From a virus: a DNA stretch of 43,521 nucleotides. The notes under the pieces are model-generated. The model did not search any database. It saw only the letters and a program-made list of their open reading frames with translations, and had not been told where the DNA came from. The position numbers were made by a program, and so were the translations under genes. The stretch spans positions 1-43,521 of the IMG/VR virus record IMGVR_UViG_3300045988_124583. The stretch is one strand, 5' to 3'. This document shows positions 1-43,521 of the stretch, piece after piece. Position 1 is the stretch's first letter; every line of letters starts with the position of its first letter.

Positions 1-119
1 CACGCGCTCTGCATAGAGCACGGTCGCGCCGTTGGTCTCGAACTTGTAGCCAATGGTGCTGAACTGATTGAGAGGACCGCCTACCTGAGACTTGTCCTTC
101 ACGATCATTTCAAGCGCAC
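1..119. repeat. Terminal overlap, copy 1 (identical to 43403-43521)
   Basis: Base-by-base comparison of the first and last 119 nt shows identity. Confidence 0.95.
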
Positions 120-1041
120 CGCCGTCGGGGTCAATGATGCCGAAGCCGTCCTTACCGAACATGTAGTTGGCGTAGGTCGCACCGCCTGCCTTGTTGGCAT
201 ACTCGCCCTTCAGGATAGGTGCGAATACGTCCTCGATGAAGCGGCAGCCGTGCAGCTCACCAATCTCACCGTTGAAGATCTCGGACACAGCAGCGTACTT
301 GTGTGCCTCGATCCAGTCCTTGTGCTTACGCAGGTCGTATGCAACGGAGGGAGTGATCACGCAGTAATACTTGCCGTTGATGGTGGGAACGCGGTTCTTC
401 TTCATGATGGTAACTGCCTTTGCTACCATATCGGGAGTAAACGCACTCATAACGGTTGCGGACGCTTCCATTTCACCGGGAGCGGTAGGAGTGCCTGCAA
501 CAGTACCGTCTGCGAGAGTGATGTTATCGCAGTACAGAACGTTGGTGTTAACGAGCAGCGCGTCACGGATCAGCGTTTCCTGCGTCTCTGCCGCAGATGC
601 GCCCATTTCCTCGGTAGCACCAAGGATAACGTCGTCGTATGCGCGAAGCTCGAGAATGTCGGTCACGGCAGCGTAAGTACCGTACTGATCGATAGAGCCG
701 GTCTTGGAGCTCATACCGAACTTCTGACCGGTAGGAATAACACCTTCCTGAAGCTTGGAAGCCTTTGCAAAGGTGTTCCACTTTCTCCACTCCACGGTCT
801 TGCCGTGATTCTTGGGAAGCTTCTGCTTCTTGGCGAACTGTGCATAGAACATCTCGACGCGAGCGTTTTCAAGCAGCTCGGTGTCATAGAACGTCTTGAG
901 CTCGCCGTTCATGGTGTTGGTAGCGTCAAACGCGGTAGTATTACCGTCGTATGCGTTAACGTAAGAGCCGGTCGCATTGACAAGAGTACCGGCGTCAGCA
1001 AACAGCTGAAGGTTCAAAATGAACATAATGAAATTCTTCAT
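1..1041 (-). CDS. Major capsid protein, first 347 codons; the gene crosses the circular junction and ends at 43352 (363 aa in total)
   Basis: ATG at 1041 is preceded by GGAAGGAGA. Translation starts MKNFIMFILNLQLFADAGTLVNATGSYVNAYDG and continues ...GKTVEWRKWNTFAKASKLQEGVIPTGQKFGMSS... The gene lies directly downstream of the scaffold gene. The frame continues exactly from nt 1 into 43402. It is absent from the ORF track because the window edge truncates it. Confidence 0.85.
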   Translation of the reverse strand, partial: MKNFIMFILNLQLFADAGTLVNATGSYVNAYDGNTTAFDATNTMNGELKTFYDTELLENARVEMFYAQFAKKQKLPKNHGKTVEWRKWNTFAKASKLQEGVIPTGQKFGMSSKTGSIDQYGTYAAVTDILELRAYDDVILGATEEMGASAAETQETLIRDALLVNTNVLYCDNITLADGTVAGTPTAPGEMEASATVMSAFTPDMVAKAVTIMKKNRVPTINGKYYCVITPSVAYDLRKHKDWIEAHKYAAVSEIFNGEIGELHGCRFIEDVFAPILKGEYANKAGGATYANYMFGKDGFGIIDPDGGALEMIVKDKSQVGGPLNQFSTIGYKFETNGATVLYAERV

Positions 1042-1096
1042 GGATATTTCTCCTTCCAAAAATAAATGTTTTTTTCGAGGAGAAATGTACGCGCGG

Positions 1097-2140
1097 TTAT
1101 CGTTTTCCGGGATACACTTTCTCCCCACGAGCCATTCTTTCGCGGAGATCCTTTTTGAAGGCTGCTCTCTGCTCGGGGCTCGCTTTACTGTAGTCGAATG
1201 TGGTCACGGAAGGTGCTTGGCTCGATGCGCCTGCCTCGTCGGGACGTCTGCTGCCTGCCTGAATAGATTGGGAGATATGTTGCGCTGTTCTCTGCGCTGT
1301 TGCCTGCATAGCGGCTGCTTGGATCTCGTTTCTGTGTACGGCATAATATGCGTCCTCAACGCTGATACCGACGTTAGGAGAGGTCATGCGAGCAAATGCG
1401 GGGTTCTGAAGCTCTGTCCGCAGATCGAATTTAGGGAACACCTTTTTCAGAGCCTCGCCCTCTCGGGTGATCTTATCAAAGTGTGCTCTCAGCTTTTGAT
1501 CTTCAATGGTTCTCGCTTCTTCGCGCTGCGCTCTTGCCGTGTCGCGCTCCTGTTGGTCGATCTTCTTGGCGGTTTCTACCGATACGCCCATGGAAAGGGC
1601 TTTGTCCTCGTAGTAGCCGTCGTCGTCGTTGATCTTCTTGGCGAGTGCGTCGTAATCCATGTTTGCGGGGTCAAGACCGTATTTTCTTGCAAGGAGCTCA
1701 AGCGCAGGCGTGATCTTTCCGAGCGTTTCTTCTGCTCCCTTGGCAGATTTCAGGCGAGACTGCACAACAGATTGCATATTCTTGTTGTACTCGGGGTCTG
1801 CCATGATCTCGTCCCAACTCATACGACGTGGGGCATTGGCGTTAGTTTCTTCCGTAGGTGCTTCCGTAGCAGCGGCGGCCTGCGTCTTAGGTTCTGCCGC
1901 AACGTTTTCTTTGGGCGCGGTGCTTACCGTTCTTGCGGTGCTTGCCGTGCTTGCGGTAGGTTTTGCGGCGGTTCTGTTCGCCCGTCTGCGAATCTTATCC
2001 TCGGGAACACCCAAATCCCGAAGCCTCTGTTCGGCGTCAACAGTCGCATTTTCGCCCGTGGTGGCTGCTCCCTCGCCGCCTCCGTCTCCGGTTCCTTCAC
2101 CGGCAAACAGCTGAAGGTTCAGCCAAAGTTTGTTTTTCAT
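1097..2140 (-). CDS. Capsid scaffolding protein
   Basis: 347 aa with a GGAGG SD. N-terminus is MKNKLWLNLQLFAGEG. The protein is Ala/Glu/Lys-rich and looks helical. It lies between the protease-like gene and the capsid gene. Confidence 0.75.
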   Translation of the reverse strand: MKNKLWLNLQLFAGEGTGDGGGEGAATTGENATVDAEQRLRDLGVPEDKIRRRANRTAAKPTASTASTARTVSTAPKENVAAEPKTQAAAATEAPTEETNANAPRRMSWDEIMADPEYNKNMQSVVQSRLKSAKGAEETLGKITPALELLARKYGLDPANMDYDALAKKINDDDGYYEDKALSMGVSVETAKKIDQQERDTARAQREEARTIEDQKLRAHFDKITREGEALKKVFPKFDLRTELQNPAFARMTSPNVGISVEDAYYAVHRNEIQAAAMQATAQRTAQHISQSIQAGSRRPDEAGASSQAPSVTTFDYSKASPEQRAAFKKDLRERMARGEKVYPGKR

Positions 2141-2214
2141 GAGTAAATCCTCCGATATAATCTACCGCTTTCGGGGCGGTGAGTCCCTATACATAGCCTT
2201 GCGGCGTATATACC

Positions 2215-2538
2215 TTATTCGTTGATGGTGTAGCTCACATTGCTCGGATAATTTGCCGCAAGCAGCTCATATCCTGCGCAGATCGAGTCAAAGATCAATG
2301 TGATAGCCCCCTTGAATTGCTCGTAAGGCTCACAGCTGACCAAGCCGTTTCCGCTTTCAAGGTTGATAACAGCGTCCGATACGTGCTCGCGCTCCTGCAT
2401 ATTGCTTACAGATGCCGCAATGGTGTAGATCAGCACGGAAGCCGCCGCGCAAATCAGATCGTGTCCGGGTTCACCGCTATATGCGTGACCTTCCACCGTG
2501 ATTTTGTTTTCTTTTCTGTCATAGACAGCCTTAATCAT
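2215..2538 (-). CDS. prp: Prp-like (ribosomal-processing cysteine protease family) prohead protease candidate
   Basis: 107 aa. The motif VEGHAYSGEPGHDLICAAASV matches the GH...G-D-(I/L)-(V/I)-C-A-A-x-S His/Cys dyad arrangement of Prp/YsxB proteins. It lies between portal and scaffold. Confidence 0.75.
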   Translation of the reverse strand: MIKAVYDRKENKITVEGHAYSGEPGHDLICAAASVLIYTIAASVSNMQEREHVSDAVINLESGNGLVSCEPYEQFKGAITLIFDSICAGYELLAANYPSNVSYTINE

Positions 2539-2553
2539 ATGTTCTCACCTCTT

Positions 2554-4530
2554 TCAACTTGGTTGTGATGCTTGATTAGAACGGTTTCTCGCATTCTGAA
2601 CACCCTTGGTTTCCTTTTTGCCGTTGCCGGCAATATGGTCACTCTGCATCAGCTGTGCCGTGCCGCCCGAAGCGGGAGCACCGCCGCCACCCGTTGTCAT
2701 CATAATGTCCTGCGCAATGCCTTCTGCCGCTGCGGGATCTACCTTTTGCGCCATCATGAGTGCGAGCTGCATATATTGCAGCAGCTTCTGATACATCGTG
2801 CCGTTCTGCGCAACCTTTTGCATGATGCCGTCCTTGCCGTCAAACTCCATCATATCAAGGCACATAAGCGTCTGATCGGTCATTTGCGGGTTGAAAAAGC
2901 CCATCTTGAAGAACTGCAAAGCAAGCTCGTTCTGCGTGACCTTGGTATATACGTTCTTCTTCTGTGCCGATACCTTAATATCGAACACGGGAAGTCTGAA
3001 GCCTTGATCTTGACCGAATGCGCTGCCTTGCGCCTGCTGCTGAAGACTCGCGTTGGTGTAGCTTACGTACTGCTCTGCGCCGTACTGACCGAGAATACGG
3101 AACTGACGCGGCATATCGTAGAACTGGCGTATCAATTCGATGCACAGCTCAATGATCTTACCGTATGCGCGATATGCGGAGCGAGTGCTGTCCTTGCTGC
3201 CCTTGCCGCTTGCTTCCTGCAAAGCAGCAATAGCGGAAGCAGCCGTAACGCCCGAACTGATATTGCCCGTGCTCGTCTCGGTATTACCCGACGTTTCGCG
3301 CAGCTCCTGCACGGCTCTGTCATACACGTTGATGTAGTTTCCGTCCAACGAATTATGCTGAATGACGCGGAGTGAGTTTTCGTCCGTGCTGCCTGCAACG
3401 TGCACGATAGGCTTTGACAGATCAAGGAACTCTTCCTCATTGATCGCACCGTCACCGCGCGAGAAGTAACGAGGCACAGCACCTACCTGTGCATTCTTGA
3501 CAAAGCTCGTGTTGAGAATGTCAATGGTTGTCTGCGGGCTGCGGCACAGATCAACGTAGCCGTAACCGCAAGGAGAACCCTCAATAGGGTACAGAGCATC
3601 GAACACGTAAGGGTACAAGCCGTGATCGTACAAGCCGCGCTCTGCGACGGAAGGACCTGCTTCCACGACAATAGGTTGACCCGTAATAGGATCAACAGCC
3701 GGCTTCGTGGGTCGCTGCACGTCGTTCTCGGTCGCGTATATGACGGTATCGCCAACGAACTTACAGTACTGCAAGGTGTTCTTTCCGCCGATATACTTGT
3801 GATAGTACACGTCAATAACCGTGTGCTTGTTCTCGGTTTTCACTTGATCGTCGTAAAGGAACTTGGTACTCATAAAGGACTGACCTTTGAGCTTACCCGC
3901 AAGCTCGGGGTATTTCTGCTCCAAAATGTCCTTGTCCCAAAGCTCGGTATGGAAGAAATAGCGGCTCTTTTGAATGTCGGTCACGCCCGGCTCCCAATAG
4001 ATGTTAAGCAGATTGACGCGCTCGACGGCAATATCTCCAAGCCCGTTAAGCTTGGACTTGTCCCAAATGATCTTATATACGCCCGTGCCCGTCTTGATCT
4101 TCTGCCACATGACATCGGAATAGGTGCTTTCAAAGTGGTTTTGTTCAAGAATACAAGGCACAATGGAGGACAGCATACGCGCCTCGCCCTTGTCACCTTC
4201 CTCACGAGGCAAGATGTTAGGCTCGGGAAATGCGTCCATGGCGTCGGCGTGCTTGCTGACGATTACGTTGTGCAGCCAGCCCGAAACACTCGTATAGCCG
4301 CCGTCCTTGCCGACGTTGGTCTGTTTCTGCTCGACCTCGGAATTGCGGAGCTTCCACCATTTTTCGGACTCCAAGATGCGCTGTTCCGTGTTGGTCTTGC
4401 CGCTCTTGTATTCTTGCAGAATGTGCATGAACTCCTTGACCTGCTCCGCGCCAATCGCCGCTTGTGCTGCCGCCATAGGCTGCTGCGGCTGTCCTGTCTT
4501 GGCGGCATCGGGCTTATGTTCGATTATCAT
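2554..4530 (-). CDS. Portal protein
   Basis: 658 aa, immediately downstream of terL and upstream of protease/scaffold/capsid. SD is GAGAGGAGA. The call rests on size and synteny. Confidence 0.8.
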   Translation of the reverse strand: MIIEHKPDAAKTGQPQQPMAAAQAAIGAEQVKEFMHILQEYKSGKTNTEQRILESEKWWKLRNSEVEQKQTNVGKDGGYTSVSGWLHNVIVSKHADAMDAFPEPNILPREEGDKGEARMLSSIVPCILEQNHFESTYSDVMWQKIKTGTGVYKIIWDKSKLNGLGDIAVERVNLLNIYWEPGVTDIQKSRYFFHTELWDKDILEQKYPELAGKLKGQSFMSTKFLYDDQVKTENKHTVIDVYYHKYIGGKNTLQYCKFVGDTVIYATENDVQRPTKPAVDPITGQPIVVEAGPSVAERGLYDHGLYPYVFDALYPIEGSPCGYGYVDLCRSPQTTIDILNTSFVKNAQVGAVPRYFSRGDGAINEEEFLDLSKPIVHVAGSTDENSLRVIQHNSLDGNYINVYDRAVQELRETSGNTETSTGNISSGVTAASAIAALQEASGKGSKDSTRSAYRAYGKIIELCIELIRQFYDMPRQFRILGQYGAEQYVSYTNASLQQQAQGSAFGQDQGFRLPVFDIKVSAQKKNVYTKVTQNELALQFFKMGFFNPQMTDQTLMCLDMMEFDGKDGIMQKVAQNGTMYQKLLQYMQLALMMAQKVDPAAAEGIAQDIMMTTGGGGAPASGGTAQLMQSDHIAGNGKKETKGVQNARNRSNQASQPS

Positions 4531-4546
4531 ATGGGGATCTCCTCTC

Positions 4547-5974
4547 TTAATAGCGTCGTAAATTCGTAAACTGATTCAGCGGGTCAGATACGATGGTCTT
4601 TTTCTCTGTCGGTATGATCGGCGATATGGGGCGTGACATACACATATAGCGCACCTCGTCGGGGCAATGGTCCTCAAGCGTCGTGTCAATGTCCTCAGGT
4701 CTTGTCTCCGAGTACATCATCAGCGGTATTGTGCGGATAAATGCCTTGCAGTTATTGAACACATACATTCGCGGATAGCCGTTCTCGTCAAACTGCAATC
4801 TGTAATGCACCTGCATCCAACCGGGTATGCGCTCATGATCACCGGGAGAGAAGTAGATACCATACTTTTCAGCCGTCTCTGCTATGCTCTCGCCTCGGGA
4901 GCTGTCCCATATAGCAGGGTCAGCCACGCTGTCCACGATCTTGCGGTTCTTCAGCCATGGGTGTTCGCGCTCAAAGTCTCGTATGCGTCGGAACTGCTCG
5001 TCGGGCGACCACTTAACGCCCTCGTTCGGGGTCTGTGTGCAGCCGTACATTTCCATAATGCGGTATAGCGTACCGTCGTAGTCCACCGCCCAATAACCAA
5101 GAGAAAACGGCTTATTGTAGCCGAAGTCGTATGATCGCATGATATTCCAACCGCGGCACTCACCGCTGTTCAGGTCAAAAGGCTCAATAACGTGGGTAAA
5201 GCGGCGTTGCGCCAACGCTTCCTCCACGGTAATGCCCGCCTTGGTGCACAGATCAATATCGGGTGTCGGTCGAAAGTCCTCAAAGAACTGTCCCTCGAAT
5301 ATGTCCCATCGCCCATATAACCACGCCTCACGCAGCTTAGGCGGCAGGGCTTCCAACTGCTTGATATAGTCGGGTTGGCTCTCCATAAGTGCCTTGTTGT
5401 CGGTCACAAGGGCTTGAATAAACTCGTAGTCCCCGGGCACTTCCCCGCTCTCGTACTGCTTGTCTATGAACAGTCGCTTGATATAGCCGTGCGACACACC
5501 GCCGGGGTTGCAAGTGTAATAAATACGCTTGGGAAAGCTGTTAACACCACGCACGCAGGCCGTGATCTTCTTGATCCACATTTCTTGAAGCTGCGTAGCC
5601 TCGTCAAGAAAGATAACGTCGTATTCCGCGCCTTGGTATTGGTCAAGGTCACCATCTGTAGCGCAATAGCCGAAATTAATTGTGCTTCCGTTGGGGTAGA
5701 TAAAGACCTTTTCTGTTTTGTTATACTTGGCTATGCCATTGAGTTCAGCTCTAAGCTGGTTTATATGGTTGTTTATGAGTTCCTTATATGTCCGACGAAC
5801 TATGAGTATCTTTATACCGCCAAAGCGTAGGCATAAGCGTTTTGCCTTATCACGCACCGCCCACGACTTACCGCCGCCACGTGCGCCGCCATAGCCTATA
5901 TGCTTCTTGTGTGCCGCAAGAAAAAGCTTCTGCCGTTCATTCGGCTCTTGTAAGACAATTCTTTGCTTACTCAT
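4547..5974 (-). CDS. terL: Terminase large subunit
   Basis: Walker A-like GYGGARGGGKSWA near the N-terminus, then ...VIFLDEAT (Walker B-like), with a nuclease-like C-terminal half. I place the start at ATG 5974 (GAGGAG SD 8 nt upstream, ATGA overlap with the terS stop) rather than the track's GTG at 5983. Confidence 0.9.
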   Translation of the reverse strand: MSKQRIVLQEPNERQKLFLAAHKKHIGYGGARGGGKSWAVRDKAKRLCLRFGGIKILIVRRTYKELINNHINQLRAELNGIAKYNKTEKVFIYPNGSTINFGYCATDGDLDQYQGAEYDVIFLDEATQLQEMWIKKITACVRGVNSFPKRIYYTCNPGGVSHGYIKRLFIDKQYESGEVPGDYEFIQALVTDNKALMESQPDYIKQLEALPPKLREAWLYGRWDIFEGQFFEDFRPTPDIDLCTKAGITVEEALAQRRFTHVIEPFDLNSGECRGWNIMRSYDFGYNKPFSLGYWAVDYDGTLYRIMEMYGCTQTPNEGVKWSPDEQFRRIRDFEREHPWLKNRKIVDSVADPAIWDSSRGESIAETAEKYGIYFSPGDHERIPGWMQVHYRLQFDENGYPRMYVFNNCKAFIRTIPLMMYSETRPEDIDTTLEDHCPDEVRYMCMSRPISPIIPTEKKTIVSDPLNQFTNLRRY

Positions 5975-6444
5975 TCGTTCCACTCCTCAGGGCCCGCCAT
6001 GAATACAACCTCAATCTCGTTGACGGAATCATCTTCCTTGTCCGCTTGCTTGCGCAGGTTAGCGATCCTTGCCTCTTGCTCTCTGCTGTCGGCATCAGAC
6101 TTAACGCCAAGCAGCTCGCGCAGATCGCAAAGGGACGCGGTCAAGCGCCGTATAGCCGTCGTGTCCTTGGGGTCAACTGCTTCAATGGCTCTCTCGAGCT
6201 TTGCAGTCATTTTGCCGACCATCTTGTCATACTTCCCTACGGCAGCGGCTCTATTTTTGGAAATTTTTTCGATGCTTTTTGTAATTGTCTTTTCGGCGAG
6301 TTGTTTGCGCTGCCCGCGCCAATCCTCAGCCTTGGAACGTTTGTATATGGCGTCTACACTTACGCCATACTTTTCTGCGAGCTTCCTGTATGACGTTGAC
6401 TCGTCTGCGATATATTCTTCTCGTAACTGATTCCAATCCAACAC
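5971..6444 (-). CDS. terS: Terminase small subunit
   Basis: 157 aa. N-terminal HTH-like segment STSYRKLAEKYGVSVDAIYKRSKAEDW. GTG start with an AAAGGAG SD. It lies directly upstream of terL and overlaps it. Confidence 0.7.
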   Translation of the reverse strand: MLDWNQLREEYIADESTSYRKLAEKYGVSVDAIYKRSKAEDWRGQRKQLAEKTITKSIEKISKNRAAAVGKYDKMVGKMTAKLERAIEAVDPKDTTAIRRLTASLCDLRELLGVKSDADSREQEARIANLRKQADKEDDSVNEIEVVFMAGPEEWNE

Positions 6445-6525
6445 ACAGGACGTGCTCCTTTCTGTCTGATCTTACGAATATATGATACAACAATGGCAAA
6501 GCAAATCTAAACACACCCCCCACGC

Positions 6526-6557
6526 AAAAAAAGACGGGGAATATGGTACTCCCCGTC
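6526..6557 (-). terminator. Rho-independent terminator separating the early/replication genes from the packaging operon
   Basis: Minus-strand RNA forms GACGGGGA-(9 nt)-TCCCCGTC followed by a 7-U run (A-run 6526-6532 on the plus strand). It lies between the stop at 6566 and the terS start at 6444. Confidence 0.75.
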
Positions 6558-6565
6558 CGTATGTA

Positions 6566-6784
6566 TTATGTCGGATATTTGCTGTCAAGCGCCCGGCACA
6601 CAAGGCAACGCTTGTGCCCTTGAATATTGTCGCAGTGCCGCGCCGTGTACTCCTTCAGCTGCTTTTTGTCCTCAAATACAAGATTGATAGTGTTTGTCTT
6701 GTCTGTCCCCTCGCAGCAGATCCGATTGTCGTTGTGCCTGCGATAAAATGGGCAGACCGCATACTTGGATACATACTCGGACAT
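6566..6784 (-). CDS. Small Cys-rich protein (72 aa), function unknown
   Basis: ORF with the C-x-many-CC...C..C pattern (AVCPFYRR...RICCEG...HKRCLVC). It is the last gene before the terminator and terS. Confidence 0.6.
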   Translation of the reverse strand: MSEYVSKYAVCPFYRRHNDNRICCEGTDKTNTINLVFEDKKQLKEYTARHCDNIQGHKRCLVCRALDSKYPT

Positions 6785-6801
6785 ACAACATCACCTTCCT
6801 T

Positions 6802-7182
6802 TTATTTGTTCTGCTCGGCTTTTTCAAGCATCTTTTTCAGCCGATACTGCCAATCGCCGTCGTCAAGGTCGCCCGCTTCCTCGCGGAATGCATGGTAGTA
6901 GAGGAATGCAAGCTTTTCCGCGCTCTTGATAAACTTCTTGAGCAACGCGGAATCCATCTTGAATTTCAACGTGGACGTTACCTTGGTGTCAAGTCCCACC
7001 TCGATCACAAGCTCGCCCGGCTCGTGCGGGATCTCGTCAAGGAGGTTGTCTTGCGGTGCAGGTCTGAAAACGACTCTGATCGGGTAGGTGTCCTCTTTTA
7101 CCTCACACTCGTAACCGGCAGCAACCTCGCAGTACTGCATCAGGGCGTTTCTCGTAGATTCAAATTCTGTTCTTGCTTTCAT
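6802..7182 (-). CDS. Hypothetical protein (126 aa)
   Basis: ORF in the co-directional gene array with plausible composition. I recognise no motif. Confidence 0.6.
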   Translation of the reverse strand: MKARTEFESTRNALMQYCEVAAGYECEVKEDTYPIRVVFRPAPQDNLLDEIPHEPGELVIEVGLDTKVTSTLKFKMDSALLKKFIKSAEKLAFLYYHAFREEAGDLDDGDWQYRLKKMLEKAEQNK

Positions 7183-7211
7183 TTCTTTTTTTCCTTTCTT
7201 TGGTGAATTTA

Positions 7212-7361
7212 TTATTTGTTTTCGGATTCGCTTTCCAGCACTTCGTCCAAAATCTCGACAGCCTCGCGCAGAGCGTCACTCTGAATCGTTTTCAGCGTCC
7301 ACGAAACGCCCTCGATAATGCCGATGGCTCTCTGCATCTTTTCTCTGTTTTCCTGTGTCAT
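7212..7361 (-). CDS. Hypothetical small protein (49 aa, below the ORF-track cutoff)
   Basis: ATG at 7361 has a GGAGG SD 7 nt upstream and an ATGA overlap with the upstream stop. Translation is MTQENREKMQRAIGIIEGVSWTLKTIQSDALREAVEILDEVLESESENK. Confidence 0.55.
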   Translation of the reverse strand: MTQENREKMQRAIGIIEGVSWTLKTIQSDALREAVEILDEVLESESENK

Positions 7362-7870
7362 GTTTGATCCTCCTTGTATTTCTTTTTGACTTCGTATTCG
7401 TATGCAACAACGGAGTGAAGAGCAACAGAAACACCGATTTGCGCACCACGATATTCTTTTTTTTGGTCAAAATCGGGCTCCAATGTTGCTTTATATCCGT
7501 ACTTATCGACCATGTTCTGCAATAGGAGCTTAACGCCCGCAAAAATCTCGTTCGAAACCTCTCTCTTGGCTTCGGCAAGCTCCGCTTCGTGCTTTTCCTT
7601 CAAGGCTCTGATTTCCTCCCGGTGTTCAAGACAGATCTTGTCTATGGCCATGTTGCACTCTCGAGCCTTATCTTGTAATGCCTGAGAGTATTCGATCTCC
7701 TGCGCCGCAAGAACCTTGACCGCGCGCTTCACCTCGCTCTTAGGTACTACGTCGGCGGTAGGGGCATTTTGCACCGCTTTTATAACGCTTATAGCCATAT
7801 CAAGAACGCTTGCGCCTTTTGATAAATCAATATCCAACTTCAGCGCATCTGCATCAATATATCGTGCCAT
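7358..7870 (-). CDS. Hypothetical protein (170 aa, coiled-coil-like middle)
   Basis: ORF in the array with helical, charged composition. Confidence 0.6.
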   Translation of the reverse strand: MARYIDADALKLDIDLSKGASVLDMAISVIKAVQNAPTADVVPKSEVKRAVKVLAAQEIEYSQALQDKARECNMAIDKICLEHREEIRALKEKHEAELAEAKREVSNEIFAGVKLLLQNMVDKYGYKATLEPDFDQKKEYRGAQIGVSVALHSVVAYEYEVKKKYKEDQT

Positions 7871-7875
7871 ATCAC

Positions 7876-8286
7876 TTAACCTCCTTTCACGTATAAATCA
7901 TAGATGGCAACGGCACTTCTCGTAGACAGCTCACTAACGCCACGTTCAAATTCTTGCAAATACGCTTGATTCGACTCTTCATTTTCGAACTCATAGAGGT
8001 TATTATAGAAAATAGATATCGGACAGCCAAATAACCAATTATCCGTACCGCAATGAAACATACCACCAACCATGCTGTTGTATCGGATTCCACCCCACGG
8101 CAACTTTTCGCACACGGAATAGCAAGTAGCACCGCACACCTTTTGCGTCATAACAAAATAGTTTTCAGAAACAGCCTTTACGCGCATAGGTCGTTTCCAA
8201 TTGTTTATCTTAATCAAGTCACCGACCTTGATAGCGTCCAAGATCTCTTTTGTCACGTTTGTATAATGCGTATATTGTTTGCTCAT
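7876..8286 (-). CDS. Hypothetical protein (136 aa)
   Basis: I place the start at ATG 8286 (MSKQYTHYT...) because AAAGGAGA lies 4 nt upstream. The track start at 8301 lacks an SD. Confidence 0.6.
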   Translation of the reverse strand: MSKQYTHYTNVTKEILDAIKVGDLIKINNWKRPMRVKAVSENYFVMTQKVCGATCYSVCEKLPWGGIRYNSMVGGMFHCGTDNWLFGCPISIFYNNLYEFENEESNQAYLQEFERGVSELSTRSAVAIYDLYVKGG

Positions 8287-8297
8287 ACGTTCTCCTT

Positions 8298-8417
8298 TCA
8301 ACCAAACTTGTGTATTGCATATAGGATAATAACCACGAATAAAGCCAACGGTAACAAAATGCCGAATCCAATGGAAAGTACGCCATGGAATAATTCAAGC
8401 AGGGCTGTTGTCATCAT
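8298..8417 (-). CDS. Possible 39-aa single-TM peptide
   Basis: MMTTALLELFHGVLSIGFGILLPLALFVVIILYAIHKFG. It overlaps the end of the Cys-rich ORF. No clear SD, so this is tentative. Confidence 0.3.
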   Translation of the reverse strand: MMTTALLELFHGVLSIGFGILLPLALFVVIILYAIHKFG

Positions 8418-8574
8418 CGTCGTTATCCTCCCAATCGACCTCGCTTTTTCCGTGATGCTCGCAATTTTCGTTATTGCAAAATTCGCAATCATAGCGGAAC
8501 TGACACCCGACACACTCAAAGGCGCAATCTTCATCTGATCCACAAATGAATGAGCTACAGTAATGTCGTGGCAT
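8395..8574 (-). CDS. Small Cys-rich acidic protein (59 aa, below the track cutoff)
   Basis: ATG at 8574 lies 6 nt after GGAGAA and 1 nt after the upstream stop. Translation is MPRHYCSSFICGSDEDCAFECVGCQFRYDCEFCNNENCEHHGKSEVDWEDNDDDDNSPA. Its codon usage is more natural than the overlapping 109-aa track ORF, which uses several ATA/AGG codons. Confidence 0.5.
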   Translation of the reverse strand: MPRHYCSSFICGSDEDCAFECVGCQFRYDCEFCNNENCEHHGKSEVDWEDNDDDDNSPA

Positions 8575-8575
8575 A

Positions 8576-9148
8576 TCATTCTCCTTTCGCCGCGTCCCAA
8601 TCTAAGCGTTGACCGCACACCGGGCAATACTGATGAATTTCATAATCAAGCTCATATCTGTCACCACAATTCGGACATATCCAAGTGTCATAAATAAGCT
8701 CTCCGCTATCATCATATCCATCGCCTTCAAAGTTGGGCTTTTGGGGTATCTGCTTTTGCAAAGCCTCCGCGATCTTCTTTTCGTTCAAGACGATTTTCGT
8801 CTCGATCCCATTTTCAACGGCAATTTGCTTGATTTCGCCAAGGATCATGCCATCAACCGCCTTGACTCTTTCAATGGCTATTTTTTCGATCATGCTGTCT
8901 AAATAATACATATCACTTACCGCTTTTCCTGCATACATATCGCTCTCCGCTTTTTTTGCTTCTTCAAACAACTTGCAGGCATTATGACCCCAAGTGATAT
9001 GCTTTATTATCGGTTCTCCGTTATGTTTCTGCACATGACGGTTCCTGCCGCCATGGCACAAAAGGTACGGCCGCTTTGAACACGTGCCGCTGTGCCCATT
9101 TTCTTGCACAAAATATTCACACTCTTTACAAGTCGACATATCACTCAC
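8576..9148 (-). CDS. Hypothetical zinc-ribbon protein (190 aa)
   Basis: N-terminal CKEC...C...C and C-terminal CPNCG...CPVCG Cys pairs. Confidence 0.65.
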   Translation of the reverse strand: MSDMSTCKECEYFVQENGHSGTCSKRPYLLCHGGRNRHVQKHNGEPIIKHITWGHNACKLFEEAKKAESDMYAGKAVSDMYYLDSMIEKIAIERVKAVDGMILGEIKQIAVENGIETKIVLNEKKIAEALQKQIPQKPNFEGDGYDDSGELIYDTWICPNCGDRYELDYEIHQYCPVCGQRLDWDAAKGE

Positions 9149-9345
9149 CCCCCTTTATCCTCGAGCAGCAGCTCCAAGGCGCTGATCTGCGCCCGGAGCG
9201 CGGCATTCTCTGCCAAAAGCCCTTGCAGCCGCAAAGCCACGGTCGTGATCTTAATCCAACGATTATAGGGAATGCCGCTGTCGGCATATTTCCTCAGCCA
9301 GTCGATCAGTTCCTCGGTCGTTTCAACCTTTTTTTCGTCTGCCAT
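9145..9345 (-). CDS. Hypothetical protein (66 aa)
   Basis: ORF in the array, overlapping the downstream start by 4 nt. C-terminus is a leucine-rich helix. Confidence 0.55.
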   Translation of the reverse strand: MADEKKVETTEELIDWLRKYADSGIPYNRWIKITTVALRLQGLLAENAALRAQISALELLLEDKGG

Positions 9346-9361
9346 TTAGCACACTTCCTTT

Positions 9362-10183
9362 CTATTTGACTTTCCTATCCTTCATAGCCATTTCCAAAAT
9401 AGCCTGATAGTGTGTTTTTTTCTTATAACGCTTGCCGCTTTTCTCGCATTCAACGACAATGCCGAAGTACTTTTCCATTTCATCAAGGGTCAGATAGTCA
9501 CAGAGATAGGCAAATTGCTCGCTGCTCATAAGTACGACTCCTTGACCAAGCTCGCCACCTAAATACTTGCGTCGCAGCCCTTCTTTGATCTCCCGCCTAT
9601 AAGCCTCGGCGTCCTCGCCTTCAAAGCCTTCCTGTTTGACCCGATTTTCAACGTATGCTTCCTCGCGCGCTATAGAACGATTGAATGAATGAAATTCTTG
9701 TTCTTCTCCTTCTTCTTCTATAGCGTTACCGCTCGTTACATCAGCGTTACCAGTAGCGTTACTTGTAGCGTTACATTGCGTTACATCAGCGTTACTTTTG
9801 TTAGCTCTGCACCTTGCAACTCTTTCCCGCGTTTGCTTGCGGATTTTTTCAAGCCCCTCAATGTTCTGATATTTCTCCCAATTCAAGATCTGAATAAATC
9901 CCGCATCGTCCTTGAAAAGCATATCGTGTTCCTCGAACACCTTGATAGCGGCATCTACAACCGCGCGTGGCTTTTTCAGCTCGTCGGCAAGAGAAACAGA
10001 GTCAAACGGTTTTTTGGAAGTAATATAAACCGCGCCGTCGTCGTTAATTTCTCCCGCAAGGCAGAGAAGCTTGAACCAAATCACGATGAACGTGTCGCCG
10101 TTCTTCATGCGCTCTATCGCGCTGATCTTACGGCTCGTTCGAAATGTTTTTAAGTAAAGCTTTATCCACTCGGCTTCTGCCAT
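9362..10183 (-). CDS. Phage replisome organizer (N-terminal domain type)
   Basis: 273 aa. The N-terminus MAEAEWIKLYLKTFRTSRKISAIERMKNGDTFIVIWFKLLCLAGEINDDG matches, from memory, the replisome-organizer N-terminal domain pattern. An internal iteron array is typical for such genes. Confidence 0.7.
   Translation of the reverse strand: MAEAEWIKLYLKTFRTSRKISAIERMKNGDTFIVIWFKLLCLAGEINDDGAVYITSKKPFDSVSLADELKKPRAVVDAAIKVFEEHDMLFKDDAGFIQILNWEKYQNIEGLEKIRKQTRERVARCRANKSNADVTQCNATSNATGNADVTSGNAIEEEGEEQEFHSFNRSIAREEAYVENRVKQEGFEGEDAEAYRREIKEGLRRKYLGGELGQGVVLMSSEQFAYLCDYLTLDEMEKYFGIVVECEKSGKRYKKKTHYQAILEMAMKDRKVK
9723..9795. repeat. Iteron array (candidate replication origin) inside the replisome-organizer gene
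   Basis: Seven copies of CGTTAC (mostly AGCGTTAC) start at 9724, 9734, 9745, 9757, 9769, 9779 and 9790, a spacing of 10-12 bp. Confidence 0.7.
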
Positions 10184-10192
10184 AAATATCCC

Positions 10193-10891
10193 TCACTTTC
10201 CGCAAGCCTTGACCTTGATCCCCCTCGGCACTTTTCGTTCTACCTTCTGTATAAATTCTGCTTCACGGCTCGTCGCGTCGGACAGGTGCAAAAGGTGAAT
10301 TTCTCTGCACGCCGATAGATCAAGCGTAGAAAGATAGTCACAAAGGGTATCAATCTCCATGTGTGAATTGGTAATACGGTGGCGCACCTTCTCGGGCAGC
10401 TTCGTGCAGCGGTCAAGCACGCACTTGTCATAATTGGCCTCAATCGCGAGGATATTCAGCCCCGGAAACTTGTAGCGCAGATTGACCGTATCGGTCGCAA
10501 AGGCAAGCACGTCGCCGTCCACGCGGCTCTTGATCAGAAAGCCAAGAGGCTCTGCTGCGTCGTGAAAGGTGGTAAAAGGCACAATGTCAAGGCTGCCAAC
10601 GTTAAATTGCTCCATGTGCTCGATAAGCGTTGCCGTGTCTGCGCCAAGTGCCTGCGCAGTGCCTTCGCTCATGTAAACGTCCATGCCGCGCGTCAAGAGA
10701 TCAACGGCGCATTGTGCATGGTCCTTGTGCTCATGGCTTACAAAGCAAGCCGCGAAGTCAGAGAGGGTAAAGCCCGTGAGCTTCTGTAATTGCTTGTAGG
10801 AGACCCCGCATTCGAGAAGAACGCGGGTATCTTTGTCCCCCACAACGTAGGCGTTCCCGTGTGACGAGGACGCTAATGACTTAAATATCAT
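10193..10891 (-). CDS. MBL-fold metallo-hydrolase
   Basis: 232 aa with the HxHxDH motif (SHEHKDHAQ) near the N-terminus. Confidence 0.8.
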   Translation of the reverse strand: MIFKSLASSSHGNAYVVGDKDTRVLLECGVSYKQLQKLTGFTLSDFAACFVSHEHKDHAQCAVDLLTRGMDVYMSEGTAQALGADTATLIEHMEQFNVGSLDIVPFTTFHDAAEPLGFLIKSRVDGDVLAFATDTVNLRYKFPGLNILAIEANYDKCVLDRCTKLPEKVRHRITNSHMEIDTLCDYLSTLDLSACREIHLLHLSDATSREAEFIQKVERKVPRGIKVKACGK

Positions 10892-11375
10892 TATTTTCCC
10901 TCCGATCTTCCATGGCTTTTTTGCTGTTTTCGGATTTTGTCAGCCATTGGCAATTCGAAGGCTCGTAATTACCATTCACGTCAATTCGATCAATAGTAAG
11001 CCCATCGCGATACCCGCTTGCCATAGCCCATTCATAGAACTTTCTAAAATTATCTCGCCATTCATCGCATACGGTAATACCTCTACCGCCATACGAATTA
11101 TAATGGGAATGTTTTTTATAATAACAACGCTGTTTCATGCATTTCCATACATTATGTAATTTCTGATTGTCGCGCGACAGCCCGGGTCTGTATAGACAGC
11201 CACACGATAAAGTTCGTCCTTTTACAAGGTTGAGCATTAAAACGCTTTTTGTTACTCCGCAAGAACATCGGCATAACCAATAAGCACCGCCCGGTCCGTA
11301 TTTGTCATAGCTCAAAACCGTCCAATTACCGAACGTCCTTCCGCTAATGTCAATTCTTTCGCTCATATCGGACAA
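10881..11375 (-). CDS. Cys-rich DNA-binding/HNH-like family protein, function uncertain
   Basis: 164 aa. Contains FGNWTVL...WLCRCSCG...LSCGC and YGGRGITVCDEW...LTIDRIDVNGNYEPSNCQW. From memory I associate this pattern with phage proteins often labelled HNH/AP2-like. Confidence 0.45.
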   Translation of the reverse strand: MSDMSERIDISGRTFGNWTVLSYDKYGPGGAYWLCRCSCGVTKSVLMLNLVKGRTLSCGCLYRPGLSRDNQKLHNVWKCMKQRCYYKKHSHYNSYGGRGITVCDEWRDNFRKFYEWAMASGYRDGLTIDRIDVNGNYEPSNCQWLTKSENSKKAMEDRRENNDI

Positions 11376-11956
11376 GACACCTCCCCTGTACCTGTGTCAA
11401 CTTTTATCTCGGTATCCGGGGCATGGCTTTTTTGGAATTGCGTTGATTTCTTGATCTTATCCTGAATCCACTCGGGAAGCTCCGCGAATACTTCGTCGTT
11501 CCAAGCGTCCATGTCCCACCTGATAGGCTTGGTCTCGGTGGTCGGTGCAGGAAAGCCCCTCGGTATAGGCATAAGGTTGTCCACGTTGGCATATTCCTTG
11601 GTCTCGTTCAATACCACGTTGAGCTGACAAGCCTTACCGATCTGATCGAACAGATCGAACTCCATAAATTCCTCGTCGGAATAGCTCTTGCCGTTCCACG
11701 ATTCTACGAACTTTCGCAGATTGCTCTTATTTGACCCCGAAATAGTAAACTCTTTGGAAAGCTGTCGGGGCTTGGTCTCGCCGTCGATCTCAATGGTTTC
11801 TCCGGGCAGCTCCCATACGTACATACCCTTGTAGGAATAGTTTTTGAACTTCTCGGAATACTGCTCTCCAAGATCAATGAACCCGATGCATACTGCCATA
11901 TAAACGCCCGGCTCTACAGGCGGCACTTTCGGTTTTGCTCTGTCCTTAATTTTCAT
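11363..11956 (-). CDS. Hypothetical protein, possibly DUF669-like ssDNA-binding accessory of the recombination module
   Basis: 197 aa, located between the SbcC-like ATPase and the HNH-like/MBL genes. The family assignment is from memory and weak. Confidence 0.35.
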   Translation of the reverse strand: MKIKDRAKPKVPPVEPGVYMAVCIGFIDLGEQYSEKFKNYSYKGMYVWELPGETIEIDGETKPRQLSKEFTISGSNKSNLRKFVESWNGKSYSDEEFMEFDLFDQIGKACQLNVVLNETKEYANVDNLMPIPRGFPAPTTETKPIRWDMDAWNDEVFAELPEWIQDKIKKSTQFQKSHAPDTEIKVDTGTGEVSCPI

Positions 11957-13883
11957 AGTTTACTCTCAGCTCCTTATCTGCTTCCGACACAACAAGTCGG
12001 ATAATTTGATTGTTTGAATGTTCAAGTCTTGTCACGCTCTCTGCGTTATCCACAAACAGAGGAACGCTTACACCGTAGGCGGTGGATAGAGTGTTGATAA
12101 TGTCGATACCCACGTTGATCTTTGCACCGCTGTTCAGGTTGATATAGGGCACGCCCTCGTACACGACGTCGCAACGGTCCTCAATGCCGCCGTTTGCCTG
12201 CTCTCGGAACAGACGGAATTTTGCAACGCGGAACATACTGTTGATGCTGTCCTCAACGAACTGGGTCTTGTATCTCGTGTATTCCTCGATCAGATACAGC
12301 ATGTTTTCGATGGATTCAAGAGCAGCAGCAGCGTTGCGTGCGTCCTCTTGCAGCTCTTCCACGCGGCGGTGGGAGTATTCAAGCAAGGATTCCTTGCCCA
12401 GCACCTCCATGCGTGCGGCAATCTCTCTCTTGACCGCCAAAACCTGCTGCGCAAGGTCACTACGAACAGCGGAGGTATTCATCATCATGTCGGCAAGCTC
12501 GCCGTTCAAAGCAGCGATTCTGTCCGTGATAGCCTTATGCTTGTCCGCATATCCCGCCATGTCCTCAGGCTCTACGCGGGAAGCCTCTGCGCGGTCGATC
12601 TCTGCTTGCTTTGCCTCAATGCAGGTCTTAACAAGGGTGATCTCGTCCTCAATGGTTCCGATTCTCGCCTCAACGTCTGCCTTGGAGTCTTTGAGCGTGT
12701 TGGCTGCATTCTCAATCTCGCGGTGGCGTCTGCGCTTGTCCGCTTCAAAAGCGTCCTTGGCTGCCTGAATTTGCGCGGTGGGGAGCGTTTGACCGCAGGT
12801 GGGACATACGCCGCCCGCAAAGGTTTCGTTGTTTACAGCGTGCCAGCGTTCGCGGCAAGCGGATATTTTATCGTTAAGATCGGGAAGCTTTTTCTTTTGG
12901 CTCGCAAGCGCAGCCTCCTTGGTCTTAAGCTCGGTCTGATAACGCACAAGCTCGCGTCGCAGCGCAGCCACGTCCACGCTGCCCTTGATCTGTGAGTCAC
13001 GGTACAGGTTGTTATCGCTCTCAAGCAGCTTCAGCTCGAACTGCGCTTCCTTGATCTCCATGCGCTTAGCCTCGGCAGCGGTGTCATGCTCAATGGCAAT
13101 CACTTCCGCTTCCAGTCTGTCCTTCTTGCCGGTCAGCGCGATCACCTCGGCACGCGTTCCCGCAAAGTCGATCTGCTGCACGTCCGCAATGGTTTTCTGA
13201 CATTCGCTGATACGCGCGGGGATCTCGGTCTTATCGACTACGAATCCGCGCTTCTCGGCGGTAAGCTTCTTTTTGTAGTCCTCAACGGAAAGCTTGCCCA
13301 TGCCCTCGGCAAGAGGAATAAACCGCACGTCCGTCGCCATGATGTGCGCATCGTCGGAAACCGCCGCAACCTTAAAGAGAACGGCGCGTCTGTCTTGCCA
13401 TGTGATACCGTCCGCAAAGTGCGATACGCTCGTCAGCAGTCGGAACGTGTCCTCGCTCACCAATTCGTCAACCTTGTCGCCAAAGGTGTATTTCTTCACG
13501 GGAACACCGTTTATGTAATACTCGCTCGTGTTGCCGTCGTAGGTCTGCTCGCTGCGGCCGCGCTTGGTAGTCCATATTTCTTTGAGAGTGCGGCGCAACG
13601 TGATCTCTTCGCCGTCTGCAATCAGAACAGCCTCAACCGCCGTTTCTGCCAAATGGTCAAGAACCTCGCCGTTCTCTCCCAATGGCTTGATCTCAATGTT
13701 CTTCTCGCCGTTGCCCTTGCTGTCCTTGCCGAACAGCAGCCAAGTCAGCGCGTCGTAAATACTGGTCTTGCCCGAGGCATTGTCGCCGTAAATAGAAGCG
13801 TTGCTGCCGTTAAATTCGAGCGTCAGACTCTTGTGGCACTTGAAATTTTCAAGCGCAAGTCGCATAATTTTGATGTTTTTCAT
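11946..13883 (-). CDS. SbcC/Rad50-like AAA ATPase with a central zinc hook
   Basis: 645 aa. N-terminal LENFKCH...IYGDNASGKTSIYDAL (Walker A), a long coiled-coil middle, CPTC at nt 12795-12806 (aa 360-363), and a C-terminal signature/Walker B-like region (...PLFVDNAES). Confidence 0.8.
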   Translation of the reverse strand: MKNIKIMRLALENFKCHKSLTLEFNGSNASIYGDNASGKTSIYDALTWLLFGKDSKGNGEKNIEIKPLGENGEVLDHLAETAVEAVLIADGEEITLRRTLKEIWTTKRGRSEQTYDGNTSEYYINGVPVKKYTFGDKVDELVSEDTFRLLTSVSHFADGITWQDRRAVLFKVAAVSDDAHIMATDVRFIPLAEGMGKLSVEDYKKKLTAEKRGFVVDKTEIPARISECQKTIADVQQIDFAGTRAEVIALTGKKDRLEAEVIAIEHDTAAEAKRMEIKEAQFELKLLESDNNLYRDSQIKGSVDVAALRRELVRYQTELKTKEAALASQKKKLPDLNDKISACRERWHAVNNETFAGGVCPTCGQTLPTAQIQAAKDAFEADKRRRHREIENAANTLKDSKADVEARIGTIEDEITLVKTCIEAKQAEIDRAEASRVEPEDMAGYADKHKAITDRIAALNGELADMMMNTSAVRSDLAQQVLAVKREIAARMEVLGKESLLEYSHRRVEELQEDARNAAAALESIENMLYLIEEYTRYKTQFVEDSINSMFRVAKFRLFREQANGGIEDRCDVVYEGVPYINLNSGAKINVGIDIINTLSTAYGVSVPLFVDNAESVTRLEHSNNQIIRLVVSEADKELRVNYEN

Positions 13884-13900
13884 TCCTTTTTCCCTTTCCC

Positions 13901-14239
13901 TTATTTCGAGTAAAATTTTTCTTTGTCGGAGATATAGAACACAAAATAAAAGTGTTTGCCGTAATCCTCGATCATGTCGCCCGTTCTCGAAAGTCCGTGT
14001 TCTTGTGCGATATGCAGCACAGATTCAATCAAGTCGTGTCGGTCAGGATAATATGTAGGTGAGCTTGTGGGAATATCGTATTTGGTCAATATAATGACTT
14101 GGTTCAGATTGTCATAAAATCCGGACAAATCGAATTCCACTTTTTCAATGAATTTGCAAAGAAGCAGATCTGCTCTGAGCGCTTCGATTCTTTCAAGAAT
14201 TCCGAACCTTTTTGCCGTTTCTCTCTCGGTGTTCATCAT
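13901..14239 (-). CDS. Hypothetical protein (112 aa)
   Basis: ORF in the array. I recognise no motif. Confidence 0.55.
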   Translation of the reverse strand: MMNTERETAKRFGILERIEALRADLLLCKFIEKVEFDLSGFYDNLNQVIILTKYDIPTSSPTYYPDRHDLIESVLHIAQEHGLSRTGDMIEDYGKHFYFVFYISDKEKFYSK

Positions 14240-14256
14240 TGGTACTCCTTAAATGA

Positions 14257-14439
14257 TTAGATTTTCTGTTTTTTCTTGGACGCGATCTTGCGATACTCGT
14301 CCGGGTGGTTGCTGTAGTACATACTCATGGCCTCGCCGATCCGCGCCGCCATTCTGTCAAGTTGTTCGGGGGTGAGCTTGTCAACGGGCTGCCCTCCGAC
14401 AAAGATCGTATATGTAAGCTTCTGTTCTGTCCTTGGCAT
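14257..14439 (-). CDS. Hypothetical protein (60 aa)
   Basis: ATG is preceded by GGGAGGGGG. ORF in the array. Confidence 0.55.
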   Translation of the reverse strand: MPRTEQKLTYTIFVGGQPVDKLTPEQLDRMAARIGEAMSMYYSNHPDEYRKIASKKKQKI

Positions 14440-14495
14440 ATAGCCCCCTCCCTTCGGTCTGTTTGTTTCATACTATGTAGGGTCATTCGTCCTTG

Positions 14496-15836
14496 TTACA
14501 AGTGCCATTCACTATCCCTTACCTGAAAAGCGTCGCCGCATTGGATAATATCGGGGTAATTGCTCATAGCGATCTGCTTGGCGAACTTATCAATCTCATA
14601 AGCGTAGTATTTGACGTTCGTGAATCCCATCTTATCCAAACAGTAGCGACCAGTACCGATGCCGTCGTACATGGATAGCACCACGATTTCCTCGTCGCGT
14701 GGAACGTCTTTCAAAATGCCGTTGAGAATGTGTATGATAACCTCTGCCGTCCAGCCGTTGCCAAGCCCCTTGTAGCGTTGTGCATCGCTCACAGCGCGTG
14801 TATAACCGTCGGGCAGCGTTTGCAATCTCTCGCACTCGACCGGGGTAAGCTTGCGGATAATATAAAATCCGTCGGGCAACTTGATCGGGTACTGCTTGTC
14901 CTTGATCGTGATAATGCCGTCTCTGACTTCGTAAACGGTATAAACCTTACCGTCAGCACCGCTCACAGCCTTGGTGGGCTTACCGTTCTCGTCCCATTCG
15001 ATTGCGGTAGCGTAGTAGGGAAGAATCTCGATTACACCTTGCTTACCCATAAATCCATCGGTTTCAATATCCATTCGCAAGTCGCGTTGCGAACAAGTCT
15101 GATAACCTGCTGTAATTGTACGGCTCTTATCTTGTTGCCTTTGACCGCAAGGCACAGGCTCGGCAACACCTGTAGCACCATAAGTAGATTTGTAGCAACA
15201 CACGTTCGCTACGCTCGTTTTATGGTACTGTGCCTTGATTGTTTGCGATTTTCCGTCGGTGGTGACATTTACAGGCTCAGCAACCATGCTGTCTGTCGGG
15301 ACTGTGGTTAGGCAATTCGCTTTTTCTTCGCCAGTAGACTCGTAGACTTTGTGCCACTTGTCGTCCTCACCTTTTCTACCGCGCCATCCCACACCGACAG
15401 GCTCTATCCCCATCGTGTTTTGCTGTTTCATGAAATACTCACGGTGCGTGGTACGCCCGACGCTTGCTGTGACGCAGCGGGACTTGTCACGATCTGCGAC
15501 GCCTGTTTCAAGAATATCCTTGAGCAGAATCCCTCTATCCTCGGGCTGATCAACTTCCCAGTTAAAGGCGTAAAACCTTTGCCTGTTCTGTGCGCTAACC
15601 AACGCGGAGTTTATGTACATCAGATCAACCCCAAGCTCTTTGCTGATTTGATCCTTAATCGGCTGAGCCGCCGATTTGTTGTTTTCGTAAAGGAAATAAT
15701 CGGGCTTGAATTTTTCCTTGGCTATCAGATAATTCTCGAACAGCTCCCAGCCCAAACCCTCCGGCTCGGTTTCTCGGTTGTTCTTTTGTGCGATGCTCCA
15801 CTTTGTACATGGAGAACCGCCGATTAAAATTCTCAT
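14496..15836 (-). CDS. DNA cytosine-C5 methyltransferase with circularly permuted motif order
   Basis: 446 aa. AGGAGG SD lies 5 nt before the ATG. It starts at motif IV (MRILIGGSPCTKWS). Then come YENN (VI), QNRQRFY (VIII), RKLTPVECERLQTLPDGYT (IX) and GNGWTAEVI (X). It ends with motif I (LSMYDGIGTG, nt 14649-14666) followed by YEID... Confidence 0.8.
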   Translation of the reverse strand: MRILIGGSPCTKWSIAQKNNRETEPEGLGWELFENYLIAKEKFKPDYFLYENNKSAAQPIKDQISKELGVDLMYINSALVSAQNRQRFYAFNWEVDQPEDRGILLKDILETGVADRDKSRCVTASVGRTTHREYFMKQQNTMGIEPVGVGWRGRKGEDDKWHKVYESTGEEKANCLTTVPTDSMVAEPVNVTTDGKSQTIKAQYHKTSVANVCCYKSTYGATGVAEPVPCGQRQQDKSRTITAGYQTCSQRDLRMDIETDGFMGKQGVIEILPYYATAIEWDENGKPTKAVSGADGKVYTVYEVRDGIITIKDKQYPIKLPDGFYIIRKLTPVECERLQTLPDGYTRAVSDAQRYKGLGNGWTAEVIIHILNGILKDVPRDEEIVVLSMYDGIGTGRYCLDKMGFTNVKYYAYEIDKFAKQIAMSNYPDIIQCGDAFQVRDSEWHL

Positions 15837-15857
15837 TTAATCCTCCTTTCAAGTGTA

Positions 15858-15877
15858 AAGTGTCTTATAGGACACTT
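15858..15877. promoter_or_regulatory. Inverted repeat AAGTGTC-N6-GACACTT (operator-like) between the Cro-like gene and the MTase gene
   Basis: Perfect 7-6-7 palindrome. Its GTGTC-N6-GACAC core is shared with the site at 16106-16121. Confidence 0.5.
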
Positions 15878-16073
15878 AGTGGGCAAAAAAAATACCCATA
15901 GGCGATTCGAGGTTTAAGTAGTCCACGATGGTCTGAATCTCGCTCTGGGTAAATTCCGAAGTCCCATTACATTTCCTATAAAATGCAGAACGAGAAATAC
16001 CAATGACTTTGCACATTTCATCAATGGTAACGCCCTTTTTCTTCATTTCGTATTCGAGTAATGCCTTATCCAT
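15876..16073 (-). CDS. Cro-like small HTH regulator (65 aa)
   Basis: ATG at 16073 has an AAAGGAGGA SD. Translation is MDKALLEYEMKKKGVTIDEMCKVIGISRSAFYRKCNG.... It is divergent from the XRE repressor. The longer 197-aa track ORF upstream of this ATG looks non-coding. Confidence 0.7.
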   Translation of the reverse strand: MDKALLEYEMKKKGVTIDEMCKVIGISRSAFYRKCNGTSEFTQSEIQTIVDYLNLESPMGIFFAH

Positions 16074-16257
16074 AATTCCGTCCTCCTTTCTTAGTAAGTC
16101 GAATTGTGTCGTAAAGGACACTTTTATGGTAGCATATCCCAAATCGTTTGTCAAGAGGTTTTTTGTCTTTTTAGAAACTTTTTTTGAATTTTTGCGAAAA
16201 TAGTTGCACAAAGGACACTTTTGTGCTATAATGGGGACGAAACGGAGGTGAGATAAC
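16074..16257. promoter_or_regulatory. Divergent promoter/operator region of the lysis-lysogeny switch
   Basis: Plus-strand promoter: TTGCAC (16204-16209), 17 nt, TGcTATAAT (-10 at 16227-16232). Minus-strand promoter: TTGACA (16149-16154 complement), 17 nt, TGcTACCAT (-10 at 16126-16131 complement). GTGTC-N6-GACAC lies at 16106-16121, and GCACAAA-N7-TTTGTGC (containing GGACAC) at 16206-16226 within the plus-promoter spacer. Confidence 0.65.
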
Positions 16258-16644
16258 ATGAAAGTGAAAGATTTAGTACAAAGAACTGAAGTGCCGATCG
16301 GAGATATGGCGCGTAAAATACGAGAACTCCGCCAAGATCGCGGACTCACGTTAGAGCAGGTCGCTACCGTTGTCGGTGTTGGAAAAAGCACCGTGCGCAA
16401 ATGGGAAACTGGCATGATCGCCAATATGAAAAGAGATAAAATAGCAGCCCTTGCAAAAGCATTGGGCACTACGCCCGCTTATCTTATGGGCTGGGAAGAA
16501 GCCGACAAGGAAAAAGAATCCCCCGCCGAGATAAATCTCACCGAGGGAGAAAAGATGTTGCTTGATCTGTTCAGGCGGATTCCTGAAGAGAATCGGGCGA
16601 TGGTTTTGGAGATGATTCGAGCTGCTGTAAATACTCAACTATAA
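16258..16644 (+). CDS. XRE-family HTH repressor (CI-like)
   Basis: 128 aa. GGAGGTG SD. HTH segment IRELRQDRGLTLEQVATVVGVGKSTVRKWETG. Divergent from the Cro-like gene. Confidence 0.8.
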   Translation: MKVKDLVQRTEVPIGDMARKIRELRQDRGLTLEQVATVVGVGKSTVRKWETGMIANMKRDKIAALAKALGTTPAYLMGWEEADKEKESPAEINLTEGEKMLLDLFRRIPEENRAMVLEMIRAAVNTQL

Positions 16645-16726
16645 CCGCGATTGCGATTTCCAACGCTTTCTCCGGGTTACTTGAGTTACGTATAAAATGT
16701 ATCATTTCTTTTTCGTGATCTGTCAT
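16571..16726 (-). CDS. Possible small protein (51 aa) convergent with and overlapping the repressor 3' end
   Basis: ATG at 16726 (MTDHEKEMIHFIRNSSNPEKALEIAIAVIVEY...) with a weak AAGGG SD. The last ~25 codons are antisense to the repressor gene and low-complexity. Confidence 0.3.
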   Translation of the reverse strand: MTDHEKEMIHFIRNSSNPEKALEIAIAVIVEYLQQLESSPKPSPDSLQESA

Positions 16727-16877
16727 ACCTAAATCCCTTTCACCTATGTAATTGAACGTGTGTTCTGATTCCAATTATAAAACGCTTTCAACGTGCCGTC
16801 AATACCCAAGTTTGTATATTGGCAAACCAATATTTACCACCATTCGGACAAAATTATCATCAAGGAAGGACAAAAAT

Positions 16878-17297
16878 ATGTGGCTTGATAAATTAAGAGA
16901 ATTGAGAAAAAAGTCGGGAAAGACAAATAAGTACCTTGCGGAACAAATGCACAGGTCAGAACGTACCATTGGACGTTTCTTTTCGGGAGAAGCGGACCTC
17001 GGTATTGACGAGCTGCAAAAGATGGTTGACCTCATGGGCGGCAAGCTCGAGGACATTCTTGACGAATCTGACTTCAAGCTGCCCACTCCCGAGGTCGAAA
17101 CACTCAAAAAGGAAATCGCTTCTCTTATAACGACTATTGAAGAAATGACGGCAAAAGAAACGCTGCTCAACGCAGAAATTGCCGCAAAGGAGAAACAAAT
17201 TGTCAGACTTACCGCAGAAAATGACATTCTGCGCATAAAGCTTGAATATGAGCAGAAGATCGCCAATCTGCACGATTATTACAATAAGCTGAAATAA
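16878..17297 (+). CDS. Second HTH (XRE-like) protein with a C-terminal coiled coil (139 aa)
   Basis: I place the start at ATG 16878 (AAGGAAGGA SD). Translation starts MWLDKLRELRKKSGKTNKYLAEQMHRSERTIGRFFSG and continues with a heptad-like helical tail. Confidence 0.65.
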   Translation: MWLDKLRELRKKSGKTNKYLAEQMHRSERTIGRFFSGEADLGIDELQKMVDLMGGKLEDILDESDFKLPTPEVETLKKEIASLITTIEEMTAKETLLNAEIAAKEKQIVRLTAENDILRIKLEYEQKIANLHDYYNKLK

Positions 17298-17328
17298 GGG
17301 AAGCGGAACGATTTGCGAGGTACATAAC

Positions 17329-17526
17329 ATGGGAATTGGAGAAGTGCTTTTCAAAGTGTTGGTGGTGGTGTTTGGCACGATCGGCGCATTTAACTTAGGA
17401 CTGGGTTGCATTCTTACGATAGAAAAAATATCAAAAAAATTACAGCCTAAGTGGATATACATATATATTATCTCTACCTCTTTAGGAATTGTGGCATTGC
17501 TTATTATATCGAAACAATTTTCATAG
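17329..17526 (+). CDS. Small two-TM membrane protein (65 aa) in the lysogeny module
   Basis: Two hydrophobic segments (VLVVVFGTIGAFNLGLGCIL and IYIYIISTSLGIVALLII). GAGGT SD. Confidence 0.55.
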   Translation: MGIGEVLFKVLVVVFGTIGAFNLGLGCILTIEKISKKLQPKWIYIYIISTSLGIVALLIISKQFS

Positions 17527-17539
17527 AAAGGAGCACCAA

Positions 17540-19042
17540 ATGGAATATCATAAATTATATGAAGAATCCGAGTTGTTATTAAAAATCGGCGCGGCGTATA
17601 TCCGTGTATCGGACGAACGCCAGGACGAATACAGCCCGGACAGCCAGTTAAAGAAGATCAGGGAACACGCAGCCAAAGACGGAGTTGTGATCCCCGACGA
17701 GTACGTGTTCTACGATGATGGTATATCGGGCAGAAACGTCAAAAAGAGAAACGATTTTAACAGAATGATCGCTATGGCAAAAGAGAAGGACCACCCTTTC
17801 GAAGTGATCTACGTTTGGAAATTCTCTCGTTTTGCCCGCAACCAAGAGCAAGCAATATTATTTAAGAACCTGTTGCGCAAGAACGGCGTTTCCGTTGTTT
17901 CGGTGTCCGAGACGATCCCCGATGGACCTTTCGGAACGCTGATCGAGCGTATTATCGAGTGGATGGACGAATTTTATTCCATCAACCTCGGCGCGGAAGT
18001 ACAAAGAGGCTTTGCGGAGAAAGTATCGCGAGGCGAGCCCGTTGTCCCGCCACCGTTCGGCTATGTCATGATAGATAAGAAATACTATCCCGACGAGGAA
18101 AGCGGAGCTGCTGACGTCGTTCGCGAGGTGTTCACCCTGTATGCCAACGGCGCAGGACTGAGAGAGATCGCCGTCATGCTCGGAGAACGAGGCGTACGCA
18201 CCAAGTACGGTAATGTGCCCGATAATCGGTGGATCGAATATATGCTTCGTAACCCCTGCTACATCGGCATGATCCGTTTGAGCCTCGACGGAGTAAGAGC
18301 CGTGAGCAAACGTGACTACGATAATGAAAACATCATGACCGTTCCCGGACAACACGACCCGATCATATCTCAGGAGCTGTGGGATAAGGTGCAAAATAGG
18401 CTCGATGAAACAAAAAAGGCGTACCCAAAGCACGCAAGGAAAGAGCAGCCCGTGCAGTATCTGCTCAAGGGACTCGTAAGGTGCAGCTCCTGCGGAGGAA
18501 CTATTGCCATGGCTTCTACCGTAAGCGGAAAATCCAAGGTTCGCACCATGCAATGCTGTAACTATTCAAGAGGCTCATGCCATACCTCGCACTCCATCAC
18601 AATGCCGAAGATCGAGGCAGCATTTATGGAGGCACTTCGAGAAATAGTAGAAACAAAGCAGTTTACCATTATACACAATGCACCGAAAAAAACCGACACC
18701 GCCGCAGTCGATTATGACAAGCTGATCGCCTTAGAGGAACGCCGCCTTGACCGCGCAAGAGAAGCATACCTTGCCGAGATCGACACCATTGATCAATACA
18801 GCCAAAATAAAAAAGAGATCACCGCAAGGATAGATGATCTCAAAGCACGAAAATCCAAAGATGCCACCGCCACAGAGGTTGACGTGGAAGTGTTCGCAAA
18901 GAAAGTCATGTCCGTAATGGAGCTGCTTGAACAAGAAGACGTTTCCGCAGCAGCAAAGAACGAGGCACTTCATACCGTTATCGAGAAAGTCGTTTTTGAA
19001 AAAGCCAAGAACAATTTGGCTATTTATTTTCACGATATTTAA
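17540..19042 (+). CDS. int: Large serine recombinase (integrase)
   Basis: 500 aa from ATG 17540 (AAAGGAG SD). Resolvase-type catalytic segment AAYIRVSDERQ, a recombinase domain, a Cys cluster (CSSCGG...CCNYSRGSC) and a C-terminal coiled coil. Confidence 0.9.
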   Translation: MEYHKLYEESELLLKIGAAYIRVSDERQDEYSPDSQLKKIREHAAKDGVVIPDEYVFYDDGISGRNVKKRNDFNRMIAMAKEKDHPFEVIYVWKFSRFARNQEQAILFKNLLRKNGVSVVSVSETIPDGPFGTLIERIIEWMDEFYSINLGAEVQRGFAEKVSRGEPVVPPPFGYVMIDKKYYPDEESGAADVVREVFTLYANGAGLREIAVMLGERGVRTKYGNVPDNRWIEYMLRNPCYIGMIRLSLDGVRAVSKRDYDNENIMTVPGQHDPIISQELWDKVQNRLDETKKAYPKHARKEQPVQYLLKGLVRCSSCGGTIAMASTVSGKSKVRTMQCCNYSRGSCHTSHSITMPKIEAAFMEALREIVETKQFTIIHNAPKKTDTAAVDYDKLIALEERRLDRAREAYLAEIDTIDQYSQNKKEITARIDDLKARKSKDATATEVDVEVFAKKVMSVMELLEQEDVSAAAKNEALHTVIEKVVFEKAKNNLAIYFHDI

Positions 19043-19090
19043 TCATCATAAGTTGCATTTAGGTGGGACTGATTGCATTTTATGATAATT
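19041..19090. other. Candidate attP core
   Basis: 50-bp AT-rich segment immediately 3' of int. Imperfect inverted arms AATCATCATAAG (19041-19052) and TTTATGATAATT (19079-19090) flank it, with an internal direct repeat TTGCATTT. This is a hypothesis only. Confidence 0.3.
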
Positions 19091-19110
19091 ATTCAAACAC
19101 CAGTAAAATA

Positions 19111-19140
19111 GCACCCCCACGAGCTGTGAGGGTGCCTTTT
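19111..19140. terminator. Bidirectional intrinsic terminator between int (+) and the endolysin gene (-)
   Basis: Stem GCACCCCCAC / GTGAGGGTGC (one mismatch) with loop GAGCT. It is followed by CTTTTT on the plus strand and preceded by AAAATA. Confidence 0.7.
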
Positions 19141-19808
19141 TATGCCTTCACCACGATAGCGTCATATCCCGCTGCCAGCAGTCCCCTCTGCATGGCCTCG
19201 GCGTTTTCCTTAACGGAATAAGCGCCAACCTGCACGCGATATGTAGCGCCCGTGGCTGCCGGGAATTGCACGCCCAGCGTGTTCATGATACCTTTTGCGA
19301 TCGCTTGGCCCATGGCTTTCTTGCCGCGCTCTGAGGTTAAAATATGGAGGTCAGAGGCGTTGTCAATAAAAGCGCATTCAACGATCACAGCGGGACAGGG
19401 CGTCTCCCGGATAAATCCGTAATAGTCCTTGCCGTTGTTATTCTGACGTATCTTAGCACCTCTTGAATTCTGTCCCATGCTCACGATCTCTGCGAGAATG
19501 TTATTGGCGAGGATCTTTCCGATGCCGCCACCGTGATGGTAGTACACCTCCGCACCGTCGCCGCCGCCCGCATTGTTGTGAATGTCCACGGCAAGATCGG
19601 GCGCAAATGCGATGCACTCTCTGATCTCGTCACTTACGGTATCGTTATCGTCCTTTGTGCGGCTCATTCTGACCGTGATGCCGTGCGCTTCAAGCAGCTC
19701 CCTGCAAGCGAGCGCGATAGATAAATTCAAGTCTTTTTCTTTCGTGTTGTCTGATACTGCGCCGGGGTCACTTCCACCGTGCCCAACGCCGATGAATACT
19801 TTTGGCAA
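19140..19808 (-). CDS. Endolysin: N-acetylmuramoyl-L-alanine amidase (Amidase_3 type) with a C-terminal SPOR-like domain
   Basis: 222 aa. TTG start with a GGGGGA SD. N-terminus is MPKVFIGVGHGGSDPGAV, with ...DIHNNAGGG... and ...VECAFIDN... further on. C-terminus is ATYRVQVGAYSVKENAEAMQRGLLAAGYDAIVVKA. Confidence 0.85.
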   Translation of the reverse strand: MPKVFIGVGHGGSDPGAVSDNTKEKDLNLSIALACRELLEAHGITVRMSRTKDDNDTVSDEIRECIAFAPDLAVDIHNNAGGGDGAEVYYHHGGGIGKILANNILAEIVSMGQNSRGAKIRQNNNGKDYYGFIRETPCPAVIVECAFIDNASDLHILTSERGKKAMGQAIAKGIMNTLGVQFPAATGATYRVQVGAYSVKENAEAMQRGLLAAGYDAIVVKA

Positions 19809-19819
19809 TAGAATTCCCC

Positions 19820-20083
19820 CTATTCCTTTTTCTTAGGCTCTACGTATGTCATTGCCTGCTTGCTATCAGAAATGCCTTCGGTAGTCGGGTCTGTCACAAT
19901 GCCGAGAACGGCAAGCACAACGAACACCGCGTCTACCACCGCGAGGATCACGTTGCCAACCTCTCCGAGATCGATCTCCACGCCGAACAATGCAAGGATC
20001 GGCTGAATGATCAGAAGAATGGCGGGAATGATGGTGATCCAAAAGTTTTTGTTTTTGAGTCGGACTTTCCAGTTGATGTTCAT
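19820..20083 (-). CDS. Holin
   Basis: 87 aa. MNINWKVRLKNKNFWITIIPAILLIIQPILALFG... with two TM segments and a charged C-tail. It lies directly upstream of the endolysin. Confidence 0.8.
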   Translation of the reverse strand: MNINWKVRLKNKNFWITIIPAILLIIQPILALFGVEIDLGEVGNVILAVVDAVFVVLAVLGIVTDPTTEGISDSKQAMTYVEPKKKE

Positions 20084-20100
20084 AATCTTTCCTCCTTTGA

Positions 20101-20406
20101 TTATCTTTTATCGGGTTCATGATATTTCGACAAAGCATCAATGCGTTTGTGGGCATTCTTGGTGGACTCTTCATTTCGGGTAATTCGCTCGTCGAGACTT
20201 TTCAAGTCGCCTCTGATATCACGGTTATCTCGTTTCAGATCATCGACCCCGGCTTTGATGTAACCAAGCTCTGTGAGAACGACACCGCCCTCTTTACCCG
20301 CGTTTTTATCGTCAGCAGAACGATTGCGACTTAATGCGATAATCGTGCAGATTAAGCTAACAATTCCTACCACCATGCCCGATATTCCGAAAATCCAATC
20401 GTTCAT
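20101..20406 (-). CDS. N-terminally membrane-anchored coiled-coil protein in the lysis cassette
   Basis: 101 aa. TM segment IFGISGMVVGIVSLICTIIAL followed by a charged helical region. Function unknown (XhlA-like is only a guess). Confidence 0.55.
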   Translation of the reverse strand: MNDWIFGISGMVVGIVSLICTIIALSRNRSADDKNAGKEGGVVLTELGYIKAGVDDLKRDNRDIRGDLKSLDERITRNEESTKNAHKRIDALSKYHEPDKR

Positions 20407-20418
20407 GTCTTGTTCCTC

Positions 20419-20706
20419 CTAAAAACTGTTCGTAATGAAAACCAAAGCCAAATGATACAAGGCAATGGCAGAGTATACTACGAGCAGCACCCACGCTGCC
20501 CACGCCGTCCTCGGCTTCTTGTTGATGCAAATACCCACCAAAGCCATCAAAGCACCTACACCGTAAATTTTGACCGCCCACGCGATATCGTTTTCAAAGT
20601 ACCACCGCATGAGTGGGATTGCCTCTATTTCAACACCGTAGAGGCTCACCCAGTATGCGGTTATAGCGTAGTCAAGTAGGTTTAGAATGTAGGCTATGAG
20701 TATCAC
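20419..20706 (-). CDS. Small polytopic membrane protein (DUF5658-like)
   Basis: 95 aa. N-terminal LNLLDYAIT...G.E.E.IPLM pattern and three hydrophobic segments. Family name is from memory. Confidence 0.55.
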   Translation of the reverse strand: MILIAYILNLLDYAITAYWVSLYGVEIEAIPLMRWYFENDIAWAVKIYGVGALMALVGICINKKPRTAWAAWVLLVVYSAIALYHLALVFITNSF

Positions 20707-21200
20707 GAAAGATACTCCTCCTGCTTCACGGATTGGCCGCCTACACGCAAGTAAACGTCTTGCTTTTGACCTACTCCGTTTTTGATAAGGTAGAAGTCTT
20801 GCGGATTGGTTACGGGTACGGGGTCGCTTGCATATAGGTAGACCCCACCTTCGGCATTATTTGGGATATCATGATTAGTCCATACACCAACATTTAGACT
20901 ATTACTCCAAAGAAAAAAACCGATACTGGTCGAATTGTTCTCTCTTGAATTTACACTAATATCACCCCAAGAGTCACCGTCACGCGTTGCCATTAAAAAA
21001 GATACTTCCTCACCGACTTCATAATGCGCGTACAGACAAGGATTACTCTGTGAAGGTATCGTCCCATAATACATGGGTTTAGTCGTCATAAAAATGTCGT
21101 ATCTATTGTAATATCTTTCAATATGGACATATGGATACTTTGTTGTATCCCACTCTGGCAACGCAGGCAACTCTATACCGTTATACAGATAGTTAGCCAT
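20703..21200 (-). CDS. Hypothetical tail-fibre-region protein (165 aa)
   Basis: ORF with an AAGGTGGTG SD, last gene of the fibre-like cluster. Confidence 0.55.
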   Translation of the reverse strand: MANYLYNGIELPALPEWDTTKYPYVHIERYYNRYDIFMTTKPMYYGTIPSQSNPCLYAHYEVGEEVSFLMATRDGDSWGDISVNSRENNSTSIGFFLWSNSLNVGVWTNHDIPNNAEGGVYLYASDPVPVTNPQDFYLIKNGVGQKQDVYLRVGGQSVKQEEYLS

Positions 21201-21218
21201 TTATATCACCACCTTAAA

Positions 21219-21701
21219 TCAACCAACCATCATAAGCGTGATTTGCTCGTCTTGAATGAGTAACACCATATTCATAATGTTGCCGCCATAAAAACTTGAA
21301 ATCATTTGATATACTCCATCACCATGAAAAACGGGAGGAGTAAATTCAAAATTTCCGACACCTTCCAAAGCAGCAATGAATCTAACCAATCCTTTATCAA
21401 GAGCGGCTTTTATATCTGTTGTGTCAACTTCTAAATTACTGGTTGCTCCAGCTGAAAAAGCGAGGACTGGCAAACCCATTGCAACAAGGTCAAATGTAGG
21501 AATTGTATCTCCCTCACTCGGCACAGATGCAAACGGAGGCGCAACGGGAGCGGGCTCGGGTTTCGCTTCCTCGTGCTGCTCAATGACCTCGGCAACATCG
21601 TCCGGGACCTCCACGGTCGCACCTGCGGGGTAGGTATATTTAATTCCGTTGACAATGACAACGAAAGGATTTGCACAAGTAGGAATAGTTACAGTTTTCA
21701 T
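21219..21701 (-). CDS. Hypothetical protein (160 aa)
   Basis: I place the start at ATG 21701 (GGAGG SD). Translation starts MKTVTIPTCANPFVVIVNGIKYTYPAG.... Confidence 0.55.
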   Translation of the reverse strand: MKTVTIPTCANPFVVIVNGIKYTYPAGATVEVPDDVAEVIEQHEEAKPEPAPVAPPFASVPSEGDTIPTFDLVAMGLPVLAFSAGATSNLEVDTTDIKAALDKGLVRFIAALEGVGNFEFTPPVFHGDGVYQMISSFYGGNIMNMVLLIQDEQITLMMVG

Positions 21702-21731
21702 GTATTTAACCTCCAAAATGATAATATAAGC

Positions 21732-22397
21732 TTATTCGCCAACGTAGGTGAGCCTAAACTCCCACTTACTCGTTTCTCCGTCATAGGCTATGACAGCCTT
21801 GGCGGACGTAAGACAATAGCCGCACTCAAAACAAGCGCCGCCGGTGTTGTTGCCGATCACGCTGAAAACCAAGCCATCATCGTTTTTCGCCTTAATCATC
21901 ACGGGCAATCCCGTGTCGGCTGCTGCGTCTATTGCCGCTTGATCAGCATCGTTCAAGGTGGTTGTCTTTGAAGGAGTGGAAGAGCTGCACATAGCAATCA
22001 CAGTTGTCAACTCCACAACGGGCAGGCTGAAACCGCTATCGTTGCCGCTGCTTTCACCGCTCTTACTCGGCACAAGTACAATCGTGCCATCGGGCAAATT
22101 GGCAGCGTTCATTTCCTCAACGCTGTTAAAGGTCACGATGTTCGGGCAGGTGCAGCTGTCGCCGCTGTCTGTGCCGCCGCCACCCGCATCATCTTCGGGG
22201 AACATTTTCGGGTCAATGCCGATTACCACCGTATCGCCACTAACTGCCACGTTTATACCTTGGACGCCCTTTATTTTCAAAGAGCCCTCTACGGCAAGTT
22301 CTCCCGTTTCAATGTCGTCGGTTTGTGTGGTTACTTCGAAACCAACGGTATCAACGCTATCTTCGTTTTCAAAAGGTGCACAGTTGAATACAGACAT
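21732..22397 (-). CDS. Hypothetical fibre-like protein (221 aa)
   Basis: ORF in the array. Gly/Ser/Thr-rich and looks beta-rich. Confidence 0.55.
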   Translation of the reverse strand: MSVFNCAPFENEDSVDTVGFEVTTQTDDIETGELAVEGSLKIKGVQGINVAVSGDTVVIGIDPKMFPEDDAGGGGTDSGDSCTCPNIVTFNSVEEMNAANLPDGTIVLVPSKSGESSGNDSGFSLPVVELTTVIAMCSSSTPSKTTTLNDADQAAIDAAADTGLPVMIKAKNDDGLVFSVIGNNTGGACFECGYCLTSAKAVIAYDGETSKWEFRLTYVGE

Positions 22398-22501
22398 TAC
22401 AAGTTCACCTCGCCATTCTCGCCGTTCAAATCAACGGTTGAAGGCGCGGTTTGGGGAATGTTGTGGCAAAAGGTGGTTAAGTTAGCCGGTTCAATACTCA
22501 T
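22397..22501 (-). CDS. Possible 34-aa protein (below the track cutoff)
   Basis: AAAGGAGAAACAAAA precedes ATG 22501. Translation is MSIEPANLTTFCHNIPQTAPSTVDLNGENGEVNL. TAATG overlap with the next gene. Confidence 0.4.
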   Translation of the reverse strand: MSIEPANLTTFCHNIPQTAPSTVDLNGENGEVNL

Positions 22502-22529
22502 TTTTGTTTCTCCTTTCGTTTGTAAGCGG

Positions 22530-23003
22530 TTAAGACATGGTGATCGTATAAACAATTCTGCCGACCTCGCCGGGCTGAATTGTCAAAGGTGTGCCAAGCG
22601 GCGTGCGGTCGATAAGGAAATAGGTGGTAGTATTGCCGGTTGCGACGATTTTTCTGAGACCGATTTCTCCGACGGTAATAGGAGCGGAGGAAATGTTTGT
22701 AATGTTCGCAACCACGACAGAGCTATGGCTGCCGTCGTCGTTATCCACCACGCTTCTTGTCACAGCAACGTTTATGCCGGAGGTTATGGCTTTTTTTAAG
22801 AAATAGGAGTCCCCCGTTTCCGCTGAGTTATCGCTGCCTAAAATGATTTCTCCTGTTTGGTGGGTCAACATCGGTAACAATGCTGCTTCGGATTGATATG
22901 CCAAAGTTGAAAAGTAGACTGTATCGCCACTTTCTCTGATCAACGATCCGAGTCTGCCTTGCATATGTTTTTCAAGAAAAGCGGTATAATAATTCAAAAG
23001 CAT
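22530..23003 (-). CDS. Hypothetical protein (157 aa)
   Basis: ORF in the array. Confidence 0.55.
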   Translation of the reverse strand: MLLNYYTAFLEKHMQGRLGSLIRESGDTVYFSTLAYQSEAALLPMLTHQTGEIILGSDNSAETGDSYFLKKAITSGINVAVTRSVVDNDDGSHSSVVVANITNISSAPITVGEIGLRKIVATGNTTTYFLIDRTPLGTPLTIQPGEVGRIVYTITMS

Positions 23004-23018
23004 CGCTTTTTCCTCCTT

Positions 23019-23393
23019 TTATTCCAACGCTTCGACCGTTGCCGTTACAGCATAAGAACGGACGATAGCGTTTTTGCCAAAATTCAAACGGGCTTGCACG
23101 GTAGGTGGATTGATGTTTGCAGCGGAGGCACGCACCAAGTATTTGTTGTTCTCGGGTGCTTCAACAGCTACCGTGATTTTTGAAAAGCCGGTGTACCCTT
23201 CGTCGGGCGTGAACACACCGTTTTCCTTTACGGTTTTCTCTTGGAGTTTAGGCATTCTGCATACGTGTATGCCGGTAATCGGCTCACCGTTTGCATCGTG
23301 AGAGGTGTAGCCCTCCAGTAGCACGTCGGGCATTACGGTGTCCTTGGAAGTGTCTACGCCCGGTTTCGGAGCAGTATTGTTAAAGATAGACAT
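23019..23393 (-). CDS. Hypothetical fibre-associated protein (124 aa)
   Basis: The N-terminal DTS-D...LEGYT..D..G..ITG motif resembles a motif I recall from tail-fibre-like proteins of Clostridial phages. Confidence 0.5.
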   Translation of the reverse strand: MSIFNNTAPKPGVDTSKDTVMPDVLLEGYTSHDANGEPITGIHVCRMPKLQEKTVKENGVFTPDEGYTGFSKITVAVEAPENNKYLVRASAANINPPTVQARLNFGKNAIVRSYAVTATVEALE

Positions 23394-23397
23394 ATGA

Positions 23398-24294
23398 TCA
23401 CCCCATTACAATAACGTTCACGCTGATGCTGATCGAGGGCTTGATTCCGTTCTGTGCTTCGTACACAATAAATCCGTCGCCCTGTCCGATCAGGCGCACC
23501 CAACAGCGAGCGGCTTCGCTTTCCATTTCCTTGATGGGAACAAAGGAAGAGAACACGTGGGTTTTCGCGGTATCCGACGTCACACCGGGGAAGGTGACTT
23601 TGTAATAGTATTTGCCGGGGGTGCTCGTACCGTCCCAACCGCTTGCGGAGAGGGTAATAGTCTTTGCACCGATGATGCTGCCACCACCCGTGCCACCCGT
23701 ACCGCCGCCACTCGTACCACCGCCAAACTCGCCGCTGTCCACACGGCTCATAAATTCCTCGTAATAGGACTGTCGCGCTTGTTCCGCAACAGCTCTGCTG
23801 TTCTCTGCGTCAACTCTTCCCGATTCTGCGTTGATTCTTGCGAGCTCGGCAGACTGCCTCGAAGCTTCTGCATCGATCATTGCGTCAATCGCGGAGCGGT
23901 TTTCGTCCGTGATGTTCAGACTGTCGTCGTTCACGACCCTTGCGCTCACGACCATAGTAAACCAAGCCGTGGAAACAACGCTTCCCGAAACGTGGCCGTA
24001 CAGCGTAAGCTCGCAGTCATGTATGCCCTCCACCACGGCGGTGTTTTCGTTCTGCATAAAATCATAGACGATTGTCGAATCGCTTTCGATAGGGCAGAAC
24101 GCCTGCAAATGAGTGCCCGTCGGTCTATGTATAGTCAGCATAGCAAGGCTGCCGTCGGGAATCTTGTACGGTACGCCACCGTCGGAAAGGTTTATAAGGA
24201 ATACTTTTCCCGTGTCGCCCACGGTAACAGGTATAGCAATCTGAGAATGCTGGACCTGCATATCAAGTGTAAATCTGTGTTTAGAATAAATCAT
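23398..24294 (-). CDS. Tail fibre / baseplate-upper-protein (BppU N-terminal)-like protein
   Basis: I place the start at ATG 24294 (GGGAGGA SD). The layout is an N-terminal beta-rich domain, a central coiled-coil-like AEASRQSAELARINAESGRVDAENSRAVAEQARQ, a Gly-rich linker, and a C-terminal domain. Confidence 0.5.
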   Translation of the reverse strand: MIYSKHRFTLDMQVQHSQIAIPVTVGDTGKVFLINLSDGGVPYKIPDGSLAMLTIHRPTGTHLQAFCPIESDSTIVYDFMQNENTAVVEGIHDCELTLYGHVSGSVVSTAWFTMVVSARVVNDDSLNITDENRSAIDAMIDAEASRQSAELARINAESGRVDAENSRAVAEQARQSYYEEFMSRVDSGEFGGGTSGGGTGGTGGGSIIGAKTITLSASGWDGTSTPGKYYYKVTFPGVTSDTAKTHVFSSFVPIKEMESEAARCWVRLIGQGDGFIVYEAQNGIKPSISISVNVIVMG

Positions 24295-24330
24295 TGCTTC
24301 CGTCCTCCCTTGGGTCATAAAAAGTATAAC

Positions 24331-24362
24331 ACAAAAAGGGGCAGGTTCTAAACCTACCCCCC
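24331..24362 (-). terminator. Intrinsic terminator after the giant gene
   Basis: Minus-strand RNA forms GGGGUAGGUU-UAG-AACCUGCCCC followed by UUUUUGUGUU. TGTTATACT (extended -10-like, 24323-24331 complement) follows it. Confidence 0.75.
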
Positions 24363-24373
24363 ATTGTAATTAT

Positions 24374-27300
24374 TTAGTGCCAAGGTGCATCGCTGATCGT
24401 GCTTTTCGCATAATCACATACGTAATACAAAGCGTCTTTTTGCTTCTTAGAAAGGTCAAGAGAATCGATATACTCAAGCACCTTTTCCTTTGCAGAAACA
24501 ATGACCTTGCCGCGTTCGTCCTTGTCAGACTTTGCGCTGCCCTTGAATTTCCATACGTCGTGGGCAATGTCAACGTCAATGCCCTTCGGCTCGCAATACT
24601 CGTTGTAAGCCGTTACGAACGAATAAGACACGCTTTCTCCGTCAAGGCTCGGGTGATCCTTGATAAAAGAATGCACGCTGACCTTCTCGGTCGCTTCCTC
24701 CTTGGTCATACCGCCGTAGCGCATATACATTTCGATAGCGCGGCTGGCCGTAATGTTGCCCGCAATAACCTCGTCGCCAATATCGTTGTACTCAATACCG
24801 GTCACGACGTAGGAGCTCCATTTGTTGACCGCTTTCGTGATATCCTCGCTGCTCTTGTCGGTGTACTTGGTAAGCATATCCGTTGCCTGCTGCTTGGAGA
24901 TCTCGCCGCCTCTGTACCACTCGCCAATCTTGCTCGTGATCTGCTCGGTCACTTGCTTTTCGGTATAGCCGTGGGATACAAGCTCGTTCATGGCTTCGTC
25001 AATGCTCGCACCGTTTCTGACTGCATCGTATACCTTGTCATAGCGGGAATATCCTTCGCCCGCTTCCCAACCCTGCATGGTGAAGTACGCCTCGTCCTCG
25101 TTGTCAACAAGCCCTTGTGCAAGCAGCTCCGCGATTGCTTCGTCAAACGTCAGATAGCCGTCCGCATACGCATACTTGATCTCGTTATAGTCGCCGGGAT
25201 CGTAGGATTTCACCTTAAGGCTCGGTGCCATTGCTCCGATGGTATTGTTCCAAATAGCAATAACCTCTCGCGTTGCCGCAGCCATAGGAAGCCCGACAAT
25301 GCCGGAAGCCGCCTGAAACAGCTTATAAATGCCGCCGTACCACGTGTAGTTGGTGTCCTCGCCCGCGATCTTCTGATAAATGATCTGCGTACCGTTGACG
25401 AGGCTATCCCACCATTGCATATATACGGACTGCGGAGGATTGCCGTAGGTGTCAACGCCGATAATGGAAAGCAGCTCTTTTGCAAGGTCGTAGAAGTCGG
25501 CCATGATCGGAAGCTTATTGATCGGCATGAGCTCGTCAATCGTGTTGCCGCCGAATGCTTCAAGCCATTTTTCAATGAACGTTTCGTATTCATCGTCGTC
25601 ACGCCAAGCGTCAGCAACAGCCTGAACCGCCGCCAACATCACGGCTGTCAAGCCGTATACGTACAGGGTGCGACTAATCATGTGCTTGTTCTTTTCCCAT
25701 GCCTGCTGCTTGCTCATACCGCGCTTCATGTCAGCGTTGTACTTATCAACAGCGTCAATCAGCATACTCGCGGTTGTCGTAGGCTCGCTCATAAACGAAC
25801 CGGTAAGACGCGCCACAACGCCCTTGCTACGCAAATACTGATTCTTGGTCAGCACGCTGTCAACGACCTGCGTCTTGTAGATCACGTCCTCAAAGAGCTT
25901 TGTAACCGCCTCGTAGAAGCCTGCATCACCGGGACGAAGCTTCTGCTTCTTGATCACTTCCTCTTTGCTTGCGCTCCACATAGCCGCCCAAGTAAGTGTG
26001 TCTGCCTGTTCTGCGCCCCACATACCCCATTCACCAACAGTTTGCTTCCAATCGGTGTTGTGCTTGATCGTCTCTGTCAGTCCTCGGGAAATGTTCACGT
26101 CATAGAAACCAAGAGATTTCCACGCGGCAATACCGCTGTGCTTCTGCATTTCCTCAATATTCTGCTTGATCGCTGCGGGCTTTAACTTCATGCCTCTCAT
26201 GATAGATCCGTAGTCTATCAAAAGAGCTGCACGAGAGATCGCCAAAGGCTGCTGCACGATCACGCGGAAATTGAATGCGACCTGTGCCATATTGTAGCGA
26301 CGGAGTGCGTTCATGCCAAACGTGTCTGTAGGAACGCCCTGCGCCTCTGTGCCGTTAAAGGCTTTGAGAATGCCCAGCACAAAATCCTCTGCATAGCCAC
26401 GTTTACCCGCGCCCGGTCGTGTTTCCTCGGTTACGCCATACACTCTTGCCATCTGCTCACGAACGCTGTCCTTCAAGTATCTGTTGCCCTCGCCGTCCTC
26501 GGTTTTCTGCTGATAGTTGAACCACTTGATCGCATCAAGAACGGGGAGAGCCATAGCGTTATACTGCGCCATACTCGCCATGTGATTTGCAAATACGTCG
26601 AAAATGCTGTAAACGATAATACGGTTATTTGCTTTTTCGTTACGGGACTTTGTAAAGCTCATATTGAGAAGTGCGTACAAGCTCGCCGCGCTCGGGTGTT
26701 CGTCTGCCGTTGCCTGCAAGTGTCTGCCGTCGGAGTTGATCGGGAAGTAGTGCTCGTTGGTAAACAGTTCCTCGCCAAAGCGTCTGACCGAAACCTCGTT
26801 GCCCCATGCGCCGCCTTGCTCTTGCATAAACTTCTGCATAGCGTCGGCAACCTCTTTCTGTCTATCAGTCAATGCGTTTACAATGATGGCTACGTCGCCC
26901 TCGTTCAGCGCGTGACCGTTATCGGAGATCTTCTTGCCGTTTGCTGCGGTATAGGTTGCTACGCGCATACCCTCGCCAAGCATGTGTCGCAAAGAGTCGG
27001 GCTGCTTGGAAAGCTCGTAAAGGGACATCATATCGGAAACGCGCATCTTAACTATGCCAGAGCTGATCCTGATATCCTTGGTTTCCTTTTCCCAAGCGTT
27101 GACCTCTTTCGTCGAATAAGTCTTTTCCGCAAACTCAACGATCTTTTGCGTATTGAAAGCAAGCCGTGCTTGACCGCGACGCAAGCCGTCGTAGATAGCC
27201 ACGCCACCTCTGCCGAAACGCTCAAAGGCGTATGCCGGGCGAATCTGCTGCCAAAATACAAAGTCGGTAGCTGCGTTCGATTTGCCGTTGTCGCTTCTCA

Positions 27301-30300
27301 ACTGAGAAAGCTCAAAGATCGTGTTGTCGCCTGCCTCGTAAACGTGCTGATACATAGCGTTTGCATGGAATTTGTTGATCTGCGTGATGTACGCTTTGAG
27401 AGTGCGTACAACACCGGAAAGCTGCTTCAGTTCCTCGCTCGTCATTCTGTTAATGACAAACTCACCGCTGTTTTGCTTGACGAGTACGTTCACCGCGTCA
27501 ATGAAATTCTGCAAGTCTGTCATAAAGCTCGGAGGGAGATCGGTATAGCCGGAATACAAGCCGTCCACGGTGATTTGCTCCTTGAGCGCACCGTTCAGAC
27601 CGTTCAGCCTCTTCACCAATTCCGCATCAGCTTTAGTCGCCTCACCGCCTCGGAGCTGCTGCTTACTCATGAAGTCGATAGAGTTAAGGAAAGGAATAAC
27701 GGAATTTTTCAGCACGTCGGGAATATGCTTCACAACGTCCTTATTGTTGGGCTTCATGACCCACGAGATCAGCTCGTTCACGTCAGTTGCGATACGCTCG
27801 CGGTACTTCTTGATAGCAGCCGCGTTCCTTGTGCGGTCGCGGTAGCGTTTCAGAATCTCCGCGTCGTGCGATCTCTGCTCGGTTTCAACGACCTTGCGCG
27901 CCTTTTTCAGCAAGCTCTCAAGCACCTTTTTGTCCTCAAGAGAGAGAACGTCGGCTTTTGCTTTATTGATCTGATCGTCAAGAACGTGCATACGGTTCAA
28001 GGTCTGCTTTGCCGCCTCGCGGTCAACCTTTGCGCCAAACTGCTGCTCCTTGTAAAGTCTGCCTTGCTCTGCTCGGTCGTCCTGCAAGCCTTCAAGCCTT
28101 GAAAGGCGGCTTTGGAAGATCTGCAAAGCGTCGCGCTCTGCATCGGTAAGATTGGTTGCCATAAGCTCGACAGCAGCCATTGCCAAAACCTCGCGGTCGC
28201 CCAGCGTGGTAGTGCGCTGCTGATAACTGATATCCGCGTCGGCGGTAGGCTGCTTATTGGAAGTGAGCTTGACTTGCTCCGCTGCCTTGATGATAACCAC
28301 GTCGCCGATCTCTTGGTGTGCGCCCACTCTTGCGTTGCGTACGATCACGCCGTCGTAATCGGCGTTATTCAGTCCGTCAGCAATGCTCGGATAGAGATTG
28401 CCGCCCGCAAGCGTTTTTCGATTAGCGTTGATCTCGTAAGGCTTGGTCACGTTGGCATATACTGCGTAGGTGCGGTTATTCGCACGGTTAACGATCTCTC
28501 CGGACTCACCCACGGGAATTCTCGCCTTAAAGGTGAAATCTTCAAGAGATACGCCGTCCTCTTCAAGAAGTCTGTTGCTTGCCTCTCTCAAACCGTCAAT
28601 CAGTTCTTCCTTGGTATAGTCCTCGTCCCTTGCGGCGTTGTTGCTGTCATAAGCGTCCCACGCGCGGAGAACGTCAGATACGGTGAACCTTTCGGGATTT
28701 TCGAACAGTTCGCCAAGCGTAGCCTCTCTTGAATGCTCCCACTCATAGCGGCCGTAGGCTTTCTGAATGCGCTTTCTTTCAGCGGAGTACTGCACTTCTT
28801 CAAGGCGGTCGTATTCGTCCCAGTCGCGGTTTTCGTTTGCCGCTTTAAGTTGTTTGCTGATTTCCGCATCGGTCAAATAACCCTCGGCACCGGGATTGTC
28901 CTTCTTGAACCTTTCAAGATCCTCTGCGCTGTCAAACCTCATATCGTCGTTAAGATAGAAGTTGCCACCGGTCGCCGTCTGAATATCGTCGGTTTCGTTA
29001 GGATCAAACAGCTTATGCTGATAATTTCCGGCATAAGAGTCTGCGTCCTTTTGGCTTGTAGTAAACCAATTACCGCCAAGCTTGCCACGGCTCGGCTCAA
29101 AAACGGTAAATCCTGCGTTTGCAGTACCGTGATACAGTACGAGAAGGTTTCCGTTCTTATCTCTTGCCTTGGAATCCTTGAAATAATCCGATTGAGCTGC
29201 CGTCAGCGCGTTACCGCTTGCGTCTTGCTCGCCGATATACGCGCGGCTCTGCTCCTGTACTGTGTCCTCGTCCACGCTGTCAAGGGACTGTTCCTCTTTA
29301 GGATTCAATATCTCCATAACCTCGTTATACCTCGCTCTCTTTTGGTCAAGCTCTGTCTGCTTTGCAAAAGGTGCTGCAATCAGCTTTTCCTGCTCTGCAA
29401 TATCCGTTTGCAACTCTGCAAGGTTATGTTGCCACAATTTCACCTTTTCGTCAATACTTTCGACAACGCCGATCAGATGATTGATCATATAGGCATGGTT
29501 TCCGGGATACGTTTTGAACGGATAGCCTTGCTTACCCACAAGCAAGCCGCCGATACCCTCGCTCGTTCTGATCACGCGAAGTTCAAAGCCTGCAAAGCTT
29601 CCCACCTTGGTATATCCGTCGGGGTTTGCCTTTGCCGCCGCTTCTGCCATAAGAGCAACGCCTGCTTCCTTCTTGTCGGCATACTTCTTGTTGCCAACGG
29701 TAATGGAGAATTTGCCCTCCGAATAGGTGTCAACGGTTGCAAGCATATCACTTTCGCCGTTTGCAATCTGCTTTTCAAGCGAAGCGATCTGACCACTATC
29801 ACGCAACAAACGCTCCTTTGCGGAACGAACCGCAGAAACGTGCGCTCTGTAAAGGCTTTCGAGCTTCTTAATATCGGTGTCAAGCTGTACCTGCTCCATG
29901 ATCAGCGGGCTGCCCGACGCAAGTGCCTTAACCTCGGCAGCGGAGAGAGTAACCTCGCCCGTGTCCTCGGCATCGCGTCCTACGCTGTCGCCATTCATGA
30001 TCTGATTGATGAAATTCTGCTTTCTTTCGAGAATATCCCAAAGACGCGCATCAAAGCTGCCCTCGGTAACGTAGGTGTATTTGGAAACTTCATCGTTGAT
30101 GTTGCCTTGTCTGAATGCGCGGCCGTCTCTCTGTTCCACGTCGCCCGGTCTCCAAGGTGCATCAAGGTGATGGATAGCAACGATACGCTTCTGCGCGTTC
30201 ATACCTACACCCATTTTGCCGGTAGAGCCGATAAGCACTCTTACCTTGCCGTCGTTCACGTCTGCAAACAGTTTCTTCTTCTTTTGGTCGGTGTCCGCAT

Positions 30301-33300
30301 CGTGAATAAAAGCAATTTCCTGTGCGGGAATGCCGCCCTGACGCAAGCGAGCTTTCAGATCGTCGTAAAGCTGTGCGCTTTCAACGTCCATTTCAAGATC
30401 ATCTGTCTCGGTCGTGTTATCGCTCTTGCCCTTAGGCGTTGCCATATCCAAGAAGATGATCTGTGTTCCCTTGATAGCCTTGCTGTTCTTATATTCTTCA
30501 AGAACGTTATCCGCACAACGGAAGATCTTGCACCCTTCCTCATAAGGCAAGGACGGGTCGATCATGCGCTGCGTATAGGATATCTTTCGTCCGTCCGACG
30601 TGATCTTCAGCATATTATCCACGGAAGGATCAATGTTCTTGATGTTGTCCGCGCGCTGTTCAAGCTCCTTCATAAAGTCCTGTTGGAACTGTCCGGGCTC
30701 GCATACAACCACGTTTACCTTGCCGCCTTTCATTTTCGGGATCTTCAAGCCCGGAATATCGGTCAGCACGTCCGCAAAGTTACGGAACAAGAGTTGAAGC
30801 TCGCTCATGTTCTTGAAGCGTGAAAAGCTCTGCTTTACGCGGTAGCCCTGTCCGCTCGGCTTGATCTCCACGCCGTTCACAACCTCGCCAAACTGCTTAG
30901 CCCACGCATCAAAGGTGGAAAGTCCAAGCTGATTCAAGAGGTCGGGTTGCAGATATTTCTGCATAATGTACATTTCCGACATAGAGTTCATGACGGGCGT
31001 TGCGGTTGCGAATACAATACCGCGTCCACCGTTGAGCTGCTGCAAATAGCGCACCTTGGTATAGAGGTCAAAGGCACGCTTGGAGCCGTCCTTATTGCCA
31101 AGCCCCGCGACGTTGGTCATAGACGTGGTGTAGAACAGGTTCTTGAAGTTGTGCGCCTCGTCCACAAAGAGCGAGTCAACGCCAAGCTGTTCAAAGTCGA
31201 TGTTCCCCTCGTCCTTCGCCTTGTCGGTCAGTTTGTCGATCTTTGTCTGCAAGGATTTGCGCTTCTTTTCAAGGTCCTTAACGGACAATGCCTTGTCGCC
31301 CTTGTCTGCTTTCGCGTCCTCAATAGCGGCAATCACGCTGTCTATCTGCTCCTGATAAAGCTGTCTTGTAAAATCGTCCGACATAGGCAGCTTCTCAAAC
31401 TGTTCGTAAGACACGATCACGGCGTCATACTCGCCGTTTGCAATTCGGTTCATAAAGACCTTGCGGTTAGATGCCGTAAAGTCAGAGGCTTCTGCCACGA
31501 GCAATTTTGCGGTAGGAAAGAAGTCGATAAATTCATTACCCCACTGTGCAACGAGTGATTTCGGAACGGCAAACATAGGCTTCTTGACAAGTCCAAGCTC
31601 CTTGAGCTTCATAGCTGCCGCAGCCATTTCGTAGGTTTTACCCGCACCAACCTTGTGCGCAAGCAGAGTATTACCGCCCGACGAAATAACGCGCTGTACT
31701 GCGTTTCTTTGGTGCGGACGCAGCGGTTTAAGCGCATTCGCGCCGTTTACGGTAAGATTTTCACCGTTGTATTTCGGCGTAACTACGGAATTGAATACCT
31801 CGTTATAAAGTGTAGCAAGCTCCGTGCGTCTTGCCTCGTCACGCCACAACCATTCCTGAAATTCCTTTTGAATGTTCTCGATCTTCTCGTTTGCCGCAGC
31901 GGTCGCGTCCTTATTGATCACGAAAGAGCCGTCGTCAAGCTTGTCCTTGATCACAACGCTCTTGCTGTTCAGCATAGCGTCAAAGAGTTCAAGGAAGGTT
32001 CTGCGGGAAGTGCCCCATTTTTGGGTGTTCGCCGCGTTGGTTTTGAGATAACGGTCCTTCAGCTCTACGGTGAAATTGCCCGTATCGGCGTTTCTCGTGA
32101 TATCAACGGCCTGTCTCCAGTCCGTATTGCGGCTGCCGAGCATATATGCCGCAAAGTCGGAATATACGCTGTTCGGAATCCAAGGAGTACCGGGGTTCAC
32201 GAAAATATCTTGATACCCAACGTCCTCGGGCATAACCGCTTTGAGTGCTTCCACGTTGTGAGCGTAGTCGCCGTCGATAGGCACAAGAGCCTCTGCATCG
32301 CGCAGCTTCGCACGCACGTTGCCCGAAAGGTAAACCTCTGCCGCTTCAAGATCTCCGTTGCGGTTCTTGAAAGCCTTGCGGCTGTCGATCAGTTCTCTCG
32401 TTACGTCCGCTTCGGCAATGCCTGTCAGCTTTGCGATAAGAGCGGTGTCAACGCCGCCCGTTTGGTTGACGGAAACGATAAGTCCCTCCGACACGTCCTT
32501 TGCAGACGTTACGGTGCGGTTGGGAGCAATCGTGTTCTTGGAGAAGATATCAGCCTTGGTCGCCTTTTTGGTTTCGGGATTCCAATTTTCAAGAGCGAAA
32601 AGAGAATAGCGGTCGGGATCTTCGATAAAAGCGTTTCTGTTCGCCTGCGAATTGATAAAGCCGTATTTCTTTACAAAAGCGTCATAAGCCTTGTTGAGTG
32701 CCGTGCGAGCCTTTTTGATCTCGGTTTCATTGAGCCCCTGCTGCTGATAGTTCATCAGATTGCGTGCGAGATCACGGATTTCAAGCATAGCCGAAATACG
32801 TTCTGCCGCGCCCTTGGCTTTGTCTACCTCAACAAGATCGCCGCCCTTGTTCTGATATACCTTTCCGTCCTTGACCACAAGTCCGTTTTCCTTGGTCTTT
32901 TTATTCGCTCTCTCCACGGCAAAGTTGGTTTTCTCACGGCTGAGTGTCGCGGGATATTCCATCTTTCCATTGATATGAGAGAACGCCTCGCGGATTTGAT
33001 CGGCAAGGCTGCCTTTGCCTTCAAGTGCCTTATAGGTCAGAGAACCGCTGCGGTACATACCGCCGTCCATCGTAGGCGTACCAAGTACCATTTCGGGGTG
33101 ATTCTCAAAATAGGTGTTGATATATGCGCCGTTGTAGCTCTCCTTTTCAAGCCTTGTCCACGGTGCTTCAAGGAAGTCCTCACCCGCGTAAGCCGTGTTC
33201 TCTGCTCTCTTTTTGAGAACGAGAATGTCCGTTACAACCTCAGTACCCGCATTTCCCTTGAAAGCGGAATCGGGCAAACGAATTGCTCCGAGCAGATCAG

Positions 33301-36300
33301 CTCTCTGCATAATGTAGCGGCGCACCGTGTTGTCCTTTGCGTTCATCGTGTAAGAGGACGTGATAAACATCACAATACCGCCCGGACGAACCTTGTCAAG
33401 CGACTTGGCAAAGAAGTAGTTGTGAATGGCACTCGTCACCTTTTTGGGGTATTTCTTATCCGTAATGGCGTAGTTACCGAAAGGAACGTTACTGATAATC
33501 ACGTCCATGTAATTATCGGGAATGTTGGCTTTCTCAAAGCCCTGAATGCGCACGTCAGCGTTCGGATAAAGGTATTTTGCTATCAAGCCCGTAATGCCGT
33601 CAAGCTCAACCATAGTCCAACTCTTGACCTTTGCGCTCATTTCTGTAGGCATAGCACCCACAAAGTTACCTACACCGGAGGAAGGTTCAAGCATACGGCC
33701 GCCGTTAAAGCCAAGCTTCGCAAGTCCGTCATACATAGCCTTGATCACGGATATATCGGTATAGTGAGCATTAAGAGTAGAGCCTCTTGCAGATGCGTAT
33801 TCCTCTTCGGTCAGCAGCTCCTTCAGCTCGGTGAATTCCTTTGCCCATTCAGTTTTTCTCTGATCGAAAGCGTTTGCAAGACCGCCCCAACCAACGTACT
33901 TGGAAAGGATCTGCTGCTCTGCCTCGGTCGCATATCTGTTCTCGGCTTCAAGCTGCTTTACAAGCTTGATCGCCTCGATATTCGCCTTATACCTTGCCTT
34001 TTCACCGTTCGGCAGGGAAAGGCTATCCCCGATTACAAAGTTACGCCCCTTGGGCTGCTCGGTGGATTGCTCCGCGATCTGCTCGGTGACTTCCTCGTGA
34101 AGCTTTTCAGCCTCGGGAGTTAGCTCATCATTTCGTCGTAGATCTCCGCTCTGACGATCTCCATCGCCTGATCTACCGCCAGTCCCTGTTCCGTTATCAG
34201 CATCAGCGCCATTTCGTCCAGCCTCTTGTCCTCGCTCGACAGCGTCTCCCACAGAGTCCCCTCGCGGTGCATTTCCTTGTACATCTTCGGCTTGAACTTC
34301 ATCCAGTACTCGTGAATCTCCCTGCCGATCGGCGTCAGACTGCTGTACTGCGCCTCGGTTATCAACATTTTCGACATTCGGTTTTACCTCCTGTTTGGAT
34401 TGCTTTTTATTTGAAAAACTCTTTAATTTGGACGGTTTTGTGTTTGTAACCTCAGTTACGGCTTTCATCGGAAGCAAAAAGCCTACGACGTTGCCCTCGG
34501 CATCAACTGCTTTGAGAATTTTGTAATTCTTCATATAGTCGCCGACGTAAAGCAGATTTCCGTCAAGCCTTGACAAATACTTTTTGTCAAACACAGCCTT
34601 GGTTTTCCCATCAAGATCAAAAACATAAACCGTTTTGTCACCGAGAGTGCCTTCGAGCGGTGCATTGGTCAGCAAAATGTTAGCGTTTTCAAGTGCATCA
34701 GAAACCGGCTTTGGAAGGGCGTTTTCTTCCATGGTGCCCGAAAACTCCAACCTTGCCCAACCGACCATTTCTTCCGTTGCTCTCAAAGCAAAATTGCCAT
34801 CAGAGAGGAACAGCACGCCATTGCTATGCAAAACATATCTGCGTCCTGCGCGCTTCAACCAAGGAGAATACTTCTTCTTGTATTCCTTTTCGCTTTCCTC
34901 GATAGACTTGGTATCGGTCTTAACCTCTGCCACAGGACTTTCTACCGCATCTTTCGGTGCGTTTGCTGCCTTAAACTGCTCGTGAATATCGGACAGCTCC
35001 TTGATATAGGCGTCGAAGTCGTTATATGCATTTGGAATCCAATCGAGATCAAATTTCGAATCCGAAATCTGACCACTTACGGATATGCCGTAAGCAAACG
35101 CATTGGTTTCGTCATACACGTGCATAAATCGTCTGCGTTTGATAGCACGGTCTCGTTCACTATCGGTATCATCAATAGTAACGCCGTCGAGCGTATAGCC
35201 GACATGATCCAACATCATCTGTAAAAGTCTCATTGCTTCTTTGGAGGACATATTCATCATATCGGACGTGCGCTCTACAAACTCCAAATACGGCTTGAAG
35301 TCTTTGCGATGCATAGCGTGCGTTGCCTCGTGAGTGGGGATAGCATTCAGATCATCCGTGTCTATATCCTCGGAAATAAAGACTGCTCCGTCGGGCGTGG
35401 TGACCGCAGGCGATTCTGTTATTCTCCATTCGGCAGCCTTTACGATATGGCACTCTATGCCGTATTCATTCTGAAGAACGTCTTGCGCTTTGAACAAATC
35501 AGAGCCTTGTGCCGGATCGATGTAATTATTGGGGTCTAAAAGCCATTTGTTGTTGCTTAATCCTCTATTTGATCTTTGAACAGATTCTGCTTCTGAAATG
35601 CTTTCTCCCTTTTCTCCCACAGTTTCCGATACTCGGGATCTGTTGCCATCTGTTTCTCGTGTTCCTGCCGCTCTTTTCGCAGCATCTGAACGATCTCCTC
35701 TTGCGTCAATGGCTTCTTGTTCTGCATGGTTAATACCTCCGTCAGTATTGGTTTCAATATCCGTCGCCACCGTCATTTGATAATTCGTAACCGCTTCCAC
35801 GGCGACCTTGTCAAACAGCTTGACGATATTCTCGACGTATTTTACGCTCTCACCGATCTGCTCCTTGAGCGCGTTTGCCTCGCGGGAGCTGTTCGGGTCA
35901 ATGGAAGAGAAGTACGCTTTCAGATCTGCGACAAACTCCTTGAGCTTTTCAAGCAGCTTTTCAAATATGGTTTTGTGATTGTTCGCAAGCTCCTCTACGA
36001 AATTCGCATCGGGCAGAATGTCGGTCATAGCCTCGGCAACCACCTCGCGGCTTGCCTTGTCATAGGTCATGCCCTCATTCTGTGCCATTTTCGTATCAAT
36101 GAGGTCTTCTACGTTCTCTCCACGCTCGGTAAGGGTATCAAATACTACCTTTCTGAACTCATTATACCATATCGGATTCCATTTTTCAATAAAATGGGTA
36201 AATTCGTGCGAAAAAGTGCGCATCATGGTGTATTTTGCAAGATCATCTACGCTCTTGATATCCGCAATACCTGCGTTGATGTCAATGTAGATGGTGTCCT

Positions 36301-39262
36301 CGCTCCACTTGAACCTGCCTTGCGCTCCCTCAAACTGGCCGTCTGCATTTGCCTCGGACTTATACAGCACGATATCAATGCCGGTCGCTTCCGCATAGGT
36401 GGTAAGCAGCTTGTAAGCCTTGCCCTGCGTATCGTTGAAAGTCTTGCGCAGATCCTCGATCTTAACGCCCTCACCCCTTACCGTGCCTTTTCTGCGCCCG
36501 GTCTTGCCGTTTGCCTTGGCTTTGTTCGCCTCTGCCTGTGCTTTGGCGGTATTGGAGGAAGCGTCTGCGCCTGCCGCGTGTGCAAGCTCGCGCTGACTCT
36601 CGGTAAGATATGCGGTCGCGCCGCTGTTCATAGCGTAGGAGAGTGAAACGCCGCTCTTACCCATATTGTAAGCCGCAGAATATGCCGCGTCGTATTTTGC
36701 CACGTCCTGTCCCTCGGTATAGGTGGAGATCATAGCCCCTGCCTGCGCGCCGTATTTCTTCGCCGCGCTCTCCAAGGAAGCGGTGCTTTCGTCCGTGCGA
36801 ACGACCTCGTCAGATGCCTCAAATTTCGCTTTTGCGGGGCTTTCTTTTGCGGTGGCATTCTCGGTCACGCCCTGCACATTATCTGCGGCGGGCTGCGCCT
36901 CTGCTTCCGTGGTGGCTTTGTGACCGACATTTGTGTCGGGCGCAAGCTCTGCGGGCTTTGCCGCCTTTGCCACGCTTGCAGCCTCGGTAGGTGCGTTGGC
37001 GGTTGCCGTTTGCGGGCGTGCTTCCGCTTCAAGGCTTTGCAGCAGCCTGCCGTATTCCTCTGCATTGATTCTGTCCGTGCCGATTTCCTGCGCCCATGTG
37101 GAGAACGGAGATCCTGATTTAATGGTATCAGGATTCAGCTCCCAAGCCACTCTTTCAGCATATTTGCTGGTCTTCAACATCAGCTTATCAGCCGCACTGA
37201 GTGTCTCGCCTGCAACCTGCTTTGCAAGAGCCTTTGCAATGGTCTTTACGTTGCCTTTTTCCCCAAGCGCGGTAAGGCGGCTTTCTGCTGCGCTCTGAAT
37301 AGTAGCCACGTCATTCTCATACATAGCAGCCTCGTTCTGCTGTACGAGCCTGCCGATCTGACTGTTGGAAAGGGATTTGCCGCTTTCAACCCTCGACTGC
37401 ATTCTCTTAGCAAACCTGTTGTTCGGGTCGATCTCCAAGGCTTCTGTTGCAAGAGCCGCACCGAGTTGGCTTTTTGAAAGAGATTGGCTGCTGTCAACAT
37501 TGTTCTGCATTACCTTCGCGAGCTTACTGCTCGGGTCGATCTTCGTACCGTGATACTTTTGCATTTCCGCGCCCTGCATTGCGTTGCCGACGGTATTGAT
37601 CATAGCACCGCCGCTACCCATGATACCACCCGAAATAGCACCACCGAGCACATCAAGCCCGAACTCCTTTAATTTGTCGGCAGCATATTTACCGGCAGCG
37701 GCTCTTTCGTCAAGACCATACTCCTGCATAATGATTTGGATTTCGCGCTTGATTTTGCTTTCGTCTCCGCTAAGTACAAGATCCACAAGATCAACCAAGG
37801 TGTTTCCTACGTTGCTGAGACCTTCTTCAAGACCCTCTGCAAGCAGGTTTTCGAGAATGTATTTTCCTGCGCTGCCTTTAAGAGCCTTAATGTTAAACAA
37901 AGCGTCAATGCCGATTTTCTCGGTTGCCACCTCAATAGCACCTGCGGCAGTTCCGAGCAAAAAGGCTTGATTGTCCGAAAGTCCCAAATCCTTTGTGGCA
38001 ACAACGGTATCGGCTGCCGCACCTGTGCCCATAATGGCAAGGGATACCGCTTGATTGCCGCCGGTTATGGCAGTCGTGAAAAGGAAGTCACCCATGCTCA
38101 TACCGGTTTGGTAGGCAAAGCTGCCAACGCCACCCCAATTTGCTTCTACCGTCTCGGAAACCTCATTGCGGATCGCGCTGTTCATATGCACAAACTTGTT
38201 ATATCCCTCGTTCTGATCGATGCTGCCGTCCTCGGCGTAGTCTGCGAGCTGTCCGATGTAGGAAATACCCTTAAGCGGACTTGTGACAACGCTGAACACA
38301 GAAGTACCAACGGGATCTTCTTTTGCGAGTTCAGCCCACTTTGTTTCTTCTGCTTTTCTCTGTCTGCGGTCAAGATCGTCTGTGATAAGATCGATATACT
38401 CGAATGCCGCGTCTCTTCCTTGCGTAGCGTAAAGGTAATTGAAGATCTTGATTTCATCATCTTCCATTTCCAAACGCTCACCATCGGTATACCCATACAG
38501 AGCAGCACCGGTTTGAATATTCTGCGCAGACTTCATATTTATTGCATCTTGGTTGCGGTTGATGTAGTCATAATCAATATCATCAAAACCGTCTTCGGTG
38601 TACGCTCCCGTAAACCAATTGCGCTTCTCGCCACCGACATAGGTAGATTTGTATTCGCTATTTTCCGCAAAGTCAGATGCCGTAGAAAGGAGGTCGTATC
38701 TATGAGTATTCAGCCATTCCTTTTCTTCGCCGTCATTGAGCTTGCCAAGCGCAGATACGATTTCCTCATAGCTCTTGCCGCTGTATTTGTTCTGATAGTC
38801 GTAATACCTTTTCGCGGTGTAATATTCGTCCTCGCTCGCCCATTGCGACCAATATTCAACGTCCTTGGTAGAGGCGTCCAAAACGCTCTCCTGCGCTTTC
38901 AGGTTGCCGTCAAGAGCCTTGAATACGGAGCTGACGTAATCATCGCCAAAGAAGTCCTTGTACTGCGTCAGCACGCTTTTAATGCTTTCCGCTTCCTTTT
39001 GGAAATTCTCTCTCTGTGTAGTAACGGTGTTCAGCCAATCGGACGCATCGGTTCTGAACTTGGTGTTGTTTGCGTTAAAGCGGTTCTGCGCGTTAGAGAT
39101 ATAGTGATTGTTATTTGTAAGCCACGTGTTCACGCGGTTGGAGATTTCCTTGCCGACTGTTTCTACGTTCTTATACAAATATCGGTTTTCAACGCCGTTA
39201 TAGAGAGTATTCGATTTTTCTTCTTCCTCTCTTTTCTTCTTGTATCTATCTTCTACGCCCAT
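24374..39262 (-). CDS. Giant polyvalent protein (4,962 aa): hydrophobic Gly-rich N-region, two zincin motifs, N6-adenine MTase, SNF2 helicase, ART-like domain, TM/repeat C-region; candidate virion cargo/ejection protein
   Basis: Uninterrupted ORF. GGAGG lies 7 nt upstream of ATG 39262 and a terminator follows the stop. The motifs were read directly and are listed in the sub-features. Confidence 0.85.
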   Translation of the reverse strand: MGVEDRYKKKREEEEKSNTLYNGVENRYLYKNVETVGKEISNRVNTWLTNNNHYISNAQNRFNANNTKFRTDASDWLNTVTTQRENFQKEAESIKSVLTQYKDFFGDDYVSSVFKALDGNLKAQESVLDASTKDVEYWSQWASEDEYYTAKRYYDYQNKYSGKSYEEIVSALGKLNDGEEKEWLNTHRYDLLSTASDFAENSEYKSTYVGGEKRNWFTGAYTEDGFDDIDYDYINRNQDAINMKSAQNIQTGAALYGYTDGERLEMEDDEIKIFNYLYATQGRDAAFEYIDLITDDLDRRQRKAEETKWAELAKEDPVGTSVFSVVTSPLKGISYIGQLADYAEDGSIDQNEGYNKFVHMNSAIRNEVSETVEANWGGVGSFAYQTGMSMGDFLFTTAITGGNQAVSLAIMGTGAAADTVVATKDLGLSDNQAFLLGTAAGAIEVATEKIGIDALFNIKALKGSAGKYILENLLAEGLEEGLSNVGNTLVDLVDLVLSGDESKIKREIQIIMQEYGLDERAAAGKYAADKLKEFGLDVLGGAISGGIMGSGGAMINTVGNAMQGAEMQKYHGTKIDPSSKLAKVMQNNVDSSQSLSKSQLGAALATEALEIDPNNRFAKRMQSRVESGKSLSNSQIGRLVQQNEAAMYENDVATIQSAAESRLTALGEKGNVKTIAKALAKQVAGETLSAADKLMLKTSKYAERVAWELNPDTIKSGSPFSTWAQEIGTDRINAEEYGRLLQSLEAEARPQTATANAPTEAASVAKAAKPAELAPDTNVGHKATTEAEAQPAADNVQGVTENATAKESPAKAKFEASDEVVRTDESTASLESAAKKYGAQAGAMISTYTEGQDVAKYDAAYSAAYNMGKSGVSLSYAMNSGATAYLTESQRELAHAAGADASSNTAKAQAEANKAKANGKTGRRKGTVRGEGVKIEDLRKTFNDTQGKAYKLLTTYAEATGIDIVLYKSEANADGQFEGAQGRFKWSEDTIYIDINAGIADIKSVDDLAKYTMMRTFSHEFTHFIEKWNPIWYNEFRKVVFDTLTERGENVEDLIDTKMAQNEGMTYDKASREVVAEAMTDILPDANFVEELANNHKTIFEKLLEKLKEFVADLKAYFSSIDPNSSREANALKEQIGESVKYVENIVKLFDKVAVEAVTNYQMTVATDIETNTDGGINHAEQEAIDARGDRSDAAKRAAGTRETDGNRSRVSETVGEKGESISEAESVQRSNRGLSNNKWLLDPNNYIDPAQGSDLFKAQDVLQNEYGIECHIVKAAEWRITESPAVTTPDGAVFISEDIDTDDLNAIPTHEATHAMHRKDFKPYLEFVERTSDMMNMSSKEAMRLLQMMLDHVGYTLDGVTIDDTDSERDRAIKRRRFMHVYDETNAFAYGISVSGQISDSKFDLDWIPNAYNDFDAYIKELSDIHEQFKAANAPKDAVESPVAEVKTDTKSIEESEKEYKKKYSPWLKRAGRRYVLHSNGVLFLSDGNFALRATEEMVGWARLEFSGTMEENALPKPVSDALENANILLTNAPLEGTLGDKTVYVFDLDGKTKAVFDKKYLSRLDGNLLYVGDYMKNYKILKAVDAEGNVVGFLLPMKAVTEVTNTKPSKLKSFSNKKQSKQEVKPNVENVDNRGAVQQSDADRQGDSRVLDEVQAEDVQGNAPRGDSVGDAVERGQEAGRNGADADNGTGTGGRSGDGDRQSGDLRRNDELTPEAEKLHEEVTEQIAEQSTEQPKGRNFVIGDSLSLPNGEKARYKANIEAIKLVKQLEAENRYATEAEQQILSKYVGWGGLANAFDQRKTEWAKEFTELKELLTEEEYASARGSTLNAHYTDISVIKAMYDGLAKLGFNGGRMLEPSSGVGNFVGAMPTEMSAKVKSWTMVELDGITGLIAKYLYPNADVRIQGFEKANIPDNYMDVIISNVPFGNYAITDKKYPKKVTSAIHNYFFAKSLDKVRPGGIVMFITSSYTMNAKDNTVRRYIMQRADLLGAIRLPDSAFKGNAGTEVVTDILVLKKRAENTAYAGEDFLEAPWTRLEKESYNGAYINTYFENHPEMVLGTPTMDGGMYRSGSLTYKALEGKGSLADQIREAFSHINGKMEYPATLSREKTNFAVERANKKTKENGLVVKDGKVYQNKGGDLVEVDKAKGAAERISAMLEIRDLARNLMNYQQQGLNETEIKKARTALNKAYDAFVKKYGFINSQANRNAFIEDPDRYSLFALENWNPETKKATKADIFSKNTIAPNRTVTSAKDVSEGLIVSVNQTGGVDTALIAKLTGIAEADVTRELIDSRKAFKNRNGDLEAAEVYLSGNVRAKLRDAEALVPIDGDYAHNVEALKAVMPEDVGYQDIFVNPGTPWIPNSVYSDFAAYMLGSRNTDWRQAVDITRNADTGNFTVELKDRYLKTNAANTQKWGTSRRTFLELFDAMLNSKSVVIKDKLDDGSFVINKDATAAANEKIENIQKEFQEWLWRDEARRTELATLYNEVFNSVVTPKYNGENLTVNGANALKPLRPHQRNAVQRVISSGGNTLLAHKVGAGKTYEMAAAAMKLKELGLVKKPMFAVPKSLVAQWGNEFIDFFPTAKLLVAEASDFTASNRKVFMNRIANGEYDAVIVSYEQFEKLPMSDDFTRQLYQEQIDSVIAAIEDAKADKGDKALSVKDLEKKRKSLQTKIDKLTDKAKDEGNIDFEQLGVDSLFVDEAHNFKNLFYTTSMTNVAGLGNKDGSKRAFDLYTKVRYLQQLNGGRGIVFATATPVMNSMSEMYIMQKYLQPDLLNQLGLSTFDAWAKQFGEVVNGVEIKPSGQGYRVKQSFSRFKNMSELQLLFRNFADVLTDIPGLKIPKMKGGKVNVVVCEPGQFQQDFMKELEQRADNIKNIDPSVDNMLKITSDGRKISYTQRMIDPSLPYEEGCKIFRCADNVLEEYKNSKAIKGTQIIFLDMATPKGKSDNTTETDDLEMDVESAQLYDDLKARLRQGGIPAQEIAFIHDADTDQKKKKLFADVNDGKVRVLIGSTGKMGVGMNAQKRIVAIHHLDAPWRPGDVEQRDGRAFRQGNINDEVSKYTYVTEGSFDARLWDILERKQNFINQIMNGDSVGRDAEDTGEVTLSAAEVKALASGSPLIMEQVQLDTDIKKLESLYRAHVSAVRSAKERLLRDSGQIASLEKQIANGESDMLATVDTYSEGKFSITVGNKKYADKKEAGVALMAEAAAKANPDGYTKVGSFAGFELRVIRTSEGIGGLLVGKQGYPFKTYPGNHAYMINHLIGVVESIDEKVKLWQHNLAELQTDIAEQEKLIAAPFAKQTELDQKRARYNEVMEILNPKEEQSLDSVDEDTVQEQSRAYIGEQDASGNALTAAQSDYFKDSKARDKNGNLLVLYHGTANAGFTVFEPSRGKLGGNWFTTSQKDADSYAGNYQHKLFDPNETDDIQTATGGNFYLNDDMRFDSAEDLERFKKDNPGAEGYLTDAEISKQLKAANENRDWDEYDRLEEVQYSAERKRIQKAYGRYEWEHSREATLGELFENPERFTVSDVLRAWDAYDSNNAARDEDYTKEELIDGLREASNRLLEEDGVSLEDFTFKARIPVGESGEIVNRANNRTYAVYANVTKPYEINANRKTLAGGNLYPSIADGLNNADYDGVIVRNARVGAHQEIGDVVIIKAAEQVKLTSNKQPTADADISYQQRTTTLGDREVLAMAAVELMATNLTDAERDALQIFQSRLSRLEGLQDDRAEQGRLYKEQQFGAKVDREAAKQTLNRMHVLDDQINKAKADVLSLEDKKVLESLLKKARKVVETEQRSHDAEILKRYRDRTRNAAAIKKYRERIATDVNELISWVMKPNNKDVVKHIPDVLKNSVIPFLNSIDFMSKQQLRGGEATKADAELVKRLNGLNGALKEQITVDGLYSGYTDLPPSFMTDLQNFIDAVNVLVKQNSGEFVINRMTSEELKQLSGVVRTLKAYITQINKFHANAMYQHVYEAGDNTIFELSQLRSDNGKSNAATDFVFWQQIRPAYAFERFGRGGVAIYDGLRRGQARLAFNTQKIVEFAEKTYSTKEVNAWEKETKDIRISSGIVKMRVSDMMSLYELSKQPDSLRHMLGEGMRVATYTAANGKKISDNGHALNEGDVAIIVNALTDRQKEVADAMQKFMQEQGGAWGNEVSVRRFGEELFTNEHYFPINSDGRHLQATADEHPSAASLYALLNMSFTKSRNEKANNRIIVYSIFDVFANHMASMAQYNAMALPVLDAIKWFNYQQKTEDGEGNRYLKDSVREQMARVYGVTEETRPGAGKRGYAEDFVLGILKAFNGTEAQGVPTDTFGMNALRRYNMAQVAFNFRVIVQQPLAISRAALLIDYGSIMRGMKLKPAAIKQNIEEMQKHSGIAAWKSLGFYDVNISRGLTETIKHNTDWKQTVGEWGMWGAEQADTLTWAAMWSASKEEVIKKQKLRPGDAGFYEAVTKLFEDVIYKTQVVDSVLTKNQYLRSKGVVARLTGSFMSEPTTTASMLIDAVDKYNADMKRGMSKQQAWEKNKHMISRTLYVYGLTAVMLAAVQAVADAWRDDDEYETFIEKWLEAFGGNTIDELMPINKLPIMADFYDLAKELLSIIGVDTYGNPPQSVYMQWWDSLVNGTQIIYQKIAGEDTNYTWYGGIYKLFQAASGIVGLPMAAATREVIAIWNNTIGAMAPSLKVKSYDPGDYNEIKYAYADGYLTFDEAIAELLAQGLVDNEDEAYFTMQGWEAGEGYSRYDKVYDAVRNGASIDEAMNELVSHGYTEKQVTEQITSKIGEWYRGGEISKQQATDMLTKYTDKSSEDITKAVNKWSSYVVTGIEYNDIGDEVIAGNITASRAIEMYMRYGGMTKEEATEKVSVHSFIKDHPSLDGESVSYSFVTAYNEYCEPKGIDVDIAHDVWKFKGSAKSDKDERGKVIVSAKEKVLEYIDSLDLSKKQKDALYYVCDYAKSTISDAPWH
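24670..25165 (-). other. Giant protein C-terminal tandem helical repeats (about 4 x ~35 aa)
   Basis: Repeat units: GYLTFDEAIAELLAQGLVDNEDEAYFTMQGW, NGASIDEAMNELVSHGYTEKQVTEQITSKIGEWY, GEISKQQATDMLTKYTDKSSEDITKAVNKWS, GNITASRAIEMYMRYGGMTKEEATEKVSVHSF. Confidence 0.6.
28255..29190 (-). other. Giant protein: ART-like (polyvalent-protein ADP-ribosyltransferase-like) domain with a large insert
   Basis: NLLVLYHGTANAGFTVFEPS...GGNWFTTSQKDADSYAG (YHGT at 29123-29134), then after ~170 aa RTYAVYANVTKPYEI...DYDGVIVRNARVGAHQEIGDVVIIKAAEQVKL. Assignment is from memory of the family pattern. Confidence 0.45.
29990..31723 (-). other. Giant protein: SNF2-family helicase domain
   Basis: LRPHQ (31723), GAGKT (31634-31648), DEAH (31151-31162), ATATPVMNS, GSTGKMGVGMNAQ, QRDGRAFRQGN (30101-30133). 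Confidence 0.85.
33200..34050 (-). other. Giant protein: N6-adenine DNA methyltransferase domain
   Basis: Motif I MLEPSSGVGNF (33662-33694) and motif IV NVPFG (33476-33490). It is preceded by the ...ILSKYVGWGGL... lead-in that I associate with methylase-helicase fusion proteins. Confidence 0.8.
34120..34377 (-). CDS. Embedded +1-frame ORF E2 (85 aa), TnpV-like small protein candidate
   Basis: AGGAGG lies 9 nt upstream of ATG 34377. The protein sequence looks globular (MSKMLITEAQYSSLTPIGREIHEYWMKFKPKMYKEMHREGTLWETL...). It lies wholly inside the giant ORF, where the main frame is low-complexity. Confidence 0.55.
   Translation of the reverse strand: MSKMLITEAQYSSLTPIGREIHEYWMKFKPKMYKEMHREGTLWETLSSEDKRLDEMALMLITEQGLAVDQAMEIVRAEIYDEMMS
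35318..35332 (-). other. Giant protein: second HExxH motif (THEATHAMH)
   Basis: In-frame CAC GAG GCA ACG CAC (aa 1311-1315). Confidence 0.6.
35557..35727 (-). CDS. Embedded +1-frame ORF E1 (56 aa)
   Basis: GGAGG lies 8 nt upstream of ATG 35727. Translation is MQNKKPLTQEEIVQMLRKERQEHEKQMATDPEYRKLWEKREKAFQKQNLFKDQIED. It lies inside the giant ORF, where the main frame is low-complexity. Confidence 0.5.
   Translation of the reverse strand: MQNKKPLTQEEIVQMLRKERQEHEKQMATDPEYRKLWEKREKAFQKQNLFKDQIED
35800..36490 (-). other. Giant protein: zincin-like metallopeptidase domain (polyvalent-protein MPTase-like)
   Basis: ...DTIYIDINAGIADIKSVDDLAKYTMMRTFSHEFTHFIEKW... with HEFTH at 36194-36208 (aa 1019-1023). 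Confidence 0.6.
37595..38135 (-). other. Giant protein: Gly/Ala-rich hydrophobic (membrane-active-like) segments
   Basis: WGGVGSFAYQTGMSMGDFLFTTAITGGNQAVSLAIMGTGAAADTVVA...LLGTAAGAIEVA and VLGGAISGGIMGSGGAMINTVGNAMQG. Confidence 0.55.
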
Positions 39263-39278
39263 AATTCAACCTCCGTGA

Positions 39279-40679
39279 TTATTTGATTGCAACGTTCGGA
39301 CCGTATATACCGCCGGGTCTGCCGCCGCTGTTCGAGCCTGTGCCCGTATGGATCGGATTAACCGTCGTATCGTAAACGTCGTTTGCGCTTCCGGTTCTGT
39401 ACTTTTTGTAGTATTCGTCTGCTTGATCCTCGGTAAGTCTGCCCGAAGCCACGCAATCGTCAAGGAATGCAGCAAGCCCGGTGTTGTCCTCATCGTAGTT
39501 ATACGCTTTCATCGTATCAACGATCTCGGCAGAGGACATAGACGACACGTGTTCAAGAGCCGCTTGGTTGTTGCCACTGCCGCCCGAACCGCCCGAAGCC
39601 TTTGCTTCCTCGTAAGCCTTTTTCTCCATTTCCCAAGCCTCTTGTGCGCGTTTATCCGCGTTAATGTTAAGCTGTTGCGTCTGATTCCATTGCGAATCTT
39701 CGACAAACTCACGCTCCAACTGATGCTTCCATTCCTTGTCATAGCGTTCATCATCGACCGCTTCACGATCCAACTGATGCTTCCATTGCTCGTCGTATCT
39801 CGAATCCTCGACCCCTTCACGCTCCAGTTGATGTGCCCACTCGGTGTCATATCTTGTATCTGCAATCGCGTTACGGTAGTCGGTGTAAGCGTAGTTCTTA
39901 TCGTCGGCATAAGCGCCGTAAGCAAAGTTACGATCATCCGCGTACTTGCCGTAAGCAAAGTTGCGCTCGTCGGAATATTTGCCGTAATCGAAGGAACGCT
40001 CGTCCTTGTAATCGCCCTGCAGGTAGTCCCTCTCGGAAGCCCATTGATTGTAGCCGTCAACCCATCTGCCGTAATCTTGGTTCTCTTGCTCGGCAAGCAG
40101 ACCGTACTGGTTATACATTTCCTGCCCCTCTTGGTTGTACTGATCGCGAGCCATGCCGTAAAGCTCGGGAACGACCTCGTTGAGCTGCGAGAGATAAGAC
40201 TGATACGCTTGATTGCCCGCCGACGAAGCGTACGAGCTGCCATAACCGCCCGTCATAGCCGCCGCTTGACCCATGGTGTCCTGCATTGCGAGCTTGCCAA
40301 GCGCGGTATATTGATCCTTATACTGCTGATACAACGCATCGCTATTTACGTCGTAAGAGAATTTCTCACGGTTCAGGATGCGGTCGATCATGCCGTTGAT
40401 CTGTCCCTGCCACGTCGATTGGTATTCACCGGGCTTTGCGGCAAGATGCGACTGAAGCGCGTTGTAAGCCTGCGATACCGTGTCGCTTTGCGCGTAATCG
40501 TTATGCGAAAAGTCGTCGTAGGAGAAGTCCTCGTAAGTAAAGCCCTCGGACGCGGCGGGAGCACTCCCTGCGGACGCGGCAGGGGCTGCGCTGCCGGACG
40601 CGCCGTCCGCGTCAAGGTTAGTGCCCTTTTTGAGCTTTTCCTCGGGATTGTCCTTAAGTTGCTTTTTTGTAACACTCAT
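39279..40679 (-). CDS. Repeat-rich virion-module protein (466 aa), function unknown
   Basis: Ala/Ser-rich N-terminus, a Q/Y-rich middle, 11-aa repeats (DERSFDYGKYS/DERNFAYGKYA/DDRNFAYGAYA/DDKNYAYTDY) and 18-aa repeats (DTRYDTEWAHQLEREGVE/DSRYDEQWKHQLDREAVD/DERYDKEWKHQLEREFVE). Confidence 0.65.
   Translation of the reverse strand: MSVTKKQLKDNPEEKLKKGTNLDADGASGSAAPAASAGSAPAASEGFTYEDFSYDDFSHNDYAQSDTVSQAYNALQSHLAAKPGEYQSTWQGQINGMIDRILNREKFSYDVNSDALYQQYKDQYTALGKLAMQDTMGQAAAMTGGYGSSYASSAGNQAYQSYLSQLNEVVPELYGMARDQYNQEGQEMYNQYGLLAEQENQDYGRWVDGYNQWASERDYLQGDYKDERSFDYGKYSDERNFAYGKYADDRNFAYGAYADDKNYAYTDYRNAIADTRYDTEWAHQLEREGVEDSRYDEQWKHQLDREAVDDERYDKEWKHQLEREFVEDSQWNQTQQLNINADKRAQEAWEMEKKAYEEAKASGGSGGSGNNQAALEHVSSMSSAEIVDTMKAYNYDEDNTGLAAFLDDCVASGRLTEDQADEYYKKYRTGSANDVYDTTVNPIHTGTGSNSGGRPGGIYGPNVAIK
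39690..40012. repeat. In-frame tandem DNA repeats (about 3 x 54 bp and about 4 x 33 bp) within the 466-aa gene
   Basis: Repeated units are visible on the plus strand, e.g. gccgtaagcaaagtt...; they correspond to the peptide repeats above. Confidence 0.7.
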
Positions 40680-40846
40680 TTGTTTTGTTCCTCCGTTTGT
40701 TTTGTGTTGCTTGAAGCCTTCTTTTCCAAGTCGTTGAGAGCATATTGAATATCGCCCACAAGCTGAAACAGATAGCTTTTCATTTGCGCAAGCTGCTCTT
40801 TTTCGGTAGCCCCCGTGATGTTGGGCGGTCTTAATTTATAACTCAT
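40676..40846 (-). CDS. Small protein (56 aa, below the track cutoff)
   Basis: ATG 40846 overlaps the upstream stop (TAATG) and its stop overlaps the next ATG (ATGA). Translation is MSYKLRPPNITGATEKEQLAQMKSYLFQLVGDIQYALNDLEKKASSNTKQTEEQNK. Confidence 0.5.
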   Translation of the reverse strand: MSYKLRPPNITGATEKEQLAQMKSYLFQLVGDIQYALNDLEKKASSNTKQTEEQNK

Positions 40847-42603
40847 TACAAATCACTCCCTCGCTCGATAGTTTGACAGATAGAGTATATCTTTGCGTCT
40901 CCCTCGCCAACGATCTTAAGCCGCAGGTGATCGCACCGCAGCGGTCTGATCGGAACGGGGAAAGATCTGAGGTTCATTCCCACCATGGTGAACAGATATT
41001 GCCAATGCCCGTCGGAATCATACTCGATAAAGAACATCACACGCGAGCCCACGGGAATATTCATTCTCACGTCAAGCCTTGAAATGTACTTTTTGTCGGG
41101 AGAATCCGTACCGATAACGCCCGTAACTGCTTCCCACTTGATAGGAGCGGTGTCGCGCGTACCCGTGCCAAGCACCGTTTTGATCTGCATATCAGAATAG
41201 TCGATATAGTAGAGATCACCACGCCAATTGCAGAACTGCATCACTTGAGTGTTATCCTCTCTGTGCCACATACCCTTTAAGGTGTCGTAAACAAAGAGAT
41301 CATGCCGCCCGCTATCGTTAAGCATGGAAACGTAATACTTGTTGCCAAGGTGTCCCGCTACCGCATTGCTGTACGATACGTCACCGAGAGCGGAAGAGAT
41401 TTCCACGGGGAGCGAGCCGTCGTAAGCGCATACCGCCGAACGCGCCTTGTAATACAAGGTTTCGTTTACAATGGCAAGGCTGCGCGAACAGCCGCTTTGT
41501 ACGCCTCTGCAAGCCGTTGTGAGTATCTGATAGTTTGCGGGGTAGTTGCCGTATACCTTGTGCACGCAGCCCTCCTTGAAGAAAAGCGGGTAGCCAAGGT
41601 GAGCAATAGCACCGGTAAACGGTCCGTCCGTACCAACGGTCACAGCATAAGAGTCGGTGGAAATGCCCGCAAAGCAATTCCAATTCTTAAAGTCGCCAAG
41701 CTTGCAGGCGTAGATCTCGTTTACCATATTGCCGCTGACGTCTGCACCGTAGCGGCAGCCCCAAAGGCGGTTTTCCGACTCTATGATAAAGTCCATATTA
41801 GGCATCTGCCGCTTTACCGTAACGGCTGCTTCCTGCGTGACCACTTGGTCGATAATACCTGTAACCACGATATAACCGTCGCCTCTTGCCTGTATCACCA
41901 TAGAGCTGTTCAGATCGGCAAGTGACAAGTCCTCTATACCGGAGATCGTAACGCCGTCGCCCTCGGAAAATGGAATGCCAATGCCGGAAGCGGATATTTT
42001 CACGTAGGTCGATGCAATGCTGACCCACATAGCACTCGTAGCGGAATACTGCTTCAAGGCGTTTGGTATGGTAGAGGTGTCAAGCCACAAGGCCATATTC
42101 GCGGGATTTGTCGGTGCTGTCGGTTGAATAGCCATATTGCCGTATGTCTCACCGTCGATCTTGCATAGCGAGATTGTCACGGTGGATTTCGTGGTCACGG
42201 TCGCCTCTATGCTGCCGTTGTCCGTAGGGTTGGCGGTATTGATATATTTTTTATCGGGCATAATAATGACGTATGCACCCATAGAAATCAAGGTTTTGGG
42301 GATAACCTTGCCGTTTGCGTCCTTGTCAACGGTAAGCCCCATAGAAATTCGCTCTTCGCCAAGGATAAAGTCACCGCCGTCCACGTGGCATAGCGTATCC
42401 TTTGCGATCATGCCTTGCACAACGCTCGGTACTGCAAAGACGCCACGCGCAGGGCGAGGAGAGAGAACGGGATAATCGGCAGAAGTCAAGTTTGTCATGT
42501 CGTAAAACTCGCCGTCACCGATGCGGAGATTGTGATTATATCCACGGAACACGTCAATCATTTTTCTTGATGCCTGAAGTTCAGACAAAAAAGGGTATTT
42601 CAT
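40846..42603 (-). CDS. Large virion/tail structural protein (585 aa), possibly nozzle/adaptor-like
   Basis: I place the start at ATG 42603 (GGGAGGA SD). The protein is beta-rich with repeated ...YY...D motifs suggesting a propeller-like fold. It lies downstream of the small head-completion-like genes. Confidence 0.6.
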   Translation of the reverse strand: MKYPFLSELQASRKMIDVFRGYNHNLRIGDGEFYDMTNLTSADYPVLSPRPARGVFAVPSVVQGMIAKDTLCHVDGGDFILGEERISMGLTVDKDANGKVIPKTLISMGAYVIIMPDKKYINTANPTDNGSIEATVTTKSTVTISLCKIDGETYGNMAIQPTAPTNPANMALWLDTSTIPNALKQYSATSAMWVSIASTYVKISASGIGIPFSEGDGVTISGIEDLSLADLNSSMVIQARGDGYIVVTGIIDQVVTQEAAVTVKRQMPNMDFIIESENRLWGCRYGADVSGNMVNEIYACKLGDFKNWNCFAGISTDSYAVTVGTDGPFTGAIAHLGYPLFFKEGCVHKVYGNYPANYQILTTACRGVQSGCSRSLAIVNETLYYKARSAVCAYDGSLPVEISSALGDVSYSNAVAGHLGNKYYVSMLNDSGRHDLFVYDTLKGMWHREDNTQVMQFCNWRGDLYYIDYSDMQIKTVLGTGTRDTAPIKWEAVTGVIGTDSPDKKYISRLDVRMNIPVGSRVMFFIEYDSDGHWQYLFTMVGMNLRSFPVPIRPLRCDHLRLKIVGEGDAKIYSICQTIERGSDL

Positions 42604-42617
42604 GATCATTCCTCCCG

Positions 42618-42992
42618 TCAAAAGATAAATCTGCGTCCGCGGCTGATCGGCATATGGTCTCTGTTGTAGTGCTTTTCAAAGGCGGTGTACACAGAGTTAT
42701 ACATCACCATGCTGTTGTTGTACTTGCCGTACTCGTTGTTGGCATAGTCGATCTGCATTTCAAGATAACGGATATACACCTCGTCGTAAGGCGCAGGCAC
42801 AAGAAGCTTTGTGTTAGGGTCTGTATCTGCCGTATATCCGGAAAAGGCAACGTTATCGCCGCCCTCGTGCGTATCAATGATCTCTGCCTTAATCGTACCG
42901 TCAAGCTCCGAAAGCCACCTGATTTTCTCCCCTTGTGAGTAAGTGTTGGGCTTCACGGCATCTACGCGATTGATCGCCTCGATGATTGTCAT
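42618..42992 (-). CDS. Head-completion/adaptor-like protein (124 aa)
   Basis: ORF in the position of head-tail connector genes. No motif recognised. Confidence 0.5.
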   Translation of the reverse strand: MTIIEAINRVDAVKPNTYSQGEKIRWLSELDGTIKAEIIDTHEGGDNVAFSGYTADTDPNTKLLVPAPYDEVYIRYLEMQIDYANNEYGKYNNSMVMYNSVYTAFEKHYNRDHMPISRGRRFIF

Positions 42993-43035
42993 GTAAGTAT
43001 CCTCCTATCAAAAAAGGGGGCAAACGCCCCCAATG

Positions 43036-43284
43036 TTATGTGGACGCTCCGGGCAATGGCTGATTTGCCTTTTGGAGAAGCTCGTCAACTCGCTCGTCCA
43101 TAATATTCTGTGCCGCAAAGGATCTGTCGATCTCTGCCTTGATGTGGGGCGGCACCAAAGATGTCTTGCCTCTCGGAAGAAGGTAGTTTACACCGTTCAC
43201 TCCGACAAAGAAGTTAGGCTCGTCGTTCGCCGCGCCTCTCGGAATATATACCTCAACGCGGTCGTCGTGCTTGGTTGTTGCCAT
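43036..43284 (-). CDS. Hypothetical small virion-module protein (82 aa)
   Basis: AAGGAGGA SD. First gene after the capsid gene. Confidence 0.55.
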   Translation of the reverse strand: MATTKHDDRVEVYIPRGAANDEPNFFVGVNGVNYLLPRGKTSLVPPHIKAEIDRSFAAQNIMDERVDELLQKANQPLPGAST

Positions 43285-43313
43285 AATGCTTATCCTCCTT
43301 AAAGAATGGGAGA

Positions 43314-43342
43314 GGGGCGGGGCTTATAAAACCTCGCCCCCC
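43314..43342 (-). terminator. GC-rich stem-loop after the capsid gene (weak or attenuating terminator)
   Basis: Minus-strand RNA forms GGGGCGAGG-loop-CCCCGCCCC followed by a poor U tract (UCUCCCAUUCUUU). Confidence 0.4.
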
Positions 43343-43351
43343 TTTGAAATA

Positions 43352-43521
43352 TTAGTTAGGATCGTCGGTTGCGCTGTAGCTCGAGCAGCTCATGATACGC
43401 AGCACGCGCTCTGCATAGAGCACGGTCGCGCCGTTGGTCTCGAACTTGTAGCCAATGGTGCTGAACTGATTGAGAGGACCGCCTACCTGAGACTTGTCCT
43501 TCACGATCATTTCAAGCGCAC
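43352..43521 (-). CDS. Major capsid protein 3' end (...NGATVLYAERVLRIMSCSSYSATDDPN, stop TAA at 43352-43354); 43403-43521 duplicates nt 1-119
   Basis: The frame is continuous with feature 1..1041 across the circular junction. Confidence 0.85.
   Translation of the reverse strand, partial: ALEMIVKDKSQVGGPLNQFSTIGYKFETNGATVLYAERVLRIMSCSSYSATDDPN
43403..43521. repeat. Terminal overlap, copy 2 (identical to 1-119)
   Basis: Direct comparison. Confidence 0.95.

Follow-up and report, generated by a model that had tools for sequence, protein, structure and literature searches.

A giant DarB-like polyvalent protein encoded in the late operon of a temperate phage, probably of gut and rumen Clostridia

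A single reading frame of 14,889 nt on the minus strand (24374..39262), identified by ORF listing and translation, occupies about a third of the window, the whole 43,521-bp stretch of viral DNA analysed here; opening with ATG and free of internal stops, it encodes a protein of 4,962 aa, 553 kDa and pI 5.2, in agreement with the first-pass annotation of this DNA. The Shine-Dalgarno sequence GGAGG (39270..39274, minus strand) stands, as earlier noted, 7 nt ahead of the ATG, the gap between the frame and the stop codon of the upstream gene is only 16 nt, and the strong terminator reported beyond its own stop was recovered as an intrinsic hairpin (24326..24362, minus strand) with a 12-bp stem, a 3-nt loop and a T-run (dG −24.6 kcal/mol, z = −5.0 against shuffles). 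Because the window ends carry a 119-bp direct repeat, the genome is a 43,402-bp circle, ∼34.3% of which is filled by the giant ORF (34.2% of the window), with a GC content of 50.3% against 49.2% for the remaining genome. Chance cannot account for 4,962 stop-free codons at 50% GC; the exact product has already been deposited in IMG/ENA as a single gene call, its module order is repeated in assemblies made independently from different samples and hosts, and relatives often show stretches of 4,000 to >4,677 aa without a stop. Two apparent splits of the ORF in relatives resolve into a run of N in one case and, in the other, a lone in-frame TAG past which homology runs on; recoding of TAG in the latter relative (L002) was rejected, as its only TAG falls at a Tyr codon position, making mutation or sequencing error the simpler explanation.

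The late operon surrounding the giant gene runs in the order TerL, portal, Prp protease, scaffold, MCP, g124, g591, g466, giant gene, g306, variable cassette, holin and endolysin. Three conserved upstream late genes on the minus strand comprise g124 (42618-42992; phrog_12105), g591 (40846-42621; phrog_511, ‘internal virion protein’) and g466 (39279-40679), homologues of which carry PG_binding_1 in relatives. Downstream, g306 (23398..24318, minus strand) joins a conserved N-terminal region of ∼190 aa, located directly 3′ of the giant gene in 27 related loci, to a variable C-terminus; its residues 9-131 share 36% identity with the N-terminus of a protein in one relative (L001) that matches Pfam BppU_N, and g306 is probably a fibre or receptor-binding anchor. 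The proposed location of the giant gene between tail-proximal (putatively adaptor) and fibre-like genes is thereby upheld, within a late virion operon and with a fibre-anchor-like gene on its downstream side, and synteny around it is maintained in GTDB loci. The five small genes downstream show no conservation among relatives, and searches of the genome and its relatives for conserved tail-tube, sheath, chaperone and tape-measure genes found none. The MCP is closest to podophage MCPs (28-29% identity), which together with a similar replication block forms the only link to cultured podophages, the tail genes giving no match to those of Page and API480. A serine integrase, a repressor-like gene and the occurrence of relatives within bacterial contigs of 120-187 kb bear out the temperate lifestyle suggested at first reading, and the lineage is taken to consist of temperate, probably short-tailed phages that infect Clostridia (Oscillospiraceae, Faecousia) of the gut and rumen.

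The protein begins with an N-terminal module (aa 1-929; 36476..39262, minus strand) that is assigned to no Pfam family and is shared by 40 homologous clusters at 26-57% identity, after which differing cargo domains follow; it includes a Gly/Ala-rich, mildly hydrophobic stretch at aa 376-556 (37595-38137), the Gly-rich segments scoring 1.2-1.4 on the Kyte-Doolittle scale, and is present beside g591 homologues in related viral contigs. Two zincin-like domains on the minus strand follow, Z1 (aa 930-1175; 35738..36475; HEFTH at 1019-1023 and Glu1073) and Z2 (aa 1235-1445; 34928..35560; HEATH at 1311-1315 and Glu1385), for a motif, HExxH, of which 0.05 copies would be expected by chance in the giant protein from its H and E frequencies. 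Residues H1019, E1020 and H1023 of Z1 are kept in 180 of 181 homologues and E1073 in 188 of 194; in Z2, H1311 and E1312 are kept in all 19 homologues, with H1315 and E1385 in 18 of the 19. The stretch aa 900-1640 is matched by 1,140 representative proteins and, among the best matches listed, it is mostly the Z1 part that is matched, in proteins 2,400-4,744 aa long and usually at their residues 750-1250. AF2 models place in Z1 a helix, three strands, the HExxH helix and the Glu helix (pLDDT 50-87), and in Z2 a secondary-structure order that fits a zincin (pLDDT >90). Neither domain matched a Pfam peptidase even at E ≤ 1, Foldseek searches of the PDB with both models returned nothing at E ≤ 0.001 (best E = 0.13-0.25), a Z1 profile found zero matches among PDB sequences, and Tox-MPTase2 was matched by one of 19 homologues (E = 0.003). 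Hence the two zincins of the first-pass annotation stand as nearly invariant HExxH...E residues in a predicted zincin topology and escape recovery by profile or fold searches, and it is these conserved residues and models that suggest a zincin-like nature for Z1 and Z2. A domain matching no family (X1, aa 1465-1605; 34448..34870, minus strand) comes next, followed by a charged low-complexity linker up to ∼aa 1735.

A DarB-like core (aa 1617-3415; 29018..34414, minus strand), supported by phrog_10089, Pfam and BLASTP to P1 DarB, comprises in order an LPD36-like helical region, an N6-adenine methyltransferase (MTase), an inter-domain region, an SNF2 helicase and a post-helicase region, the GWGG motif of the LPD36-like region being recognised 5′ of the MTase by inspection only. 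The MTase carries motif I (EPSSGVGNF, aa 1859-1867) and motif IV (NVPFG, aa 1925-1929), and the helicase carries Walker A (GAGKT, aa 2539-2543), DEAH (aa 2701-2704) and motif VI (QRDGRAFRQGN, aa 3044-3054); all motif coordinates given earlier proved correct except for the end of EPSSGVGNF, which lies at 33688 rather than 33694. The phrog_10089 profile (‘DarB-like antirestriction’) matches the core with E = 0, and BLASTP aligns it with P1 DarB in three collinear segments (E = 3e-23, 1e-30 and 2e-16; 29%, 26% and 34% identity) spanning the MTase and both helicase lobes, with LEPSAGTGVF and NVPFG at the aligned positions of P1 DarB. SNF2-rel_dom, ResIII and Helicase_C all exceed their Pfam cut-offs, which secures the SNF2 helicase assignment, and the N6-adenine MTase is confirmed by homology to P1 DarB and by phrog_10089, with Eco57I borderline (25.2 bits against a cut-off of 25.3); the resemblance to P1 DarB pointed out in the first-pass annotation is likewise substantiated by the homology and collinearity of the MTase and SNF2 pair. 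Identity of the core to giant proteins of cultured podophages is 36-43%, and 2,179 plasmid records match it.

The YHGT-type ART-like domain noted from the sequence is an ART-PolyVal ADP-ribosyltransferase domain (aa 3368-3680; 28223..29161, minus strand), PF18760 matching with 41-49 bits against a cut-off of 31.2. It holds an insert of ∼170 aa, and its block F-x-D-S-K...YHGT...FTVF is kept among homologues, including the His of YHGT (aa 3377-3380); no conserved position could be fixed across the aligned homologues for the third, acidic catalytic residue, and the predicted ART activity is uncertain for this reason. Segment-wise profile searches, the check that had been proposed, therefore recovered MTase, SNF2 helicase and ART and missed both zincins; in Pfam searches of 14 segments at E ≤ 1, noise alone was found beyond the MTase, helicase and ART regions. 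Prp-protease cleavage motifs (LQLFA), sought within the giant protein as a processing route, numbered none.

Beyond the ART lies a mostly α-helical C-module of ∼1,000 aa (aa 3700-4690; 25193..28165, minus strand; phrog_22978), with 91 homologues at 25-97% identity and 52 invariant columns. A lone TM-like helix (aa 4528-4550) precedes its acidic patch DAWRDDDEY, with D4551, R4554 and D4555-D4557 as invariant residues; TM helices, in the plural, had been described for this region, but their signal is weak, this one segment having a Kyte-Doolittle mean of 1.64 and no other reaching that value. The AF2 model of the C-module (pLDDT 73, pTM 0.64) found zero matches in the PDB by fold with Foldseek, as did the sequence profile, and 71 matches in BFVD (best E = 1e-39, TM 0.64), all of them C-terminal pieces of giant phage polyvalent proteins, many from uncultured phages; the fold recurs in viral proteins from gut, freshwater and elsewhere at TM 0.4-0.64. 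In GTDB genomes the module occurs at 75 loci, mostly in Clostridia/Oscillospiraceae genome bins. The protein closes with degenerate helical repeats (aa 4691-4962; 24377..25192, minus strand) in units of ∼48 aa, the best pair scoring 45 against 24 ± 5 for shuffles (maximum 38), so that the tandem repeats claimed for this region rise above the shuffle maximum and are degenerate; the last residues are a conserved ...APWH. Megablast of the giant gene against GenBank phages gave zero matches, and tblastn against the same phages found no named or cultured phage with either the first 1,700 or the last 1,548 residues, each query hitting a single unannotated human-faecal ‘Bacteriophage sp.’ fragment, two in all. 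Proteins of 1,631-1,679 aa at the same position in Page and API480 were considered as C-terminal homologues and rejected, BLASTP and the C-module HMM both returning empty.

Distribution was assessed in 41 viral contigs picked by g591 homology only and extending at least 5 kb downstream, a sample with no bias for or against the giant gene because g591 homology alone decided the selection. In 40 of the 41, a long ORF running off the locus end occupies the giant-gene position, 29 being counted by the long ORF alone and 11 also showing N-module and/or Z1 homology. Of 41 complete ORFs >2,500 aa carrying the C-module, 37 contain Z1, 7 the MTase/SNF2 pair, 3 Z2 and 2 ART, and relatives with the same N- or C-module instead bear PBECR3/5, MuF_C, LPD1/3/23, a Sno-type helicase, RadC or ADPrib_exo_Tox, with ORF lengths of about 2,150 to >4,677 aa among close relatives. 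Variable cargo on a constant chassis is thus the pattern observed across relatives, a role of the N- and C-modules as chassis being a guess from their conservation. These modules show no detectable similarity to solved ejection proteins or to the termini of the Bcep22-type and VvAW1 proteins.

Polyvalent proteins of phages and conjugative elements were defined by Iyer et al. 2017 (PMC5512222), and the class, as portrayed in the available text of that study, resembles the window protein in its disparate enzymatic domains, an MTase-helicase dyad with an LPD36-like region, and ART-PolyVal; the same text places phage polyvalent proteins among late genes and records the proposal that interspersed zincins process the protein. 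The appeal made earlier to this concept is vindicated by an MTase, an SNF2 helicase and an ADP-ribosyltransferase (ART-PolyVal) in one chain and in a late-gene context, whereas no Pfam family, PolyVal and LPD included, covers the N-module, the C-module or either zincin-like domain, and no description of N-module, Z1 and C-module as a constant chassis was found in the available text of Iyer et al. 2017 (PMC5512222). P1 DarB (2,255 aa), which sits in the virion head and guards phage DNA in cis from type I restriction according to that text (PMC5512222) and whose packaging requires DarA, Hdf, DdrA and Ulx (as cited in the available part of PMC9144972), shares the collinear MTase and SNF2-type helicase, the NVPFG motif IV and a position adjoining virion genes; the window protein is 2.2× longer and adds the N- and C-modules, two zincin-like domains and the ART, and P1 is a myovirus of Proteobacteria whereas the present lineage is probably one of gut and rumen Clostridia. 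Bcep22-like phages (Lessievirus; Bcep22 gp75, JC1 gp69) are temperate and encode a giant ORF with the DarB pair before the lysis genes, as here, JC1 gp69 being a 4,515-aa protein that accounts for 22% of the genome, lies last in the morphogenesis module and yielded 51 unique peptides by MS from CsCl-purified virions (PMC9144972). Homology to this type by phrog_10089 reaches no further than the core, which aligns with profile positions 1458-3313 of 4647; neither terminal third is related to its counterpart in the window protein, and the phages, with genomes of ∼61 kb, infect Proteobacteria. Vibrio phage VvAW1, a podovirus by EM (PMC3558961), encodes the DarB-like gp01 (3,640 aa, 28% of a 38,682-bp genome) directly after its DNA-ejection genes, with 39% identity to the window protein over the MTase-helicase core; it differs in a P22-like head, a Gram-negative host and the lack of a detected ART in gp01, to which the C-module profile gave zero match, and neither PLxRFG nor any other NCBIfam domain was found in gp01 or the C-module.

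The combination and size, called unusual in the first-pass annotation, were overstated in view of the 3,640-aa protein in the 38.7-kb VvAW1 genome and the ∼4,500-aa proteins of JC1 and Bcep22 at 22%, and the supposed rarity of so large an ORF does not survive the abundance in metagenomes of relatives of 2,800 to >4,677 aa. N4 virion RNA polymerase, a protein of ∼3,500 aa that is injected, provides a further instance of a giant protein inside the capsid of a podovirus, the analogy being one of principle only: searches of Pfam and PHROGs found no sequence or domain homology and no RNA polymerase domain in the window protein. A zincin domain is attributed to the N4 enzyme in the available text of Iyer et al. 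(PMC5512222). A protein of 553 kDa must fit a capsid together with 43 kb of DNA and pass a narrow channel, for which N4 virion RNA polymerase and DarB are precedents. Among gut Clostridia, prophages of Clostridium clostridioforme LM41 contain LPD3-like ORFs of ∼8 kb (∼20% of genome) that have been read as polyvalent, roughly half the size of the window ORF and with no DarB pair reported, a comparison made by description only (PMC11318856). No relevant paper came from a literature search for direct evidence that virions of Firmicutes phages contain polyvalent proteins.

The window protein is accordingly an unusually large and heavily loaded DarB-like polyvalent protein rather than a new type of system, and the favoured reading, held with moderate confidence, is that it serves as a core virion or ejection protein of the temperate Clostridia phage lineage and bears counter-defence enzymes; gene position and analogy to the systems above suggest that it may be packaged in the virion and injected. 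On this proposal, the N-module, the first zincin-like peptidase and the helical C-module of ∼1,000 aa with its terminal repeats would form a chassis between whose parts the enzymes vary, the cargo of the window phage being unusually heavy with a second zincin-like domain, a DarB-type fusion of methylase and SNF2 translocase, and ART-PolyVal. The protein would be synthesised late, built into the head or tail channel via the chassis, and exit the virion together with the DNA on infection, whereupon the zincin or zincins could cleave the polypeptide into working pieces, the methylase-translocase would track the incoming DNA and shield it in cis from restriction, as shown for P1 DarB, and the ART might modify a host target. 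Ejection, proteolytic processing, anti-restriction and ADP-ribosylation are all predicted activities of the giant protein.

On non-restricting hosts P1 can grow without DarB, and the giant protein could by comparison be purely accessory, a counter-defence protein packaged like P1 DarB, dispensable for assembly and DNA delivery, with the N- and C-modules acting as packaging signals only; its cargo indeed varies freely among relatives, as arms-race genes would. Such a role is nevertheless unlikely, as the long ORF stands at the same place in nearly all contigs chosen without reference to it, a chassis of ∼2,000 aa with so many invariant columns goes far beyond the needs of a packaging tag, and the module conserves no further candidate for an ejection protein. 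Also to be weighed is a cytoplasmic, non-packaged enzyme or a prophage defence system protecting the lysogen, with MTase and helicase after the manner of DISARM, BREX or Zorya. The partial matches to DrmD, BrxH, ZorD and a PLD anti-phage helicase that suggest it cover helicase motifs only, at 16-63 bits against NCBIfam curated cut-offs of 600-1,100, and PADLOC matches are equally partial; partner genes of DISARM, BREX or Zorya do not adjoin the gene, which lies inside a late structural operon close behind its upstream neighbour, and ART-PolyVal and the cargo types of relatives are those of injected effectors, making this alternative very unlikely even though hosts may capture polyvalent proteins, as the available text of Iyer et al. 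notes (PMC5512222).

A position ahead of a BppU_N-like gene, an arrangement shared with Firmicutes siphophages, along with Gly-rich hydrophobic segments and long helices, would also suit the tape-measure protein of a long-tailed phage that had acquired enzymatic domains. Against this, no tape-measure family is matched in Pfam or PHROGs, tail-tube, chaperone, Dit and Tal genes were not detected and the small downstream genes are not conserved, the MCP points to podophages, and 4,962 aa at an estimated ∼0.15 nm per residue would imply a tail of roughly 740 nm; moreover, the ORF varies in length among relatives by gain and loss of globular enzymes, a misfit with a length ruler, and the idea is highly improbable. 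Scarcely credible, lastly, is an artefact of assembly or gene calling, in which the ORF would be chimeric or would join several genes through sequencing errors: the contig is metagenome-derived and relatives in protein databases are pieces of <2,210 aa, yet the module order recurs across independent assemblies, the splits in relatives come down to a run of N and a single TAG, amino-acid conservation covers every module and the GC content is uniform.

Returning to the favoured reading of a core virion or ejection protein, a bolder and more doubtful extension is that N-module, Z1 and C-module may constitute a previously undescribed and widespread cargo-delivery chassis, serving as ejection or pilot protein in a large group of phages yet to be cultured. 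Were that so, any enzyme could be spliced in for injection and freed by Z1, and the giant gene would be essential rather than accessory, ejection machinery and counter-defence arsenal having merged in one polypeptide.

The finding extends the current polyvalent-protein concept and does not alter it. Giant DarB-like polyvalent proteins, studied so far in phages of Proteobacteria, are also core and very abundant in temperate phages of gut and rumen Clostridia, where one such protein can occupy a third of the genome. The pattern of chassis and cargo amounts to a natural catalogue of effectors delivered at the first moment of infection, encompassing methylase-translocases, ADP-ribosyltransferases, PBECR nucleases, RadC and Sno-type helicases, while the N- and C-modules represent two large conserved modules with neither a Pfam family nor a solved structure; should they form a packaging and ejection device, they could explain how proteins of half a megadalton are loaded and injected, and might serve protein delivery.

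The giant gene is a single 4,962-aa frame with an ATG start at 24374..39262 (-) in the ORF listing, and its translation contains no internal stop, in agreement with the uninterrupted minus-strand ORF described in the first-pass annotation. The expression signals proposed there are also present: a GGAGG 7 nt before the ATG (39274-39270), only 16 nt from the stop of the upstream gene, and a strong intrinsic terminator past the ORF stop, built of a 12-bp stem, a loop of 3 nt and a T-run (24362-24336; -24.6 kcal/mol, z = -5.0; 0/200 dinucleotide shuffles fold equally well). The motif coordinates listed were all correct, except for the end of EPSSGVGNF, at 33688. An exact 119-bp direct repeat at the window ends (1-119 and 43403-43521) indicates a circular assembly of 43,402 bp, of which the giant ORF occupies 34%. 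The predicted protein has a mass of 553 kDa and a pI of 5.2; IMG/ENA already holds an identical protein as one gene call (43,521-bp contig), named 'N12 class adenine-specific DNA methylase'. In two relatives the giant gene is split by gene callers, at a run of N in one and at a single in-frame TAG in the other (k141_848474, positions 9926-9928); this TAG aligns with window Tyr3179, homology carries on past it, and mutation or sequencing error is the probable cause. That the giant ORF itself is an artefact of assembly is contradicted by the recurrence of this architecture in independent assemblies. Plus-strand ORFs of 822, 696, 602, 516 and 506 aa within the giant gene (24377-39286) all occupy the codon-aligned antisense frame, and TTA, CTA or TCA make up only 22 of its 4,962 sense codons; these are therefore shadow ORFs, not genes.

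The late operon runs on the minus strand from TerL (5983-4547) through portal (4530-2554), Prp cysteine protease (2538-2215; PF04327), scaffold (2140-1097) and major capsid protein (MCP; 1128-1, then 43402-43352, spanning the junction) to an 82-aa gene (43284-43036), g124 (42992-42618), g591 (42621-40846; phrog_511 'internal virion protein'), g466 (40679-39279), the giant gene (39262-24374), the fibre-anchor-like g306 (24318-23398), five small genes (23393-20703), holin (20083-19820) and endolysin (19808-19140). The MCP gene is cut by the window ends and is absent from the linear ORF listing. The gene set is that of a temperate phage, with a repressor-like gene, a replication/recombination block and, on the plus strand, a large serine integrase at 17489-19042; the early region also encodes a 446-aa DNA methyltransferase (14496-15836, -) separate from the giant protein, giving the phage a second, stand-alone methylase. 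No tail-tube, sheath, chaperone or tape-measure genes were detected in the window. The nearest MCPs among cultured phages are those of the Bacillus podophage Page group and Paenibacillus podophage API480 (28-29% identity), and the replication/recombination block at 9362-13883 (-), encoding an SbcC-like protein of 645 aa, a metal-dependent hydrolase and a DnaD-like loader, matches the layout of Page genes 31, 33 and 37, so that a short-tailed virion is predicted as probable from these gene affinities. In both Page and API480 an unannotated protein of 1,631-1,679 aa ends the structural module, for which no sequence similarity to the giant protein was found.

The Prp gene (PF04327; 2215-2538) sits between the portal and scaffold genes, and both scaffold and capsid protein open with ...LNLQLFA, known in Firmicutes phages such as 80alpha as the motif cleaved by Prp; no motif of this type occurs in the giant protein. 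The five small genes (20703-23393, -) between g306 and the lysis genes have no homologue in 75 related GTDB loci and no PHROG or Pfam match, and form a hypervariable cassette, possibly of receptor-binding or moron genes.

The centre of the giant protein (aa 1617-3415) is assigned to phrog_10089, 'DarB-like antirestriction' (PHROGs, E = 0). Pfam recovers SNF2-rel_dom (aa 2466-2708), ResIII and Helicase_C above gathering score, with Eco57I methylase at 25.2 bits against a cut-off of 25.3, and BLASTP against P1 DarB aligns three collinear segments: the methyltransferase (MTase; 29%, E = 3e-23), helicase N-lobe (26%, E = 1e-30) and C-lobe (34%, E = 2e-16). The N6-adenine MTase and SNF2 helicase read from motifs alone in the first-pass annotation are confirmed, and the unusual motif IV NVPFG is common to the giant protein and P1 DarB. 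Directly N-terminal of the MTase lies a GWGG motif, by inspection compatible with GxG[GAS], described by Iyer et al. (PMC5512222) as the signature of the LPD36 domain that precedes such methylases. The core is 36-43% identical to giant proteins of cultured podophages (VvAW1, PEp14, Itty13, LASTA, PBC5, Atu_ph08, and Ralstonia and Burkholderia phages) and is matched in 2,179 plasmid records, a ubiquity that fits the account of polyvalent proteins in PMC5512222. The YHGT-type ADP-ribosyltransferase (ART)-like domain is recovered as ART-PolyVal (PF18760), which covers aa 3368-3508 and scores 41-49 bits (the cut-off is 31.2); it contains an insert of ~170 aa common to the nearest homologues, and its third catalytic residue, sought in an alignment of homologues, could not be fixed.

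Two further domains, Z1 (aa 930-1175) and Z2 (aa 1235-1445), had been proposed as zincins on the basis of HExxH motifs. No profile or fold search recovers either domain, an outcome that the proposal itself had counted against the assignment: Pfam returns nothing at E <= 1, a profile of Z1 homologues finds nothing in the PDB, and a Foldseek search of the PDB with the AF2-modelled segment aa 930-1480 yields a best E of only 0.13, while in member-wise Pfam scans 1/19 homologues matches Tox-MPTase2 (E = 0.003). The HExxH...E residues are nevertheless conserved. Among ~180 homologous Z1 domains, 180/181 retain H1019, E1020 and H1023, and 188/194 the downstream E1073; across 19 Z2 domains H1311 and E1312 are present in 19/19, and H1315 and E1385 in 18/19. 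The calculated expectation of HExxH in a protein of this length and composition (His 1.1%, Glu 7.9%) is ~0.05, compared with two observed. Both domains are modelled by AF2 as a helix, two or three strands and the HExxH helix, with the conserved Glu in a later helix (pLDDT above 90 for Z2, 50-87 for Z1), an order of elements equivalent to the zincin core as outlined in PMC5512222. On this evidence Z1 and Z2 are probably gluzincin-type peptidases of families not yet in Pfam.

The first 929 aa (N-module) and last ~1,260 aa of the protein have no match in Pfam or NCBIfam, yet both termini have relatives. The N-module recurs in 40 homologous clusters (26-57% identity), followed by varying domains, e.g. 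PBECR5, ART-PolyVal, MuF_C, LPD3 and LPD23, and the C-module (aa 3700-4690) in 91 homologues (25-97% identity), preceded by various domains. Re-scanning of seven proteins from the two match lists bore out PBECR3, PBECR5, MuF_C, LPD1, LPD3, LPD23, a Strawberry-notch-type helicase, RadC and ADPrib_exo_Tox; ART-PolyVal and C5 methylase (PF00145) in C-module relatives come from precomputed Pfam annotation only. An alignment of 43 C-module sequences has 52 invariant columns, including residues of an acidic patch, DAWRDDDEY, that directly follows the one convincing hydrophobic helix of the protein, TLYVYGLTAVMLAAVQAVA; helix and patch together span aa 4528-4559 (window 25598-25693, -). D4551, R4554 and D4555-D4557 of the patch do not vary among these 43 homologues (24-80% identical), and the C-module may have a functional site here. 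The TM helices of the first-pass annotation are weakly supported, since only the TM-like helix at aa 4528-4550 has a Kyte-Doolittle mean of 1.64 and the Gly-rich N-terminal stretch reaches 1.2-1.4; its tandem repeats are degenerate units of ~48 aa in the last 270 aa, with a score of 45 for the best pair (24 +/- 5 in shuffles). Modelled by AF2, aa 3700-4700 consist mostly of helices (pLDDT 73, pTM 0.64) and have no PDB counterpart by fold or by sequence profile. In BFVD, 71 predicted viral structures match the C-module at E <= 0.001 (best E = 1e-39, TM 0.64); those listed are all second or third pieces of long proteins encoded by uncultured phages from the gut and elsewhere, with names that refer to MuF_C, nuclease, PolyVal-ART or LPD domains.

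A search with aa 900-1640 identified 1,140 representatives (50% clusters) among 1.84 billion proteins; the matches listed fall mostly on the Z1 part, many in proteins of 2,400-4,744 aa with the domain at ~aa 750-1250, and among the best 150 none is longer than the giant protein. GTDB genomes, sampled at one per species, contain 75 loci with the C-module. Most of these come from gut and rumen bins assigned to Clostridia, Oscillospiraceae, Faecousia or Eubacteriales; many are on 40-47 kb contigs and some within contigs of 120-187 kb, and the stop-free stretches around the C-module range from ~2,150 to >4,677 aa. Six loci (L005, L031, L036, L053, L054, L065) come from bins labelled Bacteroidaceae, Treponema, Escherichia coli, Bacteroidales, Desulfovibrio or Thermoguttaceae, and are most likely wrongly binned phage contigs, not indications of true hosts. 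The order g124-g591-g466-giant-g306 is kept in GTDB loci; in the distant relatives L056-L061, g124 and g591 homologues lie ~3 kb downstream of the giant gene, not upstream, indicating rearrangement of gene order near it within the wider group. To avoid selection on the giant gene itself, 80 IMG/VR loci were taken by g591 homology only, and the 41 with at least 5 kb downstream were counted: in 40 a long ORF begins after 1-4 intervening genes and runs off the locus end, identified by length alone in 29 and also by N-module and/or Z1 homology in 11. Among 41 complete ORFs over 2,500 aa with the C-module, Z1 is present in 37, the MTase/SNF2 pair in seven, Z2 in three and ART in two, from which it follows that N-region, Z1 and C-module form a constant chassis for interchangeable enzymes. 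On this plan, the window encodes a maximally loaded version.

On the reading with the best support, the giant protein would be made late and borne in the virion, the chassis serving assembly and ejection and the cargo of enzymes acting at the start of infection. What the analysis shows directly is anatomy, homology, gene position and this comparative pattern, whereas the packaging, ejection, cleavage and enzymatic activities of this protein are inferred. Precedents exist in phages with related cores. P1 DarB is a head protein that acts in cis to shield the entering DNA against type I restriction, and it probably couples methylation to translocation in doing so; phage polyvalent proteins sit among late genes, with zincins proposed as their processors (PMC5512222 for both). 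The DarB-like gp69 of the temperate podovirus JC1 (4,515 aa; 22.1% of the genome) lies at the end of the morphogenesis module and yielded 51 unique peptides from CsCl-purified virions (PMC9144972), and in Vibrio podophage VvAW1 (38,682 bp) the DarB-like gp01 (3,640 aa; 28% of the genome) comes right after a DNA-ejection gene.

A purely accessory packaged protein is possible, but sits badly with near-universal presence and the strong conservation of a chassis of ~2,000 aa. A tape measure, for which the implied tail would be an estimated ~740 nm, is excluded for practical purposes by the lack of a TMP profile and of long-tail genes, and by length shifts that arise through gain and loss of globular enzymes. 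Partial helicase-motif matches of 16-63 bits would be the basis for a defence system of the lysogen, but are far below the NCBIfam curated cut-offs for the matched families (600-1,100 bits), and the operon context contradicts this role.

The giant protein is a member of the polyvalent-protein class with a bona fide DarB-type dyad, as the concept invoked in the first-pass annotation anticipated. A full-length relationship to the Bcep22 or VvAW1 proteins was rejected, only the core being matched; the termini of the window's protein are part of another chassis, as yet uncharacterised and widely distributed among uncultured phages. The view that this size and combination look unusual in so small a temperate genome was overstated: 34% lies at the upper end of a continuum (22%, 28%) that also takes in relatives with stop-free ORFs of up to >4,677 aa, some on 42-47-kb contigs, and differs from these in degree, not in kind. 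Modestly new are two zincin-like domains, a ~930-aa N-module and a ~1,000-aa C-module, all without a Pfam family match, with no significant structural match in the PDB for the C-module and Z1-Z2 region, and, equally modestly, the documentation of a constant-chassis, variable-cargo pattern in a large lineage of Clostridia phages.

Follow-up and report, generated by a model that had tools for sequence, protein, structure and literature searches.

A short TnpV-like gene nested in the +1 frame of a giant polyvalent phage gene: sequence evidence for a conserved dual-coding segment

Introduction

Genes that lie inside a longer gene of the same strand are known from phage lambda (Rz/Rz1) and from phiX174 (B within A and E within D), and Rz1 occupies the +1 frame, as does the gene described here. 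Few long same-strand overlaps in large DNA phages have support for selection in both frames. Two further systems bear on the present locus. Polyvalent proteins carry an LPD36-adenine methylase-SWI2/SNF2 module, comparable to DarB of phage P1, and an overlapping reading frame is not mentioned in their description (Iyer et al., 2017, PMC5512222). Canonical TnpV (PF14198) sits together with serine recombinases on Tn4451-type elements (PMC3158075), and its role is only postulated to be Xis-like.

The window analysed here is the whole 43,521-nt stretch of IMG/VR record IMGVR_UViG_3300045988_124583. It contains a complete small gene with its own putative ribosome-binding site, lying wholly inside a longer gene of the same strand in the manner of Rz/Rz1. 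The locus differs from that type in that the embedded gene is apparently the older one, the host-frame segment is a spacer without sequence constraint, and the host gene is polyvalent, encodes nearly 5000 amino acids and carries several unrelated embedded genes. The giant protein has the make-up of a polyvalent, DarB-like protein with multiple unrelated effector domains: an LPD36 (GxGU motif, here YVGWGG)-methylase-SNF2 dyad, zincin motifs and ART-PolyVal. Its gene adjoins a gene with a match to a virion protein. P1 darB, however, has no such small gene upstream; ulx, considered as a source of an analogue of the small protein, is found on the downstream side of darB and shows no relationship (probability 0.1%). 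The GenBank gut phage MT835532 possesses the same DarB-like module with no embedded ORF, hence the module as such can do without the small gene. With TnpV of the Tn4451/Tn4453-type clostridial transposons, the small protein shares homologous N- and C-terminal helices at profile level (G.E.H.YW...P.MY...G.L... and ...AEEI..E.IY), and each is a small, helical protein encoded on a mobile element. Yet the family in question is a short form of 79-96 aa lacking the central TEELKA..WVG.MN segment, and in the window its gene is embedded in a phage giant gene instead of standing free beside a serine recombinase (PMC3158075).

Results

The giant gene and its nested small ORF

Pfam matches in the giant protein comprise SNF2-rel_dom, ResIII, Eco57I, Helicase_C and ART-PolyVal (Table 1). 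The immediate upstream neighbour of the giant gene (40846-42621, minus strand) has its match in PHROG 511, an internal virion protein, and portal and terminase are found with PHROGs at 2554-5983, approximately 20 kb from the giant gene.

Table 1. Features of the giant gene and of the genes nested in it (window coordinates).
Feature	Position	Strand	Remarks
Giant ORF, 4962 aa, polyvalent virion-type protein	24374..39262	minus	Two HExxH, LPD36-adenine methylase-SNF2 helicase, ART-PolyVal
HEFTH zincin-like motif	36194..36208	minus	Giant aa 1019-1023
GGAGG Shine-Dalgarno of embedded gene 2	35736..35740	minus	8 nt before ATG; conserved as ACGGAGGTATT in relatives
Embedded gene 2, 56-aa '...ATDPEYRK...' protein	35557..35727	minus	+1 relative to giant frame; low-complexity linker, giant aa ~1179-1235
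HEATH zincin-like motif	35318..35332	minus	Giant aa 1311-1315
Shine-Dalgarno AGGAGG of small ORF	34387..34392	minus	Ends 9 nt before ATG
Spacer TAAAACCGA, 9 nt	34386-34378	minus	Between AGGAGG and small-ORF ATG
Embedded gene 1 (small ORF), 85-aa short TnpV-superfamily protein (by profile)	34120..34377	minus	+1 frame of giant ORF; TAA stop included
Small-ORF ATG	34377-34375	minus	
Small-ORF TAA stop	34122-34120	minus	
Giant-frame linker, 86 codons	34121..34378	minus	Giant aa 1629-1714; disordered; openness kept, amino-acid sequence not conserved
LPD36-type helical domain (NFVIGDS...YVGWGG)	33863..34042	minus	Conserved N-terminal part of DarB-like methylase module; domain described in PMC5512222
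N6-adenine methylase core	33293..33520	minus	Pfam Eco57I match; NVPF motif 33479-33490
SNF2/ResIII helicase core + Helicase_C	30104..31867	minus	DEAH at 31151-31162
ART-PolyVal ADP-ribosyltransferase domain	28739..29161	minus	Pfam match

The small ORF is located directly before the LPD36-methylase-SNF2 helicase module. Its start signal, AGGAGG-N9-ATG, had been pointed out in a first-pass annotation and is present on the minus strand exactly as described there, giving the small ORF an initiation signal of its own at the sequence level; AGGAGG-N5-10-ATG occurs only this once in the whole 14.9-kb giant ORF. The codon counts of that annotation were likewise reproduced: among the 85 sense codons four end in T (AGT13, ATT21, ACT41, GAT69), and none of these precedes any of the 29 codons starting with AA, AG or GA. 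The naive chance of an open frame, (61/64)^85, amounts to 1.7%, in line with the earlier estimate of about 2%. When synonymous codons are resampled for the same 85-aa protein with the codon usage of the giant gene itself, the probability that the giant frame is open becomes 3e-4. The third frame contains 10 stops over the span of the small ORF.

On its own strand, the giant gene of the window harbours 15 ORFs of 60 aa or more in an alternative frame, which is +1 in every case. A long +1 ORF by itself is not unusual in this gene; the Shine-Dalgarno site, composition and conservation distinguish the small ORF. The other long +1 ORFs were rejected as hidden genes, being devoid of a Shine-Dalgarno site and translating into R/S/T/P-rich junk over normal folded sequence.

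Over the bases of the small ORF, the giant frame reads the D/G/R/E-rich string given in the first-pass annotation (example peptide: VLDEVQAEDVQGNAPR), of which 77% is D/E/R/G/S/T/N/Q and from which F, W, Y, I, M and C are absent. In the predicted giant protein this segment reads as an unconstrained, disordered spacer. The LPD36 domain is in frame with it and has no start of its own. That the methylase module lacks both a start codon and a Shine-Dalgarno site, as proposed earlier, is borne out: past the small stop, the giant frame offers no start codon before a GTG at +371 nt, which lacks a Shine-Dalgarno site and lies already within the conserved LPD36 domain.

Conservation and selection in both frames

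The comparison set consists of 42 distinct small-ORF sequences with 30-96% identity from viral, MAG and metagenome contigs, all of them metagenomic assemblies. The hosts of this phage group belong to Oscillospiraceae and related Clostridia. Main-frame stops in relatives, a missing initiation signal and a lack of conservation had been named beforehand as arguments against a second gene, and the relatives present the opposite picture. The Shine-Dalgarno site, ATG and stop of the small ORF are kept in all 42, with AGGAGG exactly at -15 in 26 of 32 distinct loci. The giant frame is free of stops across the small ORF in 41 of the 42 sequences, the sole exception being the free-standing copy L054, and the third frame contains 6-15 stops in every one. 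An in-frame LPD36 motif follows downstream in 38 of 42 distinct loci; the remainder are free-standing copies, a truncated contig and one motif miss. For this subfamily, the 38 loci bear out the association with methylase-helicase genes that the first-pass annotation had suggested for TnpV-like proteins on clostridial elements. Upstream of the small ORF, 1100-1600 codons of the giant frame are free of stops. The same layout recurs in deeper clades with approximately 25-35% identity (L034-36, L041, L061, L062).

Giant-frame stops over the small ORF are found only where the methylase module is absent, namely in L054 and in the decayed remnant L059. Other apparent breaks of the giant frame consist of an N stretch in L001, one in-frame stop in L047 and module deletions in L021 and L022, the last three loci being interrupted downstream of the small ORF. 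Nucleotide homology between loci begins exactly at the Shine-Dalgarno site, with 64-95% identity in the downstream module versus 21-43% in the upstream part. The free-standing copies L030 and L054 illustrate that the small gene can exist without the methylase module; intact copies of this kind have their own Shine-Dalgarno site, and in L030 the giant frame is still open.

A stop in the giant frame can arise where a small-ORF codon ending in T precedes a codon starting with AA, AG or GA. At such risk sites the third position is T in 1 of 925 cases, and this single case belongs to a free-standing copy, whereas T is found at 253 of 1403 safe sites (18%) and at 26% of equivalent sites elsewhere in giant ORFs (Fisher p ~1e-58). 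Given the protein and the codon usage, the probability of an open giant frame does not exceed 5e-3 in any of 14 loci. The comparison of substitution rates in homologous loci that had been recommended earlier yields, for close and moderate pairs, a pN/pS of 0.07-0.4 in the small frame, as expected under purifying selection, and one of 0.8-4.2 in the giant frame, near or above 1. By small-frame codon position, site diversity is 0.32 at the first, 0.25 at the second and 0.41 at the third position; the least diverse one, the second, is the wobble position of the giant frame. Both frames thus bear marks of maintenance by selection, the small frame through its pN/pS and the giant frame through stop avoidance. 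The sequence comparison indicates that the small frame is under purifying selection for its protein sequence and that the giant frame is selected to stay open across it.

RSCU values of the small frame correlate positively with those of the rest of the giant gene (+0.32), those of the linker frame negatively (-0.26). The GC-ending codon bias of the small ORF had been taken as a possible sign of foreign origin. That explanation is not needed, because giant-frame stops are avoided site by site, which accounts for the bias.

A short member of the TnpV superfamily

AlphaFold2 predicts a confident five-helix structure for the small protein (pLDDT 93, pTM 0.81), in agreement with the folded helical protein anticipated from the sequence. 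The suggested resemblance to TnpV held at superfamily level only. Pfam TnpV aligns with the window protein over profile positions 16-72 of 111 with 20.3 bits (E 5.7e-4), below the 27-bit gathering cutoff, and some close relatives have a precomputed PF14198 match. A profile of 43 family members finds P0072, a bona fide TnpV scoring 81 bits on the Pfam model, at E 1.2e-10, and hhalign of the family profile against P0072 returns a probability of 98.6% (E 9e-16). In addition, 32 of 74 profile relatives match Pfam TnpV. Profile comparison thereby identifies the small protein as a short member of the TnpV superfamily, its 85 residues lacking the TEELKA.D.M.WVG.MN stretch in the centre of the ~110-aa canonical form. 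Homologues fall into 160 clusters; the 150 listed are all small proteins of 48-248 aa, none of them a giant protein with the domain in frame. Every member of the short subfamily with readable DNA is either embedded or what remains of an embedded copy.

Foldseek searches against PDB and BFVD gave nothing significant for the small protein (best E 1.4 and 0.38), so that its function is not readable from the fold. By sequence, PDB returned only designed helical repeats and PHROGs no match. Neither GenBank phages nor PLSDB plasmids contained a tblastn match to the small protein or to a distant relative. In a blastn search of the region against phages only the methylase part matched, in unannotated gut phage contigs. 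Viral scans with P0080, P0072 and P0060 returned no loci, and alignment A3 of the locus search contained no conserved stretch.

Further embedded genes and their annotation

Embedded gene 2 is situated between the HEFTH and HEATH motifs of the giant protein, and two more embedded families occur in relatives. Without exception, the embedded genes found occupy the +1 frame of the giant ORF. At risk sites a third-position T is absent from the second family and from the two further ones as well (0/210, 0/37 and 0/25, respectively). Gene callers call the small gene at these loci, truncate the giant gene and place spurious antisense genes in the gap.

Discussion

Based on the comparative evidence, we propose that 34121-34378 is a real and conserved dual-coding segment, a reading to which we assign a probability of roughly 0.8. 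It corresponds to one of the two readings offered by the first-pass annotation, in which the small protein is initiated internally and the giant protein contains a flexible linker. The other one, a recent fusion in which a gene was turned into a linker, is contradicted by the age of the arrangement, which is shared by clades with only ~30% identity, and by the purifying selection on the small gene. In the proposed model, the giant gene would be read straight through 34378-34121 as a disordered spacer without sequence constraint, with the HExxH (zincin) N-terminal part on one side of it and the DarB-like LPD36-methylase-SNF2 helicase module on the other. Ribosomes binding the internal AGGAGG of this mRNA would start at ATG 34377 and produce the 85-aa five-helix TnpV-superfamily protein in the +1 frame. 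Both the initiation at 34377 and the read-through are inferred from the way the sequences have evolved.

The small gene is presumably the older reading frame. A cassette of Shine-Dalgarno site, small gene and methylase-helicase may have been joined in frame to upstream domains via the -1 frame of the small gene. A stop in this -1 frame needs a T at the third codon position of the small gene, and since each NNT codon has a synonymous NNC codon, the giant frame could stay open without altering the small protein. The same synonymy would explain why all embedded genes are +1: it allows that giant frame to be kept open silently.

A reverse order of events, in which the linker came first and the small ORF arose inside it de novo and only later became free-standing, is unlikely in our view, although several observations point that way. 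L030, free-standing with an open giant frame, implies that copying out of the giant gene happens, all short-subfamily members with readable DNA are embedded or derive from embedded copies, and the Pfam match of the window protein remains below threshold. The likeness to TnpV would then reflect convergence, or descent of TnpV from the small ORF. However, the hhalign result and the number of profile relatives that match Pfam TnpV argue for homology, canonical TnpV is widespread on transposons without a giant gene (PMC3158075), the codon usage of the small frame and not that of the linker frame resembles the rest of the genome, and the amino-acid sequence read in the linker frame is not itself conserved. 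Less probable still is the production of three separate proteins, i.e., an upstream protein, the small protein and a methylase-helicase, with a giant frame that is open incidentally or for translational coupling only. The upstream and downstream parts do differ in evolutionary history, and gene callers split the loci into a small gene and a truncated downstream gene, but the latter is caused by the ban of these programs on nested same-strand genes. Ribosomes in the upstream frame meet no stop and must read on, no Shine-Dalgarno-led start codon precedes the LPD36 domain, and the avoidance of stops is site-specific, nearly absolute and lost only where the module is gone.

We give very little credence to an untranslated small ORF that would owe its conservation to constraints on the giant protein or RNA. 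The frequency of long +1 ORFs in the giant gene is compatible with it, yet the substitution pattern is reversed compared to what such constraints would leave, the Shine-Dalgarno site is perfect and at fixed spacing, start and stop persist across 42 sequences, and intact free-standing copies with their own Shine-Dalgarno site, the TnpV homology and the confidently predicted fold all argue for a translated gene. Programmed frameshifting is just as improbable, e.g., a -1 shift that takes ribosomes out of the small ORF into the giant frame and yields a methylase-helicase with a TnpV-like N-terminus and its own start. The database protein P0080 (149 aa) does continue from the small frame into that of LPD36, but it was rejected as a fusion or frameshift product: it is a singleton, its contig measures 1 kb, and 74 nt are deleted compared to its 95-aa relatives. 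A slippery heptamer of the form X XXY YYZ in the small frame occurs in none of the 42 small ORFs, and such a mechanism would not require a giant frame that is open for 1100-1600 codons upstream.

Single-base changes can be designed here that affect one frame only. In silico, the minus-strand changes 34376 T>C plus 34367 T>C remove both ATGs of the small ORF, and 34373 C>A turns its TCG into TAG, in both cases silently for the giant frame. Conversely, 34357 C>T (minus strand) introduces TGA into the giant frame and leaves the small protein unchanged.

With regard to function, the small protein may conceivably be a partner of the adjacent methylase-helicase, e.g., an assembly, packaging or control factor. 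The sole basis for this low-confidence suggestion is linkage, the small gene and methylase-helicase being inherited as one cassette. An uncharacterised TnpV-like family is hereby tied to a DarB-type anti-restriction module, which provides a functional lead.

In summary, the overlap is conserved across clades down to ~30% protein identity, and the direction of overprinting is unusual: an existing gene for a folded protein has apparently been reused as a linker and not lost. The structure of the genetic code offers a simple reason for the frame that is used. Polyvalent proteins of gut phages are systematically mis-annotated because gene callers forbid nested genes. More broadly, and as a tentative idea that we hold to be somewhat less likely true than false, giant polyvalent phage proteins may arise by threading their frame through small accessory genes. 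As neighbouring genes of a cassette become fused into one injected polyprotein, the small genes between them would be kept and read in the -1 frame as disordered linkers, each linker still coding for a separately translated +1 small protein that acts together with the effector domain next to it. If so, the four unrelated embedded families of this phage group would be instances of the process, and its artefacts would include many of the giant genes that metagenome annotations show as split or truncated.

The embedded small ORF

The small ORF is nested entirely within the giant ORF, which encodes a polyvalent protein, and reads in the +1 frame relative to it. Both its AGGAGG, 9 nt before the ATG, and its 85 codons are as claimed in the first-pass annotation, and a recount returned exactly the codon figures of that annotation: four codons end in T, 29 start with AA, AG or GA, and no T-ending codon stands directly before one of the 29. 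In the giant frame the same bases encode the D/G/R/E-rich string that had been noticed (giant residues 1629-1714), a linker without aromatic residues, Ile, Met or Cys. Past the small stop, the giant frame first offers a start codon after 371 nt, a GTG that lacks a Shine-Dalgarno sequence (SD) and already falls within LPD36, the N-terminal conserved domain of the DarB-like methylase module. The module therefore lacks a start of its own, as had also been claimed.

In addition to its Pfam domains, the giant protein carries two HExxH motifs and the LPD36 motif YVGWGG, and it is a polyvalent protein as defined by Iyer et al. (2017; PMC5512222). The gene directly upstream matches an internal virion protein, and the position of the portal and large terminase genes puts head packaging about 20 kb from the giant gene.

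Coordinates of the embedded genes and related features (window positions unless a locus on a relative's contig, L0xx, is named)
Feature	Position	Strand	Details
Shine-Dalgarno AGGAGG	34392-34387	minus	followed by spacer TAAAACCGA, then ATG 34377
Small ORF (family 1, TnpV-like)	ATG 34377 to TAA 34122-34120	minus	85 sense codons, product MSKMLITEAQYSSLTPIGREIHEYWMKFKPKMYKEMHREGTLWETLSSEDKRLDEMALMLITEQGLAVDQAMEIVRAEIYDEMMS
Giant ORF	24374-39262	minus	4962 codons; Pfam SNF2/ResIII, Eco57I-type methylase, Helicase_C, ART-PolyVal
Family 2 embedded gene	35557-35727	minus	56 aa MQNKKPLTQEEIVQMLRKERQEHEKQMATDPEYRKLWEKREKAFQKQNLFKDQIED; +1; GGAGG 35736-35740, 8 nt upstream
Family 3 embedded gene	L029 5883-6113; L051 5734-5964		Cys-rich, 76 aa, 83 codons upstream of TnpV-like gene
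Family 4 embedded gene	L003 5731-5934; L049 6480-6686		67-68 aa, after helicase, ~1815 codons downstream of TnpV-like gene
Longer small-protein form	L015/L055 9941-10378; L031 10001-10363		proteins P0017, P0020, P0040, P0044
Opposite-strand called 'genes'	L002 1-537; L004 2-217; L034 6200-7828; L040 1-366		caller artefact
Antisense ORFs opposite giant gene	31655-34123; 28733-30823; 24377-26185; 37736-39286; 26582-28102	plus	822, 696, 602, 516 and 506 aa, respectively
DNA methyltransferase (separate)	14496-15836	minus	
SbcC-like nuclease/recombinase	11946-13883	minus	
Portal and large terminase	2554-5983	minus	

A long +1 ORF by itself is not remarkable in this giant gene, which contains 15 ORFs of 60 aa or more in an alternative frame of the same strand, all of them +1. 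The arrangement AGGAGG-N5-10-ATG occurs a single time within its 14.9 kb, and when the 85-aa protein was re-encoded with the codon usage of the giant gene, the giant frame was open in 3 of 10,000 trials. In only two of the 15 ORFs, the small ORF and 35557-35727, do an SD and a protein-like sequence go together with very low hydrophobicity of the giant-frame translation (0.12-0.13, versus 0.24-0.40 over most other +1 ORFs). The very long antisense ORFs opposite the giant gene are explained by the rarity of TTA, CTA and TCA among its sense codons (22 of 4963, mean spacing 226 codons).

Relationship of the small protein to TnpV

AlphaFold2, run on a 43-sequence alignment, gave a compact five-helix model (pLDDT 93, pTM 0.81); neither the PDB nor the viral structure library yielded a match to this fold. 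When the family profile was run in a full HMMER search, 160 clusters (50% identity) came back. Every one of the 150 listed is a small protein of 48-248 aa, and no giant protein with an in-frame copy of the domain is among them. The TnpV resemblance proposed earlier holds at superfamily level: 32 of 74 profile relatives match Pfam TnpV, and one homologous protein, P0072, scores 81 bits on it and aligns to the family profile with an hhalign probability of 98.6%. Pfam membership does not hold. Because the window protein scores 20.3 bits, below the 27-bit cutoff, and misses the central TEELKA...WVG...MN segment, we file it as a short member of the TnpV superfamily and not as a Pfam TnpV member. 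For TnpV itself, an Xis-like role has been postulated (PMC3158075).

Conservation of the layout among relatives

Protein search recovered 42 homologue clusters at 53-96% identity (39 of 82-85 aa, three of 120-131 aa), all annotated by gene callers as separate genes. DNA of the relatives was drawn from viral contigs, MAGs of Clostridia and Oscillospirales, metagenomes and individual contigs, and conservation of both frames was counted over 42 distinct small-ORF sequences. The alignment of homologous loci suggested as a check found both frames kept: across the small ORF the giant frame is free of stops in 41 of the 42 sequences, and all 42 carry 6-15 stops in the third frame. In 38/42 the giant frame runs uninterrupted into the LPD36 motif, and in 39/42 it extends upstream for at least 300 codons or off the contig end; where complete, this upstream part counts 1135-1635 codons. 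The identical layout in deeper clades, at ~25-35% identity to the window protein (P0099, P0196, P0209, P0075, P0194), makes the feature ancient and leaves the "recent" fusion that had been considered unsupported.

AGGAGG stands at exactly -15 in 26 of 32 loci. Nucleotide homology among loci starts at the SD site, with sequences further upstream unalignable, and identity between loci is 21-43% for the upstream proteins versus 64-95% for the downstream module. This onset of homology, together with the conserved downstream module, points to SD, small gene and methylase-helicase as the conserved, mobile unit.

In some lineages the small protein is longer (120-145 aa), with a conserved added C-terminal helix (...ETEQDRR..E.WE.F.E...). 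Over this entire form, too, the giant frame is open, giving an overlap of up to ~440 nt. A distant clade (L034 ~8900-9200, L035 ~4200-4500) has ~900 nt of added giant-frame sequence between the embedded gene and LPD36, including tandem TDDNSIK/TSGNSIK repeats, with a stretch of N interrupting it in the assemblies. Some DarB-like modules, those of MT835532 and P1 darB, lack the embedded gene; the P1 neighbour ulx differs in lying downstream of darB and is unrelated to the small gene.

Selection on the two frames

Pairwise Nei-Gojobori estimates over the overlap gave a pN/pS of 0.07-0.4 in the small frame (close and moderate pairs) and of 0.8-4.2 in the giant frame. Site diversity is lowest at the second small-frame codon position (0.25), followed by the first (0.32) and the third (0.41). 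The second position is the wobble position of the giant frame, and the pattern is therefore opposite to that of a gene read in the giant frame only. The flanking methylase region has an ordinary giant-frame pattern (pN/pS 0.11-0.33). Taken together, pN/pS and site diversity indicate that it is the small protein whose amino-acid sequence is selected. Synonymous divergence is mostly lower in the overlap than in the flank (e.g., 0.44 vs 0.69 and 0.35 vs 0.77).

The giant frame, in turn, is actively held open across the small ORF. A stop-creating T as third base of a small-frame codon, directly before a codon starting with AA, AG or GA (risk site), occurs at 1 of 925 such sites, compared with 18% at other sites in the same small ORFs and 26% at equivalent sites elsewhere in giant genes. 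The sole exception belongs to L054, a free-standing copy without surrounding giant gene. A giant-frame stop is also present in L059, a decayed remnant from which the methylase module is gone; L054 and L059 both serve as natural controls for giant-frame openness. L030 (~9950-11100) and L054 (~5950-7100) each hold a tandem pair of free-standing TnpV-like copies, AGGAGG before each, with neither giant ORF nor methylase module. Such copies show that the small gene is able to persist alone.

Other embedded genes in the giant ORFs

SD-led ORFs of 40 codons or more in an alternative frame were sought in 37 distinct giant ORFs, and four families of protein-like embedded genes emerged, every one +1 to the giant frame, with the TnpV-like gene as family 1. 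Family 2 (49-65 aa across lineages, motif ...ATDPEYRK...) lies in the low-complexity linker between the two HExxH motifs and recurs in at least 12 other lineages, its SD context kept as ACGGAGGTATT. Third-position T is found at 0/210 of its risk sites versus 73/235 safe sites (p 1.4e-23), and the family's own frame has a pN/pS of 0.2-0.56, the giant frame one of 0.94-4.9. Single-sequence AlphaFold, which is weak evidence, models a helical hairpin (pLDDT 85); the 35557-35727 product has no Pfam match, and its exact sequence was not found in a 15-billion-protein collection. Families 3 and 4, present in relatives only, have an SD, no giant-frame stops and no third-position T at risk sites (0/37 and 0/25, respectively).

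Annotation artefacts and apparent breaks of the giant frame

Callers that took the embedded small gene began the giant gene at an internal start, antisense 'genes' filling the upstream remainder. The splitting of the giant gene in databases is a gene-caller artefact: since callers disallow nested genes, the giant gene is truncated and antisense ORFs are called in its orphaned upstream part. Such antisense calls recur systematically as an artefact in the annotation of these giant proteins.

Seeming breaks of the giant frame trace to a stretch of N in L001, a single in-frame stop in L047 and module deletions in L021 and L022. The L047 stop lies at ~7968 within the helicase region, and an out-of-frame internal deletion in L022 (~2100-2400) removes the whole methylase-helicase; each of these two variants reflects either decay of the copy or faulty assembly. 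P0080 was rejected as an in-frame fusion of small protein to LPD36, since its 1-kb contig carries a variant with 74 nt deleted. None of the small ORFs contains a -1 slippery heptamer.

Discussion

Constraint on the small frame, the near absence of T at risk sites and the open giant frame among relatives support the main reading of the first-pass annotation, dual coding of 34120-34377 into a predicted small protein and a linker of the giant protein. Single-base changes that disable one frame and are silent in the other exist at this overlap.

The family read in the small frame is a broad one with free-standing transposon genes among its relatives, and the linker frame shows no separate conservation. 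In synonymous codon usage, the small frame correlates with the rest of the giant genes at +0.32 and the linker frame at -0.26. Set beside these observations, the opposite history, de novo birth of the small ORF within a pre-existing linker, seems quite improbable to us, and fusion of the small gene and methylase-helicase cassette to upstream domains would be the most economical one. In such a fusion, the two-gene cassette, small gene first, would have been joined to the upstream domains by read-through of the small gene in its -1 frame. A stop in that frame requires T as the third base of a small-gene codon, and replacing NNT by NNC never changes the amino acid, so that any protein can be threaded in the -1 frame at no cost to its own sequence. 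The other frame differs, e.g., ATG followed by A forces TGA.

Based on their joint inheritance as one cassette, we propose the small protein as a predicted partner of the methylase-helicase module. Literature searches found no prior description of such an overlap and nothing comparable, and the polyvalent-protein paper (Iyer et al., 2017) does not mention overlapping frames. Embedded phage genes are already known as a kind; new is this variant, and the TnpV-like overlap is one of several cases of a design that recurs in these giant genes.

Follow-up and report, generated by a model that had tools for sequence, protein, structure and literature searches.

A probable dual-coding region in an inter-domain linker of a giant phage polyvalent-protein gene

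In lambda Rz/Rz1-type arrangements a small gene that has a ribosome-binding site of its own is nested, on the same strand and in the +1 frame, entirely within a larger one, and neither product is dispensable. In viral overprinting one of two overlapping frames is ancestral; the other is new and its product disordered. A further relevant class is the polyvalent proteins of phages and conjugative elements, whose peptidase domains have been proposed to process the polyprotein (Iyer et al. 2017, PMC5512222). That paper makes no mention of overlapping ORFs, frameshifts or linkers.

The small frame examined here, ORF1, shares with Rz/Rz1 its enclosure by a bigger same-strand gene, its +1 phase and a ribosome-binding site of its own. 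It differs in that the host gene encodes a 15-kb multi-domain polyprotein, only an inter-domain linker is overlapped, the host frame appears free of amino-acid constraint there and the arrangement occurs twice in one gene; moreover the ORF1 product is predicted to be soluble and helical, not a lipoprotein, and a lysis context is absent. As in overprinting, one frame is ordered and conserved and the other is low-complexity and fast-evolving, but with the usual polarity turned round. Here it is the short embedded frame that looks ancestral, since free-standing homologues exist and the second embedded frame (ORF2) is TnpV-like, and the long host frame looks like the newcomer, apparently derived from read-through fusion of neighbouring genes and not from the birth of a new ORF. 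The likeness to the polyvalent proteins (PMC5512222) lies in the combination of methyltransferase, SNF2 helicase, ART-PolyVal and HExxH metallopeptidase-like domains within one giant phage protein.

The giant gene and the embedded ORF1

The window (the whole 43,521-nt stretch that was analysed) belongs to a temperate phage that has terminase, portal and serine integrase genes. Its giant ORF (24374..39262, minus strand, 4,962 aa) comprises an N-terminal region, two HExxH domains, an Eco57I-like methyltransferase, a SNF2/ResIII helicase, ART-PolyVal and a long C-terminal part. Pfam identified ART-PolyVal at 41.3 bits (cut-off 31.2) together with SNF2-rel_dom, ResIII and Helicase_C; Eco57I, at 25.2 bits, fell just below its cut-off of 25.3. 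Judged from its sequence, the product is a polyvalent protein: it carries many unrelated effector domains, ART-PolyVal among them, in a phage context.

The giant protein contains just two HExxH motifs, at residues 1019 (HEFTH) and 1311 (HEATH), and the motif is invariant in the families of both segments. The first zincin-like domain (35777..36415, minus strand, residues 950-1162, HEFTH at 36194-36208) is the upstream neighbour of ORF1 in the window; it represents a conserved family, with H9, E10 and H13 invariant in alignment A1. The second (34955..35545, minus strand, residues 1240-1436, HEATH at 35318-35332) starts a few codons after the ORF1 stop and was modelled by AF2 with a pLDDT of 86.6. 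The two segments have no match in Pfam, and a Foldseek search with them returned nothing at E<0.001; anthrax lethal factor appeared with TMq 0.40-0.42 and an E of about 2.

ORF1 (35557..35727, minus strand) is 171 nt long, 56 codons plus TAA, and sits wholly within 24374-39262 on the same strand in the +1 frame. Read along the minus strand, a Shine-Dalgarno GGAGG (35740-35736) is followed by the 8-nt spacer TATTAACC, the ATG at 35727-35725 and, at the far end, the TAA at 35559-35557. The same GGAGG (feature 35736..35740, minus strand) is read in the giant frame as Gly-Gly within N-T-D-G-G-I. The encoded product, MQNKKPLTQEEIVQMLRKERQEHEKQMATDPEYRKLWEKREKAFQKQNLFKDQIED, contains the core motif M-A-TDPEYRK-x-WEK. 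It is predicted to be a two-helix protein; the AF2 model (pLDDT 83.7) places helices at residues 9-29 and 31-54. An Rfam scan of 33900-36300 gave no match and RNA folding around the ORF1 start did not differ from that of shuffled sequences (z=-0.99); an RNA element is therefore not indicated at ORF1. Counts from a promoter and terminator scan were not above those of shuffles.

Over the same bases the giant frame forms a linker (35555..35731, minus strand, residues 1178-1236) that reads NHAEQEAIDARGDRSDAAKRAAGTRETDGNRSRVSETVGEKGESISEAESVQRSNRGLS; it is low-complexity and stop-free, seemingly without amino-acid-level constraint, and has hydrophobic residues at 6 of its 59 positions. A sequence-only reading of this DNA had described the low-complexity linker, the GGAGG 8 nt before ATG 35727 and the 56-aa +1 frame, and all of these descriptions hold. 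Our recount also reproduces its codon argument: seven ORF1 codons end in T, 24 begin with AA, AG or GA, and none of the seven precedes one of the 24. The same reading gave the segment after ORF1 no independent start. We likewise found none in the window and none conserved in relatives; the segments beyond ORF1 lack separate starts, and the main frame has no conserved start near the ORF1 stop. Most independent assemblies have the giant frame open on both flanks of the ORF1 module for over 1,000 codons.

Conservation and selection in the two frames

Relatives of ORF1 were collected from phage contigs and Oscillospiraceae-type MAGs, all of them metagenomic, giving 33 distinct copies; these are interrelated, so the counts are not of independent events. 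The ATG is kept in all 33, GGAGG in 30, and a spacer of 8-9 nt in 30 of the 33. Wherever the giant frame reads Gly-Gly at the Shine-Dalgarno, the first Gly codon is GGA among the copies listed. Relative to the frame of the zincin, ORF1 is always shifted by +1. In three loci (L013, L065 and L076) a stop codon immediately precedes the ATG, and ORF1 is thus not an extension of the upstream frame. The start, GGAGG, stop and integrity of the ORF are retained where the flanking second zincin-like domain is only 30-40% identical; the C-terminal tails of the small protein vary. The small frame is conserved across the 33 distinct copies, as expected if the proposed SD-led ORF is genuine. In GenBank phages, tblastn with both small proteins found no match, and hence no isolate phage carrying either ORF; a nucleotide search with the 3-kb region found only two short matches there, both in unannotated phage records (98-133 nt at 71-76% identity), and PLSDB plasmids yielded none.

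Selection was examined on a frame-agnostic nucleotide alignment by binning pairwise differences according to ORF1 codon position, with bootstrapping. Differences at positions 1, 2 and 3 were 0.456, 0.400 and 0.545 (bootstrap P<=0.001); the 600 nt 3′ of ORF1 follow the phase of the giant frame instead (0.44, 0.35, 0.62). Over ORF1, the pN/pS ratios of the small, giant and third frames were 0.52, 1.16 and 0.93, respectively. Read in the giant frame, the linker is least variable at the third codon position. These substitution patterns indicate that ORF1 is under purifying selection in its own frame and the giant frame is not.

Codon usage points the same way. When the giant gene was scanned in 50-codon windows, the +1 frame beat the main frame in 82 of 4,912, every one of them on ORF1 (gene nt 3519-3573) or ORF2 (4842-5046); the +2 frame won nowhere. 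The scan shows no coding signal elsewhere, in agreement with the earlier dismissal of the remaining out-of-frame ORFs as junk. Open +1 stretches of 55 codons or more number 23 in this gene, and such a stretch alone is therefore not unusual.

The giant frame is stop-free in all 32 embedded or array copies of ORF1, and the only copy with a giant-frame stop is the free-standing L115. Against a null of random synonymous recoding of the ORF1 protein with phage codon usage, which leaves the main frame open in about 0.5% of cases per sequence, 25 of 25 copies have no stop (about 0.1 of 25 expected open). The third frame over ORF1 has 2-8 stops in 24 of the 25, and the T content of the region is 10-18%. 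Read-through thus appears to be selected as well. The conserved openness sustains the earlier suggestion that the main frame is deliberately kept open.

Relatives, cassette exchange and a second embedded gene

Where the second HExxH domain is present, ORF1 lies directly upstream of it in 24 of 24 loci and in 20 of 21 further ones; the module's upstream neighbour varies between loci. The sequence-only reading had placed ORF1 at the junction of two zincins. Its position at a domain boundary stands, but the tie is to the downstream HExxH domain and not to both. Functional coupling is not obligatory, since one locus (L100) has the domain without ORF1 and some free-standing copies (L115, L118) have ORF1 without the domain.

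An exchangeable cassette (34398..35716, minus strand) runs from the body of ORF1 through the second HExxH domain to the domain after it. In L006, a phage otherwise about 95% identical, this cassette is replaced by a divergent allele. Nucleotide identity to the window is 95.3% as far as gene nt 3546, 12 nt inside ORF1; beyond that point only three short matches remain (74-86% over 82-124 nt), until identity resumes at gene nt 4866, just 5′ of ORF2. The break points of the exchange coincide with the starts of the embedded genes. We also note that in L122 the second zincin-like protein apparently begins at its own ATG, 36 nt past the ORF1 stop. From the sequence comparisons, ORF1 and the downstream HExxH domain appear to be one inherited cassette.

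Free-standing copies of ORF1 start at the same ATG. One of them, L115, is accompanied by promoter-like, Shine-Dalgarno and terminator-like signals and has no downstream partner. Intact tandem arrays of ORF1 are found beside decayed zincin remnants, and in loci with a decayed giant gene the small ORFs remain intact. On L114, a contig whose giant frame stays open over 2,070 codons, the JGI gene caller called the two small ORFs and no gene in the giant frame across them. Clustering of called proteins at 50% identity gave 109 clusters, mostly of 46-66 aa, and the ORF1 product appears by sequence to belong to an unannotated family of two-helix proteins of 45-70 aa with an ETDPEYRK core. Scans of 29 family members against Pfam, PHROGs, NCBIfam and PADLOC yielded scattered sub-threshold matches and no consistent family, and Foldseek with the ORF1 protein model found no match in the PDB.

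ORF2 (34120..34377, minus strand, 85 aa) is TnpV-like, also lies in the +1 frame and is preceded by AGGAGG at 34387-34392. For both embedded ORFs, 39262 minus the start position is 1 mod 3, as had been noted earlier. Pfam TnpV (PF14198) scores 20.3 bits on the window copy, below the cut-off of 27; across the family it is found at E<0.01 in 15 of 23 members, the best at 1.5e-6. Copies of ORF2 in 33 distinct loci have no main-frame stops, 5-15 third-frame stops and a periodicity of 0.365/0.296/0.443, so that the embedded +1 pattern seen at ORF1 does recur at a second boundary. The two small families are unrelated by hhalign (probability 0.2%). A jackhmmer profile of ORF2 drifted onto the first zincin-like domain; hhalign gave that pair a probability of only 55%.

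Dual coding, rival readings and possible function

We consider it very probable, on this evidence, that the ORF1 region is truly dual-coding; this judgement covers the dual coding and not the function of ORF1. The 171 nt would give rise to a separately initiated 56-aa protein from their own GGAGG-8 nt-ATG in the +1 frame, and in frame 0 the same bases would supply a simple stop-free linker that lets ribosomes on the giant gene continue past the first HExxH domain to the second. For the small protein, selection would act on the amino-acid sequence, and in the giant frame on openness only. The most likely origin is a two-gene unit, a small gene and a zincin-like gene, absorbed into the polyprotein gene by read-through.

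A unit of that kind could have left only a relic, an ORF1 once independent, swallowed at the fusion and now untranslated, with its coding signal owed to descent. The resemblance of the cassette to a former two-gene unit and the apparent separate ATG of the second zincin in L122 would fit this idea. Yet it is unlikely, as the start, GGAGG, stop and ORF have survived at 30-40% flanking identity, the small-frame pN/pS is 0.52, an untranslated ORF would gather stops as the third frame does (2-8), and the small ORFs outlast the giant gene where that has decayed. It is distinctly unlikely that translation of ORF1 matters but its product does not, the SD-ATG serving to load or pause ribosomes internally and so to tune translation or folding of what follows in the 15-kb ORF. 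Such a device would account for the domain-boundary position and the conserved strong Shine-Dalgarno inside a gene; it would not account for amino-acid-level selection and a conserved motif spanning the whole peptide, nor for a free-standing copy (L115) with promoter-like and terminator-like signals and no partner downstream. Re-initiation is also improbable given that no main-frame start is conserved near the ORF1 stop, and there is no significant RNA structure around the ORF1 start. The ORF1 stop is overlain in the giant frame by an NTA or NTG codon (Leu, Ile or Val) with no conserved start after it, which likewise speaks against re-initiation.

The giant ORF might instead be three or more genes, its continuous frame an assembly artefact or chance. 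The protein-database gene caller did give many 300-800 aa fragments for relatives, and JGI broke the giant ORF on L114, but most of those fragments derive from short contigs. We regard this reading as very unlikely, because in most independent assemblies the open frame runs on past the module by more than 1,000 codons in each direction, openness across the module has a chance of about 0.5% per sequence and is nevertheless seen in 25 of 25, and the downstream segments lack starts of their own. In prfB an SD-like element is followed by a change of frame, and a programmed +1 frameshift near GGAGG, ending at TAA 35557, would produce a truncated N-terminal protein with a 56-aa tail. The window would allow it, the +1 frame being open for 15 codons 5′ of the ATG. 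The invariant ATG (33/33) and the +1-frame stops directly before it in L013, L065 and L076 make this highly improbable, as do the use of the same ATG by free-standing copies and the lack of an evident conserved shift site in the sequences examined. A -1 frameshift from ORF1 back into the giant frame is disfavoured too, as the 3′ ends inspected show no conserved slippery site and the C-terminal tails vary. That ORF1 is a functionless chance ORF in a T-poor, purine-rich linker could draw on the T content of 10-18% and the 23 long open +1 stretches. Its likelihood is negligible; it is already refuted by conservation, substitution phase, pN/pS and codon usage, and the third frame of the same T-poor DNA has 2-8 stops.

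If the dual-coding reading is right, the ORF1 protein would be made in the infected cell from late mRNA and might act with or on the adjacent zincin-like domain. The best PDB match of the ORF1 family profile is the 61-aa ng_epsilon1 antitoxin (6EPG) of the gonococcal epsilon/zeta system, over only about 30 residues, with weak scores (hmmsearch E=7e-5 (A5) and 8.2e-4 (A3); hhalign 73%, E=3.1e-5 over 29 columns); BLASTP gave 11 identities in 23 positions. The two proteins are of similar size (61 and 56 aa) and have in common the core R-x-M-x-TD-x-x-[YF]-RK-x-x-EKR. The gonococcal epsilon-1 gene lies directly upstream of its target, a zeta toxin gene, and ORF1 is likewise directly 5′ of a partner, in its case the HExxH domain and in the antitoxin's the toxin it controls. 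The epsilon-1 antitoxin has no globular fold and binds the toxin in the form of extended helices (PMC5923241), which fits the two-helix prediction for ORF1. The differences are that the partner of ORF1 is an HExxH domain and not a zeta P-loop kinase, that ORF1 is overlapped and not separate, that toxicity and its neutralisation are both hypothetical for the ORF1 pair, and that the sequence likeness is marginal. We looked for a zeta-toxin P-loop kinase gene directly downstream of ORF1 and ruled it out: the giant protein has no Zeta_toxin match in Pfam and the 3′ neighbour is the HExxH domain.

Our leading, though tentative, suggestion is that the ORF1 protein could be a non-packaged inhibitor or partner that silences the second HExxH domain until the polyprotein is in the capsid or the next host. 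More speculative is a general scheme in which polyvalent genes are built by operon read-through and small +1 regulator genes persist as linkers, each encoding the non-packaged inhibitor, or other partner, that belongs to the effector beside it. The effector would be inactive in the producing cell and armed once separated from its inhibitor in the capsid or new cell. If true, the second zincin-like domain would have an epsilon-antitoxin-like helical protein and the next module a TnpV-like one, amounting to toxin-antitoxin logic in two reading frames of one gene. The ORF1 region would also offer a handle on how peptidase and effector domains of polyvalent proteins stay checked before delivery.

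Linker-embedded small genes would add a layer to the polyvalent-protein class. Gene callers forbid fully embedded ORFs, and the ORF1 family is unannotated where it is most conserved, inside polyvalent-protein genes. For a dsDNA phage the sequence evidence of dual coding is unusually clean: the phase of selection switches at the borders of the 171 nt, and openness is kept against odds of about 200 to 1. The break points at embedded-gene starts suggest how 15-kb polyprotein genes may be assembled and shuffled. One substitution that is silent for the giant protein is enough to abolish the ORF1 start codon, which makes the hypothesis directly testable.

An ORF embedded in a polyvalent-protein gene

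The window carries terminase, portal, serine integrase and internal virion protein genes and belongs to a temperate phage. Its giant ORF (4,962 codons, 24374-39262, minus strand) encodes a product matching ART-PolyVal, SNF2/ResIII/Helicase_C and Eco57I-like methyltransferase domains; in this phage context the gene therefore qualifies as a 'polyvalent protein' as PMC5512222 uses the term. The HExxH motif occurs exactly twice in the product, at aa 1019 and aa 1311, one in each of two zincin-like domains. The small ORF lies in the +1 frame of the giant ORF and runs for 56 codons on the minus strand, from ATG 35727 to TAA 35559-35557, with a GGAGG Shine-Dalgarno sequence (35740-35736, minus strand) 8 nt before the ATG. 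A sequence-only reading had described this ORF and its GGAGG, the peptide and the giant-frame read-out over the same bases, seven T-ending codons and 24 beginning with AA, AG or GA, and a relative frame common to both embedded ORFs; all of these are correct on the minus-strand sequence.

The giant gene contains 23 open +1 stretches of at least 55 codons, hence the openness of the small ORF alone is not special, and the segment is T-poor. A codon-usage model was trained on the remainder of the giant gene, and 50-codon windows were scored with it. Only 82 of 4,912 windows favoured the +1 frame over the main frame, and these lay without exception at gene nt 3519-3573 (the small ORF) or 4842-5046 (the second embedded ORF); none favoured the +2 frame. 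When the small protein was held fixed and synonymous codons were redrawn from the phage's usage, the giant frame was stop-free in about 0.5% of recodings, 2.8% at most.

Very long ORFs (602, 506, 696 and 822 aa) also lie antisense to the giant gene (24377-34123, plus strand), at only ~50% GC. They arise because TTA, CTA and TCA are nearly absent from the giant frame (6, 2 and 14 of 4,963 codons) and are probably shadow ORFs rather than genes. A strong promoter-like site (TTGAAA, 17 nt, TATAAT preceded by TG; 11/12 positions matching) is located within the first HExxH domain at 36161-36189 (minus strand), around 430 nt upstream of the small gene; in the same scan promoter-like sites in the region were no more numerous than in shuffles.

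Conserved start signals and frame-specific selection

As sole query the window peptide retrieved one database protein (P0001, 65 aa, 57% identity). Relatives were then sought through the flanking domains: an alignment of the first HExxH domain found 38 viral contigs and 49 contigs from Oscillospiraceae, Eubacteriales and Faecousia MAGs, and one of the second domain found 21 further viral loci. Of the first 87 loci, about 25 gave homologues with a small-peptide profile, each of them +1 to the zincin frame. Reading the +1 frame of the other loci with the second domain revealed a more divergent subtype in the same place, ending ...FAESFLLLLDDTEE. Among 33 distinct copies, all metagenomic and phylogenetically related, the ATG start and a terminating stop codon are present in 33/33, and GGAGG and a spacer of 8-9 nt each in 30/33. 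In three loci (L013, L065, L076) a +1-frame stop immediately precedes the ATG, which means that the small ORF cannot continue a frame opened further upstream.

The copies were aligned as nucleotides with MAFFT without regard to frame, and their pairwise differences at codon positions 1, 2 and 3 of the small ORF were 0.456, 0.400 and 0.545; by bootstrapping, P ≤ 0.001 for position 3 not being the most variable. The third position of the giant frame is the least variable over the small ORF, and just downstream the giant-frame pattern returns (0.44, 0.35, 0.62). With pS near saturation, pN/pS was 0.52 in the small frame, 1.16 in the giant frame and 0.93 in the third. The giant frame has no stop across the small ORF in 25/25 copies, against about 0.1 open frames of 25 expected from the recoding test, and the third frame has 2-8 stops in 24/25. 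The sole copy with a giant-frame stop, in L115, now lies outside any giant gene. Constraint therefore acts on both frames, the small one for protein sequence and the giant one only for continuity. Both the main-frame openness and the small-frame conservation on which the sequence-only reading had staked its claim are thus found in the relatives.

As judged from these comparisons, the same 171 bases encode two proteins, with conserved start signals and frame-specific selection. The codon-usage scan, the recoding test, the conserved copies and the selection pattern together exclude a chance ORF, in keeping with the earlier view that the repeated pattern argues against coincidence. An untranslated relic is unlikely, as ATG, Shine-Dalgarno sequence and ORF are retained where the flanking proteins share only 30-40% identity. 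Were the SD-ATG pair a ribosome-loading device whose product is irrelevant, the amino-acid conservation and the free-standing copies would be left unaccounted for. Division of the giant ORF into several genes is contradicted by its forced openness and by the lack of starts for the downstream segments, which the sequence-only reading had also pointed out for the segment that follows. Entry into the small ORF by +1 frameshifting conflicts with an ATG that never varies and with the stops immediately ahead of it. An RNA element in place of a gene found no support, with neither an Rfam match nor an unusual RNA structure.

Phages are known to have embedded +1 genes, lambda Rz/Rz1 being an example. 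Full-text literature searches gave nothing relevant, and no account of small genes within polyvalent-protein linkers came to light; the paper defining polyvalent proteins never mentions overlap, frameshift or linkers (PMC5512222).

Cassette exchange, the second embedded ORF and free-standing copies

The giant-frame neighbour downstream of the small ORF is the second HExxH domain in 24/24 loci, and in 20/21 further loci the small ORF sits directly before that domain. The upstream neighbour is variable (the end of the first HExxH domain, a KFRW-type domain, a MutS-I-like GFPYH domain and others), and in most loci no stop interrupts the giant frame for more than 1,000 codons on either side. The exception, L100 (1940-3466), is the only locus with the second domain and no small ORF upstream; here the domain belongs to a 509-aa ORF and is preceded by a different N-terminal region. 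The window and L006 share 95.3% nucleotide identity until 12 nt into the small ORF. Identity then collapses over the body of the ORF, the second HExxH domain and the domain after it, where three short matches remain (74-86% over 82-124 nt), and resumes at gene nt 4866, shortly before the second embedded ORF starts. From the constant downstream partner and this exchange, the small gene travels with the second HExxH domain as one cassette, and the break points fall at embedded-gene starts, as at ordinary phage gene borders. We note that the mosaic replacement spans 34398-35716 (minus strand) against L006 4517-5541 in phages otherwise ~95% identical, and that L006 has about 229 extra nt just after the second embedded ORF.

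This second ORF (34120-34377, minus strand; 85 aa, TnpV-like) is also in the +1 frame, with AGGAGG at 34387-34392. ORF and Shine-Dalgarno sequence are conserved in 33 distinct loci, with no giant-frame stops versus 5-15 in the third frame and an alternative-frame periodicity of 0.365, 0.296 and 0.443, so the repeated pattern proposed earlier holds. TnpV matches at E<0.01 were obtained for 15/23 members (best 1.5e-6), the window copy being under the Pfam cut-off. The giant-frame sequel is usually a methyltransferase module, with a different domain in L006 and L044. Because TnpV-like proteins occur as ordinary free-standing genes, the small frame would be the older here and the giant-frame linker the newcomer. 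The family also aligns to the helix pair of the first HExxH domain (35777-36415, minus strand; HEFTHF...ASREVVAE versus ElHdYW...A.EvaRAEi; hhalign probability 55%, E=1.2e-4, 68 columns), and jackhmmer with its profile drifted to the same region. TnpV could conceivably be a catalytically dead relative of that domain's zincin core.

Profile searches returned 33 small called proteins of the 56-aa family from a 5.8-billion protein set and 109 clusters, mostly of 46-66 aa, from a 1.84-billion representative set. Between two and four intact tandem copies are present in L001-L005 and L118-L121 (240-bp period in L001), each with its own Shine-Dalgarno sequence (L001 9470-10420; L118 3209-3838; L119 3525-3968). 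Truncated pieces of the first HExxH domain border the arrays; L118 and L119 also have a gene for a large serine recombinase nearby, and their giant frame is closed. In these arrays the small genes have outlived the giant gene. In L115 and L116 a 54-aa copy with no zincin domain follows a terminase small-subunit gene, with a TTGCGG...TATAAT promoter-like site, the same SD context and two terminator-like hairpins. In L122 the protein with the second HExxH domain seemingly starts at its own ATG, 36 nt past the small ORF's stop. In L114 the JGI caller annotated 61-aa and 85-aa ORFs and no giant-frame gene across them, despite 2,070 open giant-frame codons. Copies directly after a terminase small-subunit gene (PF16677, phrog_606) occur in two unrelated contexts (L115 5294-6250, L116, L122 567-1260 and L123).

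The small protein and its possible partner

Pfam, PHROG, NCBIfam and PADLOC contained no fitting family. AlphaFold2 with the family alignment predicted two helices (residues 9-29 and 31-54, pLDDT 83.7) broken at an invariant T-D-P, and Foldseek found no structural neighbour for this model. The only notable PDB sequence match of the family profile is the 61-aa epsilon-1 antitoxin of Neisseria gonorrhoeae (6EPG; E=7e-5 and 8.2e-4 with two family alignments, A5 and A3, hhalign probability 73%), over a short similarity. Both proteins contain R-x-M-x-TD-x-x-[YF]-RK-x-x-EKR. The gonococcal gene is directly upstream of its zeta toxin gene, and the antitoxin binds the toxin as an extended two-helix stretch over the active site (PMC5923241). 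With so short a match, and an HExxH domain rather than a zeta toxin as partner, we treat the likeness as a lead and not as membership. The zincin fold of that domain is itself putative: its AlphaFold2 model (pLDDT 86.6) had nothing below E=0.001 in Foldseek, anthrax lethal factor appearing at E ~2 and TMq 0.4.

Late in infection ribosomes would translate a long mRNA from its 5′ start, across the linker, to give the polyprotein, and some would also load at GGAGG-ATG to make the 56-aa protein. Strict synteny, cassette behaviour and the antitoxin-like features make it most likely that the small protein acts with the adjacent zincin-like domain. That it does so as a non-packaged inhibitor is a tentative proposal, with the odds rather against it. 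Other roles are possible, such as that of a packaging helper, since a terminase small-subunit gene precedes several of the free copies. The family members P0081, P0087, P0104, P0118 and P0119 include tandem duplications fused in one ORF (127 and 110 aa) as well as proteins with an unrelated N-terminal domain of ~95 aa. The GIY-YIG-like P0106 has repeated ADPEFRKK motifs, which may be a chance resemblance.
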